A stretch of DNA of 50,279 nucleotides from Clostridiales bacterium (GTDB lineage Bacteria; Bacillota; Clostridia; Oscillospirales; RGIG5299): positions 1 to 50,279 of the forward strand of contig JAEEIO010000013.1 of assembly GCA_016281405.1 (NCBI GenBank), given 5' to 3'. A program made the translations under genes and the position numbers. How positions within the stretch are numbered: the first letter of the stretch is position 1; every line of letters starts with the position of its first letter. The notes under the pieces are model-generated. The model was given only the letters and a program-made list of their open reading frames with translations, did no database searches and was not told where the DNA came from. Positions 1 through 50,279 of this stretch are shown here, one piece after another.

Positions 1-586
1 AAAACGCGGTTACTTCGTCAAATTCTACCGCAATCGTATTATTGCAGTCAACGTTATCCGAAACGTAGGTGACCGAACCCGTAAAATTAAAGATTATGCC
101 GCATATATCCGAACCAACAAAATCGTCAAGGCCTACAATATCCTGTTTCGTCAGCGGCGTTCCGTCGTAAACCTTGCTGGCGCTTGTGGTCATCAACGTC
201 ACGGGACAGGGAACGACGCCGATCGTCCCGTGAGCGAGAGTTAAGTCGTAACGCCCCTGGTGTTCCAACGTGAAGGTGAAATCGTTTAGTATTATGCCTT
301 CGGCTACGTGGGTGACGCCCGCGGCGCAGGTTATTGTCAGTTTGTCGCCCGTTTCGGGTATTTTGAACACGGTCCCCGCCTCGTCTTGGGGCGCTAAAAA
401 ATGATTGTTATATTTGACTCTATATACGGGATACGTCTGCTCTTCTCCGTTATACACCATTTTGTCATTGCTTAAAGACTCTATCAGGATTTCCCTGATC
501 GGCTCCGCGTGAACCGTCAAGGCCGCGACCGCTGGCATCAGCATGCAAACCGAAATAATCGCGCAAAGAATCTTCTTTAATTTCAT
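1..586 (-). CDS. Secreted protein, N-terminal part only (ORF runs off the left window edge); signal peptide plus YDGTPLT-type adhesin-like (MBG-like) motif
   Basis: ATG at 586-584 (cat on + strand) after a GGGGGTAAG SD-like motif. My translation MKLKKILCAIISVCMLMPAVAALTVHAEPIREIL... stays open to position 1 and contains ...SASKVYDGTPLTKQDIVGL... Not in the ORF track because it is truncated. Confidence 0.6.
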   Translation of the reverse strand, partial: MKLKKILCAIISVCMLMPAVAALTVHAEPIREILIESLSNDKMVYNGEEQTYPVYRVKYNNHFLAPQDEAGTVFKIPETGDKLTITCAAGVTHVAEGIILNDFTFTLEHQGRYDLTLAHGTIGVVPCPVTLMTTSASKVYDGTPLTKQDIVGLDDFVGSDICGIIFNFTGSVTYVSDNVDCNNTIAVEFDEVTAF

Positions 587-621
587 TTTCTTACCCCCGT
601 TCGTATTCGGCTACCGTAATA

Positions 622-650
622 ATTATACATTAAGCGGAGAATAAAGTCAA
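622..650 (-). promoter_or_regulatory. Sigma-A type promoter for the truncated secreted-protein gene
   Basis: Minus strand reads TTGACT (645-650), 17-nt spacer, TATAAT (622-627), about 35 nt upstream of the ATG at 586. Confidence 0.5.
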
Positions 651-654
651 ATAT

Positions 655-682
655 AAACGCCGTCCCGTTCGGAACGGCGTTT
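655..682 (-). terminator. Hairpin terminator after the amidohydrolase gene (end of the long ABC operon)
   Basis: aaacgccgt (655-663) pairs with acggcgttt (674-682). On the minus strand it is followed by a moderately U-rich tail (uauauuug). Confidence 0.5.
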
Positions 683-692
683 ATGATTTTAT

Positions 693-1469
693 TCAGATTT
701 TTACTCTCGGGAAGACCTTCAGAGCGGTCTTATAGAAGATGTTTTCCTTGTCCTCGTCGGTGAGGTCGGCGCCAAGCACAAGGCCCAGCTGCGCCGAGGG
801 GTCGAACCAGAACATATCGGAGCCGAAGACCATCTTATGACTTCCCGCGTGATTTGCGAGGTATTCGACGACGCCGTATTCGAAGGGGTCGCCCGCGATG
901 TCGAGGTAGGCGTTATCGTATTTCTTGGCCAAAGCCGCCGCGGCGCGGACGCCGTCGGTGCGGCCGCCCGAGTGACCGAAGACGAATTTGACGTCGGGAT
1001 ACTCTTTTATATACTCCTCGAAGAGCTCGGGCACCGCGTAGCGCTGATTGGGGTTATAAGACGAAAGCGCCCAGGTGTGCGACATTATGGGAAGGCCGTA
1101 TTTTCTCGCGGCTTCCCACGCGGCGCGGTATCCGGGGTCGTTTCCGAAGACGTGATGCTCGGTCGGATGTATCTTTATCGCGACGAAAGCGGGGTGGTCG
1201 TGGTATTTTTCCATGACCGCGAGGCACCTTTCGCTGTAACGCGGGTCGAAGAGGAAATAGTTAAATATCCTGTGGCCCGACTTCTCATAGTAATAAAGGC
1301 TTTCGTCGGCGCATTTCTCGTATTCGGTGAGGTTTAAGCCCTTGTTGGAGGCCTGGATTATGGCGTCGATCTTAAGCTCGTCCATACGCTTAAGGAGCGT
1401 TTCGAGGCTGTGGTCGAAGCAAAGAAAATCTATTATCTCGCCTATATGGGTATGCGTATCTATTATCAT
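693..1469 (-). CDS. Amidohydrolase-2 family metal-dependent hydrolase (TIM barrel; lactonase/decarboxylase-type)
   Basis: 258-aa ORF starting MIIDTHTHIGE (HxH metal motif), with later ...KIHPTEHH..., ...FGHSGG..., ...VFGSDMFW... SD AGGACAGGTG upstream. Last gene of the operon. Confidence 0.85.
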   Translation of the reverse strand: MIIDTHTHIGEIIDFLCFDHSLETLLKRMDELKIDAIIQASNKGLNLTEYEKCADESLYYYEKSGHRIFNYFLFDPRYSERCLAVMEKYHDHPAFVAIKIHPTEHHVFGNDPGYRAAWEAARKYGLPIMSHTWALSSYNPNQRYAVPELFEEYIKEYPDVKFVFGHSGGRTDGVRAAAALAKKYDNAYLDIAGDPFEYGVVEYLANHAGSHKMVFGSDMFWFDPSAQLGLVLGADLTDEDKENIFYKTALKVFPRVKI

Positions 1470-1505
1470 TTATGACACCTGTCCTTTGAAATAGCTTTAT
1501 TTTTT

Positions 1506-1535
1506 GTCCTTCCGCGGCAGGAGCCGCGGAAGGAC
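1506..1535 (-). other. Perfect 12-bp GC-rich intercistronic stem-loop with no U tract
   Basis: gtccttccgcgg (1506-1517), loop caggag, ccgcggaaggac (1524-1535). Lies between the permease stop (1545) and the amidohydrolase start (1469). It is followed by an A-run in the operon transcript, so it is not a canonical terminator. Confidence 0.6.
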
Positions 1536-1544
1536 AAACGGTGA

Positions 1545-2636
1545 TTATTCGACGAGACCGCTTCTCTCAATGCCCTGGACGAATTTCTTCTGCAAGAAGA
1601 TAAACATGACCATGAGCGGAGTGAGGGTCATAACGCTTCCCGCCATGACCGTCGCCGTATTGACTATATCGTCGTCGGTGACGGGACGTCCGAGCAGCTG
1701 CTCGAGCTCGTCTCTCGTGCGGAGGGACAGCGTGATAAGGGTCTTGATGCCCGAGGATAGGGGCTGCATATTCTGCTTGAAGTAGATGGAGGGCTCGTAG
1801 TAGTCGTTCCAGTGCCAGACTATCGACAAGACGAGGATGACAAGAAGCAGAGGTCTTGCCATCGGGACGACTATTCTGAAGAAGGTCCCGAGGAAGCCGC
1901 ATCCGTCAATTCGCGCCGCCTCCTCCATTTCCTTAGGCATACTGATAAGCGTCTGGCGGGCAAGGAAGATAAACAGTCCGCCTTTGAGGCCGAGGCCGAG
2001 GAAGGAGGGGACGAAGCTGGGTAAGAAGGTATCCGTCCACTTGATGTTCGCGAAGAGGATGTAGCTCGGGATAAGGGTGGTCTGAAGCGGGATGATTATG
2101 GTCAGTATGACCATGAGGAAGAGAAATCCGCGAAGCCTGAACTTATAACGCGCGAGGCCGTAGCCGACGAAGGTGCAGGAGACGAGGTGACCTACCGTGC
2201 AGACGGCGGTTATGAGGAGCGAGTTCCAGATGTAAGTCTTGAACTGCATGAGGGTAAAGGCCATCGAGTAGTTGGCGAAACGCAGGTTTCTCGGTATCCA
2301 TCCTATAGTGGGATCCATAAGGTCGGAGTTTGTCTTCAGAGAGGTGACCGCCATGAAAATAAAGGGATAGAGGAAGATGAAGGCGATGCCTATGAGAAGG
2401 ATATACATTCCGATCCTCAAAGCGGTGCTTCCCCAGAAGCGGGGCTGCTTCGCCTTACGGAGGAACAGCTCCCAGAGCTCTTTGGCCGAGCGGCGCTGTT
2501 TCTTCTGCTTTTCGGGTTTTTCGTTTATCACGTCGTTACCAGTTGTAGCGGCGTTTTTTCGCTTTGCGCATCGCACGTTCATCAGCTCCTTTCGTAGTAT
2601 CGGATCCGTAGCTTCTTCCGATGAAGAGGAAGACAA
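1545..2636 (-). CDS. Carbohydrate ABC transporter permease, MalG-like (second pair) with a charged N-terminal extension
   Basis: Six predicted TM segments and EAA loop EEAARIDGCGFLGTFFRIVVPMARP. The ORF overlaps the upstream permease by 101 nt, so the true start is more likely GTG 2531 (4 nt after the upstream stop) or ATG 2582. Confidence 0.85.
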   Translation of the reverse strand: MSSSSSEEATDPILRKELMNVRCAKRKNAATTGNDVINEKPEKQKKQRRSAKELWELFLRKAKQPRFWGSTALRIGMYILLIGIAFIFLYPFIFMAVTSLKTNSDLMDPTIGWIPRNLRFANYSMAFTLMQFKTYIWNSLLITAVCTVGHLVSCTFVGYGLARYKFRLRGFLFLMVILTIIIPLQTTLIPSYILFANIKWTDTFLPSFVPSFLGLGLKGGLFIFLARQTLISMPKEMEEAARIDGCGFLGTFFRIVVPMARPLLLVILVLSIVWHWNDYYEPSIYFKQNMQPLSSGIKTLITLSLRTRDELEQLLGRPVTDDDIVNTATVMAGSVMTLTPLMVMFIFLQKKFVQGIERSGLVE

Positions 2637-3702
2637 GCCCGACGAATACCAGTATGATCAGGGTGTATATCCACGAGACCGCCGCCGCTTTGTCGAACTG
2701 GTTCTGAGCGAGGGACATATCCTTTATGAGCTGCAGAACGTCGTTATCGACCGAGACGAAGGAGTCCGCTATGGAGTAGATAATGTTGACGACCATCATC
2801 GGCATTATCATGGGCAGCGTGATCTTCCAGAACTTTTCCCACTCCGTCGCTCCGTCGACGCCCGCCGACTCGTAAAGCGAAGGCGATATCGACTGGAGGC
2901 CCGAGAGGAACATGAGTATCTGAACCGAACACGACCACAAAACCGAAACTATGATGCTTAAGAAGTCGTTCACCATCTTGGTGAAGTCTCCGCCGAGATA
3001 GGCTATTACCGAGGGCGGGATAAGCGACGAACTGTTTATCGAGAGCGCGTTGGTGACGGCGCCGAGGGAATAAAGCTGTTCGAGAACGTAGCCCGTGCCG
3101 AGTATGAAGGGGAGGAAGAAGACCACTCGGAAGAAGCCCTTGAACTTTATGTTCCTGCTTATGATTATCGCAAGCAGCAGCGAGAAGATTATTATGAGGG
3201 GTATCTTGACGAAGGTGCCCGAAAGGATGTCGGTCAGGGCTCTGGTAAATCGCACGTCGTTTATGACGACGTCGATATAGTTGTCGAAGCCTATAAAGGA
3301 CATCTTGAGGCCGACTATCATATCGAGCTTGGAGAAGCTTAAGACTATCGACAGGATAAGGGGGAAGGCGAAGAAGGCAAGCAGACCGATCGTGAGGGGG
3401 AGAGTGAAGAAGTAGCCTTCGAGCGCCGCGCGCCTTTCGAGGTTTATAAATCTGTTAAGCCAGACTCTGAACTTCGAGGGGTTCTTCGCGCTCTTTGCGG
3501 CGTGCCTTTCGGCGCGGGTCATGCGCTTCTTCGGCGCCTTCTCCTCCGCGACCTTTTCGGTGACGGGGGCGATTGCCTCTGCCGCCTCCGCGGTCTCTGC
3601 CGCCTCGGTTTTTACCTCTTCGGCGACGGCTTCGGCCGCTTCGGCTTCGGTTTTTATTTCTTCGGCGACTTCCGCGAGGTTTTCGTTATCTTTCTTTTTC
3701 AA
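2536..3702 (-). CDS. Sugar ABC transporter permease, MalF-like (second pair) with a ~75-aa acidic/Ala-rich then basic N-terminal tail
   Basis: 388 aa. EAA loop YESAGVDGATEWEKFWKITLPMIMP and multiple TM segments. The N-terminus EVAEEIKTEAEAAEAVAEEVKTEAAETAEAAEA is encoded by a ~21-bp direct duplication (3600-3680). Confidence 0.85.
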   Translation of the reverse strand: MKKKDNENLAEVAEEIKTEAEAAEAVAEEVKTEAAETAEAAEAIAPVTEKVAEEKAPKKRMTRAERHAAKSAKNPSKFRVWLNRFINLERRAALEGYFFTLPLTIGLLAFFAFPLILSIVLSFSKLDMIVGLKMSFIGFDNYIDVVINDVRFTRALTDILSGTFVKIPLIIIFSLLLAIIISRNIKFKGFFRVVFFLPFILGTGYVLEQLYSLGAVTNALSINSSSLIPPSVIAYLGGDFTKMVNDFLSIIVSVLWSCSVQILMFLSGLQSISPSLYESAGVDGATEWEKFWKITLPMIMPMMVVNIIYSIADSFVSVDNDVLQLIKDMSLAQNQFDKAAAVSWIYTLIILVFVGLVFLFIGRSYGSDTTKGADERAMRKAKKRRYNW

Positions 3703-3718
3703 TGCTTCTCACCCCGTT

Positions 3719-6700
3719 TCATCTGATCTCGAAATCGTAAGCGCCGACCGTGACGCCTTCGATTTGCATGGCGGAGCCGGTATAGTTGATATAGAGCGTT
3801 TTGCCGTTCTCGTATCTCACTATCGCCGAGTTTCCGTTGTTTTCGTGATATATCATCGGCTGATCCCACACGTCGGAAAGCTTTTCGCTGCACTCGGTGT
3901 AGAAGCTGACGATATCTTCTTTCCACTGCCCGTATTCAGAGGAGAAGAGCTTGTTGTAATCGGAGAGCTTGAGGTTTTCGGTGGGTTCCTTGGTTATCTT
4001 ATAATAAGGTATGCTGCCGTATTCCACAAGTCTCAGCCTCTGGACCGTCTGGTCGTAGAAGAGGTTTATGGGCTCGTCGATATAGCCGACGTAGCCGTGG
4101 ATGACCATCTGGACGAAAGGCACCGATTTATAGGTTATATGATACTCGGACGATTTTTCGGGCATGCCCGTTATCATATTGGCGTATTTGAGGGTGTAGA
4201 GCGAGGCTCCTTCGACCGCGAGCAGATCGGTGTTCTCGGCGAGGTCGGCCATCGTTCTGTCCCAACCGTTCAGCGTATCCGTCCTCGTGTGGATAAGGGT
4301 GCTTCCGTTATAGTTCTGGAAGAGGATGTTGCCGACGGTGTTCGCCGCGACGCCGCTGAAGTTTATGGATTTGACGTTCCTTGCGAGCGACTTCATGTTT
4401 CTCTCGACCGCGACGTAGTTTAAGAAGTAGTTTTTGCCGGTGAAGTCGGTGACGGCTATCGAGTTGCCGTAGTTGATTATGTCGTTCTTGGTCGAGAAGC
4501 CGCCGTTATCGATGTTGGCCTTTATGGGCTCGACCTCGAGGAGCGTCTTCGCGCCTATCGACTTGGCGTATTCGGCGTAGCTCCTCGCTCCCGAGGCGCC
4601 GCCGACGGCCGATTCGACGGGCCACGTCGTCGGATATTTCCCGAAGCCGCCTCTCGCGTAGCCGACGAATTTCGCGACTATGTTGTCGACTCCCGCTTTA
4701 TAGAGGTCTTCGGTTATCGTCTTGGCGTCCTGGAAGGAGGTCATCTTGACTATCTTGGTGAAGAGTATCTGGCTCTCCCACGTCGACATAAAGAAGTCGA
4801 GGACTATCGGGATCTTGGTGTTGACCGAGGTGATGTTATCCTTGAGGTCGCCGTTCTTTATGAGGTAGGCGCGGTAGGCGTTCGCGAGGCCGCTGTAGTT
4901 GGCGTCGTCGCCCGAAAGGAAGGCGTATCTCACTTCGTGAGAAATATCGGAGACGGGTTTCTCGCTGTATTTCTTGCCCGCTATCTTCTTGACGTTGATG
5001 CTGCCTATCGTGTTGCCGTAGCTGCCGACCGTTATGTTGGTGGCAAGTATTTCGGTGGTGTAGCGATAGCGGAAACGGAGCGACGAGCGGTAGAGGTCGA
5101 CCGCGTAGCCCGCGGGCGAGGTGACGACCGAAGCTTCGGCGTCGGCGCCAGCGGAGTAGCCGACGACGGCGACCTTATCGGTTTCGTTGACCATGCCGAA
5201 CACGGGGAGGTTGGTGCTCTCTATGCGGGTCTCGTTCCTGCGGTATTTGTCCATATCGAGAACGTCGGTGCCGCCTACCGAGAAGGCGTATTCCTTGGCG
5301 TAGATGCTGTTGACGTTTTCGTTGAAGTTTATCATCATGCCCGAGCCGTCGGGGATGATGGTGTAGCCGTCTTTCCTGCTGTTGCAGGCGCCGAGGAAGG
5401 GGAGAATCTCGATGTCGACTATCTTTCTCGCGGTGTCGCCGGAGCCCTTCTCCTTTATGGAGTCGTTGAGTATCTTGGCGTAGAGGGTGCCGTCAACGAG
5501 GCCGAACTCGACGTCGAAGGATATTTTGGCTTTGGTGAAGTCGAAGGACATTATCAGCTTGCTTCCCGAGATCCTGTAGTCGACCTTGCAGTCGGCCGAC
5601 GACGCCGAGGCGTAGGCGACCTTGGTGCCCGTCGCGGATTCGGAACGGAGCTGGTCGGCGTAGAGGACTACGAGGGAGCGCATGAGGTTCTTCCAGCGCG
5701 GGATGAGGTCGGGATCGGCGATGTCGTATTCGGTTTCGTCGACGCCGGCGCGCCAGAGGTAAGGCTTATCGGGGTTCTGGCTGTCGAGGACGAATATCGA
5801 GTTGCACTGGAGACCGGTGGTGACGGTGACGGTTTCGGTGCCGTAGACGGTGTAGTAGCAGTCTACTTTGACGGTGACCGCGTTGCCTTCCTTACGAAGG
5901 CCGGTGAAGTATTCATAGTCCGCCAAGAACTGCTTCTTTAACTCTTTGAAATCGTTTACGGTCTCTATGGCGTAGTCGTTCACCGTAACCTTGGTGTTTT
6001 CGGGCTTTTCACCGGTGGCGGGGTCTATAATGGTTTCGCCCGTGCCCTTCTTTATTTCGATGGAGTAGTTGATTTTGCTGTAGAGAGGACTGTCGGGGAC
6101 TTCAAATATCTTTTTGAAGTCGGCCTCTTCCATGTCGGCGGGCTTCTTGCGGAGACCCGTCGTCACGCCGAGCTCGGTGTTCCATGCGTTTTCGGTGACG
6201 TAGTCGAAGAAGAAGAGGGCTTTCTCGGCCGCGGTGGCTCCCACGACGACCTCTTCGCCGCTATCGTTCTTTTCCTTGACGTCTTTGATCTCCTCGCTCG
6301 TCGTCTTCTTGGCGGCGCTGCTCTGCTTGGCGTAGCTTATTTTGACGGCGTCGCCGAGCTTTTTGTTCGCCATGACGTTGACGTAGTCGCTGACGGAGTC
6401 GAGCGGAACGTCGTCGACGGCGGTGATGAGAGCGCCCGCCTCGAGGCCTTTGTCGACCATGTCGGGAGTCATGCCGTTCGCGGGCGAGGCAAATCCGCCG
6501 ATTATGAGGCCGGAGGGTCTGACCTCGTCGACCTCGTGGGTGAGTTTGGCTTCGAGCATGCCGGTAAGGCGGTCGGCGACCACCTTGTCGGCGGTGAAGA
6601 CGCTTTCCTTTAAGCATCCGCTGTAACGGACGAAATAGAGTTTGAGGTTTCCGCTCGTCGCTATGGGCGACGCGAAATCTATCTCCATTTCGGCAAGGCT

Positions 6701-6820
6701 TTCGGCGGGGAACTCATAGGTCTGCCGTTCGGCCTTGGTATCGGCGGAGACTATGAAGGAAAGGGCCGGCGCCGTAAGGGCTATCGCTATGAGGATCGCT
6801 ATAAATCTTTTTAATTTCAT
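3719..6820 (-). CDS. Large secreted protein: signal peptide, PDZ-like domain, C-terminal DUF5696-like (possible glycoside-hydrolase-type barrel) region
   Basis: 1033 aa. Signal peptide MKLKRFIAILIAIALTAPALSFIVSADT. PDZ-like stretch GLIIGGFASPANGMTPDMVDKGLEAGALITAVDDVPLDSVSDYVNVMANKKLGDAVKISY. The C-terminal ~450 aa resembles what I remember of DUF5696 proteins found next to CUT1 ABC genes (from memory, unverified). SD GGAGGCGGAAAG. Confidence 0.6.
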   Translation of the reverse strand: MKLKRFIAILIAIALTAPALSFIVSADTKAERQTYEFPAESLAEMEIDFASPIATSGNLKLYFVRYSGCLKESVFTADKVVADRLTGMLEAKLTHEVDEVRPSGLIIGGFASPANGMTPDMVDKGLEAGALITAVDDVPLDSVSDYVNVMANKKLGDAVKISYAKQSSAAKKTTSEEIKDVKEKNDSGEEVVVGATAAEKALFFFDYVTENAWNTELGVTTGLRKKPADMEEADFKKIFEVPDSPLYSKINYSIEIKKGTGETIIDPATGEKPENTKVTVNDYAIETVNDFKELKKQFLADYEYFTGLRKEGNAVTVKVDCYYTVYGTETVTVTTGLQCNSIFVLDSQNPDKPYLWRAGVDETEYDIADPDLIPRWKNLMRSLVVLYADQLRSESATGTKVAYASASSADCKVDYRISGSKLIMSFDFTKAKISFDVEFGLVDGTLYAKILNDSIKEKGSGDTARKIVDIEILPFLGACNSRKDGYTIIPDGSGMMINFNENVNSIYAKEYAFSVGGTDVLDMDKYRRNETRIESTNLPVFGMVNETDKVAVVGYSAGADAEASVVTSPAGYAVDLYRSSLRFRYRYTTEILATNITVGSYGNTIGSINVKKIAGKKYSEKPVSDISHEVRYAFLSGDDANYSGLANAYRAYLIKNGDLKDNITSVNTKIPIVLDFFMSTWESQILFTKIVKMTSFQDAKTITEDLYKAGVDNIVAKFVGYARGGFGKYPTTWPVESAVGGASGARSYAEYAKSIGAKTLLEVEPIKANIDNGGFSTKNDIINYGNSIAVTDFTGKNYFLNYVAVERNMKSLARNVKSINFSGVAANTVGNILFQNYNGSTLIHTRTDTLNGWDRTMADLAENTDLLAVEGASLYTLKYANMITGMPEKSSEYHITYKSVPFVQMVIHGYVGYIDEPINLFYDQTVQRLRLVEYGSIPYYKITKEPTENLKLSDYNKLFSSEYGQWKEDIVSFYTECSEKLSDVWDQPMIYHENNGNSAIVRYENGKTLYINYTGSAMQIEGVTVGAYDFEIR

Positions 6821-6835
6821 ATCTTTCCGCCTCCT

Positions 6836-9259
6836 TTACAACAGTATCATGCGAATTTCGGTTATTATGCTCTCGACGAAGTTGATGACCTGGCCGATGA
6901 GCGTTATGCCGAGGATGCTGACCATCCAGATGAGAATCATCATAAGGCCTACGACTATGCCGACTCTTATCGTCTTGCCGACGCTGTAGTCGTTCAGCGT
7001 CTTAAGCCCGCCTATCATCAGGAAGAATACCCAGACGGAGGATATCTGTAAAAGTGAGCTCCAGATATCGAACTCGGACTGGCAAAGGACGTGGCTTAAG
7101 GGGATGAGGATCAGCGTCATGAAGATGTAGGGTATCTCGGCCATCGCCGTGGCGTAGAATATCTCCTTGAACTTCGATTCGCCGTCCCATATCGACGTTA
7201 TCGCGATGCTCGCGGCGGCCCACGTTATGGGCGGCAGGAGCATCTTGATGATTTCGAGCGCTATGTTCGCGTTTCTCGGTTCGAGGTCGGCGAGAGGATA
7301 GTGGACGAGGAAGATGAAGGCGAGTCTTACGACTACGACCAGCACGAAGACCACTATCGGCGGCCACCACATCAGTTTGTCGGCCGAGCCTTTTATACGG
7401 TCAAACAGTTTGAAGGGCGACCGGAGCGTGCCGACGAATATCTGAGCGTTTTTCTTGACCGACCATTTCTTTCTGCCCTCTTCGGACGAGAAGGAAAGCG
7501 CGAGGTCGGCCGTCTTGGCTATTCCCTTGAAGAGGAAGAAGACGCCGAAGCCTATCGCGACGGCAACCACTACTATAAGGAAGAAATACTGGCGGAAGGT
7601 CTCGCGGCGCCATTCGCCGAAGGCCTGCGAGTAGCCTGCGCGGTCCTGCGCGAGATAGTAGAGGTCCATGGCCTTTGCGTAGTTGCCGTCCTTGAACTCG
7701 GTCTTGGCGAGGCCGACGTGAGCCATGTCGTAGGTGGAGGTCATCGCGAGGACTTCCTTCCACGTCTCGGAGGCGGCGTCGTATTTGCCTTCGGAGTAGT
7801 AGTTGACGGCTTCGTGGACTTTGGTTATGAAGGCCGTGGGTTTGAATATCTGAATGGAATTGAGGTTTTTATCGAGGACGTAGATGCTGCCCTGGCTGTC
7901 GACTGCGAGCGATTCGGGATATTCGAAGGTGCCCTTCGAGTCGCCCAGACCGCCGAAGACGGTGAGGCAGTTGCCCTCCTGGTCGTATTGATAGAGCTTG
8001 CCGTTGTTTCTCTCGAGAACGGTCACGATGCCCGTATCGTCGACGCATATATCGGCGAAGACCGGGAACTGATAGAGGCCTCTCTCGTTGACGCGCTCGC
8101 CAAACCAGAAGGTCTCGCCGAGCAGGCTCGCCTTAGCGAAGAAGAGAGCGAGGGGGTTGGTGTCGCTCGAGAAGAAGCTCGCGACCAAGGAATCGTAAAT
8201 GCTTCCGGTGCCGCCGCCGCCGTAGTTCTTATATATGTTGTCGCCGACGGAGTTGAGCCTCTTTATCTCGCCGCCCAGGGTGTCCTGCGTGACGGCGTAG
8301 ACGAGGGCGTCTTTACCGAGGGTGATGTTAAGATAGAACTTGGCGTAGGTCTTGGTCTTGCTCTTGACGTATTCGCTGAGGCCCAAAGCTCTGTATATCG
8401 CGAGCTCGAGGTCGAAGGCGACCGAAGCCTGTCCGAAGTAGCCCTTGAATTCGTTGTTGTCGTCGAGAGTCATGACCGACTCCTTGACGACGACGTAAAG
8501 ATAACCGGTCTTGGTCTTGATTATCTTCGCGGGGGCGTAGTTGGTGGATATCTCTTCGTCGGTGATGAGGTCGGAGGTCGGGATACCGTAAACTCTGACG
8601 AGGGAGCCGTCCTGCGCTATCGTGACGATGCGTTTGTTCTCGGTGTCGGCGACGTAGATGTTGTCGTTCTCAAAGTCGGCGATGAATACGCCGCGGGGAC
8701 TCGAGAAGGAGGAGAACTCGTTTACGGTAATCTCTTTGGTGAGGGTCACTTCCCTCTCCTTGACGACCTCTTCGCCGTCAACCGTTTCGGTATACTGTTC
8801 GACGCCCTGCTTTTCGCCCGTCTTGACGGTCTCCGCAAAGTAGCCGCCCCAGATACCCAAGAGCTCCTGATTTCTGTTGAACTTGACGATACGGTTGTTC
8901 TTGGTGTCGGCCACGTAGATGTTGTCGTAAACGTCGATGAAGATGTCTTCGGGCGAGGTGAGCTCTATTTTATCGCCCACGTCGACCTTGACCTCTTCGT
9001 ATTCCGCCGTTTCGACGGCGTAGCCTTCGGCGTCGACGACGGTCTTTTTGTTGCCCGTGGCTCTCCAGTAGGTGAACTCGGAGAAAGCCTCGATCTCCAT
9101 TATGACCGTTTCGACGTTGTAGGTGGTGGGTATGGCCGTCCTGCCGTCGATGCCGTGAGGGATGTAGTTATCGCTTTCGGCGCCCGCGCCTATGCAGAGA
9201 AGTCCGACGAGGACGAGGGCCGCGAGGGTCACGCTTAAGATACGCTTTACCGTTTTCAT
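6836..9259 (-). CDS. Signal peptide + NHL-repeat beta-propeller + TPR-like segment + C-terminal Yip1-type multi-TM domain
   Basis: 807 aa. NHL-like repeats DNIYVADTKNNRIVKFN, DNIYVADTENKRIVTIAQDG, GSIYVLDKNLNSIQIFKP. Then a TM segment (FFLIVVVAVAIGFGVFFLF) and about five further TM helices with Yip1-like spacing. Confidence 0.65.
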   Translation of the reverse strand: MKTVKRILSVTLAALVLVGLLCIGAGAESDNYIPHGIDGRTAIPTTYNVETVIMEIEAFSEFTYWRATGNKKTVVDAEGYAVETAEYEEVKVDVGDKIELTSPEDIFIDVYDNIYVADTKNNRIVKFNRNQELLGIWGGYFAETVKTGEKQGVEQYTETVDGEEVVKEREVTLTKEITVNEFSSFSSPRGVFIADFENDNIYVADTENKRIVTIAQDGSLVRVYGIPTSDLITDEEISTNYAPAKIIKTKTGYLYVVVKESVMTLDDNNEFKGYFGQASVAFDLELAIYRALGLSEYVKSKTKTYAKFYLNITLGKDALVYAVTQDTLGGEIKRLNSVGDNIYKNYGGGGTGSIYDSLVASFFSSDTNPLALFFAKASLLGETFWFGERVNERGLYQFPVFADICVDDTGIVTVLERNNGKLYQYDQEGNCLTVFGGLGDSKGTFEYPESLAVDSQGSIYVLDKNLNSIQIFKPTAFITKVHEAVNYYSEGKYDAASETWKEVLAMTSTYDMAHVGLAKTEFKDGNYAKAMDLYYLAQDRAGYSQAFGEWRRETFRQYFFLIVVVAVAIGFGVFFLFKGIAKTADLALSFSSEEGRKKWSVKKNAQIFVGTLRSPFKLFDRIKGSADKLMWWPPIVVFVLVVVVRLAFIFLVHYPLADLEPRNANIALEIIKMLLPPITWAAASIAITSIWDGESKFKEIFYATAMAEIPYIFMTLILIPLSHVLCQSEFDIWSSLLQISSVWVFFLMIGGLKTLNDYSVGKTIRVGIVVGLMMILIWMVSILGITLIGQVINFVESIITEIRMILL

Positions 9260-9272
9260 GCGCGTCGCCTCC

Positions 9273-10208
9273 TTAACCCTTGATGCCCGCGTAGGTCATG
9301 GTCTCGATAACCTTACGCTGCATTATGACGAATATGACTATTGTCGGGAGAGTCATGAGAAGACTGGCCGCCGCGACTATGCCGGCCGTGGCAAGGGTCG
9401 CCGCGCCGGCGCCGCCCGCAAGGCTCTGGAGCGCAAGAGGAAGCGTTCTCATCGACTGCTTGGAGATGAATATGAGGGGCGTGAAATAGTCGTTCCACGA
9501 TCCGACGAAGGAGAAGACTATGAGGGCGGAGAGAGCGGGCTTCTGGGCGGGCATGACAATCTTCCAGAATATCCTGAACTCTCCCGCGCCGTCGATTCGC
9601 GCGGCCTCTATAAGCTCGTAGGGGTATTGGTCTATAAACTGTTTCATGAGGAAGAAGTTGCCCGACGCGCCGACGGAAACTATTATGATGCCGACGTAGG
9701 AGTCGAGCAGGTGCAGGTTTGAAACGACGAGGAAGGAGGGTATTCTCGTGACGTAGGGCGAGAACATGAGGGTCGCTATGACGACGCTGAATATTATGTT
9801 CTTTCCGGGGATGTTGAACTTGGAAAGACCGTAGGCGCCCATCGAGCAGACCAGGCAGGTGCCCGCCACTATGCTGACCGTAAGCACTATACTGTTGAAA
9901 AGATAACGGGTAAAGGGCACGGTCGAGTTCGAAAGAGCCGTAAAGAGGTTGGTGAAGTTATCGAGCGTCGGCTTTTCGACGAAAAACCTCGGAGGATAGT
10001 AGAAAAGCTCGTCGTAGGGTTTCAAGGAGCTTGAAATCATATAGACTATCGGAAGGAGGCAGAAGACGGCGAGAAGTATCATAAAGATATAGAGCAATAC
10101 CCAACCGACCGTTATGTGACGGAAGCCGCGGCGGATATCCTTCATCTTTTCGATAAATCTCTTTTTGAAGGGTTCTTTCGCTATTACTTTTGTCGATTCG
10201 TAATTCAC
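9273..10208 (-). CDS. Carbohydrate ABC transporter permease, MalG-like (first pair)
   Basis: 311 aa, 6 TM, EAA loop IEAARIDGAGEFRIFWKIVMPAQKP. Starts 17 nt after the upstream permease. Confidence 0.9.
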   Translation of the reverse strand: MNYESTKVIAKEPFKKRFIEKMKDIRRGFRHITVGWVLLYIFMILLAVFCLLPIVYMISSSLKPYDELFYYPPRFFVEKPTLDNFTNLFTALSNSTVPFTRYLFNSIVLTVSIVAGTCLVCSMGAYGLSKFNIPGKNIIFSVVIATLMFSPYVTRIPSFLVVSNLHLLDSYVGIIIVSVGASGNFFLMKQFIDQYPYELIEAARIDGAGEFRIFWKIVMPAQKPALSALIVFSFVGSWNDYFTPLIFISKQSMRTLPLALQSLAGGAGAATLATAGIVAAASLLMTLPTIVIFVIMQRKVIETMTYAGIKG

Positions 10209-10225
10209 TTACTTCTCCTCCTTTC

Positions 10226-11161
10226 TCATTCGTCGGTGGATCTGAGGATCCGCATTATTATTTTACCTATTATAAAGGTCATGAGGAAGAGCACGACGGC
10301 TATGGCCGAGGCGTAGCCCATCTGGAAGCGGACGAAGGCGTAGTCGTAAAGGTGGGCGACTATCGTGTGTGCCGCGTAGTTGGGCGAGGGGAAGCCCGCG
10401 ACGTTGACCGCTATGTCGAAGACCGCGAGGGCGCCCGTTACCGAGGTGATGGCGCCGTAGAGGAGCTGAGGCTTCATCGAGGGGAGGATTATATACTGAA
10501 GCTCCTGGAACTTGGTCTTGATGCCGTCTATCCTGCCCGATTCGAGAAGCTCGCGGTTGAGGTTCTGAATACCGGCGAGGAAGACGAGGAAGCCGCCGCC
10601 CATACTCATCCATATCTGGATTATGATTATGACCGTCATAATATAGGCGGGGTTCAAGGTCCACGCGATGGGCTCGGAGATAAGTCCGATATTGAGTAGG
10701 AAGTTATTCAGATAGCCGTATTTATCGCTCGAGAAGACGACCATCCAGATAACCGACATCGCGACGCCCGAGGTGATGGAGGGGATATAGAAGGCGAGGG
10801 CGAAACCGGTCTTGAATTTGAGGTTGTTTATGACCCACGCCGAAACGAAGGACATCAGATAACCCACGGGACCGGTGATTATCGCGAAGGTGAAGGTGTT
10901 TTTAAGGGAGAGGATGAATATATCGTCATCCAGGAAAAGGAGTCTGTAGTTGGTGATACCCGCGAAGGTCGGCGCCTCTATCATATTATAATTGGTAAGG
11001 CTGAGGCCCATCGCGACTATGACCGGGGTGATGGTGAAGACTATGAAGAGGATGAAGAACGGGAGGAAAAAGAGCAGTCCGACCCAGTTTTTCGTAAGCT
11101 TTTTGGGCTTTCTCTTCTTGGCAATAAGCGGGGATTCCACCGCCGCGTTAACAGCGTCCAA
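10226..11161 (-). CDS. Sugar ABC transporter permease, MalF-like (first pair)
   Basis: 311 aa. EAA-like loop LESGRIDGIKTKFQELQYIILPSMKP. TTG start directly abuts the TAA stop of the binding protein, with AAGGAGGG 8 nt upstream. Confidence 0.9.
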   Translation of the reverse strand: MDAVNAAVESPLIAKKRKPKKLTKNWVGLLFFLPFFILFIVFTITPVIVAMGLSLTNYNMIEAPTFAGITNYRLLFLDDDIFILSLKNTFTFAIITGPVGYLMSFVSAWVINNLKFKTGFALAFYIPSITSGVAMSVIWMVVFSSDKYGYLNNFLLNIGLISEPIAWTLNPAYIMTVIIIIQIWMSMGGGFLVFLAGIQNLNRELLESGRIDGIKTKFQELQYIILPSMKPQLLYGAITSVTGALAVFDIAVNVAGFPSPNYAAHTIVAHLYDYAFVRFQMGYASAIAVVLFLMTFIIGKIIMRILRSTDE

Positions 11162-14155
11162 TTATGCTCCCTCCTTTTCGTAAAGATAACCGAAGCCGTA
11201 TTCCTCGTGCTTCATCTTGAGCTCGCGGTTTATTGCTATGACCGCTTCCTCAAGAGCGTCTCTCAGGTTGAGACCGTTCATAACGACCTTGGTCCACGCG
11301 TTGGTGAGGTGTCTTGCGGTGAAGTATCCGCCGAGGACGTAGGGATATTCGTAGACCCACTTTCTCGTCTCGCGGATGACGTTCAGGTCTTCGACGCTCC
11401 AGTTCATCTTGTCGAAGGCGTTAAGGTTGGCGGAGTTCCATCTGGCGGCCTCGCCGACGATGCCCTCGATGCTGACGCCGTATTCGGTCTGGGTCTCTTC
11501 GCTCATCCACCATTTGAGGAGCTCCCAGCATTCGTCGGGCATTTCGGTCCCGCTCATGACGAAGGAGGAGGTGCCGACCGAGCCGCTGTGCGTTCTGTTG
11601 ACCGATTTGGTGCCGTCTTCGTTCTCGACCTCAAGGCCGGGCATAAGGGCTATGGCCCAGCGGCCGTTGAGCTCGGGCGCGGCGGCCTTCAGCTGGATGT
11701 AAGTGGCGAAGCTGCCCATGCCGCAGGGAGTCTCGCCCGTGCGGAATCTGTTATAGAAGTCCTGCGCGACGGGGACTGCGTATTTGGTGAAGAGGTCGGT
11801 CTGTTCCTTCATCGCCATATAGGCTTCGGCGGTGTCGAGACCCGAATAGAGAAGGTCTTCGGTGTAGACGCTGCCGCCGTATTGGAGAAGGTAGGAGGTC
11901 TCGTCACGGCCGAGCGCTATCGTCATTTCTCTGGCGTAGAGGACGGGCAGAACGTAATTGTAAATATCCTGTCTGGACTGGGGGACCTCAAGGCCTAACT
12001 GCTCGAAGATGTCGGTGCGGTAGAAGAAGGCTCTGAAGTCCATCGTCTCGGGAAGACCGTAGATGCCGCCGTTGTAAGTCAGGGGGTTGAAGATGACGGG
12101 GAGGAACCACTCTTTGACTTCCTCGAAGTCGTCGTACTTACTGAGGTCGAGCGTCGCGTGTCTGACGGCGAACTCGGCGGGCGAGCCGCTGTCGGCCGAG
12201 ACGCAGACGTCGGGGACGTTGACGCCGGACGCAATGGCGAGCATCAGCGCGTTGGTCGCGCCCGCGGAAAGCTGACCGGCGGGCATTATGGCGAGCTGAA
12301 CGCCTATGTCTTTCTCGGGAGTGAAGGTGTTGTCGGCGAGTTCCTTGAAGAGCTCGGCCCAGTCGATGCCTCGGGCGATCCATACCTTGAGCACCTTTTC
12401 GGGTATCTTCGCTCCCTCGACGCCCTTTATGCTGTCGTAGTCCTTGACGAAGGAGAGGAAGAAGTTCTTAACGGAAGACGAAAACTTGTCCCAGAAGGAC
12501 GCGACGCGGGACGGGAGCTTGTATTCGTCGGTATATACGGTAAAAATGTCTATCGCAAGAGGTTGTGATTGAAGCGAGGAATAGTAAGTCGAGAGACTCG
12601 TCTGCGCGCTTAGGAAGTCGGTGTCGTAAAGTCTCGCGACGCGGTATTCGTATTTCACGGCGGTGTCGAAGGCGGTCTTCAGATATTTGAAGCTGTTGGC
12701 CATCGAGGGTATTCTGCCGTTCGCGGCGATGTCGACGAGGAAATCGTATTTCCAGGCCATGCTGTCGCTCATTATCTGGAACTTTTTCCGGAAGCCCCTC
12801 TTGTCGTTGCCGTCGTAGAAGCCGTAGTCGTAGTTATAGTCGGGCTTCGAGCCGGTTATGGTGCGTATGTCGCTCATGAAGCCGTTCATAAGCTCCATAT
12901 CGTAGTAGATCGACTGGATGAGCGGGGTGTAGTCGCCCATGACGACGGTCATCGTGATGGTGTGGACGCCCTCGTCGAAATAGTAGTAAACGGGCGCGCC
13001 GTCCACCTCGAGGGTGTAGTTCATCCAGTCTTTTCTTTCGAGATATCTGAACTCGTATTCGACGAACTCGGAGAAAGGCACCTCGCCGTCTATCTCTATC
13101 TTACGGTAGACGGATATGCTGTCGTTATAGGCCTGCCATTCGCGGAAGGCTATCTTATAGGTGCCCGCCTTTTTGACCTCGAAGCTCCAGGTGAGCGCCT
13201 TGCCCGCCTTGACCCAGGTGCCGCTGCCTATTATGTTGAGGATCTTCTTATCCCACTGATAGGGAGAGCAACCGGGGTCGCCGTCGGCCTCGCGGCGGAT
13301 GGCGCTGCCGTTGCGCTCTATCGGGAACTCGGCCTCGAACTCTATAGGCTCAGACGTGGCGGCCTGCTTGTCAAGGCCGTCCTTCTTTAAGGCCGCGGTA
13401 TATTCGGCGTAGGTCATAAGCTGTTTCTGCGGCTTGACGGTGAGGTCGCCGAATACCATGTCGCCCGAATAGTAGACCATCGAGACGGTATGCTCGCCCG
13501 CCTCGAAATAGATGGCTATCGGCATCGCGTAGAAGCCGTAGTAATCCATAAAGCCGGACTCGCGCCACTCCTCGATCTCCACCGCGCGGGGCCTCATCTC
13601 GTCGCCGTCGGTGTTCTTTACACGGACGGCGCCGTTTTCGTCGGTGAAATAGCGGTAGAACATGTGGTTGTCGGCCTCGTAGTAGAGCTTCTCTCCGTCG
13701 AAGAGGAGCTTACGGACGGGGTCGGCGCCGTTGCCCGCGGGGATGAAATAGTCGAGCGAGAACTCGTAAAGTCCCGCTTCGGCAACGGTGAAGGTCCAGG
13801 TCAGCGTTCCGTCCTCATAGGTCCAGAGGGAACCCGTCCTCTTGTCGCCCTCGGGCCCGTAAAGTCCCGTCTCGACGGCGCTGCCGTCCTCTTTCCTGAC
13901 GGTTTCGGGCGTGATGACGACGGTGTTGCTTTCCACGTCCGCGGGGGCGGTATAGCCCGCCTTGAGATAGCTCTCGTAGAGCCTGGTGTAGAAAGGCACG
14001 TCCATCAGCTCGGCGATAAGCTCGTCGGTGTAGGGGTCTTCGACGCCGTAGGTGAATTGCGCGGCGCTTGCGAACAGACCGCAGACCGACGGCATTATGA
14101 GGAACACCGTCAGCACGACCGACAGAAGCCTTGCGAGCTTTCTGCTTGTTTGCAT
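11162..14155 (-). CDS. Giant extracellular solute-binding protein: two CBM-like beta-sandwich modules + CUT1-type SBP domain
   Basis: ORF 11162-14164. I prefer ATG 14155 (GGAAAGGA 9 nt upstream) over TTG 14164. Two similar N-terminal modules (LTWTFTVAEAGLYEFSLDYF... and LTWSFEVKKAGTYKIAFREW...). The C-terminal ~440 aa look like a type-1 sugar SBP (VLKVWIARG..., GLPETMDFRAFFYRTDIF...). Confidence 0.8.
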   Translation of the reverse strand: MQTSRKLARLLSVVLTVFLIMPSVCGLFASAAQFTYGVEDPYTDELIAELMDVPFYTRLYESYLKAGYTAPADVESNTVVITPETVRKEDGSAVETGLYGPEGDKRTGSLWTYEDGTLTWTFTVAEAGLYEFSLDYFIPAGNGADPVRKLLFDGEKLYYEADNHMFYRYFTDENGAVRVKNTDGDEMRPRAVEIEEWRESGFMDYYGFYAMPIAIYFEAGEHTVSMVYYSGDMVFGDLTVKPQKQLMTYAEYTAALKKDGLDKQAATSEPIEFEAEFPIERNGSAIRREADGDPGCSPYQWDKKILNIIGSGTWVKAGKALTWSFEVKKAGTYKIAFREWQAYNDSISVYRKIEIDGEVPFSEFVEYEFRYLERKDWMNYTLEVDGAPVYYYFDEGVHTITMTVVMGDYTPLIQSIYYDMELMNGFMSDIRTITGSKPDYNYDYGFYDGNDKRGFRKKFQIMSDSMAWKYDFLVDIAANGRIPSMANSFKYLKTAFDTAVKYEYRVARLYDTDFLSAQTSLSTYYSSLQSQPLAIDIFTVYTDEYKLPSRVASFWDKFSSSVKNFFLSFVKDYDSIKGVEGAKIPEKVLKVWIARGIDWAELFKELADNTFTPEKDIGVQLAIMPAGQLSAGATNALMLAIASGVNVPDVCVSADSGSPAEFAVRHATLDLSKYDDFEEVKEWFLPVIFNPLTYNGGIYGLPETMDFRAFFYRTDIFEQLGLEVPQSRQDIYNYVLPVLYAREMTIALGRDETSYLLQYGGSVYTEDLLYSGLDTAEAYMAMKEQTDLFTKYAVPVAQDFYNRFRTGETPCGMGSFATYIQLKAAAPELNGRWAIALMPGLEVENEDGTKSVNRTHSGSVGTSSFVMSGTEMPDECWELLKWWMSEETQTEYGVSIEGIVGEAARWNSANLNAFDKMNWSVEDLNVIRETRKWVYEYPYVLGGYFTARHLTNAWTKVVMNGLNLRDALEEAVIAINRELKMKHEEYGFGYLYEKEGA

Positions 14156-14187
14156 CTGCTTCAATCCTTTCCGGGAAAATGATAGAC

Positions 14188-14208
14188 ACTGAAAGTTACT
14201 GTTTCAGT
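14188..14208. promoter_or_regulatory. Perfect 7-7-7 inverted repeat at the operon transcription start (candidate operator)
   Basis: actgaaa (14188-14194), gttactg, tttcagt (14202-14208), immediately downstream of the -10 box of the operon promoter. Confidence 0.45.
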
Positions 14209-14215
14209 ATCTATA

Positions 14216-14243
14216 ATTATATACAAATCGCTTGATTTGTCAA
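14216..14243 (-). promoter_or_regulatory. Strong sigma-A promoter of the ABC/NHL-Yip1/DUF5696-like operon
   Basis: Minus strand reads TTGACA (14238-14243), 16-nt spacer, TATAAT (14216-14221). Confidence 0.7.
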
Positions 14244-14268
14244 CGTTTTGACGGCGTCCCGCGCGGCG

Positions 14269-14305
14269 CGAAAACGGCGTCGGCGGCCGTTTTCGGCGGT
14301 TTTTT
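14269..14305 (+). terminator. Plus-strand-oriented terminator-like hairpin with no annotated plus-strand gene upstream
   Basis: cgaaaacggc (14269-14278), 7-nt loop, gccgttttcg (14286-14295), then gcggtttttt. Confidence 0.4.
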
Positions 14306-14472
14306 CGATTTTTAACTTTTATTTAATTTTATTGTAAGCAAAACGAAAGATAATATTATTGAAATCGTAATGGCGCTTACCCGTTATTTTTACCACAAAT
14401 CACTTTTTTTCAGCCGATTTTCAGCCCCGCTTCACTCTGTGAGAGGGGATCAAAAAAGCGGTTTTCGGACGT

Positions 14473-14502
14473 AAAAAAACGGAGGAAAATCCTCCGTTTT
14501 TT
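14473..14502 (-). terminator. Bidirectional rho-independent terminator after the URO-D-like gene
   Basis: cggagga (14480-14486), loop aaa, tcctccg (14490-14496), flanked by A7 and T6 runs. Confidence 0.8.
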
Positions 14503-14514
14503 AATCTTTATGAA

Positions 14515-15520
14515 TTAAACGGCGCTGTTTTCGAGTATGACTTTCTTCGCCCACTCGGCCCATTCGGGCTTTACGCCGATGTTGTCGTAGCCGCCGCCGT
14601 AGTCCTTGGCTATCCAGCCGCCGCCGGCCGCTCTGAAGAGTTTGCACATCTCGAGGGCGCGGGATTCTATGAACTCTTTGTCGCCCGTGGGAAGAACCTT
14701 CTGTATGTCTACGGGTGAGTAGAAAACAACCCTGTCGGCAAACTCGGAGGCAAGCACCTCGGTCGGATAGACGTCGGGCTGGTCGAACTGAAAGACGTCG
14801 ATGCCCGCGTCGATGAGGTCTTTCATAAGGACGTAATTTTTGCCGCAGGAGTGCATGAAGGTCGCCATACCCGCTTCGTGGGCGGCGTCGGCTATCTTGC
14901 GGTAGTAGGGTTTTATAAGCTCTCTGAAGGTGTCGGGAGACGAAGGTGCTTTCCTGCGTGCCGAGGTCGTCGCCCAGAAACCACGCGTCGAAGCCGCATC
15001 CCGCGATGCTTTTGATTATCTGCGCTTCGTGGTCGGAGACCATATCCATAAACTCGGCGACGTGCTCGGGCTCTATAATCATATCCATCAGAGCGTTTGT
15101 CATCAGGCGGGCGTCACGAAGGGTCGAGAAGACCTGACGGCCGACGGCGACTACGAATTTCTCGGAGTGGGCGAAATCGTGCTTAAGGAATTCCTCACGG
15201 TAGTTCGGGTCGAATTCGGGCATTTTGAAGGTGTAGTCGTCCCAGTCCTGAATCACGCCCCTCACGCACTCGCCGTTGGTCTTTCCGTTGAAACGGCCGT
15301 AGATATTGCCGAAAATATCGCGGCGCACCTCGCCCTTGAAGCCAGAGAGCTCCTTGAGTTCGGGGTAGTCGCCCCAGTTTTCGTAGGGGTTGGGTTCGAG
15401 GTTTATATAGCGGCGCGACCAGACCATCGCGAAGTCGGAAGGGCCGCCTATGAAATCGAAGCCGAAGCGGGGCGGATTATCGTGTCTTATAAGGCGTTTG
15501 ATTACTTCTTTCGACGTCAT
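14515..15520 (-). pseudogene. Uroporphyrinogen-decarboxylase (URO-D/MtaA-like) family gene interrupted by a frameshift near 14935-14943
   Basis: ORF 14501-15520 is protein-like up to ...DDLGTQESTFVS, then turns into Arg-rich nonsense. The adjacent frame continues SPDTFRELIKPYYRKIADAAHEAGMATFMHSCGKN... into ORF 14515-14868. The joined length (~335 aa) fits the family. Confidence 0.75.
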
Positions 15521-15590
15521 AACGTCACCCTGCCGCGCGGCGACGGCGTTTTTTGCGATAACGGACGCCGCGGCTTTATCCGTCGTTAGT

Positions 15591-15619
15591 ATTATACACC
15601 GTTATTGCCGCGGTGTAAA
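15591..15619 (-). promoter_or_regulatory. Promoter of the URO-D-like gene
   Basis: Minus strand reads TTTACA (15614-15619), 17-nt spacer, TATAAT (15591-15596). Confidence 0.55.
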
Positions 15620-15631
15620 TTGCAATACGGG

Positions 15632-15670
15632 CAAAAAATATTGCAGATACCGCAAAAAGCGGCGTCTGCA
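15632..15670 (-). terminator. Terminator after the ECF S-component gene
   Basis: tgcagataccgc (15642-15653) pairs imperfectly with gcggcgtctgca (15659-15670). The minus strand continues AUAUUUUUUG. Confidence 0.6.
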
Positions 15671-15692
15671 ATAAAATCGGTTCTTCGAGTTT

Positions 15693-16304
15693 TTAATATT
15701 TTATTTTTGAGAGCGCCTTGGCGACCGCCGTGCCTATCACGGTGCAGGCCGCGGCTTCGAGGACGACGTTGAGGCTGACCACGGTCATGGCGGCTATCAC
15801 TACGGCGTCGCCGAATTTATCGGCGAGGTAGGTGGTGCCGAAAAGGAGGACGAGGGCGGTCATGAAGAGGACGGTGTTGAGGAGCGCGCCCGCGAGGCTC
15901 GCGACTATGTAGGAGACGATCCTCGTCTTGTCTATCTTTGCGAGAAGCTTGAAAATGAGGCCGCAGAGCCAGCCCATGAGGATACGCGGTATCATAAAGA
16001 GGATCACGGCGAACCACGGGTTGATGGCGACGAGGGCGATGCCGAAGTCCGACGGCGACGGCACGCCGAGAAAGGCCATGAGGACGCTCGTCAGTCCGAA
16101 TACGCCGCCTAATATCGCGCCGTACATCGGCCCTAAGGTAATGGCGCCGACGACGACGGGTATCATGAGAAGGGTTATTTCGATAACTCCGATCTTGATA
16201 TAGCCGATAAAGGGCACGAGCCACATGAGCAATATGACCGCCGCGAGCACCGAGGCGAGGACGAATTTTTTGAGTCTGACGGAACTGCTTCTTTTAAGAG
16301 ACAT
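15693..16304 (-). CDS. ECF-transporter substrate-specific (S) component, vitamin-uptake type (PanT/RibU-like)
   Basis: Small, very hydrophobic protein of ~203 aa with ~6 TM segments (…IEITLLMIPVVVGAITLGPMYGAILGGVFG…). ORF track starts at GTG 16313; ATG 16304 has AAAGGTG 6 nt upstream. Confidence 0.7.
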   Translation of the reverse strand: MSLKRSSSVRLKKFVLASVLAAVILLMWLVPFIGYIKIGVIEITLLMIPVVVGAITLGPMYGAILGGVFGLTSVLMAFLGVPSPSDFGIALVAINPWFAVILFMIPRILMGWLCGLIFKLLAKIDKTRIVSYIVASLAGALLNTVLFMTALVLLFGTTYLADKFGDAVVIAAMTVVSLNVVLEAAACTVIGTAVAKALSKIKY

Positions 16305-16362
16305 TTTTATCACCTTTTCTATTTACAAAAACCGTCAAATAATGTATTATATTAGTATGCGT

Positions 16363-16391
16363 ATTATAGCATATCGCAACGGTAAAATCAA
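16363..16391 (-). promoter_or_regulatory. Promoter of the ECF S-component gene (extended -10)
   Basis: Minus strand reads TTGATT (16386-16391), 17-nt spacer ending TGC, TATAAT (16363-16368). It overlaps a divergent TTTACA-17-TATTAT promoter for the DUF4364 gene. Confidence 0.55.
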
Positions 16392-16409
16392 GACCGCGAG
16401 GTGATTTTT

Positions 16410-16970
16410 ATGAAAAAGTATGACGCCGCGAACGACACTCTTTCCGATCCCGAGCAGATAAAGCTTTTACTGCTCTATATCTTCATAGCCGTCCGCCGTC
16501 CCATGACCGAGACGGAGCTGACCGACGCCGTCCGCTACGACGAGCTTTGCAACTATTTCGATATGGCGGGGTGCTTGAAGGAGCTTGTAAGGGGCGGGCT
16601 CGTCGACCGCACCGAAATAGACGGCGACTATTATTACAGTCCGACCGCGAAGGGCTTTTCGACCCTCTCGGAGCTCGAGCATTACATCCCGAAGTCGGTG
16701 AGAGACAAGGCAAATCTCGCGTCGACCAAGACGCTCGCCTCCATAATCCGCAAGGAGGCCGTCGGGACGGAAATAAAAGAGGTGCCGATGGGGTATATGG
16801 TGACGCTGACCTTAAACGACGAGAGCATGAGAATATTCGAGACGACGCTTTATATGCCGTCCATAGGTCAGGCGAACGCCCTCTGCAAGTCCTTTAAGGA
16901 AGACCCCGAAAAAGTCTATTTCGCCTTTATGAACGCCGTGACGGAAAAGACGTCGGAGGAAGAGGCTTGA
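16410..16970 (+). CDS. DUF4364 family protein (winged-helix-like, putative regulator)
   Basis: …DPEQIKLLLLYIFIAVRRPMTETELTDAV… and the overall length and architecture match my memory of DUF4364. ATG 16410 has GAGGTG 7 nt upstream (ORF track starts at GTG 16401). Confidence 0.7.
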   Translation: MKKYDAANDTLSDPEQIKLLLLYIFIAVRRPMTETELTDAVRYDELCNYFDMAGCLKELVRGGLVDRTEIDGDYYYSPTAKGFSTLSELEHYIPKSVRDKANLASTKTLASIIRKEAVGTEIKEVPMGYMVTLTLNDESMRIFETTLYMPSIGQANALCKSFKEDPEKVYFAFMNAVTEKTSEEEA

Positions 16971-17434
16971 CCCGCGGCGAAAAGGCCGAGGCCTTTTTCA
17001 GAGAGGGCTACGGCTGCGCGCAGTCGGTCGTCCTCGCCTTTACGGACGAAACGGGGCTTTCGGAAGAGACTCTCGCCTCGCTCGCGTCGCCCTTCGGCGG
17101 CGGACTCGGACGGATGCGCGAGGTCTGCGGCGCCGTCAGCGGCGCGGCCGCGGTGCTGGGACTTTTACGCGGCTCCCCCACTCCCGACCGCGCGGAGCGC
17201 GCCCGCGTTTACGCCGAAACGAGGGAGTTTGCCGACCGTTTCAAGGAAAAACACGGCTCTGTCGTCTGCCGCGAGATAATGGCGGGGGTGAAAACCTCGG
17301 GCGGCCCCTTCCCCGCCGAACGGAACGAGGAGTTTTACAGGTCGCGCCCCTGCCTTTCGTGCGTAAGGGACGCCGCCGATATTTTGGAAAAACTGCTTAC
17401 CGAAAAGGAGAATGAAAATGAAAAAATCGACTAA
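16967..17434 (+). CDS. C_GCAxxG_C_C family redox protein
   Basis: 155 aa with FREGYGCAQSVVLAF…GGGLGRMREVCGAVSGAA…SVVCREI…CLSCV. TTG start overlaps the upstream TGA. Confidence 0.75.
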   Translation: MTRGEKAEAFFREGYGCAQSVVLAFTDETGLSEETLASLASPFGGGLGRMREVCGAVSGAAAVLGLLRGSPTPDRAERARVYAETREFADRFKEKHGSVVCREIMAGVKTSGGPFPAERNEEFYRSRPCLSCVRDAADILEKLLTEKENENEKID

Positions 17435-17849
17435 AATACTGCTTCTCACCGCGGCGGCCCTTTCGGCCCTCGCTCTGCTTGCCGCCTGCGCGGGCGGAGG
17501 GGAGACCTCGTCCGTCACGCCGTCGGCGCCCGCCGAAGACGTCACCGAGATAAAAGAGATGGCGGCGACCTTCATAGACGCCATAAGGCAGCAAAACGTC
17601 GTCAAAATGGAGACGATGGGCGGCGTGCCCGTCGACACCTACGGCGACTGGAGCAAGCCGACCATTGAAAAAATAACCTCCGAGGAGGTCTCGGTCACCG
17701 CCGAAAAGGCGGTCTACAAGGTCACGGTCACCGTTAAAGACAACGGCGGCGCCGCGAAAATCGCAAACGGCGAAAACCGCTACGTCCTCACCGTAACACT
17801 TGACGCCGACATAGGCGCCTATGAATTTGATTTTACAAAGGATGAGTAA
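17418..17849 (+). CDS. Small lipoprotein, unknown function
   Basis: MKKSTKILLLTAAALSALALLAACAGG carries a lipobox (LAAC). AAGGAGA lies upstream. ORF track start is 17412. Confidence 0.7.
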   Translation: MKKSTKILLLTAAALSALALLAACAGGGETSSVTPSAPAEDVTEIKEMAATFIDAIRQQNVVKMETMGGVPVDTYGDWSKPTIEKITSEEVSVTAEKAVYKVTVTVKDNGGAAKIANGENRYVLTVTLDADIGAYEFDFTKDE

Positions 17850-17852
17850 AAA

Positions 17853-18911
17853 ATGAAAATCTCCGACATCGACAAAAACTTTGCCACGCCCGTCGCCTGC
17901 GAGGACGGCATAGCCTACTACTCGCCCTTCGAGGCGCCGTTTGAAATCGACGGGCTCCCCGAGTGGAAGCGTAACGGCAATCTTTCCCGTCTTACGAAGG
18001 AGCTTCAGCAAGACGAAAAGCTATTCCACGGCGTCAGGGCGCTTGCGTCCTGCACCGCGGGCGGCATGATAAGATTCCGGACCGATTCGCCCGTCGTCGC
18101 CGTCAAATACACCCAGCCCGAGCTTTACACCCACCCCAATATGTGCCTGATCGGCGCCGCGGGTTTAGACCTCTACATCGGGTCGGGCGCCTCGAAAAAA
18201 TACCGCGCGAGCATGCTCCCCGCCGAAAACGGCGAGACGGCGGTAAGGACGATAAACGTCGACGAGGGCTTTAAGGAGATAACGATAAATCTTCCCCATT
18301 ACGCGGGCATTAACGAGATAAGCGTCGGCGTCAAAGAGGGGTGCCGCGTCGCCGCGCCGAAGCCTTTCAGGGTCCCTCATCCCATTTGCTTTTACGGCTC
18401 GTCTATAACACAGGGCGGATGCGCCTCCCATTCGGGCAACACCTACACCGCCGTCGTCGGCAGGACGCTAGACGCCGAGGTCATTAATCTCGGCTTTTCG
18501 GGCAGCTGCAAGGGCGAGCTTCTGATGGCCGATTATATCAACACGCTCGAGCTTTCGGCCTACGTCTACGATTACGACCACAACACCCCCGACGTGCAGT
18601 TTCTCAAAGATACCCACCTCGCCTGCTACGAGAGAGTCCGCGAGCATCACAAGGACCTGCCCATCGTCATCCTCTCGAAGCCCGACTACCACGATTACGC
18701 GCCCGACGACGAGCTTCGCCGCCAGGTAGTCATAGCGACCTACGAAAAGGCGAAGGCGCGGGGCGACCGCGTGGCGTTCGTGGACGGCAAGTATATCATG
18801 GACGGCCCGCGCAAGCTCGACTGCACCGTCGACGGCTGTCATCCGAACGACCTCGGCTTTTACAGGATGGCAAGGAAGGTCATAAAGGCGCTCAGGGAGC
18901 TGGGAGTGTAA
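17853..18911 (+). CDS. SGNH/GDSL hydrolase-type esterase with N-terminal GxDLY beta-sandwich domain (carbohydrate esterase-like)
   Basis: AAGLDLYIG (GxDLY), FYGSSITQGGCAS (catalytic Ser block), INLGFSGSCKGE, DGCHPNDLGFYRMA (DxxH block). Confidence 0.8.
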   Translation: MKISDIDKNFATPVACEDGIAYYSPFEAPFEIDGLPEWKRNGNLSRLTKELQQDEKLFHGVRALASCTAGGMIRFRTDSPVVAVKYTQPELYTHPNMCLIGAAGLDLYIGSGASKKYRASMLPAENGETAVRTINVDEGFKEITINLPHYAGINEISVGVKEGCRVAAPKPFRVPHPICFYGSSITQGGCASHSGNTYTAVVGRTLDAEVINLGFSGSCKGELLMADYINTLELSAYVYDYDHNTPDVQFLKDTHLACYERVREHHKDLPIVILSKPDYHDYAPDDELRRQVVIATYEKAKARGDRVAFVDGKYIMDGPRKLDCTVDGCHPNDLGFYRMARKVIKALRELGV

Positions 18912-19022
18912 ATAATAACGAAAGAACGCCCCCGCCTCGACGGCCGCGCGAAGCGCGGCGGATCCGCCGCGGCCGCTTTTTCCGATATTACAAGCCGCGC
19001 CGACAGATACGCGGCGGAATTG

Positions 19023-19056
19023 AAAATCCCCTGCTCGAAAACGAGCAGGGGATTTT
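19023..19056. terminator. Bidirectional terminator between convergent genes
   Basis: aaaatcccctgctcg (19023-19037), loop aaaa, cgagcaggggatttt (19042-19056): a perfect 15-bp stem including A/T runs. Confidence 0.85.
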
Positions 19057-19070
19057 GTCGGGGCGGGGGT

Positions 19071-20735
19071 TTAGAAGAATATCGGGCTGTCGAAAACTAT
19101 GTTGGTGCTGTTCGTGAAGCTGTTCTGGAGCGACGAGATGCTCGTCTGCTTTCTGAAGGTGTCGCCCGCGAAGAGGACGTCGCTGCAGCCATTTCCGGTG
19201 ATGTCGGCCGCGGTGCTGCTTGTCATGTCCTGCGTGAAGCAGTTTACCATAAAGGTTATCGCGCTGGAGTTTTGCAGCACGGCGTTATAGTCCTCGTTGC
19301 CGACGAACTGGTTGCCCGTGACGGTTATCCTCTTGCTCGAGGCAGGCGCGTTGCTTATGCGAAGGCCCTTCGAGTGGTTGGTTATGGTGCAGAACTCTAT
19401 GGCGACGTCGGTGCATCCGTCAAGGTCGATGCCCACTCTGTCGGCGGGAACGCCGACGGTGGCGTTGGCCGTATAGGAGACGCCGCCGTTGGTGGCGACC
19501 CACATATCTCTTATGACGACGCCTTCGCAGTCGGTCATTTTGATCGCCGCGGGATTCTCGCCGTAGGGCTTGGAGCTTCCGCTCAGGGCGGTATAGCCGA
19601 GGTCGAAGCCGCCGAGCGAGACGGTTATTCCGGTGCAGTCGGTAAACTCGACGTCGGTACCGAAGCCCCATACCTCGGAGGCGGTGTTGAGGACGATATT
19701 CTCACAGTCTGAAGCGACTATGAGATGCTGGTTGGTGAGTCCTAAAAAGGAGCGCATTTCGACGTTTTCACAGCCGTTAAGTCTGAAGACGGTGAGATTG
19801 TCGTTGGCGTAGCCCATCGAAACCGATACGCGTTCGCAGGAGTTTAAATCCATCACGTTCGCGTAGCCGTATAAATAGCATCCCGTGAGCGTAAATTCGC
19901 CGCCCGTGACCTTTATGAGAGTGGCGGATCTGCCGTGGCCTATCTCGTCGGCGCGGAGGTCGCGCACGGTGACGCAGGTGTCGGCCGAAACTCTTTCAAA
20001 TATCTTCTGGCCGTGGGTGATGAGGAAGGTCGATTTGAGACCGCTTCCCGCAACGGTGACGTCGTGGTCGACAGGAAGGCTCACGACGGCGCTCAAGTTG
20101 TAAGTGCCCGCGTCGAGATAGACGGTGGAGGCTATCGCCGCGGCCGCCTCTATGGCGGGACTCGCGTCGGCGCCCGAACCTATCGACGCGCCGAACCATT
20201 CGGGCAGGGCGTAAAGGTCGTAGTCGCCGCCCGCCACCTTGCCGCTTCCGTCGAATATTCTCTGACGTCCGGCGGCTATCTTACAGTTGTTTCCGAGATA
20301 GAGCGTGGCGCCCGCCGCAAGAATGATCCTGCCGCCTCCCGTGAAGGCCAGGGTCATACCGTCGGGCAAGAGAATGCTCTCGCCGATGAAAACGGGTCTC
20401 GTGATGAGGAAATAGCCCGAGCTCGCGGCCTGCGCGAGGCCTTCTTTTATGGCGTCGGTGTCGTCCGACGAGCCGTCGCCCTTGGCGAAGACGGTCTTGT
20501 CGGAGAAGACGCCCGCGCCCTCGGTCACGACGGCGGGCTCGAACTGCGCCGCGGGAGCCGCCGCGTAGTTATCAATGGTCGCCGCAAGCTCCTTTATCTC
20601 GGCGGTGCCATAGGGGAAATCGTTAAGCGATACCTCGGCGGCGGAAGAGCCGTCTTTGGGAGCGCATCCCGCAAAGGCAAACGCGAGCAGCGCAAATACG
20701 GTCAAAACAGAGGTCAGTTTAATAAGTTTTTTCAT
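19071..20735 (-). CDS. Lipoprotein with right-handed parallel beta-helix (pectate-lyase-3 / GH28-related fold)
   Basis: Lipobox FAFAGCAPK. Two start-of-helix motifs, GDGSSDDTDAIKEGLAQAASSG and GSGADASPAIEAAAAIASTVYLDAGTY. Repetitive G/N/T-rich beta-helix turns. Confidence 0.7.
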   Translation of the reverse strand: MKKLIKLTSVLTVFALLAFAFAGCAPKDGSSAAEVSLNDFPYGTAEIKELAATIDNYAAAPAAQFEPAVVTEGAGVFSDKTVFAKGDGSSDDTDAIKEGLAQAASSGYFLITRPVFIGESILLPDGMTLAFTGGGRIILAAGATLYLGNNCKIAAGRQRIFDGSGKVAGGDYDLYALPEWFGASIGSGADASPAIEAAAAIASTVYLDAGTYNLSAVVSLPVDHDVTVAGSGLKSTFLITHGQKIFERVSADTCVTVRDLRADEIGHGRSATLIKVTGGEFTLTGCYLYGYANVMDLNSCERVSVSMGYANDNLTVFRLNGCENVEMRSFLGLTNQHLIVASDCENIVLNTASEVWGFGTDVEFTDCTGITVSLGGFDLGYTALSGSSKPYGENPAAIKMTDCEGVVIRDMWVATNGGVSYTANATVGVPADRVGIDLDGCTDVAIEFCTITNHSKGLRISNAPASSKRITVTGNQFVGNEDYNAVLQNSSAITFMVNCFTQDMTSSTAADITGNGCSDVLFAGDTFRKQTSISSLQNSFTNSTNIVFDSPIFF

Positions 20736-20753
20736 TTTTATTTCCTCCTCCGT

Positions 20754-23700
20754 TTAATGCACTCCGTCGGCGAAGGTATTATTTCCTATAATACCGCTTC
20801 CGGATATGTTGTAGTAGCCGCAGTCGAAGACGTTCTGGCAGATAAGAGTGTTTGTTCGCGAGGCGCTTCCTATGGGTCTCGCGCTCTGCGAGGCCGCGCC
20901 CGTCACGGTGTTTCTGAATATCTTGACGTCGGAGCCCGAGGCGTAGACGCCGCAGTTCCTGTAGCCCGTTACGGTATTGCCCATGACTACGAGGGTGTTG
21001 CTGCTCATCGTTATGCGTATGCCCTGATAGAAGCCGCTTATATTATTGTTGGTGACCGATTCGCGGCCGTAGCTGTTCTGCATAAAGACGCCGTAGAACG
21101 AGCCGGTCGGGGCGCTTGTCGATATCGTGTTGCCGTCGACTCTGGAGTCGCAGCACTTGTAAAGCGTGACTGCCGTGGAACGACAGCCTTCGAAAACGCA
21201 GTTTTCGACGTAGACGGCCTGGTTTTCGCATATATAGACCGACCGTGAGCAGTCTTCGCTCCTGCAACCGGTGACCATTATGCCGTTGGAAACGCCGCCC
21301 GACGGGCCGACTATGCAGTTTATGAAGGTCTCGCAGTTTTCACCGTAGCAGCCGTCGTAGTAAATGAACATCGAATACTCGCCGTTGTCGGCGCCGATAT
21401 CGCAGTAGTAATAACCGCAGTTTACAAACGTGCAGCCGCCGCTGTAATCGAAATAGGTGCCGGTCTCGAAGTCATGGAATTCGCAGTTGACGCAGTCGAG
21501 ACGGCTGAAGGCGTTATGCTTGCCCTTGTAGCTTACGGCGGTCCCGACTTTAAGCGCCTCGGAATAGAAGATTATATCGCTGAAGTAGGCGTTGAGGCCG
21601 CCGCTTGCCGCGTCGTTTATCGTAAACATGACCGACGCGGTGGCATCCGAGGGACGGACGAATCTCGTTCCGCTCTCGCCCATGAAGACGGCGGGCTTGA
21701 CGCCGCTGTCGAGGCTGTCGGTATCTATAACGACGCCCGATTTGACGTAGTAGTCGCCCGACTCGAATCTCACGGCGCCGCCGCCGAACTTGTAGGCGGC
21801 CATGATCGCCTCGGAGTCGTCGACGGTGTCGCCCGTCAAAGCGCCGAACCACGCGGCGTCGACGGTGCCGATGCCGTCGAAGAACACATTGAAGTCGGCC
21901 GCGCTGCCGCAGCTTATTATTTGGGTGTTCTTATCGACGACGATGTTCTTCGTGTGGAAGAGGACGTCGGTGTTCATATCGGAAAAGTTGAGTTTGGAGC
22001 CGTTTTCGAATATGAGAGACACGTTGGCGGGGAAGGTTATCGCGGCGTTGCCCGTGAAGGTGTAATCGCCGCCCTCTCCGAAGAGGAGAGCGACGCCCGT
22101 CGACGGGACGGAGGAGTTGAAATAAGACCTTATGGCCGTCGAGTTCGCCGCGCCGGAATTGGTGGTCTTTACGCCTATGCTCTCGGCGGTGACTATACTT
22201 CCGACGCTCTCTTCGGTGGCGACGGCTACGGCCGTGGGCGCTCCCGAAACGGCGGTCTCAATATAGTTGACGCTCCGCGATATGGCGTTGGTATAGACCG
22301 TTTCGCCGTTCTGATAGGTGACGTAGCCGACTGCGGTGAAGGCGCGGCCGAGGCGGTTTTGCGGGATCCCTATTATGACGCCCGTGAACTGTATGCGGTC
22401 GCTGAATACTCTGTAAAGCTTCTGCCCGACTATGCGGAGATAGTCGACGCCGTCGGGGGCGGCGGCGGAGACTATCTTGCCGTTTGGGGTTATGACGAGA
22501 TCCTCGGGCTTGTCGAGAAGGTCGCGGGGGAGGATAAGGAAGCCGTATTCGGTTATCAGGGAGTAGTTTTCGTCTCTGTAGACCTCGCAAAGGAAGCGAA
22601 GGCCCTGCACGCCCTCGGTGCGTATCTGCGCGCCGACGACGCGTCCCTGACGGGAGGCGGAGACCTTATCCATCGTGAAGCCGTTAATTTCGGATACGGT
22701 GCCGACGGCGCCCGCCGCAGAGCCGTAGCCGCAGCCCGCGAAGGAAAGATACACTTTGCCGTCGGAATCGACGACGTCAGACATATCGATCGCGACGGGC
22801 TGGCCGCTCGCTTCGTCGGTGAGGACCGCGCCGTCGATAAGGACGTTATAAAGGTCGCCGTTTTTCCTGTAGGAGAGGGTGAAGGAGCTGTTCTCAAGGA
22901 CGGTGTCGACCGTGGTCAGCTCGGTCACGCCGCCCGTTATGATATTTAAGAACTTGCCCGTGCCGTAGAAGGTTACGCCGAAGCCGCTTGCGGCGGAAAT
23001 ATCGGGGCCGTAGGTGCGGACGAAGAAGTTTGTCGACATAGCCGTAGGCTTATCGGCGCTCACGAAGACGCCGACGTATTCGTTTGGCGTTTCGTAGCCG
23101 CCCTTGGTGACCTTCATTTTGACCGAAAGTCCGTCGAGGGTCACTTTTTCGGGCATGGCGAAGCCCGCCATCGGCCACCACGCGCTGACGTTGTTGTCGA
23201 TGACGACGCTGTTGCTCGTCGAGTAAACTCTGCCCGCGTTCGCGACGTTATCGACGTTTACCGGCGTGAGGCCGTCGACCTCGGGCGCGGAGACGAAGCC
23301 GTTAAAGGCGTTCGGGGCCGTGCCGTTGACCGAAAGAACGGTCATGCCCGGGACGTAGGCGCTGCCGTAGGAGTCGGTCGAGAAGGCGAGGTAGCAGCCG
23401 TCGTTGAAGAGGCCGACGTTGGAGGTGACAGTCGCAAGCACGACGGCCGCGCCGCCGTTTTCTGAGGCCTTGACCCTTATCGTCGCGCCGACGCGCTCGA
23501 AGGTTATGGTCACTTCGGAGTTTTTGGCGGTGGTAAAGCCCGTCGGCGACGAGCCGACCGCCGCGCCGTTCTGAGCGACGTAATAGTCGATGACGTTCGA
23601 GGAATTGACTATCATTTTTACCGAAATGCCGTTATCGTAAAACAGCTTGCTGGTATATCCCCAGGCCGAACTTTGCGGCTTGTCGGTCGAGATGGAGACG

Positions 23701-24074
23701 GCGACGTTCTGATAGGGCTCGGCGCCGCCGTGGCCCGCCGTCGACTCGTAGGTCATTTCGCCGGGGATAATGACCGTCGAAATGGTCGCGCCGTTTTCGA
23801 AGGCGAGCTTTTTGGTCGTGGTGACGCCGTTGCCCGTCCACGTCGGCGAACCTATGAAGAAAGTGCCGTCGTCCCCGACGCTGAAGGTGCCGTTCATGGG
23901 AAACGATCTGCCGCTCGCGGGGGCGTTCTGACCCCTCGCGTCGGTGAGAGGCAGATACTCCCAGTTCGACGAGAGCGTTCCCGCCGCAGTTGCCGTCATA
24001 CCGCCGAAAGAAAGCGTGGCAAACAGCGTGACCGCGGCGACGAGGACGCCGAAAATCCGTCTTGCGTGTTTCAT
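20754..24074 (-). CDS. 1106-aa secreted protein: two lectin/ConA-like beta-sandwich modules, Ig-like module, C-terminal parallel beta-helix
   Basis: Signal peptide MKHARRIFGVLVAAVTLFATLSFGGMTATAAG. Duplicated ~230-aa modules each ending …SVNGTAP / …SEINGFT. Beta-helix start GDTVDDSEAIMAAYKFGGGAVRFESGDYYV, with PbH1-like turns (NNNISGFYQGIRI). Confidence 0.65.
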   Translation of the reverse strand: MKHARRIFGVLVAAVTLFATLSFGGMTATAAGTLSSNWEYLPLTDARGQNAPASGRSFPMNGTFSVGDDGTFFIGSPTWTGNGVTTTKKLAFENGATISTVIIPGEMTYESTAGHGGAEPYQNVAVSISTDKPQSSAWGYTSKLFYDNGISVKMIVNSSNVIDYYVAQNGAAVGSSPTGFTTAKNSEVTITFERVGATIRVKASENGGAAVVLATVTSNVGLFNDGCYLAFSTDSYGSAYVPGMTVLSVNGTAPNAFNGFVSAPEVDGLTPVNVDNVANAGRVYSTSNSVVIDNNVSAWWPMAGFAMPEKVTLDGLSVKMKVTKGGYETPNEYVGVFVSADKPTAMSTNFFVRTYGPDISAASGFGVTFYGTGKFLNIITGGVTELTTVDTVLENSSFTLSYRKNGDLYNVLIDGAVLTDEASGQPVAIDMSDVVDSDGKVYLSFAGCGYGSAAGAVGTVSEINGFTMDKVSASRQGRVVGAQIRTEGVQGLRFLCEVYRDENYSLITEYGFLILPRDLLDKPEDLVITPNGKIVSAAAPDGVDYLRIVGQKLYRVFSDRIQFTGVIIGIPQNRLGRAFTAVGYVTYQNGETVYTNAISRSVNYIETAVSGAPTAVAVATEESVGSIVTAESIGVKTTNSGAANSTAIRSYFNSSVPSTGVALLFGEGGDYTFTGNAAITFPANVSLIFENGSKLNFSDMNTDVLFHTKNIVVDKNTQIISCGSAADFNVFFDGIGTVDAAWFGALTGDTVDDSEAIMAAYKFGGGAVRFESGDYYVKSGVVIDTDSLDSGVKPAVFMGESGTRFVRPSDATASVMFTINDAASGGLNAYFSDIIFYSEALKVGTAVSYKGKHNAFSRLDCVNCEFHDFETGTYFDYSGGCTFVNCGYYYCDIGADNGEYSMFIYYDGCYGENCETFINCIVGPSGGVSNGIMVTGCRSEDCSRSVYICENQAVYVENCVFEGCRSTAVTLYKCCDSRVDGNTISTSAPTGSFYGVFMQNSYGRESVTNNNISGFYQGIRITMSSNTLVVMGNTVTGYRNCGVYASGSDVKIFRNTVTGAASQSARPIGSASRTNTLICQNVFDCGYYNISGSGIIGNNTFADGVH

Positions 24075-24151
24075 GTTATCATCCTTTCACGGAAAGATTT
24101 CCGCATATAATGGAACATTTTATATTATAAATTATATTGAGTGAATAGTCA

Positions 24152-24167
24152 ATAACAATATTATTAT
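24152..24167. promoter_or_regulatory. AT-rich imperfect palindrome, Fur/PerR-box-like, just upstream of the rubrerythrin -35
   Basis: ATAACAATATTATTAT: 14 of 16 positions are self-complementary around AATATT. Confidence 0.3.
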
Positions 24168-24179
24168 CTTGAAAAAGTC

Positions 24180-24208
24180 TTGACGGAAGGCGCGGCATAC
24201 TTTATAAT
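24180..24208 (+). promoter_or_regulatory. Promoter of the reverse rubrerythrin gene
   Basis: TTGACG (24180-24185), 17-nt spacer, TATAAT (24203-24208). Confidence 0.65.
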
Positions 24209-24249
24209 TAAATCAGGCGAAAAAATAACACCGAAAGGAAGATATAAAA

Positions 24250-24795
24250 ATGGCAAAATGGGTATGTAAAGTCTGCGGCTACGTCTACGAGGGCGACGTT
24301 CCCCCCGAGAAATGCCCCGTCTGCAAGGCTCCCGCGGAAAAATTCGAGAAGATGGACGACGAAATGGCCTGGGCCGACGAGCACAAGGTCGGCTCGGCAC
24401 AGGGTCTTGACGCCGAGGTCGTCGAAGGTCTTCGCTCCAACTTCAACGGCGAGTGCTGCGAGGTAGGCATGTATCTTGCCATGTCGCGCCAGGCCGACAG
24501 GGACGGCTATCCCGACGTCGCCGAGGCCTTCCGCCGCTACGCCTTCGAGGAGGCCGATCACGCCGCGAGATTCGCGGAGCTGCTCGGCGAAGTGCTCACC
24601 GACTCGACCGAAAAGAACCTCAAAATGCGCTACGAGGCCGAATACGGCGCCTGCGACGGCAAGAAGAAGCTCGCCGTCAAGGCGAAACAGCTCGGATACG
24701 ACGCCGTTCACGACACCGTCCACGAGATGTGCAAGGACGAGGCCCGTCACGGCAAGGGCTTCTTAGGCCTTTATAAAAAGTATTTCGGGAAATAA
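24250..24795 (+). CDS. rbr: Reverse rubrerythrin (N-terminal rubredoxin-like CxxC...CxxC + ferritin-like diiron domain)
   Basis: [28 protein letters not shown], then [12 protein letters not shown]…[14 protein letters not shown]…[13 protein letters not shown] (ExxH diiron motifs). Confidence 0.9.
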
Positions 24796-24810
24796 GAGAA
24801 AAAAAGAGAA

Positions 24811-24845
24811 CGCCCCCGCGCCATTGGCGCGGGGGCGTGGGTTTT
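24811..24845. terminator. Bidirectional GC-rich hairpin terminator (rubrerythrin / island gene)
   Basis: cgcccccgcgcc (24811-24822), loop att, ggcgcgggggcg (24826-24837), then tgggtttt. An A-run lies upstream. Confidence 0.85.
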
Positions 24846-24858
24846 GATTCGATTGTGT

Positions 24859-25362
24859 TCAGTCGATTACAACATGATACCATTCATCGTTAATTTTATC
24901 AATATATTCGTTGCCTTCTGTCAGCGACGGGGTTCCGCCCTTTGTCCAAACCAGATAATAAGTATAATTCAAACAACGGAATAATATTTTGTTTTCTTTT
25001 ATTTGAATTACGTCAAGGCCTTCCGGAAAGCCTTTGCCCGAAATAATTTTGCCAAGCGCTTCGTTAACGGCGTCGGGCACGGCGGCGTCGGCGCCGCCGA
25101 CGGTCAGATAACACTTATCCGTTTCCTTATCATAACGATAGCGAAAATCCGAGCCGCTCGGATATTCTGAAAGACAGTTTTTGACCGTTTCGAATTCGAC
25201 GGCGTATTTTTCAAAACGGGCGTAAGCTATTTGTCTCGACGCCTGTAAGAAAGCGTTTCCGATAAGAACAAACCCCACGGAGCCGCCGACAAGAAACAAA
25301 ACGACCGCGGCGACTTTCAACCACACTTTTAATGCGATATTGTCGGATCTATCGTCTCTCAT
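24859..25362 (-). CDS. Hypothetical N-terminally membrane-anchored protein (low-GC island)
   Basis: ORF 24859-25377. ATG 25362 has GGAGG 6 nt upstream. One TM segment (VAAVVLFLVGGSVGFVLIG). I recognise no family. Confidence 0.55.
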   Translation of the reverse strand: MRDDRSDNIALKVWLKVAAVVLFLVGGSVGFVLIGNAFLQASRQIAYARFEKYAVEFETVKNCLSEYPSGSDFRYRYDKETDKCYLTVGGADAAVPDAVNEALGKIISGKGFPEGLDVIQIKENKILFRCLNYTYYLVWTKGGTPSLTEGNEYIDKINDEWYHVVID

Positions 25363-25413
25363 ACTATGCCTCCACATACAGTATGCTCAAAAACCGCCAA
25401 TGTTACAAACGGT

Positions 25414-25995
25414 TTATAACTTGTTATCCCTCTTCACAGACTTCTCCCTTGCCGATAATGCAATAAAGATTATCCCTATCGGCAACAATAATCTTTTGAG
25501 GAAACTCTCATAAAAAGGCAATAAAGGGGAAAAATCCACGCTTTCAAGGGTTCCGATCATAGTGACGGCAAACCATGCTACAGACAGTATTGCGGCAATA
25601 ATGCCGGCTGCTTTTTTTATTCTTGGAATTCCGAAAAAAGCCAAAGCAACCCACATTGCCAAGTAAAGCGCAGACGCAATCGGGTCCGATAAGCGTATTA
25701 TACCGTGTTGATATTCGCTTATCAAAGCGATCAATCTTACGACCGCAAACGGGCAACAAGCTGCCGCACCGATCGAGGTTATTACATTATTCGGAACAAT
25801 CATTGAAATTGCAATAGCTGTTATGGCCAAATAGTGAACAGTGAAAAAGATAATTTCAATATTGAAAGGATATTGATTAAAAATAATATCATCTAAAGAT
25901 ACTATTATAAGCCAAAAGCCAAATATAGCAGAATACAATATCAAACAAGCCGCGGCAACTATTCGCACAAAGGTAAAGCCCCGTTTTTTTGCCAT
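25414..25995 (-). CDS. Hypothetical polytopic membrane protein (~6 TM), low-GC island
   Basis: 193-aa hydrophobic ORF, with SD GAAAGGAAGTGAAG and its own promoter. No family recognised. Confidence 0.6.
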   Translation of the reverse strand: MAKKRGFTFVRIVAAACLILYSAIFGFWLIIVSLDDIIFNQYPFNIEIIFFTVHYLAITAIAISMIVPNNVITSIGAAACCPFAVVRLIALISEYQHGIIRLSDPIASALYLAMWVALAFFGIPRIKKAAGIIAAILSVAWFAVTMIGTLESVDFSPLLPFYESFLKRLLLPIGIIFIALSAREKSVKRDNKL

Positions 25996-26016
25996 ATTAA
26001 CTTCACTTCCTTTCTT

Positions 26017-26044
26017 ATTATAACAATGTTCGGCGTTTTGTCAA
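26017..26044 (-). promoter_or_regulatory. Island promoter P1 (extended -10)
   Basis: Minus strand reads TTGACA (26039-26044), 16-nt spacer ending TGT, TATAAT (26017-26022). Confidence 0.65.
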
Positions 26045-26054
26045 GTCGCCTGTT

Positions 26055-26125
26055 TCTTTTACCAATATAGTCGTTTGAAAAAGGAAAATCTTACAAAAAA
26101 TTTTTTTCAGAGCAAAAAAATCCCC
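26055..26125. repeat. Copy A of a duplicated ~70-nt AT-rich intergenic module
   Basis: ttcttttaccaatatagtcgtttgaaaaaggaaaatcttacaaaaaattttttt + cagagcaaaaaaatcccc. Near-identical to 27046-27139 apart from a ~23-nt insertion in copy B. Confidence 0.85.
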
Positions 26126-26142
26126 GCGCCGATGGCGCGGGG
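26113..26142 (-). terminator. Terminator of the 157-aa island gene
   Basis: ccccgcgcc (26122-26130), loop gat, ggcgcgggg (26134-26142). On the minus strand it is followed by AUUUUUUU. Confidence 0.8.
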
Positions 26143-26151
26143 GCGGGGGTT

Positions 26152-26625
26152 TTATCTTGAAACGCCTTTTGTGAGCAGACGCTTTTCCGTGATATCCAAA
26201 AGGAACCAATGGCCGGACGGCGAATAAAGGTTGGCATATTCGTGCTCGTCTGAAAGAAGGGTCTTATCGAGCTCGGGATAGTAACTGCGATTCGCGTCTT
26301 TGATATATTCGGTCGTCACTATCGCGCCGTCCATAATATCGAGGTCGTTCCGACAAATGATATCGTTTACGCACCATAAGATGTTTCCTTTTCGGTCATA
26401 GGCTTTCGCGGGGCTCTTCGGACTTAACACGATATAGCATTCTCGCGCGATAATAAAGCAGGAAATCGGGTATTCAAAAGCCAATACGGGCGGGATGCTC
26501 ACTTCATTTCCGTTTGAATAGGCGAATGCGGAAAAAGTGTGAACGTCGGTTTCTGATAATTCAATATTTATCATTTCACCGTTTATTATCGTGCTGAAAT
26601 GAAGGGCAAGACCTCGGTTGTTCAT
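26152..26625 (-). CDS. Hypothetical cytoplasmic protein (157 aa), low-GC island
   Basis: ORF with SD TTAGGAGAAGCT directly upstream of the ATG, co-transcribed with the 97-aa lipoprotein. No family recognised. Confidence 0.55.
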   Translation of the reverse strand: MNNRGLALHFSTIINGEMINIELSETDVHTFSAFAYSNGNEVSIPPVLAFEYPISCFIIARECYIVLSPKSPAKAYDRKGNILWCVNDIICRNDLDIMDGAIVTTEYIKDANRSYYPELDKTLLSDEHEYANLYSPSGHWFLLDITEKRLLTKGVSR

Positions 26626-26670
26626 AAAGCTTCTCCTAATAATAGAATGAGGCGGGGCGTGGGTTTTGCC

Positions 26671-26964
26671 TTATTCTACAAAATAGCCCGTGACAAGCGG
26701 CTCTTCCGATTCGTCAGAATTTGTAAACCATATCCAGATTTTGCTTCCGTTGGCAAGCCTCCACTCGGTCTTAATCATCCCTGATGCTTCGGACGGAATC
26801 TGTTCGCCCAATAAAGCGACTACCTCATCATAACTCATGTGATAAACTATTTGCTTTAGCTGTTTAAACGCAAGAGCGTCGTCATTTGCATATTTTCCTG
26901 CGCATCCCGCGAGCGTCGCCGTAAGCAGCAAAACGGCAATACATAAAACTACTGTTTTTTTCAT
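26671..26964 (-). CDS. Small lipoprotein (97 aa), low-GC island
   Basis: MKKTVVLCIAVLLLTATLAGCAGK carries a lipobox (LAGC). Confidence 0.65.
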   Translation of the reverse strand: MKKTVVLCIAVLLLTATLAGCAGKYANDDALAFKQLKQIVYHMSYDEVVALLGEQIPSEASGMIKTEWRLANGSKIWIWFTNSDESEEPLVTGYFVE

Positions 26965-27010
26965 ACTATCAACCCCATTTCTGTTCTAAAGCGGTTTTTC
27001 TTATATAATC

Positions 27011-27038
27011 ATTATATCATATTTCAGGCTTTTTTCAA
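27011..27038 (-). promoter_or_regulatory. Island promoter P2 (extended -10)
   Basis: Minus strand reads TTGAAA (27033-27038), 16-nt spacer ending TGA, TATAAT (27011-27016). Confidence 0.6.
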
Positions 27039-27045
27039 CCGCTTT

Positions 27046-27139
27046 TTCTTTTACCAATATAGTCGTATGAAAACGAAAAATCTTACAAGAATTTTTTTAT
27101 TTTTTTGAAAAAAATATTTTTCAGAGCAAAAAAATCCCC
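27046..27139. repeat. Copy B of the duplicated AT-rich intergenic module
   Basis: ttcttttaccaatatagtcgtatgaaaacgaaaaatcttacaagaattttttt, an insertion, then cagagcaaaaaaatcccc. Aligns with 26055-26125. Confidence 0.85.
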
Positions 27140-27156
27140 CGCCACAGAGGCGGGGG
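27127..27156 (-). terminator. Orphan minus-oriented terminator hairpin (part of duplicated module; no minus-strand gene feeds it)
   Basis: cccccgcc (27136-27143), loop acaga, ggcggggg (27149-27156). On the minus strand it is followed by AUUUUUUU. Confidence 0.55.
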
Positions 27157-27178
27157 TTGCATTTGCAAATAATTATAC

Positions 27179-27207
27179 TTTACAATTTACGACTTTTCCT
27201 CTATAAT
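27179..27207 (+). promoter_or_regulatory. Promoter of the plus-strand island gene
   Basis: TTTACA (27179-27184), 17-nt spacer, TATAAT (27202-27207). Confidence 0.5.
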
Positions 27208-27234
27208 AATTGTGAAAACAACGGGAGGGTCAAT

Positions 27235-27861
27235 ATGAACACAGCTTTGTATTCGCAGTTATACGCCGCGAACGATATGTCGAATAAGCTTGAAGAAAGC
27301 AGAACGAATTTTGAATTGTGGAAAAAGGAAGCCGACAAATATAACCGCAAAATCGCCAAGGGTCGCAATGCCGTCTTATGGATTTGCGTCATTGCCGCCA
27401 TTATCGTGAATATTGTCGTTTTCTTCGCGGCGTTGACTAAAAAAGACGCCGGAGCGATGGTTTTAACAACTTTTCTTATTTCGGCCGCCGTTTGCGTCGC
27501 TTTGCCGTTGGCAATGCACTTTATTCTGAAAGCGGTTTATAAAAAGAAAATCGCCGACGCGAGAGCGAAGGCCGACGAGTGGTCGGAGCATTGGAAAAAG
27601 ATTTTTAACCCTTCCCTTCTTGAATTTTTGCCCGAGAATTACCGCTATCCGATAGCCATAAACTATATGGCAAATATCGTCTATTCGGGCAGGGTGCAAA
27701 CCCTTAACGAGGCTTTGAACAAATATGACGAACAGCTTCACCGCTGGAAAATGGAAAACACCCAAGAGGCCATTCTGGCCGAGCAGCAGTTTCAGACGCG
27801 GCAACTCTCGGACATTCATACCGCGGCGGTCGCCACCGCTGTCGGCACTTGGCGAAACTGA
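27235..27861 (+). CDS. Hypothetical 2-TM membrane protein with coiled-coil-like termini, low-GC island
   Basis: ATG 27235 lies after GGGAGGG (ORF track starts at 27157). MNTALYSQLYAANDMSNKLEE…, with TM segments AVLWICVIAAIIVNIVVFFAAL and MVLTTFLISAAVCVALPLAM. Confidence 0.55.
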   Translation: MNTALYSQLYAANDMSNKLEESRTNFELWKKEADKYNRKIAKGRNAVLWICVIAAIIVNIVVFFAALTKKDAGAMVLTTFLISAAVCVALPLAMHFILKAVYKKKIADARAKADEWSEHWKKIFNPSLLEFLPENYRYPIAINYMANIVYSGRVQTLNEALNKYDEQLHRWKMENTQEAILAEQQFQTRQLSDIHTAAVATAVGTWRN

Positions 27862-27874
27862 CGCCGTAAAAAAC

Positions 27875-27909
27875 AAAAAAGCAGGCTGAAAAATCAGTCT
27901 GCTTTTTTT
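27875..27909. terminator. Bidirectional terminator between the island gene and carB-dapF
   Basis: gcaggctga (27881-27889), loop aaaa, tcagtctgc (27894-27902; one G-U/mismatch), flanked by A6 and T7 runs. Confidence 0.7.
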
Positions 27910-27915
27910 ATTCTC

Positions 27916-30900
27916 TTACAGCTCCACGATGCCCTCGTAGATCTTTTCGGCGTTGCCGCGGAGGGTTATAAGGTCGTCGGTGTAGTTGACGGTAAGCTCG
28001 CCGCCTAAGAGCTTTACTTTTATGTCGGCGCCCTTGTCGGCGTAGCCGTTAAGGACGGCCGCTATGGCCGCCGCGGTGGCGCCCGTGCCGCACGACCACG
28101 TCTCGCCGCTGCCGCGCTCCCATACCCTCATTTTGAGGTTGTTTCTGCCCTGCACCTTCACGAACTCGGTGTTGACGCCCTCGGGGAAGACGGGATTATG
28201 CTCGAAATAGGGGCCTACCGAGGCGATGTCGAGGGTCTCGACCTCGTCGCAGAAGACGACGCAGTGCGGATTTCCGACCGAGAGGCAGGTGACGAGGTAG
28301 GTGACGCCGTCCACCTCGAGCGGCGCCGAGACTATGCGGTCGCCCTTCAGGGTCGTCGGTATCTTTTCGGGCTTGAGCTCGAGCGCGCCCATGTCGACCG
28401 AGGCGGCGTTCACCACTCCGTACATCTTGTAAAGCGTTATCTTTCTTATGCCGCTCGCGGTCTCTATCGTCATGGAGGTCTTGTCGGTGCGGCCCGCGTC
28501 GTAGAGGTATTTCGCCATGCCCCTGATGGCGTTTCCGGCCATCAGGCCCTCGGAGCCGTCGGTGTTATACATTTTCATCCGCGCGTCGGCCTTGTCCGAA
28601 GGATACATCATGACGACGCCGTCGCCGCCGACGCCGAAATGCCTGTCGGAAAGCCTGACGGCAAGTCCCTCGGGGTTGTTTATCTTCTGGTCGAAGCAGT
28701 CGAAATAGATGTAGTCGTTGCCCGCCGTCTGTATTTTGACGAAGCGGAGCTTCTGGCGCTCGTGGCGCATATCGTTTATGTTTACGAGCTCTATCGACTT
28801 TTGCGAATAGCGGCTCTTTATGCAGGAGGCGACGGCGCCCGCCGTGTCGAGCGAGGTGAGGCAGGGGACGGCGCGCTCGACCGCCTTGCGGCGTATCTTG
28901 ACGCTGTCGCGTTCGGGCATACGTCCCTTGGTCGAGGTCGAGACGACGTAGCTTATTCTGCCGCTCTCGATGAGCGAAATGGCGTTGTTGTCGCTTTCGT
29001 GTATCTTACCGACCACCTCGGCGTCGATGCCCGCCTTTTTGAGGACGGCGGCGGTGCCGGCCGTGGCGTAGACGGTAAATCCGAGGTCGTAAAACTGCTT
29101 CGCTATTTCGGCTATCTCGGGCTTGTCGCTGTCGCGGACGGTTATGAATACGCCGCCCTCTTTCTTGAGCGAGTAGCCCGCCGCCGCGAGACCTTTGTAA
29201 AGCGCCTCGTCCATCGTCGCGGCGATGCCTAAGACCTCGCCCGTCGATTTCATCTCGGGGCCGAGGTGCGTATCGAGGTTTTGCAGTTTTTCAAAGGAGA
29301 AAATAGGCACCTTGACGGCGACGTAGGGCGAGACCTTGTAAAGTCCCGTGCCGTAGCCCATATCCTTTATCTTTTCGCCGAGCATCGCGCGCGTCGCGAG
29401 GTCGACCATCGGTATTTTCGTGACTTTGCTTATGTAAGGCACGGTGCGCGAGGAGCGCGGGTTGACCTCGATGACGTAAAGCTCGCCCTCGTAGATGAGA
29501 TACTGGATATTTATAAGTCCCATGGTCTTTAAGTCGACCGCGAGATTTTTGGTGCATTCGACTATCTTTTTCCTCATCTCGTCCGAGACGTTCCACGCGG
29601 GGTAAACCGCTATGCTGTCGCCCGAGTGGATGCCCGCGCGCTCGATATGCTCCATTATGCCGGGGATCAGGATGTCCTCGCCGTCGCATATCGCGTCGAC
29701 CTCGAGCTCGGTGCCGCCCAAGTATTTATCGATGAGGACGGGGTTTTCTATGTTTTGGGCGAGTATTATTTTCATATACTCGCGGATGTCGGCCTCAGAG
29801 AAGGCGATAATCATATTCTGTCCGCCGAGGACGTAGGAGGGGCGCATGAGCACGGGGTAGCCGAGGTCGGCGGCCGCCGCCAGCGCCTCTTTTTCGGTCA
29901 TGACGGTGTGTCCCGCGGGACGGCGGATGTTATAGTGCTCCAAAAGCGCGTCGAAACGCTCGCGGTCTTCGGCGGCGTCGATGGAATCGGCGGGGGTGCC
30001 GAGTATCCGTTCGCCCTTTTCGGAGAGGAATTTCGTAAGTTTAATGGCCGTCTGTCCGCCGAAGGCGACGACGACGCCCCACGGCTTCTCGACCTCGAGG
30101 ATGCTTTCGACGTCCTCGGGAGTGAGGGGCTCGAAATAGAGCCTGTCTGCCGTGTCGAAGTCGGTCGAGACGGTCTCGGGGTTATTGTTGACTATGACGA
30201 CGTCGTAGCCCGCCTCCTTGAGCGCCCAGACGCAGTGAACCGAGGCGTAGTCGAACTCTATGCCCTGCCCTATCCTGATGGGGCCCGAGCCGAAGACGAT
30301 GACCGTCTTTTTGTCGGTCTTGCGGTTTGCCAAAAACTCGGCTGCCTCGTTTTCTTCGTCGAAGGTGGAGTAGAAATAGGGGGTGTCGGCCGAGAACTCG
30401 GCGGCGCAGGTGTCGACCATCTTGAAGACGGCGCGGCGTTTATTGGCTATTTTTTTGCCTGAAATCTCTTCTATGACGGCGTCGGGGTAGCCCGCCTTTT
30501 TGGCCTCGAGATAAAGCCCGTCTGTGAGGGCGGGCGCCGAGGCGAGGCGGCGTTCGAGGGCTATCATCGAGAGGAATTTGTTTAGGAACCAGCGGTCGAT
30601 TTTGGTTATCTCATAGAGCTTGTCGACAGAGACGCCGCGCTTTAAGGCCTCCCATACGAGGAATATGCGCTCGTCGGTGCATTCGGCGATTTTATCGAGA
30701 AGTTCGCCGTCCTTCAAAGCGGCGTAGGCGGGGGTGTTCATCGAGGGGTGCTTTATTTCGGCGCCGCGGACGGCTTTCATCATGGCCGCCTCGAAGGAGG
30801 GCGCTATCGCCATGACCTCGCCCGTCGCCTTCATCTGCGTGCCGAGCTTCCTTGAGGCATAGACGAACTTATCGAAGGGCCACTTGGGGAACTTGACGAC

Positions 30901-31962
30901 GATATAGTCTATCGTCGGCTCGAAGCAGGCGGCCGTTTTATTGGTTATCTTGTTGGTTATCTCGTCGAGGGTGTAGCCTACGGCGATTTTGGTGGCGACG
31001 CGGGCTATCGGGTAGCCCGTCGCCTTGGAGGCGAGCGCCGACGAGCGGGAGACGCGGGGGTTGACCTCTATGACGGCGTATTCGAAGCTGTTCGGATCGA
31101 GCGCGAACTGGACGTTGCAGCCGCCCTCGACCTTGAGGGCCTCGACGATGTCGAGCGCCGCGGTGCGGAGCATCTCGTATTCCTTATCGGAAAGGGTGAG
31201 CGCGGGGGCGACGACGATGGAGTCTCCCGTGTGGATGCCGACGGGGTCGACGTTTTCCATGCTGCAGACGGTTATTTTGTTGCCCGCGCTGTCGCGGACG
31301 ACCTCGAACTCTATCTCTTTCCAGCCGCTTATGCACTTTTCGACGAGCACCTGATGTATCGGCGAGAGCTCAAGTCCGCCGCGGCATATCTCGTTCATTT
31401 CGTCGTCGTTATTGCATATACCGCCGCCCGTGCCGCCGAGGGTGAAGGCGGGACGGATTATGACGGGGTAGCCTATCTCGTTATGGACGTAATCGAGACC
31501 GTCTTTCAGGGTGTTCACGACTTTGGAGGGGATGCAGGGCTGACCTATCTCCTCCATGGTGTCCTTGAAACGCTGGCGGTCTTCGGCGCGGTCTATGGTG
31601 TCGGGGCGGGCGCCGAGAAGTCTTACGCCGTGCTTATCGAGAAAGCCGTCTTTCGCGAGCTGCATCGAGAGGGTGAGGCCCGTCTGGCCGCCCAGCGTCG
31701 AGAGGATGGAGTCGGGCTTCTCTTTTTCAATTATCCTTTTGACGACGGTAAGGGTGAGCGGCTCGATGTAGACCTTTGCCGCCATTTTCTCGTCGGTCAT
31801 AATGGTCGCGGGATTGGAGTTGATGAGCACGACCTCGACGCCGTCCTCGCGTAAAGCGCGGCAGGCCTGCGTGCCCGCGTAGTCGAACTCGGCCGCCTGC
31901 CCGATAACTATGGGGCCCGACCCTATGACTACTACCTTTTTGATGTCTTTGTTGAGCGGCAT
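27916..31962 (-). CDS. carB: Carbamoyl-phosphate synthase large subunit fused in frame to a C-terminal diaminopimelate-epimerase-like domain
   Basis: 1348 aa. CarB N-terminus MPLNKDIKKVVVIGSGPIVIGQAAEFDYAGTQA, two ATP-grasp halves and an MGS-like domain (GGVFITVRDSDKPEIAEIAKQFYDLGFTVYATAGTA). The last ~280 aa (27919-28770) read LRFVKIQTAGNDYIYFD…SVGNPHCV…WERGSGETWSCGTGATAAA, a DapF fold. Confidence 0.9.
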   Translation of the reverse strand: MPLNKDIKKVVVIGSGPIVIGQAAEFDYAGTQACRALREDGVEVVLINSNPATIMTDEKMAAKVYIEPLTLTVVKRIIEKEKPDSILSTLGGQTGLTLSMQLAKDGFLDKHGVRLLGARPDTIDRAEDRQRFKDTMEEIGQPCIPSKVVNTLKDGLDYVHNEIGYPVIIRPAFTLGGTGGGICNNDDEMNEICRGGLELSPIHQVLVEKCISGWKEIEFEVVRDSAGNKITVCSMENVDPVGIHTGDSIVVAPALTLSDKEYEMLRTAALDIVEALKVEGGCNVQFALDPNSFEYAVIEVNPRVSRSSALASKATGYPIARVATKIAVGYTLDEITNKITNKTAACFEPTIDYIVVKFPKWPFDKFVYASRKLGTQMKATGEVMAIAPSFEAAMMKAVRGAEIKHPSMNTPAYAALKDGELLDKIAECTDERIFLVWEALKRGVSVDKLYEITKIDRWFLNKFLSMIALERRLASAPALTDGLYLEAKKAGYPDAVIEEISGKKIANKRRAVFKMVDTCAAEFSADTPYFYSTFDEENEAAEFLANRKTDKKTVIVFGSGPIRIGQGIEFDYASVHCVWALKEAGYDVVIVNNNPETVSTDFDTADRLYFEPLTPEDVESILEVEKPWGVVVAFGGQTAIKLTKFLSEKGERILGTPADSIDAAEDRERFDALLEHYNIRRPAGHTVMTEKEALAAAADLGYPVLMRPSYVLGGQNMIIAFSEADIREYMKIILAQNIENPVLIDKYLGGTELEVDAICDGEDILIPGIMEHIERAGIHSGDSIAVYPAWNVSDEMRKKIVECTKNLAVDLKTMGLINIQYLIYEGELYVIEVNPRSSRTVPYISKVTKIPMVDLATRAMLGEKIKDMGYGTGLYKVSPYVAVKVPIFSFEKLQNLDTHLGPEMKSTGEVLGIAATMDEALYKGLAAAGYSLKKEGGVFITVRDSDKPEIAEIAKQFYDLGFTVYATAGTAAVLKKAGIDAEVVGKIHESDNNAISLIESGRISYVVSTSTKGRMPERDSVKIRRKAVERAVPCLTSLDTAGAVASCIKSRYSQKSIELVNINDMRHERQKLRFVKIQTAGNDYIYFDCFDQKINNPEGLAVRLSDRHFGVGGDGVVMMYPSDKADARMKMYNTDGSEGLMAGNAIRGMAKYLYDAGRTDKTSMTIETASGIRKITLYKMYGVVNAASVDMGALELKPEKIPTTLKGDRIVSAPLEVDGVTYLVTCLSVGNPHCVVFCDEVETLDIASVGPYFEHNPVFPEGVNTEFVKVQGRNNLKMRVWERGSGETWSCGTGATAAAIAAVLNGYADKGADIKVKLLGGELTVNYTDDLITLRGNAEKIYEGIVEL

Positions 31963-31992
31963 AACTCTTCCTCCGTAAAGCTTTTTTCAAAA

Positions 31993-32019
31993 GGGGTCAA
32001 GAGTAGGACTCTTGACCCC
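31993..32019 (-). terminator. Hairpin between purA and carB (weak terminator or attenuator)
   Basis: ggggtcaagagt (31993-32004), loop agg, actcttgacccc (32008-32019). The minus strand continues UUUUGAAAAAAG. Confidence 0.5.
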
Positions 32020-32024
32020 GCGGT

Positions 32025-33299
32025 TTATACGTTTGTGATATATTCCTCACGTTCGGCGCCGACCGAAATGTATTTTATGCGGACGCCTATCGATTTTTCG
32101 ATGAAATCAATATAATCGACGGCCTCTTTCGGCAGGTCGCTCATCTTGCGGCAATGCGAAATATCGCAGTTCCAGCCCTTTTTGTATTCTATTACGGGCT
32201 TTGCGTTATTGAGCTTGTCGCCGAAGGGGAACTCTTTGGTTATCTCGCCGCCGCAATCGTAGGCGGTGACGACGGGGATCTCTTTCATATAGGAGAGGAC
32301 GTCCATTTTGGTAAGGGCTATTTCGTCGGCTCCCTGCACTCTCACGCCGTAGGCGGTGGCGACGGCGTCGAAGCCGCCGACGCGGCGGGGTCTTCCTGTG
32401 GCGGCGCCGTATTCGCCGCCCGCGTCGCGAAGGATCTTCGCCTCTTCCCCGAACATTTCGGCGGTGAAGGGGCCCTCGCCCACGCAGGACGAGTAAGCCT
32501 TGACGATGCCGATGGTCTTATCAAGTCTGACGCCGGGGATGCCCGCGCCTATCGGGCCGTAGGCCGCGATGGTCGACGAGGACGAGGTGTAGGGGTAGAT
32601 GCCGAAATCGATGTCGCGAAGGGCGCCGAGTTGCGCCTCGAACATTATTCTCTTGCCCTCTTTGACGGCTTTGCCGAGGAATATGCCCGTATCGGTGATG
32701 AAGGGCTTTAAGGGGTCGCCGAAGGTTTTGAGCCACTCGAGCGTTTTTTCGACCGAGACGGGCTCCTTGCCGTAGCCCTTTTCTATCGTGAGATTTTTCC
32801 ACTCGACTATGCCGGGGACTATCTTTTTAAGGTAGTCGGGGTGTAGGAGGTCCCCCATTCTGACGGCCTTTTTCATATATTTGTCGCCGTAGACGTAGGC
32901 GATGCCGCGGCGGGTGGAGCCGAATTTCGCGTCCCCCAGCCGCTCTTCCTCGATGCAGTCCTGCATGACGTGGTAGGGCATGCAGATAACGGCTTTGTCG
33001 CTTATTTTGAGGTTTTCGGGGGTTATGGAGACGCCGGCGTCCCTGAGGCGTCCCATCTCTTTGTTGAGGTGCTCGATGTCAATGACCATGCCGTTGCCCA
33101 TGACGTTTACGACCTCGGGGCGAAGTATGCCCGAGGGGAGAAGGTTCAGGATGAATTTTCCCAGGTGGTTGACGACGGTGTGACCCGCGTTGTTGCCGCC
33201 CTGATAGCGGATAACGATATCCTGTTCCTCGGAAAGCAGGTCGACCATGCGGCCCTTTCCCTCGTCGCCCCAGTTTATACCGACAATGGCAGTTAACAT
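32025..33299 (-). CDS. purA: Adenylosuccinate synthetase
   Basis: MLTAIVGINWGDEGKGRMVDLL…YQGGNNAGHTVV… is the canonical PurA N-terminus; 424 aa. Confidence 0.95.
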   Translation of the reverse strand: MLTAIVGINWGDEGKGRMVDLLSEEQDIVIRYQGGNNAGHTVVNHLGKFILNLLPSGILRPEVVNVMGNGMVIDIEHLNKEMGRLRDAGVSITPENLKISDKAVICMPYHVMQDCIEEERLGDAKFGSTRRGIAYVYGDKYMKKAVRMGDLLHPDYLKKIVPGIVEWKNLTIEKGYGKEPVSVEKTLEWLKTFGDPLKPFITDTGIFLGKAVKEGKRIMFEAQLGALRDIDFGIYPYTSSSSTIAAYGPIGAGIPGVRLDKTIGIVKAYSSCVGEGPFTAEMFGEEAKILRDAGGEYGAATGRPRRVGGFDAVATAYGVRVQGADEIALTKMDVLSYMKEIPVVTAYDCGGEITKEFPFGDKLNNAKPVIEYKKGWNCDISHCRKMSDLPKEAVDYIDFIEKSIGVRIKYISVGAEREEYITNV

Positions 33300-33323
33300 T
33301 GGTATTCCTCCGTTTTTGCTCTC

Positions 33324-33363
33324 AAAAAGGCGCTTTTCAAGGGTAAAGACCGATGAAAAGCGC
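33324..33363 (-). promoter_or_regulatory. Terminator-like hairpin inside the purA 5' leader (candidate attenuator)
   Basis: gcgcttttc (33330-33338) pairs with gaaaagcgc (33355-33363) across a 16-nt loop. In the mRNA it is followed by CUUUUUG, ~30 nt before the ATG. Confidence 0.4.
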
Positions 33364-33386
33364 GACTCTTTGTTTTTACCTTAAAA

Positions 33387-33415
33387 ATTATACTATAATG
33401 AAGTAGTGTTGTCAA
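33387..33415 (-). promoter_or_regulatory. purA promoter
   Basis: Minus strand reads TTGACA (33410-33415), 17-nt spacer, TATAAT (33387-33392). Confidence 0.7.
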
Positions 33416-33461
33416 GAGGTGATGAGCAATATTTGAATAAATACACATCGGCGAAAAAGAA

Positions 33462-33483
33462 AATAAGACCTCGCGGTCTTATT
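33462..33483 (-). terminator. Terminator of the 3D-domain gene
   Basis: aataagacc (33462-33470), loop tcgc, ggtcttatt (33475-33483). The minus strand continues UUCUUUUUCG. The stop codon lies inside the stem. Confidence 0.6.
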
Positions 33484-34582
33484 ATTTCTTTTTGTATCTT
33501 TCGGGCGGGTCGACGAAGGAGGGACGGCCCGAGAGAATATAGATCTTCACCCTGCGGCGTCCCCACGCGCGCGCCTCGGCGACGGTGTCGAAATGGAGGT
33601 CGATCCAGGTCGGGTTGGAGCTTCCCGAGGTGTCGCAGACGTAGGTGTAGCCGTATTCAAAGCCCGTCCTGGCGTCGACGACGTATATCCACGAGCCCAT
33701 CCTCACGGCGCCCGGGTTTTTATGGCTGACGGCGGCGATGCCGTAGTCGGTATGATAGCCCATGGCGGTGCAGAAGCTCAGATTCTTCTGCTGAGAAGAG
33801 TAGGCGGTCGAGCCGTATTCGACGACGTCGACGACGTAGCTCATATCGAGTCCGTGAGCCTCCCACTCGGGATGGTAGACGACGTATCTGACGGCGTCCT
33901 TCGGGTTGGAAAGCTTGACCGAGCTCAGAAGCTCCTTCTCGACGAGCTTGCCGTCGACGTATTTGCATTTGTAGGTCAGCTTGGTCTGACCCTTGCGTCC
34001 CGCCGTGTCCCCGGGGACGCGGTTTATCGCCGCGAGGAACCAGACGCGGTAGGTGGTGGTCCTGAAGTTGGTGTATTTTATCTCGGTCTGAAGGCTGTAG
34101 CCGACGCGGTTTATCTCTATCTCCCCGCAGTCGGAAAGCATGACGTCTTCCTCGACCGAAACGGTGTCCTCGACTCCGAGGGTGATGAAGTTTTTGTCGA
34201 AGAATTCGCCGACGGTCATATCCTCGCTGTAAAAGGTCGAGCGGACGCCGCCGTCGACGACTACTTTTTCAATAAGCGACGATTCGGCCAGATTGTCGGT
34301 CGCGGGGTCTCCCGCCACGAAAAGCTCGCCGAGCTGGAAAAGACTGTAGGTATACTGTTGCATATAGGCGCCCGATTCGCGTCCCGCGGCGTCGGGCTCG
34401 TATTCGGCGGCCGACGAGTTTTCGCGCGACGAAGCCGTCACCGCGACCAAGGCGGCGGCGACGAGAGAGGCGGCGAAAAGCAGCGCCGCGAAGAGGTTGC
34501 CCGCTCTTTTCACCGAAAATACGCTTTTAATGCCGTCCGCGGCCTTTTTTGCGGCTTCGCCGATTTTTTGAAAAAACTTCAC
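33482..34582 (-). CDS. YabE-like cell-wall protein: N-terminal TM anchor, DUF348, G5 and C-terminal 3D (MltA/RlpA-like) domains
   Basis: 366 aa with GTG start after AAAGGAGGGTG. …VVVDGGVRSTFYSEDMTVGEFF… (DUF348-like), …GRKGQTKLTYKCKYVDGKLVEKELLS… (G5-like), …GSWIYVVDARTGFEYGYTYVCDTSGSSNPTWIDLHFDT… (3D). Confidence 0.75.
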   Translation of the reverse strand: MKFFQKIGEAAKKAADGIKSVFSVKRAGNLFAALLFAASLVAAALVAVTASSRENSSAAEYEPDAAGRESGAYMQQYTYSLFQLGELFVAGDPATDNLAESSLIEKVVVDGGVRSTFYSEDMTVGEFFDKNFITLGVEDTVSVEEDVMLSDCGEIEINRVGYSLQTEIKYTNFRTTTYRVWFLAAINRVPGDTAGRKGQTKLTYKCKYVDGKLVEKELLSSVKLSNPKDAVRYVVYHPEWEAHGLDMSYVVDVVEYGSTAYSSQQKNLSFCTAMGYHTDYGIAAVSHKNPGAVRMGSWIYVVDARTGFEYGYTYVCDTSGSSNPTWIDLHFDTVAEARAWGRRRVKIYILSGRPSFVDPPERYKKK

Positions 34583-34720
34583 GTTTCACCCTCCTTTCGG
34601 AGTTAATGCGGCGTTTCTGAAGGGATTATTGACCGATTTTACAAAAATCAATCGCAAATCGGGCGAAAAAAGGGCAAAAAGCCGAAGGTTTCGCCGACAT
34701 TTTCAAATAAAAACGCCATG

Positions 34721-34760
34721 AAAAAGCGCGTCCCTCTTTTTCGCCTGAAAAAGAGGGACG
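34721..34760 (-). terminator. rplM-rpsI operon terminator
   Basis: cgtccctcttttt (34729-34741), loop cgcctg, aaaaagagggacg (34748-34760). The minus strand continues CGCUUUUU. Confidence 0.8.
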
Positions 34761-34767
34761 TGAGAAA

Positions 34768-35169
34768 TTATCTCTTGGAGAACTGAGGAGCGCGACGGGC
34801 GGCTTTGAGGCCGTACTTCTTTCTTTCCTTCATTCTGGGGTCTCTCGTTAAGAGGCCGGCCTTTTTGAGGGGAAGACGAAGCTCCGCGTCGTAGCGGAGG
34901 AGCGCTCTCGCGGCGCCGTGACGGATGGCGCCCGCCTGTCCGGTGACGCCGCCGCCGCTTACGGTGGCTATGACGTCGAATTTGCCGACGGTGCCGGTGA
35001 CTTCGAAGGCCTGACGGACGACGAGTTTAAGCGTCTCAAGGCCGAAATAATCGTCTATGTCTCTGCCGTTGATGGTGATAACGCCGCTGCCGGGAAGGAT
35101 GCGGACTCTCGCGACGGAGCTCTTTCTTCTGCCGGTGCCGTAAAAATACTCTTTTTTAGAAGTATACAT
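34768..35169 (-). CDS. rpsI: 30S ribosomal protein S9
   Basis: 133 aa, …[20 protein letters not shown]…RRAPQFSKR. Confidence 0.97.
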
Positions 35170-35185
35170 CTTATATTATCCTCCC

Positions 35186-35611
35186 TTACTTCACGAGCTC
35201 GGGCTTCTGCGCAGCGTGGGGATGCTCGGCGCCCGCGTAGACCTTAAGTCTCAGATATGCCGCTCTGCCGATGACGGTGTCGGGGATCATGCCTTTTACG
35301 GCCTTCTCGATGACCATTTCGGGCTTGGTGGCCATGACGGTCTTGTAGCTGACTTCCTTGAGTCCGCCTACCCAACCGCTGTGATGACGGTAGACTTTCT
35401 GTTCGGCTTTCTTGCCGGTGAGGATGGCCGAGGCCGCGTTGACGACTATCACGAAGTCGCCGCAGTCGGCGTTGGGGGTGAATTCGGGTTTGTTCTTGCC
35501 GCGAAGCAAATCGGCGGCGGCGACGGCGATCTTGCCGACGGGCTTGCCCGCCGCGTCGATGACGAACCATTTACGCTCGGTCTTTTCCGAGTTTGCCATG
35601 TAGGTTTTCAT
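35186..35611 (-). CDS. rplM: 50S ribosomal protein L13
   Basis: 141 aa, MKTYMANSEKTERKWFVIDAAGKPVGKIA…HHSGWVGGLK…. Confidence 0.97.
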   Translation of the reverse strand: MKTYMANSEKTERKWFVIDAAGKPVGKIAVAAADLLRGKNKPEFTPNADCGDFVIVVNAASAILTGKKAEQKVYRHHSGWVGGLKEVSYKTVMATKPEMVIEKAVKGMIPDTVIGRAAYLRLKVYAGAEHPHAAQKPELVK

Positions 35612-35703
35612 TTGGACTTTCCTTCCTTATTATATTATGCCCGCGTCTCTCCGCGCCGCCTGAATAACAGCGCGGTCGGACGTTTTTCGCGTTCAGCCCG
35701 AAT

Positions 35704-35732
35704 AATATACACTATTAAAAACGCCGTGTCAA
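35704..35732 (-). promoter_or_regulatory. rplM-rpsI promoter, followed by a ~90-nt structured leader (possible L13-leader-type autoregulatory RNA)
   Basis: Minus strand reads TTGACA (35727-35732), 17-nt spacer, TATATT (35704-35709). The leader at 35612-35697 contains complementary CUGAACGCG / CGCGCUG…UUCAG segments. Its identity as an L13 leader is unverified. Confidence 0.55.
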
Positions 35733-35823
35733 GGGGGTAAAAACAAAAAAATCAATTTATATCCTTAATTCTCTCGTTTTTTCGCTTATTTGCTCTTTTT
35801 CTCTCTGTTTTTAAGAAATCGGA

Positions 35824-36117
35824 TTATTTTTTTACTCTCTTCGCGGCCGCCGCCGACCTTTTGAGAGAGCGCGCGAGCGCCGCCTTTTTTATTTCGCGAT
35901 ACTCCTCCGCGTTTTTTTCGGTTTCCTTCCTCTTTTGCTCCTCAAGGTCGCAAAGCGCCGCTTTCTGAAGTTCGGAGTCCTCATATTTCAGATAACGTCC
36001 GAAGGCGGACGGATACAAAAAGGTGCGGGTGACGCCGTCGAAAACCGCGGCGATATAGCCGTCCTTTTTCGAAACGACCTGTCCCCTGCCGTATATTATA
36101 TGTATGACCGTATCCAT
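35824..36117 (-). CDS. Small hypothetical protein with Lys/Glu-rich C-terminal tail
   Basis: ATG 36117 lies after AAAGAGG (ORF track starts at 36177). MDTVIHIIYGRGQVVSKKDGYIAAVFDG…. Confidence 0.5.
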   Translation of the reverse strand: MDTVIHIIYGRGQVVSKKDGYIAAVFDGVTRTFLYPSAFGRYLKYEDSELQKAALCDLEEQKRKETEKNAEEYREIKKAALARSLKRSAAAAKRVKK

Positions 36118-36321
36118 TTCAAAGCCTCTTTTCCGACTATAATTATACATTTTTCGGGCTTTTCGCCGCAAAGGCAATTTTTAACGAAAAAACCGTTTTC
36201 TTTTTGCTTTTTTAAGACAAAACGCGCATCGTCGAGGCCGTTTGCGCGGCGGCAAAGTCACCAAAGACGGCGGCCCGTTTTTGTGAAATGTTACAAAAAT
36301 CCGGATAATTGTGAAAAGTTC

Positions 36322-36350
36322 TTGAAAAGCGCGTCATTTATATATATAAT
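36322..36350 (+). promoter_or_regulatory. Promoter of the 279-aa surface protein gene
   Basis: TTGAAA (36322-36327), 17-nt spacer, TATAAT (36345-36350). Confidence 0.65.
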
Positions 36351-36386
36351 AGGAGTTGCAAATATGCAGAAAGGAAGAATACGAAA

Positions 36387-37226
36387 ATGAAAAAACTTCT
36401 CGCAATCGTTCTCACGGCGATACTCGCGCTGTCGCTCGTCGTCTCGGCCTCGGCCTCGGCCCCGATAAGCGACTCCAAGTGGACCTGCACCGAAGGCACC
36501 GACGCCTCGATGTACACCATCAACAACGACGGCTCGGTCGCTATCTCCTACCGCCAGACGGACGTCACCTGGGCCAACTGCGCCATCCTCTTCGACGCTT
36601 CGGCTTACGGTCAGAACTTTGACGTCACCTTCAAAGTGAAGCTCCCGACTAAAGTCAACGACGGTCAGGGCAACATGACCCAGGGTTGCCCCGCTTTTGC
36701 GGTAAATGCTTCCGCCAACTGGTACGACGGTTTCTGCGTCAAGGTCATCGATTACTCCAATCATCCCACCGTCGGCGTCGGCACCGAGGCCAATCTCAGC
36801 ACCTGCTGGGAAATCTTCGACCCCGCGGTTCCCAGCCCCGTTAGCGTCCCCACCGCCGACGGCATAGCCTACGCCGACGCGAAGATAAGCGCCACGGGTT
36901 GGAACGACGTTAAAATCGAAGTCAGGGCAGGCTCCGCTTCCGTTTACTTAAACAACGTGAAGATAGTCGACAATCACGCCATAAGCTCGAGCGGCCATAT
37001 GGTAGCCCTCGGCACCAACGGCGACAGCGGCAATACCGACGTCTCCAAGATGACCACCTATAAGAACTTCAAGATAGCCACCGTCGACGGCTCCAAGAGC
37101 TACACCGCGTTCGGCGCCTCCGCCGCCCCCGACACCGCCGATCCGATGGATTTCGTCATAGTCGGCGCCGCCCTCGTTATCTCGCTTGCCGCCGCCGCTT
37201 TCGTGATGAAGGCCAGAAAGGCATAA
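36387..37226 (+). CDS. Surface protein: signal peptide, ConA/LamG-like (DUF1080-like) beta-sandwich, C-terminal TM anchor
   Basis: MKKLLAIVLTAILALSLVVSASASA… …GWNDVKIEVRAGSASVYLNNVKIVD… C-terminus FVIVGAALVISLAAAAFVMKARKA. Confidence 0.6.
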   Translation: MKKLLAIVLTAILALSLVVSASASAPISDSKWTCTEGTDASMYTINNDGSVAISYRQTDVTWANCAILFDASAYGQNFDVTFKVKLPTKVNDGQGNMTQGCPAFAVNASANWYDGFCVKVIDYSNHPTVGVGTEANLSTCWEIFDPAVPSPVSVPTADGIAYADAKISATGWNDVKIEVRAGSASVYLNNVKIVDNHAISSSGHMVALGTNGDSGNTDVSKMTTYKNFKIATVDGSKSYTAFGASAAPDTADPMDFVIVGAALVISLAAAAFVMKARKA

Positions 37227-37255
37227 ACAGAAAAGAATAAACCAAATATAAAAGG

Positions 37256-37285
37256 CTCCCCGACCGCAAGGTTGGGGAGTTTTTT
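37256..37285. terminator. Terminator shared by convergent genes
   Basis: ctccccgacc (37256-37265), loop gcaa, ggttggggag (37270-37279; one G-U), then T6. Confidence 0.8.
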
Positions 37286-37310
37286 ATTGATATGAGGGGG
37301 TCGCGTAATT

Positions 37311-37488
37311 CCCGCGCCGCCTCCGCCGCGCGCGGCGGCGAGGCCCGCCCTCGCTTTCCCGCCGCTTCCGACTTTTTCCGCCGCCCGCTTTTTTCCGAAA
37401 AAAACCGTGTTTCTCGTGCGCGCACGCGTGAGCGTGCGCACGCGTGCGAGGGCGGGCGGCCTGCGCCCTTCGGGCGCGGCGGCGCGGG
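37311..37488. repeat. ~180-nt extremely GC-rich non-coding element with nested long-range complementarity and internal palindromes (REP-like?)
   Basis: cccgcgccgcc (37311-37321) pairs with ggcggcgcggg (37478-37488). gcccgccctcgc (37343-37354) pairs with gcgagggcgggc (37446-37457). Internal palindromes: gccgcgcgcggc, cgtgcgcgcacg, gcgtgcgcacgc. Also a gcgccc-ttc-gggcgc hairpin. Confidence 0.5.
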
Positions 37489-37492
37489 GGGA

Positions 37493-39496
37493 TCACGACG
37501 CGGCGAAGTAATCGTAAATCGAGCGGGCGAGGGACGCGGCAAAGGCGTCCCCGTTTTCGGGTTTTAAGAACCAGTCGTATTCGCAGATATTGGTGAGGTA
37601 GCCGCATTCGATTATGATCGAGGGCATCGACGAGACGTGGCAGACGATATAGTCGCCGAAGGCGGCGTTTTTATACGGTCTGCGGGCGTAACGCGAGACG
37701 CCCGCCGCCACCGTTTCGGCAAGTCTTTTCGAGTGGGCGTTCGCGTAAATGGTCAGCACGCCGCGGCGGGTAAGCGGGTCTCCCTCGCACGAGACGGCGT
37801 TGTAGTGTATCGAAACGGCGATATCGGCGCCGCTCGGGAGGTAGGTCTTTTTGACCTCGCTCGCGCGGTAGACGACGTCCTCGCTGTCGCCGCGGGATAA
37901 AACCACCTCAGCGCCGAGGCCGCGGAGGTATCCGGCCGTGAGGGTCGCGGTGCGGTAGTTCAATACGCGCTCGCGTAAGTCGTTCGGCCAGTCGGGTCCC
38001 TGCGTGCCGCCAACGTGGGGCGAATGTCCCGCGTCGAGCATTATTTTTATGCCCGCAAGCGGTTTTTCGCCGTCTCCCGCCTTTTTGGGAAGGCGGAAAG
38101 CAATCACCGCTTCGTCGCCCTCGTATTTCGCGATATATCCCAGGTGCTCCGCGCCCTCTTTGAAGCGAAGGAGCAGGCCGTCGGCGCGGAAGGAGGCGTC
38201 TTTGAAAAGCGGGTTTTCGGGGACAGCGAGGTCGACGGGGCCTTTGACGCCGTAAAAGGTCAGCAACGCGCCCTCTTCCCTTTCGCGGACGGCGAAAACG
38301 GGCGCGCCGACGGTTTTGACGCGGACCGTGAAAAAGCCGTCCTCAAGTCCTGCCGAAAGGCTTTTGATTTCGCGCGCGGGGAGCGGTTCGTCGGTGACGG
38401 ACGCCTTATCGCAAAGGGCGAAAAGGCCGTTTTCGAGGGCGTAGACCTCGACCTCGGTGTTATTCAGGCGGTTTTTCGTCCGAAATCGGTCGATAATTTT
38501 CGCTTTCGCGCCGCTCGGGGCGTAGAAGGCGTCGGCGCTCGAGGTTATGGGGACCGACGTGAAGACGAGCGGGTCGCCGTCCGACGACAGAACGGCGGTT
38601 TTGCCGTCCGTTTCAAAGGCGGCGGCAAGCGAGTTTTCGGCGTTCTTAGCTGACGTCGGGCGGTCGATATTGAAGGTCAAAGCGTTTTCGCCGTTTTCGA
38701 GGGTTATTACGTTTTTGCCCGGGCTCAGCGGCGCGCGGACGGAGAAAAGTCCGCTCGGCGTGACCGCGACCTCGGCGCCGTTAAGATAAAGCGGCTTTTC
38801 GGGGTCGCACCCGCCCGTGAACCAGACGGCGCCTCGCGTGGTCGAAAAGCTTCGCGAAGACGGAATGCCCACCGTCAAGGCTTTGGTATCGTACCTCGCG
38901 GAAGGCATAAAGAGCGCCGAAAGGACGTCGGCGGCGCCGTTTTCGTTTTTTTTGACGGCGTCGGCGCCGCTTATCAAAGCAATGAGGCCGTCCGACTTCT
39001 CGTCGGCATACAGTTCGTCGATAAGCTCCGTCGGCTCGCGGGAAGACATGTCAAAAGTCAAAACCGAAAGCCGCTTGCCGCCCTTATAGGCGGCGGTATC
39101 GGTGAAAAAGGGCTTTTCGTATGCTGACGAGAGGAAGCGGAGCGCCTCCTCGGAGATCTCGCAGTCGAAAAATACGGCTGCGTTTCGGGCGTCTGCGAAC
39201 GCTTTTGCCGCCGACGGCTCGCGGCAGACCGCGAGGCCGCCGTCCGACGGGACGGCGGTGACGCCGAGGTTCGCGTAAAGGCGTAAATCGTCTTCCGAGG
39301 GGGCGGGGTCGAGAAGGTAGAGGTCGGGGGTCTCGGAGGGGAAAAGCGAACCCTCGGCGTAGCCGTCGGCGAGATATGCGGTTTTTGTTATTATACTCGG
39401 GGGCGTTTCTTTGCCGTTTGAAAATATTATCGCCGCGGCGGCGGCCGCGGCCGCCGCCAGTATGGCGGCGAATACCGTTTTTTTCACCGTCTTCAC
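37493..39496 (-). CDS. N-acetylmuramoyl-L-alanine amidase (Amidase_3 C-terminal domain) with N-terminal TM anchor and ~440-aa unassigned domain
   Basis: 667 aa. C-terminus IKIMLDAGHSPHVGGTQGP…AVSIHYNAV…IIECGYLTN. N-terminus MKTVKKTVFAAILAAAAAAAAAIIF. GTG start. Confidence 0.8.
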   Translation of the reverse strand: MKTVKKTVFAAILAAAAAAAAAIIFSNGKETPPSIITKTAYLADGYAEGSLFPSETPDLYLLDPAPSEDDLRLYANLGVTAVPSDGGLAVCREPSAAKAFADARNAAVFFDCEISEEALRFLSSAYEKPFFTDTAAYKGGKRLSVLTFDMSSREPTELIDELYADEKSDGLIALISGADAVKKNENGAADVLSALFMPSARYDTKALTVGIPSSRSFSTTRGAVWFTGGCDPEKPLYLNGAEVAVTPSGLFSVRAPLSPGKNVITLENGENALTFNIDRPTSAKNAENSLAAAFETDGKTAVLSSDGDPLVFTSVPITSSADAFYAPSGAKAKIIDRFRTKNRLNNTEVEVYALENGLFALCDKASVTDEPLPAREIKSLSAGLEDGFFTVRVKTVGAPVFAVREREEGALLTFYGVKGPVDLAVPENPLFKDASFRADGLLLRFKEGAEHLGYIAKYEGDEAVIAFRLPKKAGDGEKPLAGIKIMLDAGHSPHVGGTQGPDWPNDLRERVLNYRTATLTAGYLRGLGAEVVLSRGDSEDVVYRASEVKKTYLPSGADIAVSIHYNAVSCEGDPLTRRGVLTIYANAHSKRLAETVAAGVSRYARRPYKNAAFGDYIVCHVSSMPSIIIECGYLTNICEYDWFLKPENGDAFAASLARSIYDYFAAS

Positions 39497-39532
39497 CGTT
39501 TTAACTTTATGAGAGGCGCGGCGAAAATATGA

Positions 39533-39563
39533 AAACGTCCTCCCTAAAGGCGGGAGGACGTTT
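39533..39563 (-). terminator. Terminator of the DUF1846 gene
   Basis: aaacgtcctccc (39533-39544), 7-nt loop, gggaggacgttt (39552-39563). The minus strand continues UCAUAUUUU. Confidence 0.75.
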
Positions 39564-39574
39564 GGATTTTTCCG

Positions 39575-41062
39575 TTATTTGTGATAGAGCTTTTTGGTCT
39601 GATACTGCGGCTCGCAGGTGAGGTTTATGCCGAGCTTTCTGTAAACGTCCTGGTCGATTTGCGCGAGTATGACGGTCGAGTGCGCCTCGCACCAGCGGAG
39701 CTCTTTGAGGTTTTCCATCGCCTTTGCCGCCTCGGGACTTGTGGCCGCCGATATCGCGAGGGCGATAAGCACCTCGTCGGAGTGAAGGCGCGGGTTTTTG
39801 TTGCCGAGCGCGCCCGTCTTGAGCGCCTGTATGGGTAAAATTACCTCGGGTTTGATGAGGTCTATTTCGTCGGGTATGCCGCTTATCACCTTGACGGCGT
39901 TAAGGAGCGCCGCCGACGAGGCGCCGAGGAGCTTGGAGGTCTTGCCCGTGACTATTTTGCCGTCCCCGAGCTCAATGGCTACGGCGGGCTGATTTTCGGT
40001 TTCTGCCGACTTCGCGAGCGCCGCGCCGACGACCTTTCTGTCGTCCGCCGAGATGCCCGCCTGATTCATGAGAAGCTCTATCTTCTTTACCGCCTCGTCG
40101 GTGCCTACGCCGAGACGCTTATATTTGAGGGCGTCGAAATAACGCCTTATGATCTCGTCGAGAGCCGCTTTTTTGCAGACCTCGTCGTCGGAGATGCAAA
40201 AGCCGGCCATATTCACGCCCATATCGGTCGGCGACTTATAGGGGCTTTCGCCGTAGATCTTTTCGAACATGGCGTTGAGGACGGGAAAAACCTCGACGTC
40301 GCGGTTGTAATTGACCGTCGTAACGCCGTATGCCTCGAGGTGATAGGGGTCTATCATGTTGACGTCGTTAAGGTCGGCCGTCGCCGCCTCGTAGGCGAGG
40401 TTTACGGGGTGCTTCAGGGGAAGGTTCCATATCGGGAAGGTCTCGAATTTGGCGTAGCCCGCCTTTTTGCCGCGGATATTCTCGTGGTAAAGCTGCGAGA
40501 GGCAGGTCGCCATTTTGCCGCTGCCGGGGCCGGGGGCGGTCACGACGACGAGCGGGGCGGTCGTCTCTATGTAATCGTTTTTGCCGAAGCCGTTTTCCGA
40601 AACGATGTTCGGCACGTCGAAGGGGTAATTCGAAATGGGGTAATGGAGATAGACTTTGACGCCGAGCCGCTCGAGCTTTTCCTTGAAGGCGACGGCGGCG
40701 GGCTGTTCTTTATACTTGGAGATGACGACGCTTCCGACGTAAAGATCTATGGCTCTGAAGGCGTCGATAAGACGGAGGACGTCGAGATCGTAGGTGATGC
40801 CTATGTCGCTACGCATCTTGTTTTTCTCGATGTCGCAGGAGTTGACGACGACGACTATCTCGACCTCTTTGCCGAGCGAGCGGAGCATCGAGAGCTTGCT
40901 GTCGGGCTTGAAGCCGGGGAGCACCCTCGAGGCGTGGTGGTCGTCGAACAGCTTGCCGCCGAACTCGAGATAGAGCTTGCCGCCGAATTCGGCGATGCGC
41001 CGACGTATCTCCGCGCCCTGCCTTTCGATATATTTTTCGTTGTCAAAGCCGATTTTACGCAT
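39575..41062 (-). CDS. DUF1846 / UPF0371 family protein
   Basis: 495 aa. The MRKIGFDNEKYIERQGAEIRRRIAEFGGKLYLEFGGKLFDDHHASRVLPGFKPDSKL N-terminus is typical of UPF0371. Confidence 0.8.
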   Translation of the reverse strand: MRKIGFDNEKYIERQGAEIRRRIAEFGGKLYLEFGGKLFDDHHASRVLPGFKPDSKLSMLRSLGKEVEIVVVVNSCDIEKNKMRSDIGITYDLDVLRLIDAFRAIDLYVGSVVISKYKEQPAAVAFKEKLERLGVKVYLHYPISNYPFDVPNIVSENGFGKNDYIETTAPLVVVTAPGPGSGKMATCLSQLYHENIRGKKAGYAKFETFPIWNLPLKHPVNLAYEAATADLNDVNMIDPYHLEAYGVTTVNYNRDVEVFPVLNAMFEKIYGESPYKSPTDMGVNMAGFCISDDEVCKKAALDEIIRRYFDALKYKRLGVGTDEAVKKIELLMNQAGISADDRKVVGAALAKSAETENQPAVAIELGDGKIVTGKTSKLLGASSAALLNAVKVISGIPDEIDLIKPEVILPIQALKTGALGNKNPRLHSDEVLIALAISAATSPEAAKAMENLKELRWCEAHSTVILAQIDQDVYRKLGINLTCEPQYQTKKLYHK

Positions 41063-41175
41063 CGTTTTATCTCCGTCAGTTTATTTAAAGAAAATTATAC
41101 CACAAACCGCTGCGCCGCGCAAGAAAGAAAAGCAATATATCGACAAAAAATATCAAAAAATTAAGGGCTTTTGAT

Positions 41176-41205
41176 TTGACAAGAATATATCTAATGTTAT
41201 ATAAT
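41176..41205 (+). promoter_or_regulatory. mnmE-mnmG-lysA promoter
   Basis: TTGACA (41176-41181), then TATATA at a 16-nt spacer (41198-41203, preceded by TGT) or TATAAT at an 18-nt spacer (41200-41205). Confidence 0.65.
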
Positions 41206-41240
41206 ATTATGAAAATTTATCGACTGAAATCGGGGCGATA

Positions 41241-42623
41241 ATTACGGAAAGGAACGACATTATAGCGGCCGTCGCGACGCCGAGAGGCACGGGCGGCATA
41301 GCCGTTATAAGAATAAGCGGCGAAGGGGCGCTGGGTACCGCCCTTAAGGTCTTTTTCGCCGCCTCAAAAAAGCCCGTCCGTCCCCGAGAGGCCGTCTACG
41401 GAAAGATTGTAAAGGACGGCAGGACGGTCGATACGGGTATTCTGATTTACTACAAGTCGCCCGCGTCCTATACGGGCGAGGATATGTGCGAACTCTCGTG
41501 CCACGGCGGCGCGCTCGTCACCGAAAAGGTGCTGAAAACGGTGCTTTCGGCGGGCGCGAGGCTCGCGGAGCCCGGGGAGTTTACAAAGCGCGCCTTTATA
41601 AACGGAAAAATGCTTCTTGACGAGGCCGAGGCCGTCGGCGAGATAATCGAGGCCGACAGCGAGCGGTGCCTCGAGGCGGCGGCGGGAAATCTCGAAAGCG
41701 GCGTCGGCAAGAGGCTTTCGGGCGCGAAAGCGACCATAAACGAGATAATCGCACGGTTTTTCGCCGTCATAGACTGGCCCGACGAGGAGATAGAGGAAGA
41801 GGAGCGTCCCGCTTTGCTTGAAAAGCTCGAAAAGTGCGAAAAGCTCTTTTCGGATGCCATATCGGGCGCGGCGGCGGGAAGAATTATAAAAGAGGGACTT
41901 TCGGTAGTCATCGCGGGCGCGGCAAACGCCGGCAAATCGACACTTATGAACGCCATCGCAGACTCGGAGCGAAGCATTGTGACGAGCGTCCCCGGCACGA
42001 CGCGCGACGTCGTGAGCGAGACCGTTTCGCTTCGCGGACTTAAAATAAGACTTTCCGACACGGCGGGACTTCGGGAAAGCGGCGACGAGATAGAAAAAAT
42101 CGGCGTCTTTAAGGCCGTCTCGGCGCTTAAAAAGGCCGACCTCATACTTTTCGCGGCCGACTCGAACGATCTCGGCATGGAGACGGCCGAGGCGGCAAAG
42201 ACCGTGGCGGCGGCGGGAAAGCCGTTTATCGCGGTATTCACGAAAACCGATCTGAGCGGATTTGAAGATAAAGACGTCCCGTCCGCTCTGGCGGCGCTGG
42301 GACTTCCTAAAGACCTTCCGTCGGTCGCCTTGAGCGCGGTGACGGGCGAAAATATGGCGGCGCTTGCCGACAAAACCGTCGCTTTCGCGGGCGTCTCCGA
42401 AGAAAAAGGTCCCGTCATAATGAGCGAGCGGCAATACGGCTGTTTAAAGGAAGCCGACGAGGCCGTGAAACGAGCGATAGAGCTGATAAAACAATGCGAA
42501 ATGCCCGACAAGACCGTCGCGGAGCTTACGGCGGCGGTGGGCGCCCTTTCGCGCCTCGACGGCACCAAAGCCGACGAGGAGATATTAAAAACCATATTCG
42601 ACAAATTCTGCGTCGGCAAATGA
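41241..42623 (+). CDS. mnmE: tRNA modification GTPase MnmE (start codon non-canonical/uncertain)
   Basis: The ORF track begins at ATG 41484 (MCELSCHGG…). The same frame is open from 41205 and encodes the conserved N-terminal domain …NDIIAAVATPRGTGGIAVIRISGEGA…YYKSPASYTGED. G-domain GAANAGKSTLMNA…DTAGLRE. C-terminal FCVGK. Confidence 0.85.
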   Translation: MTERNDIIAAVATPRGTGGIAVIRISGEGALGTALKVFFAASKKPVRPREAVYGKIVKDGRTVDTGILIYYKSPASYTGEDMCELSCHGGALVTEKVLKTVLSAGARLAEPGEFTKRAFINGKMLLDEAEAVGEIIEADSERCLEAAAGNLESGVGKRLSGAKATINEIIARFFAVIDWPDEEIEEEERPALLEKLEKCEKLFSDAISGAAAGRIIKEGLSVVIAGAANAGKSTLMNAIADSERSIVTSVPGTTRDVVSETVSLRGLKIRLSDTAGLRESGDEIEKIGVFKAVSALKKADLILFAADSNDLGMETAEAAKTVAAAGKPFIAVFTKTDLSGFEDKDVPSALAALGLPKDLPSVALSAVTGENMAALADKTVAFAGVSEEKGPVIMSERQYGCLKEADEAVKRAIELIKQCEMPDKTVAELTAAVGALSRLDGTKADEEILKTIFDKFCVGK

Positions 42624-42639
42624 CGCGGGGGAGTTAAAA

Positions 42640-44553
42640 GTGAAGACGTATATATCCGAAAGCTACGATGTAGCGGTAATAGGGGCGGGACACGCGGGCA
42701 TCGAGGCCGCGCTCGCCTCCGCGCGCCTCGGATGCAAGACGATCGTCTTCGCTATGAACCTCGACACCGTGGGAAATATGCCCTGCAATCCGTCGATAGG
42801 CGGCACGGCGAAGGGGCATTTAGTTCGAGAGATAGACGCCCTCGGGGGCGAGATGGGCAAGGCCGCCGACGAGTGCGCCATGCAGATAAGGATGCTCAAC
42901 CGCGGCAAGGGGCCCGCCGTCTACAGTCTTCGCGCCCAGATCGACCGCCGCCGCTACTCCGAGCGGATGAAGCATACCCTTGAAACCGCGGAAAATCTCG
43001 ACCTGAAGCAGGCCGAGATAACCGAAATAAGATTTAGGGACGAGGACGGCAAAAAGGCCGTGGAGGCCGTGGTGACGCGGCTCGGAGCCGTCTACCCCGT
43101 GAAGGCCGTCGTCGTGGCGACGGGGACGTATTTAAGAGGCCGCGTGCTGATAGGCGAGGTCAATTACCCGTCGGGGCCCGACGGACTTTTCCCCTCCGTC
43201 GCCCTTGCCGACTGCCTCAAAGACGCGGGCGTTTCGGTAGTCCGCTTCAAGACGGGCACCCCCGCGAGGGTCAAGCGCTCGTCCATCGACTTTTCAAAGT
43301 GCGAATTACAGGAGGGCGAGACCGACCTCTGTCCCTTCAGCTTCGAGTCGAAGAAGCCGCCCGAGAACAAGGCGGTCTGCCACCTCACCTACACCAACGA
43401 AAAGACCAAAGAGGTCATAATGCGAAATCTCGACCGCTCGCCGCTCTATACGGGCGTTATAGAGGGCGTCGGGCCGCGTTATTGCCCCTCTATCGAGGAC
43501 AAGGTCGTCCGCTTCGCCGACAAAAAACGCCACCAGCTCTTTTTGGAGCCGATGGGCGAGAAGACCGACGAGATATACGTTCAGGGCATATCGTCCTCGC
43601 TCCCCGAGGACGTGCAGTTAGAGCTTTTACGGACTATCCCCGGGCTTGAAAACGTCAAGATAATGAGGACGGCCTACGCCATTGAATACGACTGCGTCGA
43701 CCCGACGGAGCTGGCGGCGTCGCTCGAGTTCAAAAAGATAAAGGGTCTTTTCGGCGCGGGACAGTTCAACGGCTCCTCGGGCTACGAGGAGGCGGCGGCG
43801 CAGGGTCTTATGGCGGGCATAAACGCCGCGAGAGGGGTAAAAGGGCTTAAAGCCGTCGTGCTTCCCCGCTCGTCGTCGTATATCGGAACGCTTATCGACG
43901 ACCTCGTCACCAAGGGGACGAACGAGCCCTACAGGATGATGACCTCGCGGTCGGAATACCGTCTCATTTTAAGGCAGGATAACGCCGATTTACGATTAAC
44001 TCCGCTCGGACGCGAGATAGGTCTTATCGGCGAAAAGAGATACCGCGCCTTTCTTTTGAAGCAAAAGAAGATCAAAAAAGAGCTTGAAAGGCTTAAAAAT
44101 ACGACGGCGCGGCCGTCAAGAGAACTCAACGCCGCGCTCGAGGCGGCGGGAAGCGAAAAGATAACGACGGGCGCGAGGCTCTCGGAGCTTCTGAAGCGTC
44201 CGCGCGTCACCTACGAAACGCTCTCGGTCGCCGACCCCGAAAGGCCGAAATTAAGGCGCGACGTGACCGAAGAGGTCGAGATACTTTTGAAATACGACGG
44301 CTACATAAGGCGCGAGGAGCGCGAGGCCGAAGGATTTCTGAAAGAGGAGGCGCGGCTTTTGCCGAAGGACGCTGACTATCTCGCGATCGAGGGTCTTCGG
44401 CTCGAGGCGAGGCAAAAGCTTGACAAAATACGGCCCGAAAGCATCGGGCAGGCCTCGAGGATCTCGGGCGTTTCGCCCGCCGACGTGGCGGTTTTGATGA
44501 TATGGCTCGACCGAAGGGGCCGCGAAAAAAGAGAAAAGAAGGACGAAAAATGA
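42640..44553 (+). CDS. mnmG: tRNA uridine 5-carboxymethylaminomethyl modification enzyme MnmG (GidA)
   Basis: 637 aa. …YDVAVIGAGHAGIEAALASARLGCKT…GGTAKGHLVREIDALGG…GPRYCPSIEDK… GTG start after GGGGGAG. Confidence 0.95.
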   Translation: MKTYISESYDVAVIGAGHAGIEAALASARLGCKTIVFAMNLDTVGNMPCNPSIGGTAKGHLVREIDALGGEMGKAADECAMQIRMLNRGKGPAVYSLRAQIDRRRYSERMKHTLETAENLDLKQAEITEIRFRDEDGKKAVEAVVTRLGAVYPVKAVVVATGTYLRGRVLIGEVNYPSGPDGLFPSVALADCLKDAGVSVVRFKTGTPARVKRSSIDFSKCELQEGETDLCPFSFESKKPPENKAVCHLTYTNEKTKEVIMRNLDRSPLYTGVIEGVGPRYCPSIEDKVVRFADKKRHQLFLEPMGEKTDEIYVQGISSSLPEDVQLELLRTIPGLENVKIMRTAYAIEYDCVDPTELAASLEFKKIKGLFGAGQFNGSSGYEEAAAQGLMAGINAARGVKGLKAVVLPRSSSYIGTLIDDLVTKGTNEPYRMMTSRSEYRLILRQDNADLRLTPLGREIGLIGEKRYRAFLLKQKKIKKELERLKNTTARPSRELNAALEAAGSEKITTGARLSELLKRPRVTYETLSVADPERPKLRRDVTEEVEILLKYDGYIRREEREAEGFLKEEARLLPKDADYLAIEGLRLEARQKLDKIRPESIGQASRISGVSPADVAVLMIWLDRRGREKREKKDEK

Positions 44554-45851
44554 AAAAGATTTCCGAAAACTTAGGGAATAATAACGGCCGCCTCACCATC
44601 GGCGGCGTCGACGCCGTGGCGCTCGCGGAAAAATACGGCACGCCGCTTTACGTCATGGACGAAGACCTGATGGCGTCGACCGCGAAGGCCTACACCGAGG
44701 CCATCGAAAAGGCCTACGGCAAGGGAAACGGCATGATTTTATACGCCTCCAAGGCCTTTTGCTGTCTTGAAAGCTGCCGCTTCGCAAAAAGAAACGGCTT
44801 GGGGCTCGACGTCGTCTCGGGCGGCGAACTTTACACCGCCCTGAAGGCGGGATTTCCCGTTGAAAAGATTTATTTTCACGGCAACAACAAGACGAAGGCC
44901 GAGCTGAAAATGGCGATGGAAAACGGCGTCGGCCGCGTGGTCGTCGACAACGTGACCGAGCTTGAAAATCTCGGCGCCGCGGCGGCCGAGGCGAGAAAGA
45001 CCGCGAAAATACTCTTCAGGATAAAGCCCGGCATCGACGCCCACACACATAATTACGTCCGCACTGGCGCCATCGACTCGAAATTCGGCTTCGCCCTCGA
45101 AAACGGCGAGGCGTTCGAGGCGGCGGCAAGGGCGAAAGAGATGAAAAACATCGAGATTATCGGCGTTCATTGCCATATCGGCTCGCAGATCTTCGACATC
45201 GAGCCCTTCGAGGACGCCGCCGAAGTCATGCTTCGCTTTATGGCCGAGATAAAAAACAAACTCGGCGTGACGGTAAAAGAGTTAAATCTCGGCGGCGGAT
45301 ACGGCATAAAATACGTTGACGGCAACGACCCCGTCCCCTACGGCGACTATATAGCGAAAATCAGCGTGAGGGTCAGAAAGGTCTGCGAAAAGTTAGGTCT
45401 TTCGCTTCCGTTTATACTCATGGAGCCGGGGCGCAGTCTCGTCGGACCGGCGGGCGTGACCCTCTACACCATAGGCGGCGTCAAGGAGATAAAGGGGATA
45501 AGAAACTACGTCTCCGTCGACGGCGGCATGACCGACAACCCCCGCTACGCCCTTTATAAATCCGACTATACCGTGGTGCTTGCCGACCGCGTCGGCGAAA
45601 AGCCCGCGGGGAAATACACCGTCGCGGGAAGGTGCTGCGAAAGCGGCGACCTTATTCAGGAGGACGTCCCCCTGCCCGAGCCTAAGGCGGGCGAAATTCT
45701 CGCCGTGCTCGCGACGGGCGCCTACAACTACAGTATGGCGATGAACTACAACCGCGTGCCGCGCGCCCCCGTCGTGGGTCTTTCGGGCGGCGTCGACAGA
45801 CTCTGGATAAAGCGCGAAAGCTACGACGACCTTATCAAAAACGATATTTAA
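44550..45851 (+). CDS. lysA: Diaminopimelate decarboxylase
   Basis: ATG 44550 overlaps the mnmG TGA (ATGA), with AGAAGGA upstream. …YGTPLYVMDE…YASKAF…HCHIGSQI…LNLGGGYGI…CESGD… The ORF track start at 44502 is an upstream extension overlapping mnmG. Confidence 0.9.
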   Translation: MKKISENLGNNNGRLTIGGVDAVALAEKYGTPLYVMDEDLMASTAKAYTEAIEKAYGKGNGMILYASKAFCCLESCRFAKRNGLGLDVVSGGELYTALKAGFPVEKIYFHGNNKTKAELKMAMENGVGRVVVDNVTELENLGAAAAEARKTAKILFRIKPGIDAHTHNYVRTGAIDSKFGFALENGEAFEAAARAKEMKNIEIIGVHCHIGSQIFDIEPFEDAAEVMLRFMAEIKNKLGVTVKELNLGGGYGIKYVDGNDPVPYGDYIAKISVRVRKVCEKLGLSLPFILMEPGRSLVGPAGVTLYTIGGVKEIKGIRNYVSVDGGMTDNPRYALYKSDYTVVLADRVGEKPAGKYTVAGRCCESGDLIQEDVPLPEPKAGEILAVLATGAYNYSMAMNYNRVPRAPVVGLSGGVDRLWIKRESYDDLIKNDI

Positions 45852-45864
45852 GGAGTGAAAGGGC

Positions 45865-47751
45865 TTGAAAAAGGGTAAAGGGCTTTTTTGCGTCGGAAAA
45901 GCTTTTCCGACCGTCCTCCTTTGCCTCTTTTTCGCCCTCGTTTTCGCCCTTTCGCCCTTTGCGGCGCCGTATTACTACGACCCTTCCGCGAAATCGGGCG
46001 GCGACGGAAGCCGCAAAAAGCCTTTTTCGGAAATTTCCGAAATCACTCTTGAAGACGGCGACGTTTTAACGCTTGAGGACGGAGAATACGGCGACCTTGC
46101 CGTCACGGCCGAAAGCGGCGCGAAAGTCAAAATAGCCGCGGCGGCGGACGCCGCGGTGTTCAAGGGAGTTTTGAAGATAACGGGCGGCGACGTTACGGTC
46201 GAAGGCGTCTTTTTCGAAAACGCCGTGAAGGCGACCGACTGCGAGGCGCTTGCCCTCAGAAATCTCTCGTTTTGCGGCTCCGCCGCGGGCGTGGGAGTCG
46301 ATAATTCTTATAATATCTCGTTTGAAAACTGCGATTTTCTCGGGTGCCGAACCGCCGTAAGCCTCGAGGCGTGCGAAAACGTCTCGGCCTCGGAATGCCT
46401 TTTTACCTCGTGCGACGTCGCCGTTTCGGCGGCGGGCGTCAATTTCGGATACGGCGCGACCAAAGGGGAAAGCGGCTTTCTCAACTGCTTCGCGAGGGAG
46501 TGCCTTCACGCGGCGTCCTTTTCCGATTGCCGCGACGTCGCCTTCACGCGGGGACATTTCACGAAGGGCGGCCTTGACCTTAAGCGGGTTTCGGGATTTT
46601 ATATTGAGGACGCCGTTTTCGCGGGGTGCGAAAAGGCTCTTAGGCTCGAGGAGTCGTCGGGCGACGTTTACGGATGTCTTTTCTATAACTGCGGCGCCGC
46701 CGTGTCGGCGGAAAGCCCCGTAAACGACGTGAAAATAAGTCTTTCGGCGGCCGACGGCGAAACGGTAGTCCCCGCGGGAGCGGCGGGGATCGAGGCCGTA
46801 TCCTTTGAGAAGGTCGAAGGGGCGGCGAGCCGCTTCGGCTTCAACAAGGACGGCGACGACGAGGGCTTCGGCAACGCCATGGGCGTCCGCGTGTCAGTCG
46901 GGGACGGGTATTATTCCTTCGAGCCCGACAACAACTATCTTTACGTTTTCAGAGACGGCCTCTATTCAGACCCGTATCTTTGCTCGCGGGTCGCCGTGGA
47001 TTTCGGCGAGGAGACCGACCTTTACGGCGTTATGAGCGTCAAGACCTTAAACGGCTCGCCGTGGATATCCGGCGGACAGAGCGGCTGCGTCCTCGAGGGC
47101 GTGAAAAAGCTTTTCGTTTCGGAGCCGTTTTCTTTCGCCTCGCCGATAAAGGATATCGAGTTCAAGTTTTCGCTTGTGGGAAGGCATTCTATAGACAGTA
47201 TTTCGTTTTTGCCGGATATATCGGCCGACGCCCGCCTTATCTCCGATAATACGATCCGCCTGACCCTTTCGGGCGTTTCGCGTCCCGTCTTCTCGGGGCG
47301 TCCCGCACTTGAGGCGGCGGGGACCGAAAGCGGCTTTACCGCCGTTTTCAGAGGCGGAAAGACCGTCGACCTCGTCTTTGAAAAAAGCGTTCTGAAGGAG
47401 GCGGCGTCCATATCCTTAAAGCCGCTTCCCGATATGTTCTCAGAGCCGTTTTGCTCGCTTCTTTCGGGCAAGGACATTTTCGGCCTCACGCCTGCGGCCG
47501 AGGCGGCCGCAAGGGAATATTCGGAGCCGCAAAACTACCCGCTTGTCACCGTCACAGTAAGTCCAAAGGTCGAAAAAACCGATTTCAAAGGCGTCTTACT
47601 GAATATTGCCTTCGTAGCGGTCATAGTCGCCCTTGTCGCGGGCACGCTCTTCGTCCTCTATCTCATCTTAGGCAAGCGAAACAGACTCCGAAAATTTGCC
47701 AAAAAAGGAAGAAAAGCGCTTAAAAACCGTAAAAGGTCAAAGCGCTTCTGA
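45865..47751 (+). CDS. Cys-rich parallel beta-helix (PbH1) surface protein with signal peptide and C-terminal TM anchor + basic tail
   Basis: 628 aa. Repeats of the type NISFENCDFLGCRTAVSLEACENVSASECLFTSCDVAVS. C-terminus LLNIAFVAVIVALVAGTLFVLYLILGKRNRLRKFAKKGRK. TTG start after AAGGAGTG. Confidence 0.65.
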   Translation: MKKGKGLFCVGKAFPTVLLCLFFALVFALSPFAAPYYYDPSAKSGGDGSRKKPFSEISEITLEDGDVLTLEDGEYGDLAVTAESGAKVKIAAAADAAVFKGVLKITGGDVTVEGVFFENAVKATDCEALALRNLSFCGSAAGVGVDNSYNISFENCDFLGCRTAVSLEACENVSASECLFTSCDVAVSAAGVNFGYGATKGESGFLNCFARECLHAASFSDCRDVAFTRGHFTKGGLDLKRVSGFYIEDAVFAGCEKALRLEESSGDVYGCLFYNCGAAVSAESPVNDVKISLSAADGETVVPAGAAGIEAVSFEKVEGAASRFGFNKDGDDEGFGNAMGVRVSVGDGYYSFEPDNNYLYVFRDGLYSDPYLCSRVAVDFGEETDLYGVMSVKTLNGSPWISGGQSGCVLEGVKKLFVSEPFSFASPIKDIEFKFSLVGRHSIDSISFLPDISADARLISDNTIRLTLSGVSRPVFSGRPALEAAGTESGFTAVFRGGKTVDLVFEKSVLKEAASISLKPLPDMFSEPFCSLLSGKDIFGLTPAAEAAAREYSEPQNYPLVTVTVSPKVEKTDFKGVLLNIAFVAVIVALVAGTLFVLYLILGKRNRLRKFAKKGRKALKNRKRSKRF

Positions 47752-47769
47752 TAAAGAAAGGTGATACCC

Positions 47770-48849
47770 TTGAAAAAATTACTCTCTTTGATATCTCTCG
47801 CGGCGGCGGCGGTGCTTTTTGCAGTCACCGTCTTTACCGCGTGCTCGGGCGGGGGCGAAACGCCTTCGTCGGCCGCGAGCCCGTCGGACGAAACCGCCTC
47901 CGTGACCTCCTCCGAAACGACCTCCGCGCAGTCCGAGGCTTCCTCCGAAGCGTCGTCGGAAGCCATGTCCGATCCGTCCTCGGAGCCGTCCTCGGAGGCT
48001 TCGTCGGAGACCGAGAGCAAACCCGAAAGCAAACCCGAGAGCAAGCCCGAAAGCAAACCCGCTTCGAGCGAGGCCGGGTCGAGCGACCCGACGCCGTCTT
48101 CGGAGCCTGCGCCGACGGGAGATTATGCCTCCGTGGCGGGATACGTCGCCGAAAACGACGCGAGGTATAACGCCTACGGCAAAAAGCATAAGGATCTGTC
48201 GGACGAAAGAGTCGTCGCAATAGTCAATTTCGGCTACGACGGGGAGTTTTATACGAACGTTTTGCCGTCCCCGAACAAACAGACGAAATACGTGCTCGTA
48301 AACAAGTTCTATTATCTCGACCGCGACTACGTCCCCGACGATCTCGTCGCCCTGCCGTCGGCCTATAAGCACGCGAGCAACGTCTCGCTCCAGCGAGAGG
48401 CTTACGACGCCTTCATAATCCTTTGCGACGCCGCGAAAAAAGCCGGCTACACCATACTCGGGCAGTCGGGCTACAGAAGCTACGAGACGCAGGAGAAATT
48501 ATACAACAAATATCTCAAAAACGAGGGCGGAAACGTCGCCGCCGTCGACTCCTACAGCGCCCGCCCCGGTCACTCCGAGCATCAGACGGGTCTTGCCATA
48601 GACGTCGTCGGCGAGACGGGGTCGATGGGCAAATACGGCAAGTCGAAAAGCTACAAGTGGGCCGTCGAAAACGTCTGGAAATACGGGTTTATAATCCACT
48701 ACACGACGGCAAACGAGTATATCACGGGCTACGAGACCGAGGAGTGGCATTTCCGCTTCGTCGGCAAAGAAGCCGCGGCGGAAATACACAGCCGCGGCAT
48801 TACGGTCGACGAATACCTCGCCGAACAAATCAATAAGTTATCTTCTTAA
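47770..48849 (+). CDS. VanY/M15B-type D-alanyl-D-alanine carboxypeptidase lipoprotein with Ser/Glu/Pro-rich linker
   Basis: TTG 47770 lies after AAAGGTGA (ORF track starts at GTG 47761). Lipobox VFTACSGG. Catalytic region SGYRSYETQEKLY…ARPGHSEHQTGLAIDV…EEWHFRFVG. Confidence 0.85.
   Translation: MKKLLSLISLAAAAVLFAVTVFTACSGGGETPSSAASPSDETASVTSSETTSAQSEASSEASSEAMSDPSSEPSSEASSETESKPESKPESKPESKPASSEAGSSDPTPSSEPAPTGDYASVAGYVAENDARYNAYGKKHKDLSDERVVAIVNFGYDGEFYTNVLPSPNKQTKYVLVNKFYYLDRDYVPDDLVALPSAYKHASNVSLQREAYDAFIILCDAAKKAGYTILGQSGYRSYETQEKLYNKYLKNEGGNVAAVDSYSARPGHSEHQTGLAIDVVGETGSMGKYGKSKSYKWAVENVWKYGFIIHYTTANEYITGYETEEWHFRFVGKEAAAEIHSRGITVDEYLAEQINKLSS
48013..48060 (+). repeat. Four tandem 12-bp coding repeats (ESKP)x4 in the VanY linker
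   Basis: gagagcaaaccc / gaaagcaaaccc / gagagcaagccc / gaaagcaaaccc. Confidence 0.9.
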
Positions 48850-49500
48850 ACCGAGCGCCTCGCAGATACGCTCGGGGGCGTCTCTGAAGTCGCCCCACTC
48901 GGCGCCCGCGTTACGATAGTCGAACATGGCGGTAAAGGAGTCGACGTCTTTGGCGAGGCCGTCGTAGTAGGCCTTCTGAGTGGCCGTCAGGGCTTTGCGG
49001 AAGCGGTCTCTTTCTTTGCTTTTGAGCCGCTTTTCGCTCATTGTATAAAGGACGGAAAAGTGCTTTAAGCAGTAGCCTTTTTGCGCCGCTACCTTCTCTC
49101 TGAAGGCCTCGTCGCCCGAGTAGAGCCAGAAGAGGTTTTCATACATCCCCGAAAGGTATCTTTCAATTCTCGCGCATATATAGCAGCTGTCGGCGGTCGC
49201 CGCGAAAAGCCGCTCCTTTTTGGAGTCGCTCTCGTCGAGCCAGCCGCGAAGCTCTTGCAAACGGCTCTGGAGCATGAGGGCGAGCGGAAGTTTTTTCTTG
49301 GCGTCAAGCATTTTCTCGAGGTGGTCGGGGCAAAATCCGAGGCGGTTGGTCGCGATCCTCACGTCGGGCTCCATCATCGAGGCGCCTAAAATCAGCGTCA
49401 GCTCGTTTTGCTCGAGCGTTTCGGTAAGGGCGCAAAGGGGGCAGCCTTCCTTTTTGTCGAAGGCCTCGTTTATCGGTATGGTGTAGATGGTTTCGGCCAT
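48838..49500 (-). CDS. Cys-rich hypothetical protein (four CxxC/CxxH-like pairs; possibly DUF6062-like)
   Basis: The real gene begins MAETIYTIPINEAFDKKEGCPLCALTE… at ATG 49500. It contains …FCPDH…, …CYICARIE…, …YCLKHF… The upstream part of ORF 48838-50211 is antisense to ogg. The family name is from memory only. Confidence 0.65.
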   Translation of the reverse strand: MAETIYTIPINEAFDKKEGCPLCALTETLEQNELTLILGASMMEPDVRIATNRLGFCPDHLEKMLDAKKKLPLALMLQSRLQELRGWLDESDSKKERLFAATADSCYICARIERYLSGMYENLFWLYSGDEAFREKVAAQKGYCLKHFSVLYTMSEKRLKSKERDRFRKALTATQKAYYDGLAKDVDSFTAMFDYRNAGAEWGDFRDAPERICEALGLRR

Positions 49501-49551
49501 TTTATCGCCGCCTTTCACGGTTATTATAACAGAAAAAGGTGTTTTTAACAA

Positions 49552-50279
49552 GTGGACTGTCTTATAAACGGCGATTTCGATCTGAAAATAAGCGCCGACT
49601 GCGGCCAGTGCTTCCGTTTTTCGACTGACGAAAACGGGATCACCGAGGGCGTTGCGGGAGATAAATATTTCAAAGGCCGCGTTCTTTCGGGCAAGCTCCT
49701 TTGCGACGACGGCGTCGACGGCGCCTATTTTGAAAACTATTTCGACCTTGCGGCCGACTACGCCGCATACGTCGCCGATATATGCAAAAGCGGCGACGGA
49801 ATAATCGCCGCCGCGGCGGCGGAGGCAAAGGGACTTCGCATTTTCCGCCAGGACCCGTTCGAGGCGCTTATATCGTTTATAATTTCGCAAAACAACAACA
49901 TCCCCCGCATAAAAGGCATCGTCGAAAGGCTTTGCGAGGGGTTCGGGCGTCCCTTCGACGCGGGCGGAAAAAAGTATTTCGCCTTCCCGACGCCCCGCGA
50001 CCTCGACGGCGTGACCGCCGCCGACCTCGCTCCCATCCGCGCGGGGTTTCGCGCGGGCTACATAGAGGACCCCGTGAAAAAGTGGAACGGCGGAGAAATA
50101 GATATTTCCGATATGGCGTCGGCTCCTTACGAGGAGTGCGCCGCGGCGCTCAAAAAAATAAAGGGCGTGGGCAACAAGGTCGCCGCCTGCGTTCTGCTTT
50201 TCGGGTTCCACAGGCTCGACGCCTTCCCCGTCGACGTGTGGATAAAGCGGACGATGGAGCGCTTTTACGGCGACCTCGA
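49552..50279 (+). CDS. ogg: 8-oxoguanine DNA glycosylase / HhH-GPD family, 3'-truncated by the window edge
   Basis: My translation from GTG 49552: VDCLINGDFDLKISADCGQCFRF… …FRQDPFEALISFIISQNNNIPRI… …IKGVGNKVAACVLLFGFHRLDAFPVDVWIKR (HhH motif with Lys, then Asp). Not listed in the ORF track as such. Confidence 0.8.
   Translation, partial: MDCLINGDFDLKISADCGQCFRFSTDENGITEGVAGDKYFKGRVLSGKLLCDDGVDGAYFENYFDLAADYAAYVADICKSGDGIIAAAAAEAKGLRIFRQDPFEALISFIISQNNNIPRIKGIVERLCEGFGRPFDAGGKKYFAFPTPRDLDGVTAADLAPIRAGFRAGYIEDPVKKWNGGEIDISDMASAPYEECAAALKKIKGVGNKVAACVLLFGFHRLDAFPVDVWIKRTMERFYGDL

Follow-up and report, generated by a model that had tools for sequence, protein, structure and literature searches.

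ABC sugar importers of Gram-positive bacteria are commonly portrayed as a single lipoprotein working with two permeases and an ATPase. Described CUT1 importers, such as MalEFGK2, Lin1841-1843 of Listeria innocua and MsmEFGK with its shared MsmK ATPase, resemble the operon described here in their BPD_transp_1 permeases of MalF/UgpA-like and MalG/UgpE-like type, which carry EAA loops, in the SBP_bac_1/8 domain of their solute-binding protein (SBP) and in an ATPase that is often encoded elsewhere; Lin1841 is the best solved relative of the first gene product, g1. Compared with these importers, however, the cassette to which this operon belongs combines within a single operon two permease pairs that have diverged, an SBP of about 1000 aa with two CBM35/6-like modules, a coiled-coil linker and no lipid anchor, and obligatory NHL/Yip1 and GH129-like proteins between the permease pairs.

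Three further groups of described systems resemble parts of the cassette. The glycoside hydrolase families GH129 (the α-N-acetylgalactosaminidase NagBb and the 3,6-anhydro-D-galactosidase DagB of Zobellia) and GH101 share a three-domain architecture with its DUF5696 protein, g5 (TM approximately 0.64-0.66), and a Glu of g5 falls on the GH129 acid/base position in a remote alignment, whereas g5 is filed by Pfam as DUF5696, has Asn at a nucleophile position that is variable family-wide, and has invariant motifs of its own. The SusCD utilisomes of Bacteroidota use an outer-membrane TonB-dependent transporter, and the alginate system of Sphingomonas A1 is a single ABC importer with small SBPs that imports macromolecules. 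Both share with the cassette only the idea of a dedicated surface machine, within a polysaccharide-utilisation locus, in which glycan-binding proteins and sometimes enzymes are coupled to a transporter and which is reused for many substrates; the likeness is one of function, with no homology. YknWXYZ of Bacillus, in which a Yip1-family membrane protein is the accessory subunit of an ABC system, is the only such bacterial case found described (PMC4887032), and the cassette likewise pairs Yip1 with ABC components. YknYZ, however, is an exporter of the MacB type that has a membrane-fusion protein and confers protection from a peptide toxin, whereas the cassette encodes importer permeases and SBPs, its Yip1 domain bears a large extracytoplasmic NHL propeller, and Pfam and NCBIfam find in the operon no FtsX, HlyD or ABC_tran domain of the kind that marks a YknWXYZ-type exporter.

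The operon is read on the minus strand of the window, by which is meant the whole 50,279-nt stretch of DNA analysed, and comprises eight co-directional open reading frames, g1 to g8 (Table 1), separated in order by 0, 17, 13, 15 and 16 nt, the g6/g7 overlap and 75 nt. The g1 and g7 frames reach 14164 and 2636, and their likely starts, as read from the sequence, are ATG 14155 and ATG 2582, the latter giving a 47-nt overlap with g6. Ribosome-binding sites of the AGGAG type lie 4-9 nt ahead of seven of the eight start codons, that of g6 being weaker (GGGGTGA). L001 and L009 (such labels denote surveyed relatives) have the promoter sequence conserved ahead of their orthologous operons, and also keep the arms of the inverted repeat that follows it, with a different loop; this repeat may act as an operator or form a hairpin at the 5' end of the RNA. 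In the g7-g8 gap, the hairpin has a predicted dG of -34.6 kcal/mol (z = -6.06; 0/200 shuffles as stable) and, being followed by an A-run, does not read as a canonical terminator; the corresponding gaps of L001, L003 and L009 also hold hairpins, of differing sequence. The larger ORFs of the window, when scanned, included no recognisable regulator. A preliminary description of the locus had reported a strong promoter, eight tightly packed co-directional genes in this order, a stem-loop in the 75-nt gap and no regulator, all of which are present as described, and its domain calls agree with Pfam, and with NCBIfam searches added here, for all eight products, a PDZ match discussed below being sub-threshold.

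Table 1. Features of the operon and its borders, listed in the direction of transcription; coordinates refer to the window.
Feature	Coordinates	Strand	Basis
Bidirectional terminator, end of gene upstream of operon	14474-14502		
Sigma-70 promoter, TTGACA-16 nt-TATAAT	14216..14243	-	consensus match 12/12
Inverted repeat, CTGAAAC-N6-TTTCAG	14189..14207	-	sequence reading; at or just past expected transcription start
g1, giant secreted solute-binding protein (gSBP), about 1000 aa	11162..14155	-	SBP_bac_8 E = 2.5e-15
g2, permease F1, MalF/UgpA-like	10226..11161	-	BPD_transp_1; UgpA and GlcT models; EAA loop from E207
g3, permease G1, MalG/UgpE-like	9273..10208	-	BPD_transp_1 E = 2.7e-16; UgpE E = 1.4e-44; EAA loop from E201
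g4, NHL-propeller/Yip1 membrane protein	6836..9259	-	NHL E = 2.3e-17; Yip1 33.9 bits
g5, secreted DUF5696 protein	3719..6820	-	DUF5696 E = 1.3e-137
g6, permease F2, MalF/UgpA-like	2536..3702	-	BPD_transp_1; EAA loop from E278
g7, permease G2, MalG/UgpE-like	1545..2582	-	BPD_transp_1; EAA loop from E239
Intercistronic GC-rich RNA hairpin, 16-bp perfect stem	1503..1538	-	in 75-nt g7-g8 gap
g8, cytoplasmic Amidohydro_2-family metal hydrolase	693..1469	-	PF04909 E = 2.1e-28
Intrinsic terminator, operon end	653..684	-	14-bp stem, then T-run; 3' of g8

The two membrane subunits with EAA loops that characterise CUT1 systems (TC 3.A.1.1) occur twice, as g2/g3 and g6/g7, the coupling loop being kept in all four permeases as had been claimed, and the extracytoplasmic family-1 SBP of such systems is supplied by g1. 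From their sequences, both pairs are assigned to the type I ABC importers. The duplication of the permeases is ancient, since F1 and F2, like G1 and G2, are told apart consistently by HMM score in all loci inspected in detail and the paralogues are only 24% (g6 vs g2) and 27% (g7 vs g3) identical here; g6 also carries a charged, Ala/Glu-rich N-terminal extension of about 90 aa. The 50-kb window holds no ABC ATPase-like ORF, and thus no MalK/MsmK-type subunit, which is no bar to CUT1 membership because these importers may draw on a shared ATPase whose gene lies elsewhere. In six Paenibacillus loci the cassette is immediately preceded by a co-directional gene for an MsmK-like ATPase, in line with the earlier suggestion of a shared MsmK-type ATPase, and both pairs are presumably powered by such an ATPase encoded elsewhere.

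The giant SBP consists of a signal peptide, two CBM35/6-like modules (approximately aa 111-243 and 313-412), a helical, coiled-coil-like linker (approximately aa 420-560) and a CUT1-type SBP domain (approximately aa 580-1000). Its C-terminal 420 aa contain the SBP_bac_8 match (aa 632-895, Pfam) and match CUT1 SBPs among PDB sequences, the best being the sophoro-oligosaccharide-binding protein Lin1841 (E = 9e-11). Matches to the family profile of the gSBP N-terminal region comprise the CITase CBM35 (5x7g, E = 3.8e-9), the CsxA CBM35, an agarase CBM6 and coiled-coil designs, and Pfam reports CBM_35 or CBM_6 in 8 of 35 gSBP homologues. A clear lipobox is absent from g1, and neither g1 nor g5 has an LPXTG or lipobox anchor; family-wide, a regular expression for the lipobox matches 10/74 giant SBPs versus 59/64 small SBPs, and the small SBPs are predicted to be lipoproteins and the giant ones not. 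The sampled N-termini of gSBP and DUF5696 proteins resemble cleavable signal peptides, as judged by eye rather than by a predictor. No second SBP occurs anywhere in the 50-kb window, so the earlier view that two translocators share one binding protein holds there; it fails as a rule for the family, as an ordinary lipoprotein SBP is adjacent in 44 of the 65 loci in which both gSBP and the second permease pair were detected and lies within 10 kb in 10 more. The absence of a second SBP is peculiar to the window lineage and a few others.

The g4 protein begins with a signal peptide and an extracytoplasmic NHL β-propeller (approximately aa 40-480), continues through TPR-like helices (aa 483-541; sub-threshold in Pfam) and one transmembrane helix, and ends in a multi-pass Yip1 domain (aa 610-779). 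Both named domains pass their Pfam gathering thresholds (Yip1, PF04893, 33.9 vs 28.6; NHL, PF01436, 62.5 vs 20), and the PDB sequences matched are the NHL domains of Thin, TRIM71 and PknD. Among relatives, NHL and Yip1 are fused in 49 loci and encoded by separate genes in 15.

The g5 protein combines a clade-specific N-terminal region (aa 1-415) with a DUF5696 domain (aa 417-1033) that covers model positions 7-612 of 612 (PF18952, 460 bits vs a threshold of 25.6). It had been described as PDZ/DUF5696-like, of which the second part stands; the PDZ-like stretch (aa 122-167) is weak, at 19 bits against a cut-off of 27. DUF5696 is a large family, with 4077 clusters at 50% identity (E ≤ 1e-3). In an AlphaFold2 model (pLDDT 85.4, pTM 0.88), the predicted fold of the domain is GH129-like, with an N-terminal β-sandwich, a (β/α)8 barrel and a C-terminal β-sandwich. 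Foldseek places GH129 first (ZgGH129 5opq, E = 1.9e-28, TM 0.64; NagBb, TM 0.65), followed by GH101 and GH36, and the three-domain matches range from E = 1e-23 to 1e-28 and TM 0.63-0.66. The DUF5696 family profile, run against PDB sequences, finds NagBb over the first part of the barrel (E = 1.8e-8), and a profile of the C-terminal part of the barrel alone gave no PDB match; identity to GH129 is 12-14%, and at profile level the similarity runs collinearly, starting in the N-domain and extending to the C-terminus.

In a remote HMM alignment to stitched GH129 sequences (52 bits), the nucleophile column of GH129 (the Asp of YLDVF) falls on N827 of g5, at the C-terminal end of strand 823-826 (the end of β4) in the model, so that the nucleophile Asp of GH129 (NagBb D435, DagB D486) is replaced by Asn by this alignment. 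The acid/base column falls on E870, at the end of strand 866-870, and is D or E in 38/90 family members; in NagBb this residue is presumably E478. Across 90 DUF5696 members the nucleophile column is D in 20, E in 15, R in 17, G in 12, N in 6, S in 5, A in 5 and Q in 4, that is, D or E in 35/90, with Asp or Glu at the β4-end position in the β-1,2-glucan and fructan clades. D491 (PDGSG), D519 (YGxD) and E933 are carboxylates invariant throughout the family, whose invariant motifs are PDGSG, YGxD, R846, NxY875, VPF, N919 and E933, and D836 is found in 69/90 members. NagBb D435 and DagB D486 occupy the equivalent nucleophile position, while the second catalytic residue of NagBb is not conserved in ZgGH129, where Asp202 of the N-domain belongs to the catalytic machinery (PMC5698469). 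Because GH129-like enzymes use such extra residues (PMC5698469), DUF5696 could still be active. The substitution used for inactivating ZgGH129 is D486N (entry 8rzk), and the aligned residue of g5 is likewise Asn. In view of the Asn at the canonical nucleophile position, binding or handing over of a glycan appears more likely for g5 than hydrolysis by the standard GH129 mechanism, and the surface processing proposed earlier is uncertain for this protein, whose fold is GH129-like but whose nucleophile column holds Asn.

The last gene, g8, encodes a protein well above threshold for Amidohydro_2 (PF04909, 100 bits vs 26.4), with no NCBIfam match, and hence no equivalog or subfamily model; its only solved relative is 3cjp, an uncharacterised amidohydrolase. 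Among the surveyed loci its homologues are confined to the window, L001-L003 and L009 (5 matches), and g8 is a clade-specific addition outside the conserved seven-gene cassette. The terminal lactonase-type step proposed earlier finds no support, as the amidohydrolase is restricted to the window clade and nothing marks it as a lactonase.

The conservation of g1-g7 was surveyed in species-level genome loci anchored on DUF5696, using the best 80 of at least 565 matches; beyond these, distant DUF5696 proteins, or Yip1 and NHL genes, may have other contexts. The order g1-g7 is exact in 64/80 loci, interrupted by contig ends in 15/80 and circularly permuted in 1/80 (L020). The 65 complete loci of the 80 have the same content throughout, across three phyla and down to approximately 22% identity, and six out of six distinct contexts of DUF5696 homologues in metagenomes or MAGs, with identities as low as 22%, keep the order as well. 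Since the permutation in L020 leaves the blocks gSBP-F1-G1 and NHL/Yip1-DUF5696-F2-G2 unbroken, these were defined as two modules. The surveyed loci come from Bacillota, Chloroflexota and Mollicutes-like lineages, with carriers that include Bacillaceae and Paenibacillus from soil, Clostridia from rumen and gut (Butyrivibrio among them), Chloroflexota, and relatives of Mollicutes that lack a wall; within the sample, the cassette occurs only in single-membrane lineages. The preliminary description had made lack of conserved synteny its refutation test, and synteny proved strongly conserved; its mention of Yip1 and DUF5696 genes beside CUT1 genes in Paenibacillus and Lachnospiraceae is likewise confirmed by the survey, and the RefSeq annotation of the Butyrivibrio fibrisolvens plasmid pNP243 has the same gene order. 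A literature search found no paper describing the cassette architecture, which agrees with its having been called undescribed.

A polysaccharide-utilisation locus of Gram-positive bacteria brings transporter, regulator and glycoside hydrolases together. By domain searches, the window has no co-located regulator or recognised CAZyme and so lacks this arrangement, which many relatives have, with LacI, AraC or two-component regulators and GH144-type, GH3, GH94, GH32, GH38, GH26 or GH43 enzymes. Cassettes of relatives lie in sugar-utilisation loci of varied specificity (β-1,2-glucan, fructan, α-mannoside and arabinan), flanked most often by genes for LacI (18 loci), GH35-like (16), GH144-type (15) and GH3 (14) proteins and 1,2-β-oligoglucan phosphorylase (13), and more rarely by GH32 (5), GH38 (5), GH26 (3), GH43 (3) and GH51 (3). 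In the β-1,2-glucan and fructan loci examined in cultured carriers, the cassette is the sole transporter seen within approximately 10 kb. Most flanking hydrolases lack a signal peptide, implying uptake of oligosaccharides that have not been cleaved beforehand; as exo-acting members exist among the GH144-type enzymes (PMC11842490), cytoplasmic GH144-type copies are no proof of long-chain import. This context supports the role in glycan capture and import suggested earlier, the window operon itself being tied to carbohydrates through homology only, as its own clade has neither a glycoside hydrolase nor a regulator nearby.

We therefore favour, with moderate confidence, the reading that the operon is a member of a widespread, apparently uncharacterised seven-gene carbohydrate-uptake cassette that works through two modules and probably captures and imports large carbohydrates. 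Module 1 would comprise the anchor-less gSBP, with its CBM35/6-like modules, coiled-coil linker and SBP domain, and its own pair F1/G1, and module 2 the Yip1-anchored NHL propeller, the secreted GH129-like DUF5696 protein and the anciently diverged pair F2/G2, mostly with a lipoprotein SBP. The CBM modules of gSBP may catch large oligosaccharides or polysaccharides on the cell surface, where NHL/Yip1 would hold the two anchor-less 100-kDa proteins, gSBP and DUF5696, beside the translocators, as suggested by co-occurrence and the missing anchors. DUF5696 would bind the chain, with possible cleavage in some lineages, and the products would be imported by the two translocators. The window lineage keeps the cassette without a neighbouring glycoside hydrolase, regulator or small SBP, under a consensus promoter, and has gained the amidohydrolase. 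A bolder form of this model, which we offer tentatively as possible rather than probable, is that the cassette is a surface supercomplex in which NHL/Yip1 places gSBP and a largely nucleophile-less GH129-like protein on two different translocators that import near-intact glycans of very large size or cyclic form (cyclic β-1,2-glucans or fructan chains, for example); in function it would be the Gram-positive equivalent of the SusCD utilisome, reused across specificities.

The role of DUF5696 could also be that of a true surface glycosidase or transglycosylase with non-canonical or relocated residues, which would cleave glycans outside the cell for import as small products, the two translocators serving longer and shorter products and NHL/Yip1 acting as an anchor or second enzyme. 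The fold matches to GH129, GH101 and GH36 hydrolases, E870 on the acid/base column, the invariant D491, D519 and E933 together with the frequent D836, and the Asp or Glu at the β4 end in the β-1,2-glucan and fructan clades are all consistent with such an enzyme, and catalytic residues already shift within the fold between ZgGH129 and NagBb (PMC5698469). It is nevertheless rather unlikely, given that the β4-end column is highly variable across the 90 members, with the Asn of the inactivated ZgGH129 D486N in the window, and that one hydrolase family would have to serve unrelated β-glucan, β-fructan, α-mannoside and arabinan loci.

In the window lineage the cassette might instead serve housekeeping, turning over or salvaging glycans of the cell's own envelope or capsule, and not foraging; this would account for the consensus promoter, for the lack of glycoside hydrolases and of a regulator, and for the cell-wall genes nearby. 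The perfect-consensus promoter fits such a role, as do the position of the cassette in the window clade and in the Clostridia MAG loci L006-L008, L060 and L082 amid housekeeping genes such as those for mnmA, ribosomal proteins and the shikimate pathway, without hydrolases or regulators, the exopolysaccharide synthesis genes adjoining it in L004, and the cell-wall amidase, VanY-type enzymes and large β-helix proteins encoded in the window. This reading is improbable, however, as its basis is genomic context, regulated catabolic loci host the cassette in most cultured carriers, and a regulator encoded elsewhere could use the conserved repeat at the start of transcription as its operator. Most improbable of all is that a pair of ordinary ABC importers, independent of each other, and a pair of unrelated surface proteins are simply neighbours that form no functional unit: either pair of permeases is complete enough for a CUT1 translocator, and two SBPs are present in most relatives, but the constant content of the complete loci over three phyla, the close packing or overlap of the genes, and the preservation of both modules in the sole rearrangement all speak against it.

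The seven-gene cassette, as we read it, extends the usual importer scheme by a second translocator and by three large components that are strictly inherited together, and it is common, the DUF5696 anchor alone comprising more than 4000 clusters at 50% identity. DUF5696 gains a structural home in the GH129-like fold, and a bacterial Yip1 domain gains a testable role. If the accessory proteins are required for uptake, current models of complex-glycan uptake in single-membrane bacteria would be missing a component.

The seven genes g1 to g7, here called the cassette, are strictly co-inherited. They encode a giant SBP (g1), the permease pair F1/G1 (g2 and g3), an NHL/Yip1 protein (g4), a DUF5696 protein (g5) and the permease pair F2/G2 (g6 and g7). 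In one operon, two membrane modules of the type I importer kind, each complete, are encoded together with a giant carbohydrate-binding SBP and a further two extracytoplasmic proteins. When g5 homologues with identities as low as 22% were placed on their contigs, six distinct contexts emerged, all six of which hold a giant SBP (970–1190 aa), two permeases, a (propeller)-Yip1 protein, a DUF5696 protein and two more permeases in this order. The DUF5696 alignment was then scanned against one genome per species, yielding at least 565 relatives, and the best 80 of these loci were annotated with HMMs made from the window proteins, the gene calls being our own ORF and HMM labels. Among these best 80 of at least 565 loci, 64 have the full canonical order and 15 run into a contig end and agree with it as far as they extend; an absence of conserved synteny, which the preliminary description had named as grounds for abandoning its reading, is clearly not what was found. 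The one remaining locus (L020) is circularly permuted and retains giant SBP-F1-G1 and NHL/Yip1-DUF5696-F2-G2 as unbroken blocks, which indicates that the cassette consists of two modules. Carriers among the matches listed include Paenibacillus, Cohnella, many Bacillaceae, Clostridia (Oscillospiraceae, Lachnospiraceae, Butyrivibrio), Anaerolineae and other Chloroflexota, Izemoplasmatales and Acholeplasmatales. An exhaustive HMMER search gave 4077 DUF5696 clusters at 50% identity (E <= 1e-3). An extra homologue search with the family alignment returned only 13 proteins, owing to a word prefilter.

In the window, the cassette genes and a final amidohydrolase gene (g8) form a single, tightly packed operon that ends in a terminator; its promoter, eight ORFs, junctions and hairpin are all present as the preliminary description had placed and described them. 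The preceding gene ends in a bidirectional terminator, and the promoter lies just 3' of it. An AGGAG-type ribosome-binding site stands 4–9 nt 5' of the start codon in seven of the eight genes and is weaker at g6. The most plausible starts of g1 and g7 are tabulated, that of g7 producing a 47-nt overlap with g6; the remaining junctions measure 0, 17, 13, 15 and 16 nt, with one bigger gap between the last permease gene and g8. A strong hairpin occupies this position in the window and in three relatives of its clade (L001, L003 and L009), with a different stem sequence in each, and is followed in every case by an A-rich tract and no U-run. The window hairpin is not a canonical terminator because an A-run rather than a U-run comes next, and the retention of the element in four loci with differing sequences suggests a role in mRNA processing or differential stability, not in termination. 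L001 and L009, whose proteins are only ~60% identical, share the inverted repeat, the promoter and the whole leader 5' of the operon; the repeat may act as a 5' stabilising hairpin or serve as an operator for a distant regulator. A perfect palindrome in the promoter spacer (ACAAATC-N4-GATTTGT) was considered as an operator and rejected, being absent from L001 and L009 and only marginally above chance expectation. Rfam and tRNA scans of the whole window returned no Rfam element and no tRNA, and the leader is thus not a known riboswitch.

Coordinates of features in the window and of the corresponding hairpins in relatives
Feature	Coordinates	Strand	Remarks
Operon	653-14243	-	eight ORFs
Bidirectional terminator of preceding gene	14474-14502		
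Promoter TTGACA-16-TATAAT	14243..14216	-	12/12 consensus match
Inverted repeat CTGAAA(C)-N5-6-TTTCAG	14189-14207	-	at expected transcription start
g1 start codon	ATG 14155	-	most plausible start
g6 N-terminal extension (aa 1-90)	3433-3702	-	~90 aa, Glu/Ala/Lys-rich, low complexity
g7 start codon	ATG 2582	-	most plausible start
Gap before g8	1470-1544	-	75 nt
16-bp perfect hairpin	1503-1538	-	within the 75-nt gap; dG -34.6 kcal/mol, z = -6.06
Hairpin before amidohydrolase gene, L001	~15198-15228		
Hairpin before amidohydrolase gene, L003	~15100-15137		
Hairpin before amidohydrolase gene, L009	~15194-15229		
Intrinsic terminator	684..653	-	14-bp stem; closes operon
Downstream neighbour	1-586	-	secreted protein running past window end
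Promoter of downstream neighbour	650..622	-	near-consensus
Upstream gene	14501-15520	-	339 aa; no Pfam match
GxDLY/SGNH esterase and three right-handed β-helix proteins	17853-18911; 19071-24074; 45865-47751	+; -; +	β-helix proteins (NosD/Beta_helix) of 554, 1106 and 628 aa
Low-GC island	~24000-28000		GC 0.44-0.47 vs 0.52-0.60 elsewhere; several 150-230-aa ORFs
Island ORFs scanned	24859-25377; 25414-25995		no Pfam match in either
Carbamoyl-phosphate synthase/diaminopimelate epimerase ORF	27916-31962	-	1348 aa

The permease and SBP parts of the cassette belong to the CUT1 family. By Pfam, NCBIfam and motif, g2 and g6 are MalF/UgpA-like and g3 and g7 MalG/UgpE-like, with an EAA loop in all four. 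Identity between the two pairs is 24% for F and 27% for G, and HMM scores split F1 from F2 and G1 from G2 at every locus inspected in detail, which points to an ancient duplication. In the window, g6 carries a low-complexity N-terminal extension, and g6-class permeases of the close relatives are also long (349–378 aa, compared with ~285–340 aa at most other loci); apparently fused F2 permeases of 500–800 aa in L011 and L012 proved to be over-extended ORFs overlapping the DUF5696 gene in high-GC DNA. The 50-kb window holds no ABC ATPase-like ORF, and no recognisable regulator was found among its larger ORFs scanned. At six Paenibacillus loci (L038, L045, L046, L055, L069, L088), a co-directional gene for an MsmK-like ATPase (372–379 aa; motif GPSGCGKST; ABC_tran with OB_MalK) lies directly 5' of the giant SBP gene, and the second permease pair is immediately followed on its 3' side by genes for an OmpR-type response regulator and a histidine kinase; these loci have a single ATPase gene for two permease pairs.

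The g1 protein is ~1000 aa long, with its CUT1-type SBP domain confined to the last 420 residues (Pfam/NCBIfam), and among solved proteins it is closest to Lin1841, which binds sophoro-oligosaccharides in Listeria (E = 9e-11). Its N-terminal half is kept family-wide, more than 400 aa of it recurring in 73 giant SBPs. The N-terminal profile matches CBM35 of cycloisomaltooligosaccharide glucanotransferase (E = 3.8e-9), CBM35 of CsxA and one CBM6, coiled-coil proteins match the segment that separates the CBMs from the SBP domain, and Pfam CBM_35 or CBM_6 is found in 8 of 35 g1 homologues. The predicted layout runs from two CBM35/6-like modules in tandem through a helical linker to the SBP domain, and the profile and Pfam matches bear out the earlier labelling of g1 as a CBM-SBP. 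A second SBP is usual among the cassettes of relatives. In 33 of the 65 loci where a giant SBP and a second permease pair were both detected, an SBP of 435–510 aa lies directly 5' of the giant one; the same type of small SBP is encoded directly after G2 in 11, elsewhere within 10 kb in 10, and is lacking in 11, and none was found across the 50-kb window. A lipobox occurs in 59 of 64 small SBPs versus 10 of 74 giant SBPs, the latter being about the chance level. The small SBPs are predicted to be lipoproteins and the giant SBPs are not, the sampled N-termini of the latter looking, by eye, like cleavable signal peptides.

The g4 protein has a signal peptide and an NHL β-propeller (E = 2e-17) for which PDB sequence searches return the NHL domains of Thin, TRIM71 and PknD; these are followed by a TPR-like stretch, a single transmembrane helix and a multi-pass Yip1 domain scoring above threshold. 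Among the best 80 of at least 565 loci, NHL and Yip1 share one gene in 49 and occupy two adjacent genes in 15, and the amidohydrolase gene is restricted to the window's clade (window, L001–L003, L009). The g8 product is an Amidohydro_2 enzyme that no Pfam or NCBIfam subfamily model matches. Among described bacterial systems, only YknWXYZ was found to pair a Yip1 protein with an ABC transporter, and YknWXYZ, an exporter, differs in class from the cassette.

The g5 protein carries a signal peptide and a 415-aa N-terminal region, which is found in the window's clade only (five matches), followed by a full-length DUF5696 domain (E = 1e-137). The domain calls of the preliminary description were recovered with Pfam and NCBIfam, though the PDZ match in this N-terminal region is sub-threshold. 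A PDB search with the g5 sequence gave only weak PDZ-like matches, so that GH129 was reached by the family profile, which aligns along three collinear segments with the GH129 enzyme NagBb (E = 1.8e-8) and the Zobellia enzyme DagB, which is GH129-like; the Pfam DUF5696 model itself matches NagBb-like fragments. A full-length model of g5 from 10 sequences was poor (pLDDT 52) and was superseded by an AlphaFold2 model of the DUF5696 domain only, built from 19 sequences, which is confident (pLDDT 85.4, pTM 0.88). Its closest structures are DagB (5opq; E = 1.9e-28, TM 0.64/0.60) and NagBb (TM 0.65/0.66); GH101 and GH36-type enzymes come next.

Although alike in fold to GH129 and GH101, DUF5696 departs from them at the nucleophile. 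A profile of the C-terminal part of the barrel (g5 aa 772–962, alignment A4) had no PDB matches, so the catalytic half could not be aligned in that way. A search for full GH129 sequences with a NagBb fragment found frameshifted fragments only, and two approximate NagBb-like GH129 sequences were stitched from reading frames of the low-coverage, frameshifted contigs L089 and L090; their alignment to the DUF5696 HMM (52 bits, HMM positions 187–592) is remote and uncertain. In this alignment the GH129 nucleophile Asp of the YLDVF motif (NagBb D435, equivalent to DagB D486; PMC5698469) falls on g5 N827, at the C-terminal end of strand 823–826 in the model. Column 827 is occupied in 90 family members by D (20), E (15), R (17), G (12), N (6), S (5), A (5) or Q (4), with an Asp one residue further on in 18 additional members, and it varies even inside the window's clade, being Asn in the window and L003 and Glu in L001, L002 and L009. 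The Glu of the SSEEV motif, which we take to be NagBb E478, aligns in the same remote comparison to g5 E870, at the end of model strand 866–870, a column that is D or E in 38 of the 90. The family-wide invariants lie away from these two columns, in the N-domain (PD491GSG, YGxD519) and at R846, NxY875, VPF901-902, N919 and E933. D836 of the 'SD' motif, a conserved loop residue, was set aside as a nucleophile candidate because the HMM alignment and the strand positions of the model favour column 827.

Our reading is that DUF5696 has a GH129-like fold in which the canonical catalytic pair would not be a family constant. DagB catalysis also uses an N-domain Asp (Asp202), and the second catalytic residue of NagBb is not conserved in DagB (PMC5698469); by analogy with these shifts, DUF5696 may be active through non-canonical residues. 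N827 amounts to the same Asp-to-Asn change at the nucleophile position that is used experimentally for trapping substrate complexes, and for the window protein this favours, only moderately, a role in binding or hand-over.

Flanking genes, counted around DUF5696 homologues in the best 80 of at least 565 loci, tie the cassette to carbohydrate catabolism without one common substrate. LacI regulators flank it in 18 loci. GH35-like enzymes (16 loci), GH144-type enzymes (15), GH3 (14) and 1,2-β-oligoglucan phosphorylase (13) make up a β-1,2-glucan set in Bacillaceae, Cohnella and Chloroflexota; GH32 occurs with fructokinase and AraC-type response regulators in five loci, GH38 in five, and GH26, GH43 and GH51 in three each. 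Most flanking enzymes lack signal peptides and are predicted to be cytoplasmic, a secreted lipoprotein GH144-type or GH32 enzyme being added in a few loci only. At the β-1,2-glucan-type loci (Bacillaceae L021, L022, L026, L029, L032, L033, L040, L067, L073; others L012, L024, L063, L077, L085), the GH144-type, GH35-like, GH3 and phosphorylase genes have no signal peptides, only some of these loci have an additional GH144-type gene, this one with a lipoprotein signal, and the cassette is the sole transporter seen; sizeable oligosaccharides apparently reach the cytoplasm. The window is an atypical member that lacks hydrolases, a regulator and a small SBP and has an added amidohydrolase, and the heterogeneous flanks of its nearest relatives give no substrate clue for this clade.

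The remaining window genes are of housekeeping type (purA, carB, mnmE/mnmG, lysA and cell-wall enzymes). In one ORF, a complete carbamoyl-phosphate synthase large chain (CPSase_L domains, MGS) is fused at its C-terminus to a diaminopimelate epimerase (two DAP_epimerase stretches), which is unusual if real and not an assembly artefact. The low-GC island may be acquired DNA. The GxDLY/SGNH esterase, which in L001 and L002 also has a counterpart close to the orthologous operon, and the β-helix proteins are possible carbohydrate-active partners.

In the proposed mechanism, the CBM modules of the giant SBP would capture a large glycan. The giant SBP and the DUF5696 protein, each ~100 kDa, appear to have cleavable signal peptides, and no lipobox, LPXTG or other recognisable anchor was found in g1 or g5, whose C-termini were read from the sequence; both would thus be retained by another component. 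The NHL/Yip1 protein, as the sole membrane-anchored extracytoplasmic component, is the obvious candidate to tether and organise them. F1/G1 would be served by the giant SBP and F2/G2 probably by the small SBP where one exists, which fits the small-SBP genes placed after G2 in 11 loci and the blocks of L020. The window's F2/G2, having no SBP of its own, may share the giant SBP or be fed via DUF5696 or NHL/Yip1, and energy would come from an MsmK-type ATPase encoded elsewhere.

The freely accessible literature searched contains no mention of DUF5696/PF18952 and no account of the arrangement, though an earlier description elsewhere is possible, and the β-1,2-glucan gene-cluster papers searched likewise do not describe it; a published homologous locus of the kind that the preliminary description had considered was not encountered there. 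We regard the cassette as an ABC importer for sugars that also contains a second translocator plus three accessory parts, which are obligatory and uncharacterised. Its varied catabolic flanks mark it as a reusable uptake module across substrates. The same gene order, under purely generic RefSeq names, is found on pNP243 (NZ_CP146964.1, 153332-167465; L091), a 243-kb plasmid of the cultured rumen bacterium Butyrivibrio fibrisolvens D1, with GH43, histidine kinase and response regulator genes 5' of the cassette and two small SBP genes 3', and this strain offers a tractable experimental system for the cassette.

Follow-up and report, generated by a model that had tools for sequence, protein, structure and literature searches.

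The gene at positions 6,836 to 9,259 of the window (the whole 50,279-nucleotide stretch analysed here) travels in fixed order, with overlapping gene ends, with genes for a giant solute-binding protein (SBP), two pairs of ABC permeases and a DUF5696 protein. Its product is modelled as an exported protein in which a TPR stalk carries an NHL propeller of six blades; a first transmembrane helix (TM1) and a five-helix Yip1 bundle would anchor both on the outer side of the membrane. We tentatively propose that this protein is quite possibly a non-catalytic, membrane-anchored organiser, that is, an accessory subunit, of a conserved two-channel glycan-uptake cassette. It is a fixed, unstudied part of a sugar-uptake gene set common to many plant-fibre-degrading Gram-positive bacteria. 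The reading frame is open on the minus strand, encodes 807 amino acids plus a stop and is divided as follows:

6836..9259, minus strand: NHL-TPR-TM1-Yip1 protein, 807 aa (ORF translation, Pfam, hydropathy scan, AlphaFold2)
9176..9259, minus strand: signal peptide, aa 1-28, with a basic start, a hydrophobic core at 7-25 and GAGA then E; cleavage presumed (sequence, hydropathy; pLDDT <50 at aa 22-28)
7835..9175, minus strand: outside part, aa 29-475, an N-terminal strand region plus the six-bladed NHL propeller (Pfam, profile and fold searches, AlphaFold2)
7586..7834, minus strand: TPR-like helical stalk, aa 476-558, with the conserved juxtamembrane motif GYSxAFxxxR at its end (Pfam, profile search, AlphaFold2)
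7529..7585, minus strand: TM1, aa 559-577, C-terminal anchor of the propeller/TPR module (hydropathy, AlphaFold2, split forms)
7361..7528, minus strand: basic cytoplasmic loop, aa 578-633, with 12 K/R and invariant P615; the fusion junction (hydropathy, alignment)
6839..7360, minus strand: aa 634-807, the Yip1 domain's five membrane helices plus one C-terminal helix (Pfam, hydropathy, AlphaFold2)

The hydropathy scan gave an N-terminal hydrophobic signal (aa 7-25) followed by a 533-aa outside part, TM1 (559-577) followed by a 56-aa loop carrying the 12 K/R residues, and five more hydrophobic helices near 634-652, 670-688, 703-721, 732-750 and 767-785; the positive-inside rule predicts that the loop at 578-633 lies inside. 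A lipoprotein signal peptide (LLC at aa 20-22) was rejected, as Leu precedes the Cys where a lipobox is expected to have Ala, Gly or Ser. An AlphaFold2 model of the entire protein, built from a 44-row alignment (mean pLDDT 85.8, pTM 0.76), placed six four-stranded blades at aa ~100-474, five helices at 476-557 and the membrane helices thereafter. HMM, topology and structure checks thus upheld the architecture proposed in the sequence-only reading, namely a signal peptide, NHL blades, a TPR-like stretch, one plus five transmembrane helices and a Yip1 domain. NCBIfam had no name for the protein, its best match being ScyF at 73 bits against a cut-off of 350.

Assignment of the propeller rests on family and fold evidence. 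Pfam matched NHL (PF01436) in three stretches (E 2.3e-17, 62.5 bits versus a cut-off of 20), the three motifs given as NHL-like in the sequence-only reading lie at aa 112-128, 199-218 and 457-474, and an NHL match was found in 37/37 fused homologues. The ring of six blades closes in the model, with pLDDT >90 across most blades. A fold search with the whole model, which in effect compared aa 32-483, returned non-enzymatic NHL domains as best matches (Lin41, Z 26.4, rmsd 3.6 over 276 residues; TRIM71, Z 26.0), and Foldseek matched the propeller to TRIM71 at 1.4e-15. The family profile matched the designed Pizza protein derived from PknD at E 3.9e-70. The six-bladed NHL propeller is therefore common to the window protein, PknD of Mycobacterium tuberculosis (1rwi) and the TRIM-NHL proteins; however, the PknD propeller joins a kinase through one transmembrane helix, TRIM-NHL proteins are cytosolic binders of RNA or protein, and both lack the TPR stalk and the Yip1 domain.

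TPR repeats generally mediate protein binding. In the stalk, TPR_16 fell below its cut-off (aa 484-541, E 5.2e-5, 24.0 versus 32.7 bits) and TPR_2 was matched in 14/37 homologues; the family profile matched consensus TPR proteins at 2.5e-32. The Yip1 domain (PF04893) was matched above its cut-off at aa 610-779 (nt 6923-7432; E 3.7e-8, 33.9 versus 28.6 bits), covering profile positions 2-171 of 173, and in 36/37 fused homologues. Hydropathy and AlphaFold2 helices agree in predicting a cytoplasmic N-terminal stretch and five membrane helices for this domain. Eukaryotic Yip1/Yif1 (YIPF) Golgi proteins, also members of PF04893, have a cytosolic N-terminal stretch, five membrane helices and a C-terminus on the far side, a layout that the window protein matches by Pfam, hydropathy and AlphaFold2. 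They act in vesicle traffic with Rab GTPases; since bacteria have none, membership of PF04893 is uninformative on function here.

Fusion of NHL and Yip1 proved not to be rare: the family spans hundreds of clusters (455 matches in the family search; 251 relatives of the Yip1 part at E<=1e-10), and the two parts are separate but adjacent in 29 of 72 scorable loci. The remaining 43 loci are fused, 42 completely and one up to the contig limit. In the 29 split loci the break falls just after TM1, giving two adjacent genes; the Yip1 partner was identified by tblastn in 22 and, in the other 7, as the next ORF of 206-229 aa above the Pfam Yip1 cut-off. These seven divergent stand-alone neighbours all scored 39.6-63.7 bits. 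On a tree of propeller/TPR columns (73 rows), the fused or split state changes at least 10 times, with at least 6 changes forced by well-supported branches. Because they have been repeatedly fused and split, the propeller/TPR and Yip1 modules probably act as one unit. Longer fusions of aa 476-807 numbered 0 among 1818 candidate proteins of 1414-4035 aa, which is weak evidence, and none of the best 150 relatives of the Yip1 part exceeds 805 aa; neither search found a fusion with a permease, DUF5696 or the binding protein, a result that counts against the organiser reading. The suggestion that such an architecture might prove already common and functionally annotated was borne out in its first half only: it is common, yet without functional annotation, so it does not undo the proposal.

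The gene lies in an operon whose neighbours are ABC permeases and a solute-binding protein, in agreement with the transporter setting first suggested:

14216..14243, minus strand: promoter-like site immediately upstream of the operon's first gene, TTGACA, 16 nt, TATAAT, 12/12 (consensus match only)
11162..14164, minus strand: giant solute-binding protein, 1000 aa (SBP_bac_8 2.5e-15 at aa 632-895; Lin1841, 5ysb, 8.9e-11)
10226..11161, minus strand: ABC permease A, 311 aa, 6 TM, UgpA/GlcT-like (Pfam, NCBIfam, topology)
9273..10208, minus strand: ABC permease B, 311 aa, UgpE-like (UgpE model 1.4e-44, below its cut-off)
3719..6820, minus strand: DUF5696 protein, 1033 aa (Pfam DUF5696 1.3e-137; profile and fold searches)
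2536..3702, minus strand: ABC permease C, up to 388 aa, 6 TM, acidic low-complexity N-terminus (Pfam, topology)
1545..2636, minus strand: ABC permease D, longest frame up to 363 aa, 6 TM (Pfam, topology)
693..1469, minus strand: Amidohydrolase_2 protein, 258 aa, last gene before the terminator and outside the conserved seven (Pfam, synteny)
653..684, minus strand: terminator-like hairpin, 14 pairs, then T-rich; operon end (consensus match only)

The likelier start of permease D is the ATG at codon 19 (nt 2582), behind GAAAGGAG. NCBIfam had no name for the amidohydrolase or for ORF 14501-15520. RNA support is weak: three RNA-library runs yielded short contigs only, at depth 2-4, and uncovered stretches are uninformative.

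Gene order around the protein is strictly conserved. Eighty loci were fetched with a 16-row alignment, and 6 unrelated NHL proteins were left out, leaving 74 related loci. The window's seven-gene order (giant binding protein, two permeases, NHL-TPR-Yip1, GH129-like DUF5696 and two more permeases), all on one strand, was found in 63/74, the other 11 being cut by contig ends; every uncut locus (63/63) thus shares it. Median gaps were -4 nt both from the NHL-Yip1 stop to the DUF5696 start (38 loci) and from DUF5696 to permease C (57 loci). Among 401 genomes sampled across the phylum, the NHL-Yip1 protein occurs in 31, full-length DUF5696 is present in 31/31 of these, DUF5696 occurs in 32 genomes overall, and the prevalence of the cassette is ~8%. 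The cassette also occurs in ruminant and other animal gut metagenomes, and its cultivable carriers include Ruminiclostridium hungatei as well as Paenibacillus and Cohnella species. Flanking enzymes vary by locus (GH26+CBM35, GH130, GH38, CBM65), as do flanking regulators; the enzymes suggest different glycans at different loci, mannan for instance beside GH26 and GH130, so the role of the cassette itself would be generic. The literature search on Yip1, NHL repeat, SBP, permease and glycoside hydrolase found no relevant publication on the NHL-TPR-Yip1 protein or the cassette.

The partners are large, surface-directed proteins and typical import channels. In the giant SBP, a hydrophobic N-terminal segment lacking a lipobox and ~580 aa of N-terminal sequence in unassigned domains precede a C-terminal SBP_bac_8 domain. 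All four permeases carry BPD_transp_1, their nearest models being UgpA/UgpE/GlcT/GlcU; the operon has no ATPase gene, and a MalK-type ATPase gene lies elsewhere in the genome. The DUF5696 protein opens with a hydrophobic segment; next comes a region of 300 aa that is modelled poorly and has a weak PDZ-like match, followed by a GH129-like body. Its profile matched 5opq (1.1e-13) and 5wzn (5.1e-12) in the PDB, and Foldseek returned the same structures (5opq 1.0e-31, target TM 0.69-0.71; 5wzn 4.0e-26, TM 0.71-0.73), by which it is predicted to have the overall GH129 fold of an N-terminal beta domain, a (beta/alpha)8 barrel and C-terminal beta domains. The HMM alignment with GH129 ends before the catalytic half of the barrel, and two columns that are acidic in most DUF5696 homologues, candidate positions of the GH129 catalytic pair at most, are N836 and Y897 in the window protein. 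No published study of DUF5696 was found in the literature search. A lipoprotein motif was present in only 7/71 giant binding proteins and 7/66 DUF5696 proteins, so most would need other means of membrane retention.

If the NHL-Yip1 protein is an organiser, its Yip1 bundle would lie in the bilayer next to the permeases, to the N-terminal anchors of DUF5696 and the binding protein, or to both. Above the two import channels, the TPR stalk and propeller would retain these large extracellular proteins or the glycan chain. Processing of a captured chain and import of its pieces could then proceed with no loss by diffusion, the ATPase being supplied by an unlinked MalK/MsmX-type gene. Gene order alone is not proof of a complex, and complex prediction for aa 476-807 with permeases A and B (37-row alignment per chain) scored 0.01 against a mark of 0.32, which speaks neither for nor against contact. 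The accessory transporter component suggested earlier remains a proposal that fits the strict synteny and co-occurrence. A more ambitious form, which we regard as doubtful, would put the protein at the membrane centre of a ‘utilisome’ of Gram-positive bacteria: two ABC channels, a tethered giant SBP and the GH129-like surface protein would be joined through one Yip1 bundle into a stable supercomplex that captures, trims and imports long glycan chains; if true, this would be the first defined nutrient-uptake role for a bacterial Yip1 domain.

The protein might instead be a surface glycan-binding receptor comparable to the surface glycan-binding proteins from utilisation loci of Bacteroides, the propeller binding polysaccharide and passing it to the giant SBP or DUF5696 with Yip1 as an anchor only; we consider this rather unlikely. 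The outside part is ~31% identical among homologues, compared with 23% for DUF5696 and 40-44% for the permeases, and so appears to evolve about as fast as substrate-facing proteins and much faster than the permeases, which a substrate-binding role would fit too. Two long beta-hairpin insertions on the propeller (aa 62-92 and 139-184) are confined to the closest relatives, and the different glycans implied by the flanking enzymes are also what a receptor would predict. A Bacteroides nutrient-uptake locus encodes the six-bladed propeller 3tc9, which was deposited under the name ‘auxiliary nutrient binding protein’; it matched at Z 20.5, but dozens of unrelated propellers with six blades matched at least as well in that search, and Pfam found no carbohydrate-binding module signature in the window protein. 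Moreover, a plain anchor needs neither a conserved five-helix Yip1 bundle nor a TPR stalk: a single helix suffices, and the split forms already have TM1.

An enzymatic propeller, that is, a lyase, lactonase or esterase acting on the incoming glycan at the membrane surface, is improbable. The fold is indeed shared with peptidyl-hydroxyglycine lyase (PAL, Z 24.3), lactonases (Z 21-22), virginiamycin B lyase and strictosidine synthase, and weak SMP-30/gluconolactonase (SGL) matches occur in 31/37 homologues, but the window protein scores 19.3 bits against the SGL cut-off of 26.3, its top sequence and fold matches belong to the non-catalytic NHL class, and Pfam and fold comparisons found no catalytic signature. 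Among positions kept in >=80% of the 37 homologues, most belong to the NHL repeat motif, the TPR signature, the juxtamembrane motif or the Yip1 loops; on the propeller they follow the recurring blade motif and do not gather in one pocket. The unrelated glycosidase sets beside the cassette argue against one fixed chemistry.

Nor do we expect a sensor or gate, in which the propeller would bind a ligand, as has been suggested for the sensor domain of PknD, and TM1 and the Yip1 bundle would relay the signal so as to switch the permeases or gene expression: the PknD domain is the closest bacterial structural relative (profile E 8.7e-35; Z 23.1) and the cytoplasmic region is conserved, with invariant P615 and a G693-E694 motif, but Pfam found no kinase, HTH, cyclase or other output domain in the window protein or homologues, adjoining regulators vary (LacI/GntR, AraC, two-component systems), and through-chain signalling is less likely because the propeller and Yip1 part are separate polypeptides in 29 loci, leaving the signalling role first suggested without support.

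Returning to the organiser reading, CUT1-type (MalFGK2/UgpAE-like) importers with a shared MsmX/MalK-type ATPase resemble the window system in having BPD_transp_1 permeases, an oligosaccharide SBP and no ATPase in the operon. To our knowledge, however, such importers have one permease pair, a ~400-aa lipoprotein SBP and no propeller-Yip1 or GH129-like partner, whereas in the window cassette two permease pairs, an SBP of 1000 aa that lacks a lipobox and a further two proteins are all fixed. The other relevant precedent is YknW, a Yip1-family protein described as the fourth component of the Bacillus subtilis YknWXYZ ABC transporter, where it affects the assembly state of its partner (PMC4338810); the claim that bacterial Yip1 proteins have no established function therefore needs qualifying. 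Like the window protein, YknW is a polytopic protein encoded inside an ABC transporter operon and accessory rather than core (PMC4338810; PMC4887032). It serves a MacB-type exporter with a membrane-fusion protein, is described with four transmembrane helices (PMC4338810) and has no propeller or TPR outside part. On this description, the window system differs in being a type I sugar importer that has two permease pairs and whose Yip1 domain bears a 530-aa ectodomain.

Three fixed, unstudied proteins are added by this cassette to the usual Gram-positive ABC sugar importer, which is generally described as one binding protein, two permeases and one ATPase. If the propeller-Yip1 protein does organise the cassette, it would explain how bacteria with one membrane retain large glycans close to enzymes and channels at their surface. 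The bacterial Yip1 family would gain a function, and the finding would bear on how fibre-degradation capacity is read from gut and rumen genomes.

The ORF at 6836-9259 (minus strand) is uninterrupted and translates to a product of 807 residues; the genome holds one copy of it and one DUF5696 gene. The sequence-only reading had described this protein as an NHL propeller fused to a Yip1-type domain and proposed an accessory receptor, a scaffold or a signalling component. Its three blade-like motifs were located at residues 112-128, 199-218 and 457-474, and Pfam searches recovered both NHL repeats in three stretches (E = 2.3e-17, 62.5 bits versus a cut-off of 20) and a Yip1 domain at residues 610-779 (E = 3.7e-8, 33.9 bits versus a cut-off of 28.6) that spans profile positions 2-171 of 173. 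Residues 484-541 match TPR families weakly, with every score below its cut-off, and an NCBIfam search returned no name for the protein. A hydropathy scan divides it as follows:

Residues 7-25: hydrophobic core of a signal-like N-terminus
533 residues: acidic outside part
Residues 559-577: first transmembrane segment (TM1)
56 residues after TM1: loop with 12 Lys/Arg
C-terminal to the basic loop: five more hydrophobic helices

The positive-inside rule predicts that the propeller and the C-terminus are external and the basic loop is cytoplasmic.

An AlphaFold2 model built with 44 homologues (mean pLDDT 85.8, pTM 0.76) contains six four-stranded blades (~residues 100-474), five helices (residues 476-557), a long helix through TM1 and then the Yip1 helices; an insert at residues 347-382 was modelled poorly. 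Two very long beta-hairpins on the propeller (residues 62-92 and 139-184, pLDDT about 93-95) are shared, within the alignment, only with P0007-P0009, the three closest relatives, and explain this protein's length of 807 aa versus about 715 aa elsewhere. Both insertions are encoded within 7835-9175 (minus strand). Fold searches effectively covered residues 32-483, the propeller side of the model. Foldseek matched the propeller to TRIM71 (1.4e-15), and an all-against-all search returned Lin41 (Z 26.4), PAL (Z 24.3), PknD (Z 23.1), followed by lactonases (Z 21-22) and an ‘auxiliary nutrient binding protein’ from Bacteroides (Z 20.5); the fold matches of the modelled propeller are six-bladed NHL propellers. 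Compared with the family profile, the PDB sequences recovered were PknD-derived Pizza designs (3.9e-70), PknD (8.7e-35) and consensus TPR proteins (2.5e-32).

Compared with 36 fused homologues, identity is 31% in the NHL part, 33% in TPR, 22% in Yip1, 19% in TM1 and 14% in the loop; the corresponding values are 44% for permease A, 40% for permease B and 23% for DUF5696. Among the positions conserved in ≥80% of rows are the blade-motif residues D105, D118, N121, R123 and D205, the TPR signature residues, a juxtamembrane motif (Y543-S544...R551) and, in the Yip1 part, P615, G693, P710, E729, W743, F794 and E801.

The gene lies within an operon with intergenic gaps of 0-17 nt. The operon and its upstream neighbours are listed here in minus-strand order:

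19071-20735 and 20754-24074, minus: two large right-handed beta-helix proteins, just upstream of the operon region
17853-18911, plus: SGNH/GDSL esterase, just upstream of the operon region
14243-14216: perfect sigma-70-type consensus preceding the first gene of the operon
Minus: solute-binding protein, 1000 aa
Minus: two permeases (A and B)
6836-9259, minus: propeller-Yip1 protein
3719-6820, minus: DUF5696 protein, 1033 aa (E = 1.3e-137)
Minus: two more permeases (C, at 2536-3702, and D)
Minus: amidohydrolase_2 protein
684-653: 14-pair hairpin and T-run after the last gene of the operon

No ATPase gene occurs within the operon; one MalK-type gene is found on another contig of the same assembly (1.70 Mb, 89% complete). 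Three RNA libraries, drawn from two studies, contain short contigs that lie on the operon (150-330 nt; depth 2-4; identity at least 95%), with DNA carry-over possible. Two of these (6765-7029 and 6772-6980) span the boundary of the propeller-Yip1 and DUF5696 genes; contigs cannot prove a single transcript. A separate sample yielded a 9,175-nt DNA contig that spans 697-9869, shows 167 differences and represents a close strain with the same gene order. The esterase and beta-helix genes may hint at a pectin-type substrate; one beta-helix protein has a weak rhamnogalacturonidase-like match (E = 1.2e-5) far under the cut-off.

Several other features of the window were recorded. The first ~60 codons of permease C encode a cytoplasmic extension of low complexity, rich in Ala and Glu, which homologues do not conserve, and 15 nt are missing in frame at 3630 in a DNA contig from another sample. 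The 339-aa ORF at 14501-15520 (minus strand) is protein-like over its first ~200 residues and then runs into an Arg-rich, nonsense, frameshift-like tail; it has no match in Pfam or NCBIfam. One contig from an RNA library has two additional bases (GC) after 14936, inside this ORF, so the break may reflect a misassembly or variation between strains and not a dead gene. GC content falls to 0.44-0.47 at 24001-28000, versus about 0.55-0.60 around it, and the four ORFs scanned there (157-234 aa) have no Pfam match; this stretch may be foreign or mobile DNA.

Related proteins are widespread. A word-indexed protein search that scored 8,000 candidates gave 455 hits at E ≤ 1e-3. Among the 120 matches listed, a hand count gives 68 with Yip1, of which 67 have NHL as well; most of these are about 700 aa long. 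Their hosts are mostly Clostridia, Paenibacillus, Cohnella and Bacillus relatives; the sources label them ‘YIP1 family protein’ or ‘NHL repeat-containing protein’. A second class of matches (about 470-510 aa) has NHL/TPR only. In an exhaustive search with the Yip1 part (residues 561-807), 903 cluster representatives reached E ≤ 1e-3; 251 of them passed 1e-10 and 15 passed 1e-30. By size, the top 150 of these relatives form two groups, roughly 670-805 aa with a C-terminal match and roughly 200-230 aa, and none exceeds 805 aa. Among 24 sequencing runs listed, 10 hold a 10-kb stretch of the window at half or more of sampled words, all of them bovine, sheep or other animal gut metagenomes; holders span 12 studies.

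Across 401 genomes drawn evenly from the phylum, 34 match the propeller-Yip1 protein at E ≤ 1e-10, three of them (G034, G043 and G373) via a short NHL stretch only, and DUF5696 is matched over its full length in 32 (E < 1e-100). All 31 propeller-Yip1 carriers encode DUF5696 and a single genome (G350) has DUF5696 alone, counts in which related genomes are not independent. A locus scan with one genome per species returned 80 loci. Six (L056, L060, L067, L071, L073 and L079), from Syntrophales, Desulfobacula, Chloroflexia, Nitrospiraceae and the like, were set aside as unrelated NHL proteins without cassette neighbours. All seven proteins of the cassette, from the giant binding protein to permease D, were matched by tblastn on one strand in 65 of the remaining 74 loci; the other nine are cut by a contig end, as are L039 and L055, the only exceptions to the window gene order (63/65). 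Gene ends overlap: the median gap between the NHL-Yip1 stop and the start of DUF5696 is -4 nt (38 fused loci), and the DUF5696-permease C junction has the same median (57 loci). Carriers include Lachnospiraceae, Oscillospiraceae, Acutalibacteraceae, Paenibacillaceae and Bacillaceae, with one Carnobacteriaceae member and one Chloroflexota MAG. Beyond the seven genes, content differs by locus and includes extra ordinary binding proteins, MalK-type ATPases, regulators (LacI/GntR, AraC, two-component) and GH26 with CBM35, GH130, GH38 and CBM65 proteins.

A crude pattern search of the first 80 residues, with start codons uncertain, found a lipoprotein-type motif in 7/71 giant binding proteins and 7/66 DUF5696 proteins, a scarcity unusual for Gram-positive binding proteins. 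At the N-terminus, most of these proteins have a long stretch free of charged residues, a possible signal anchor, and in many DUF5696 proteins this end resembles an uncleaved signal anchor.

A 62-homologue DUF5696 profile matches the GH129 enzymes ZgGH129 (5opq, 1.1e-13) and NagBb (5wzn, 5.1e-12), in an alignment that stops short of the second half of the barrel. The AlphaFold2 model (overall pLDDT 75.4, high from about residue 340) matches the same structures (5opq, 1.0e-31; 5wzn, 4.0e-26; TM 0.69-0.73 on target), followed by GH101, GH36 and GH31 enzymes. Two acidic columns are kept in 51/62 and 48/62 homologues, and both in 42/62. The DUF5696 protein of the window has N836 and Y897 there, and four more sequences have neither acidic residue, namely L001-L003 (Asn, Thr) and L080 (Ser, Thr). 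If these columns are the catalytic pair, the GH129-like protein of the window lineage may be inactive.

Propeller, TPR, TM1 and Yip1 share one frame at 42 loci, and at L074 up to the contig end. The Yip1 part occupies the next frame at 22 loci (tblastn), and at 7 further loci the ORF that follows, 206-229 aa long with 5-6 hydrophobic helices, scores as Yip1 above the Pfam cut-off (39.6-63.7 bits); two loci end too early for scoring. The split point always falls just after TM1, and the fused protein is therefore, as judged from these reading frames, a C-terminally anchored propeller/TPR protein joined to a canonical Yip1 protein in the cytoplasmic loop. A maximum-likelihood tree of propeller/TPR columns (44 fused rows, counting the window, and 29 split, 73 in all; truncated L009 and L064 omitted; quick search, two long branches flagged) requires at least 10 changes of state, and its well-supported branches force at least 6 of them. 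With labels shuffled, the mean was 23 changes, and none of 500 shuffles got down to 10.

Literature searches, supplementary tables lying outside their scope, found no paper on DUF5696 or the NHL-TPR-Yip1 architecture. The one bacterial precedent is the Yip1-family protein YknW, described in PMC4338810 as a fourth component of the B. subtilis YknWXYZ ABC exporter that affects the oligomeric state of its partner YknX, and also covered in PMC4887032. The most economical reading of the propeller-Yip1 protein is a putative non-catalytic organiser, because propeller and TPR are two classical interaction modules on a robust membrane anchor, no output domain is present, and the two halves have been repeatedly fused and split. 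The main rival, direct glycan binding by the propeller, is compatible with an organiser role; that the protein is an enzyme or a sensor is less likely. The organiser reading also draws on the strict association with DUF5696 and two permease pairs, whatever the flanking enzymes. These analyses show that the propeller-Yip1 protein is part of a fixed module and not a lone curiosity.
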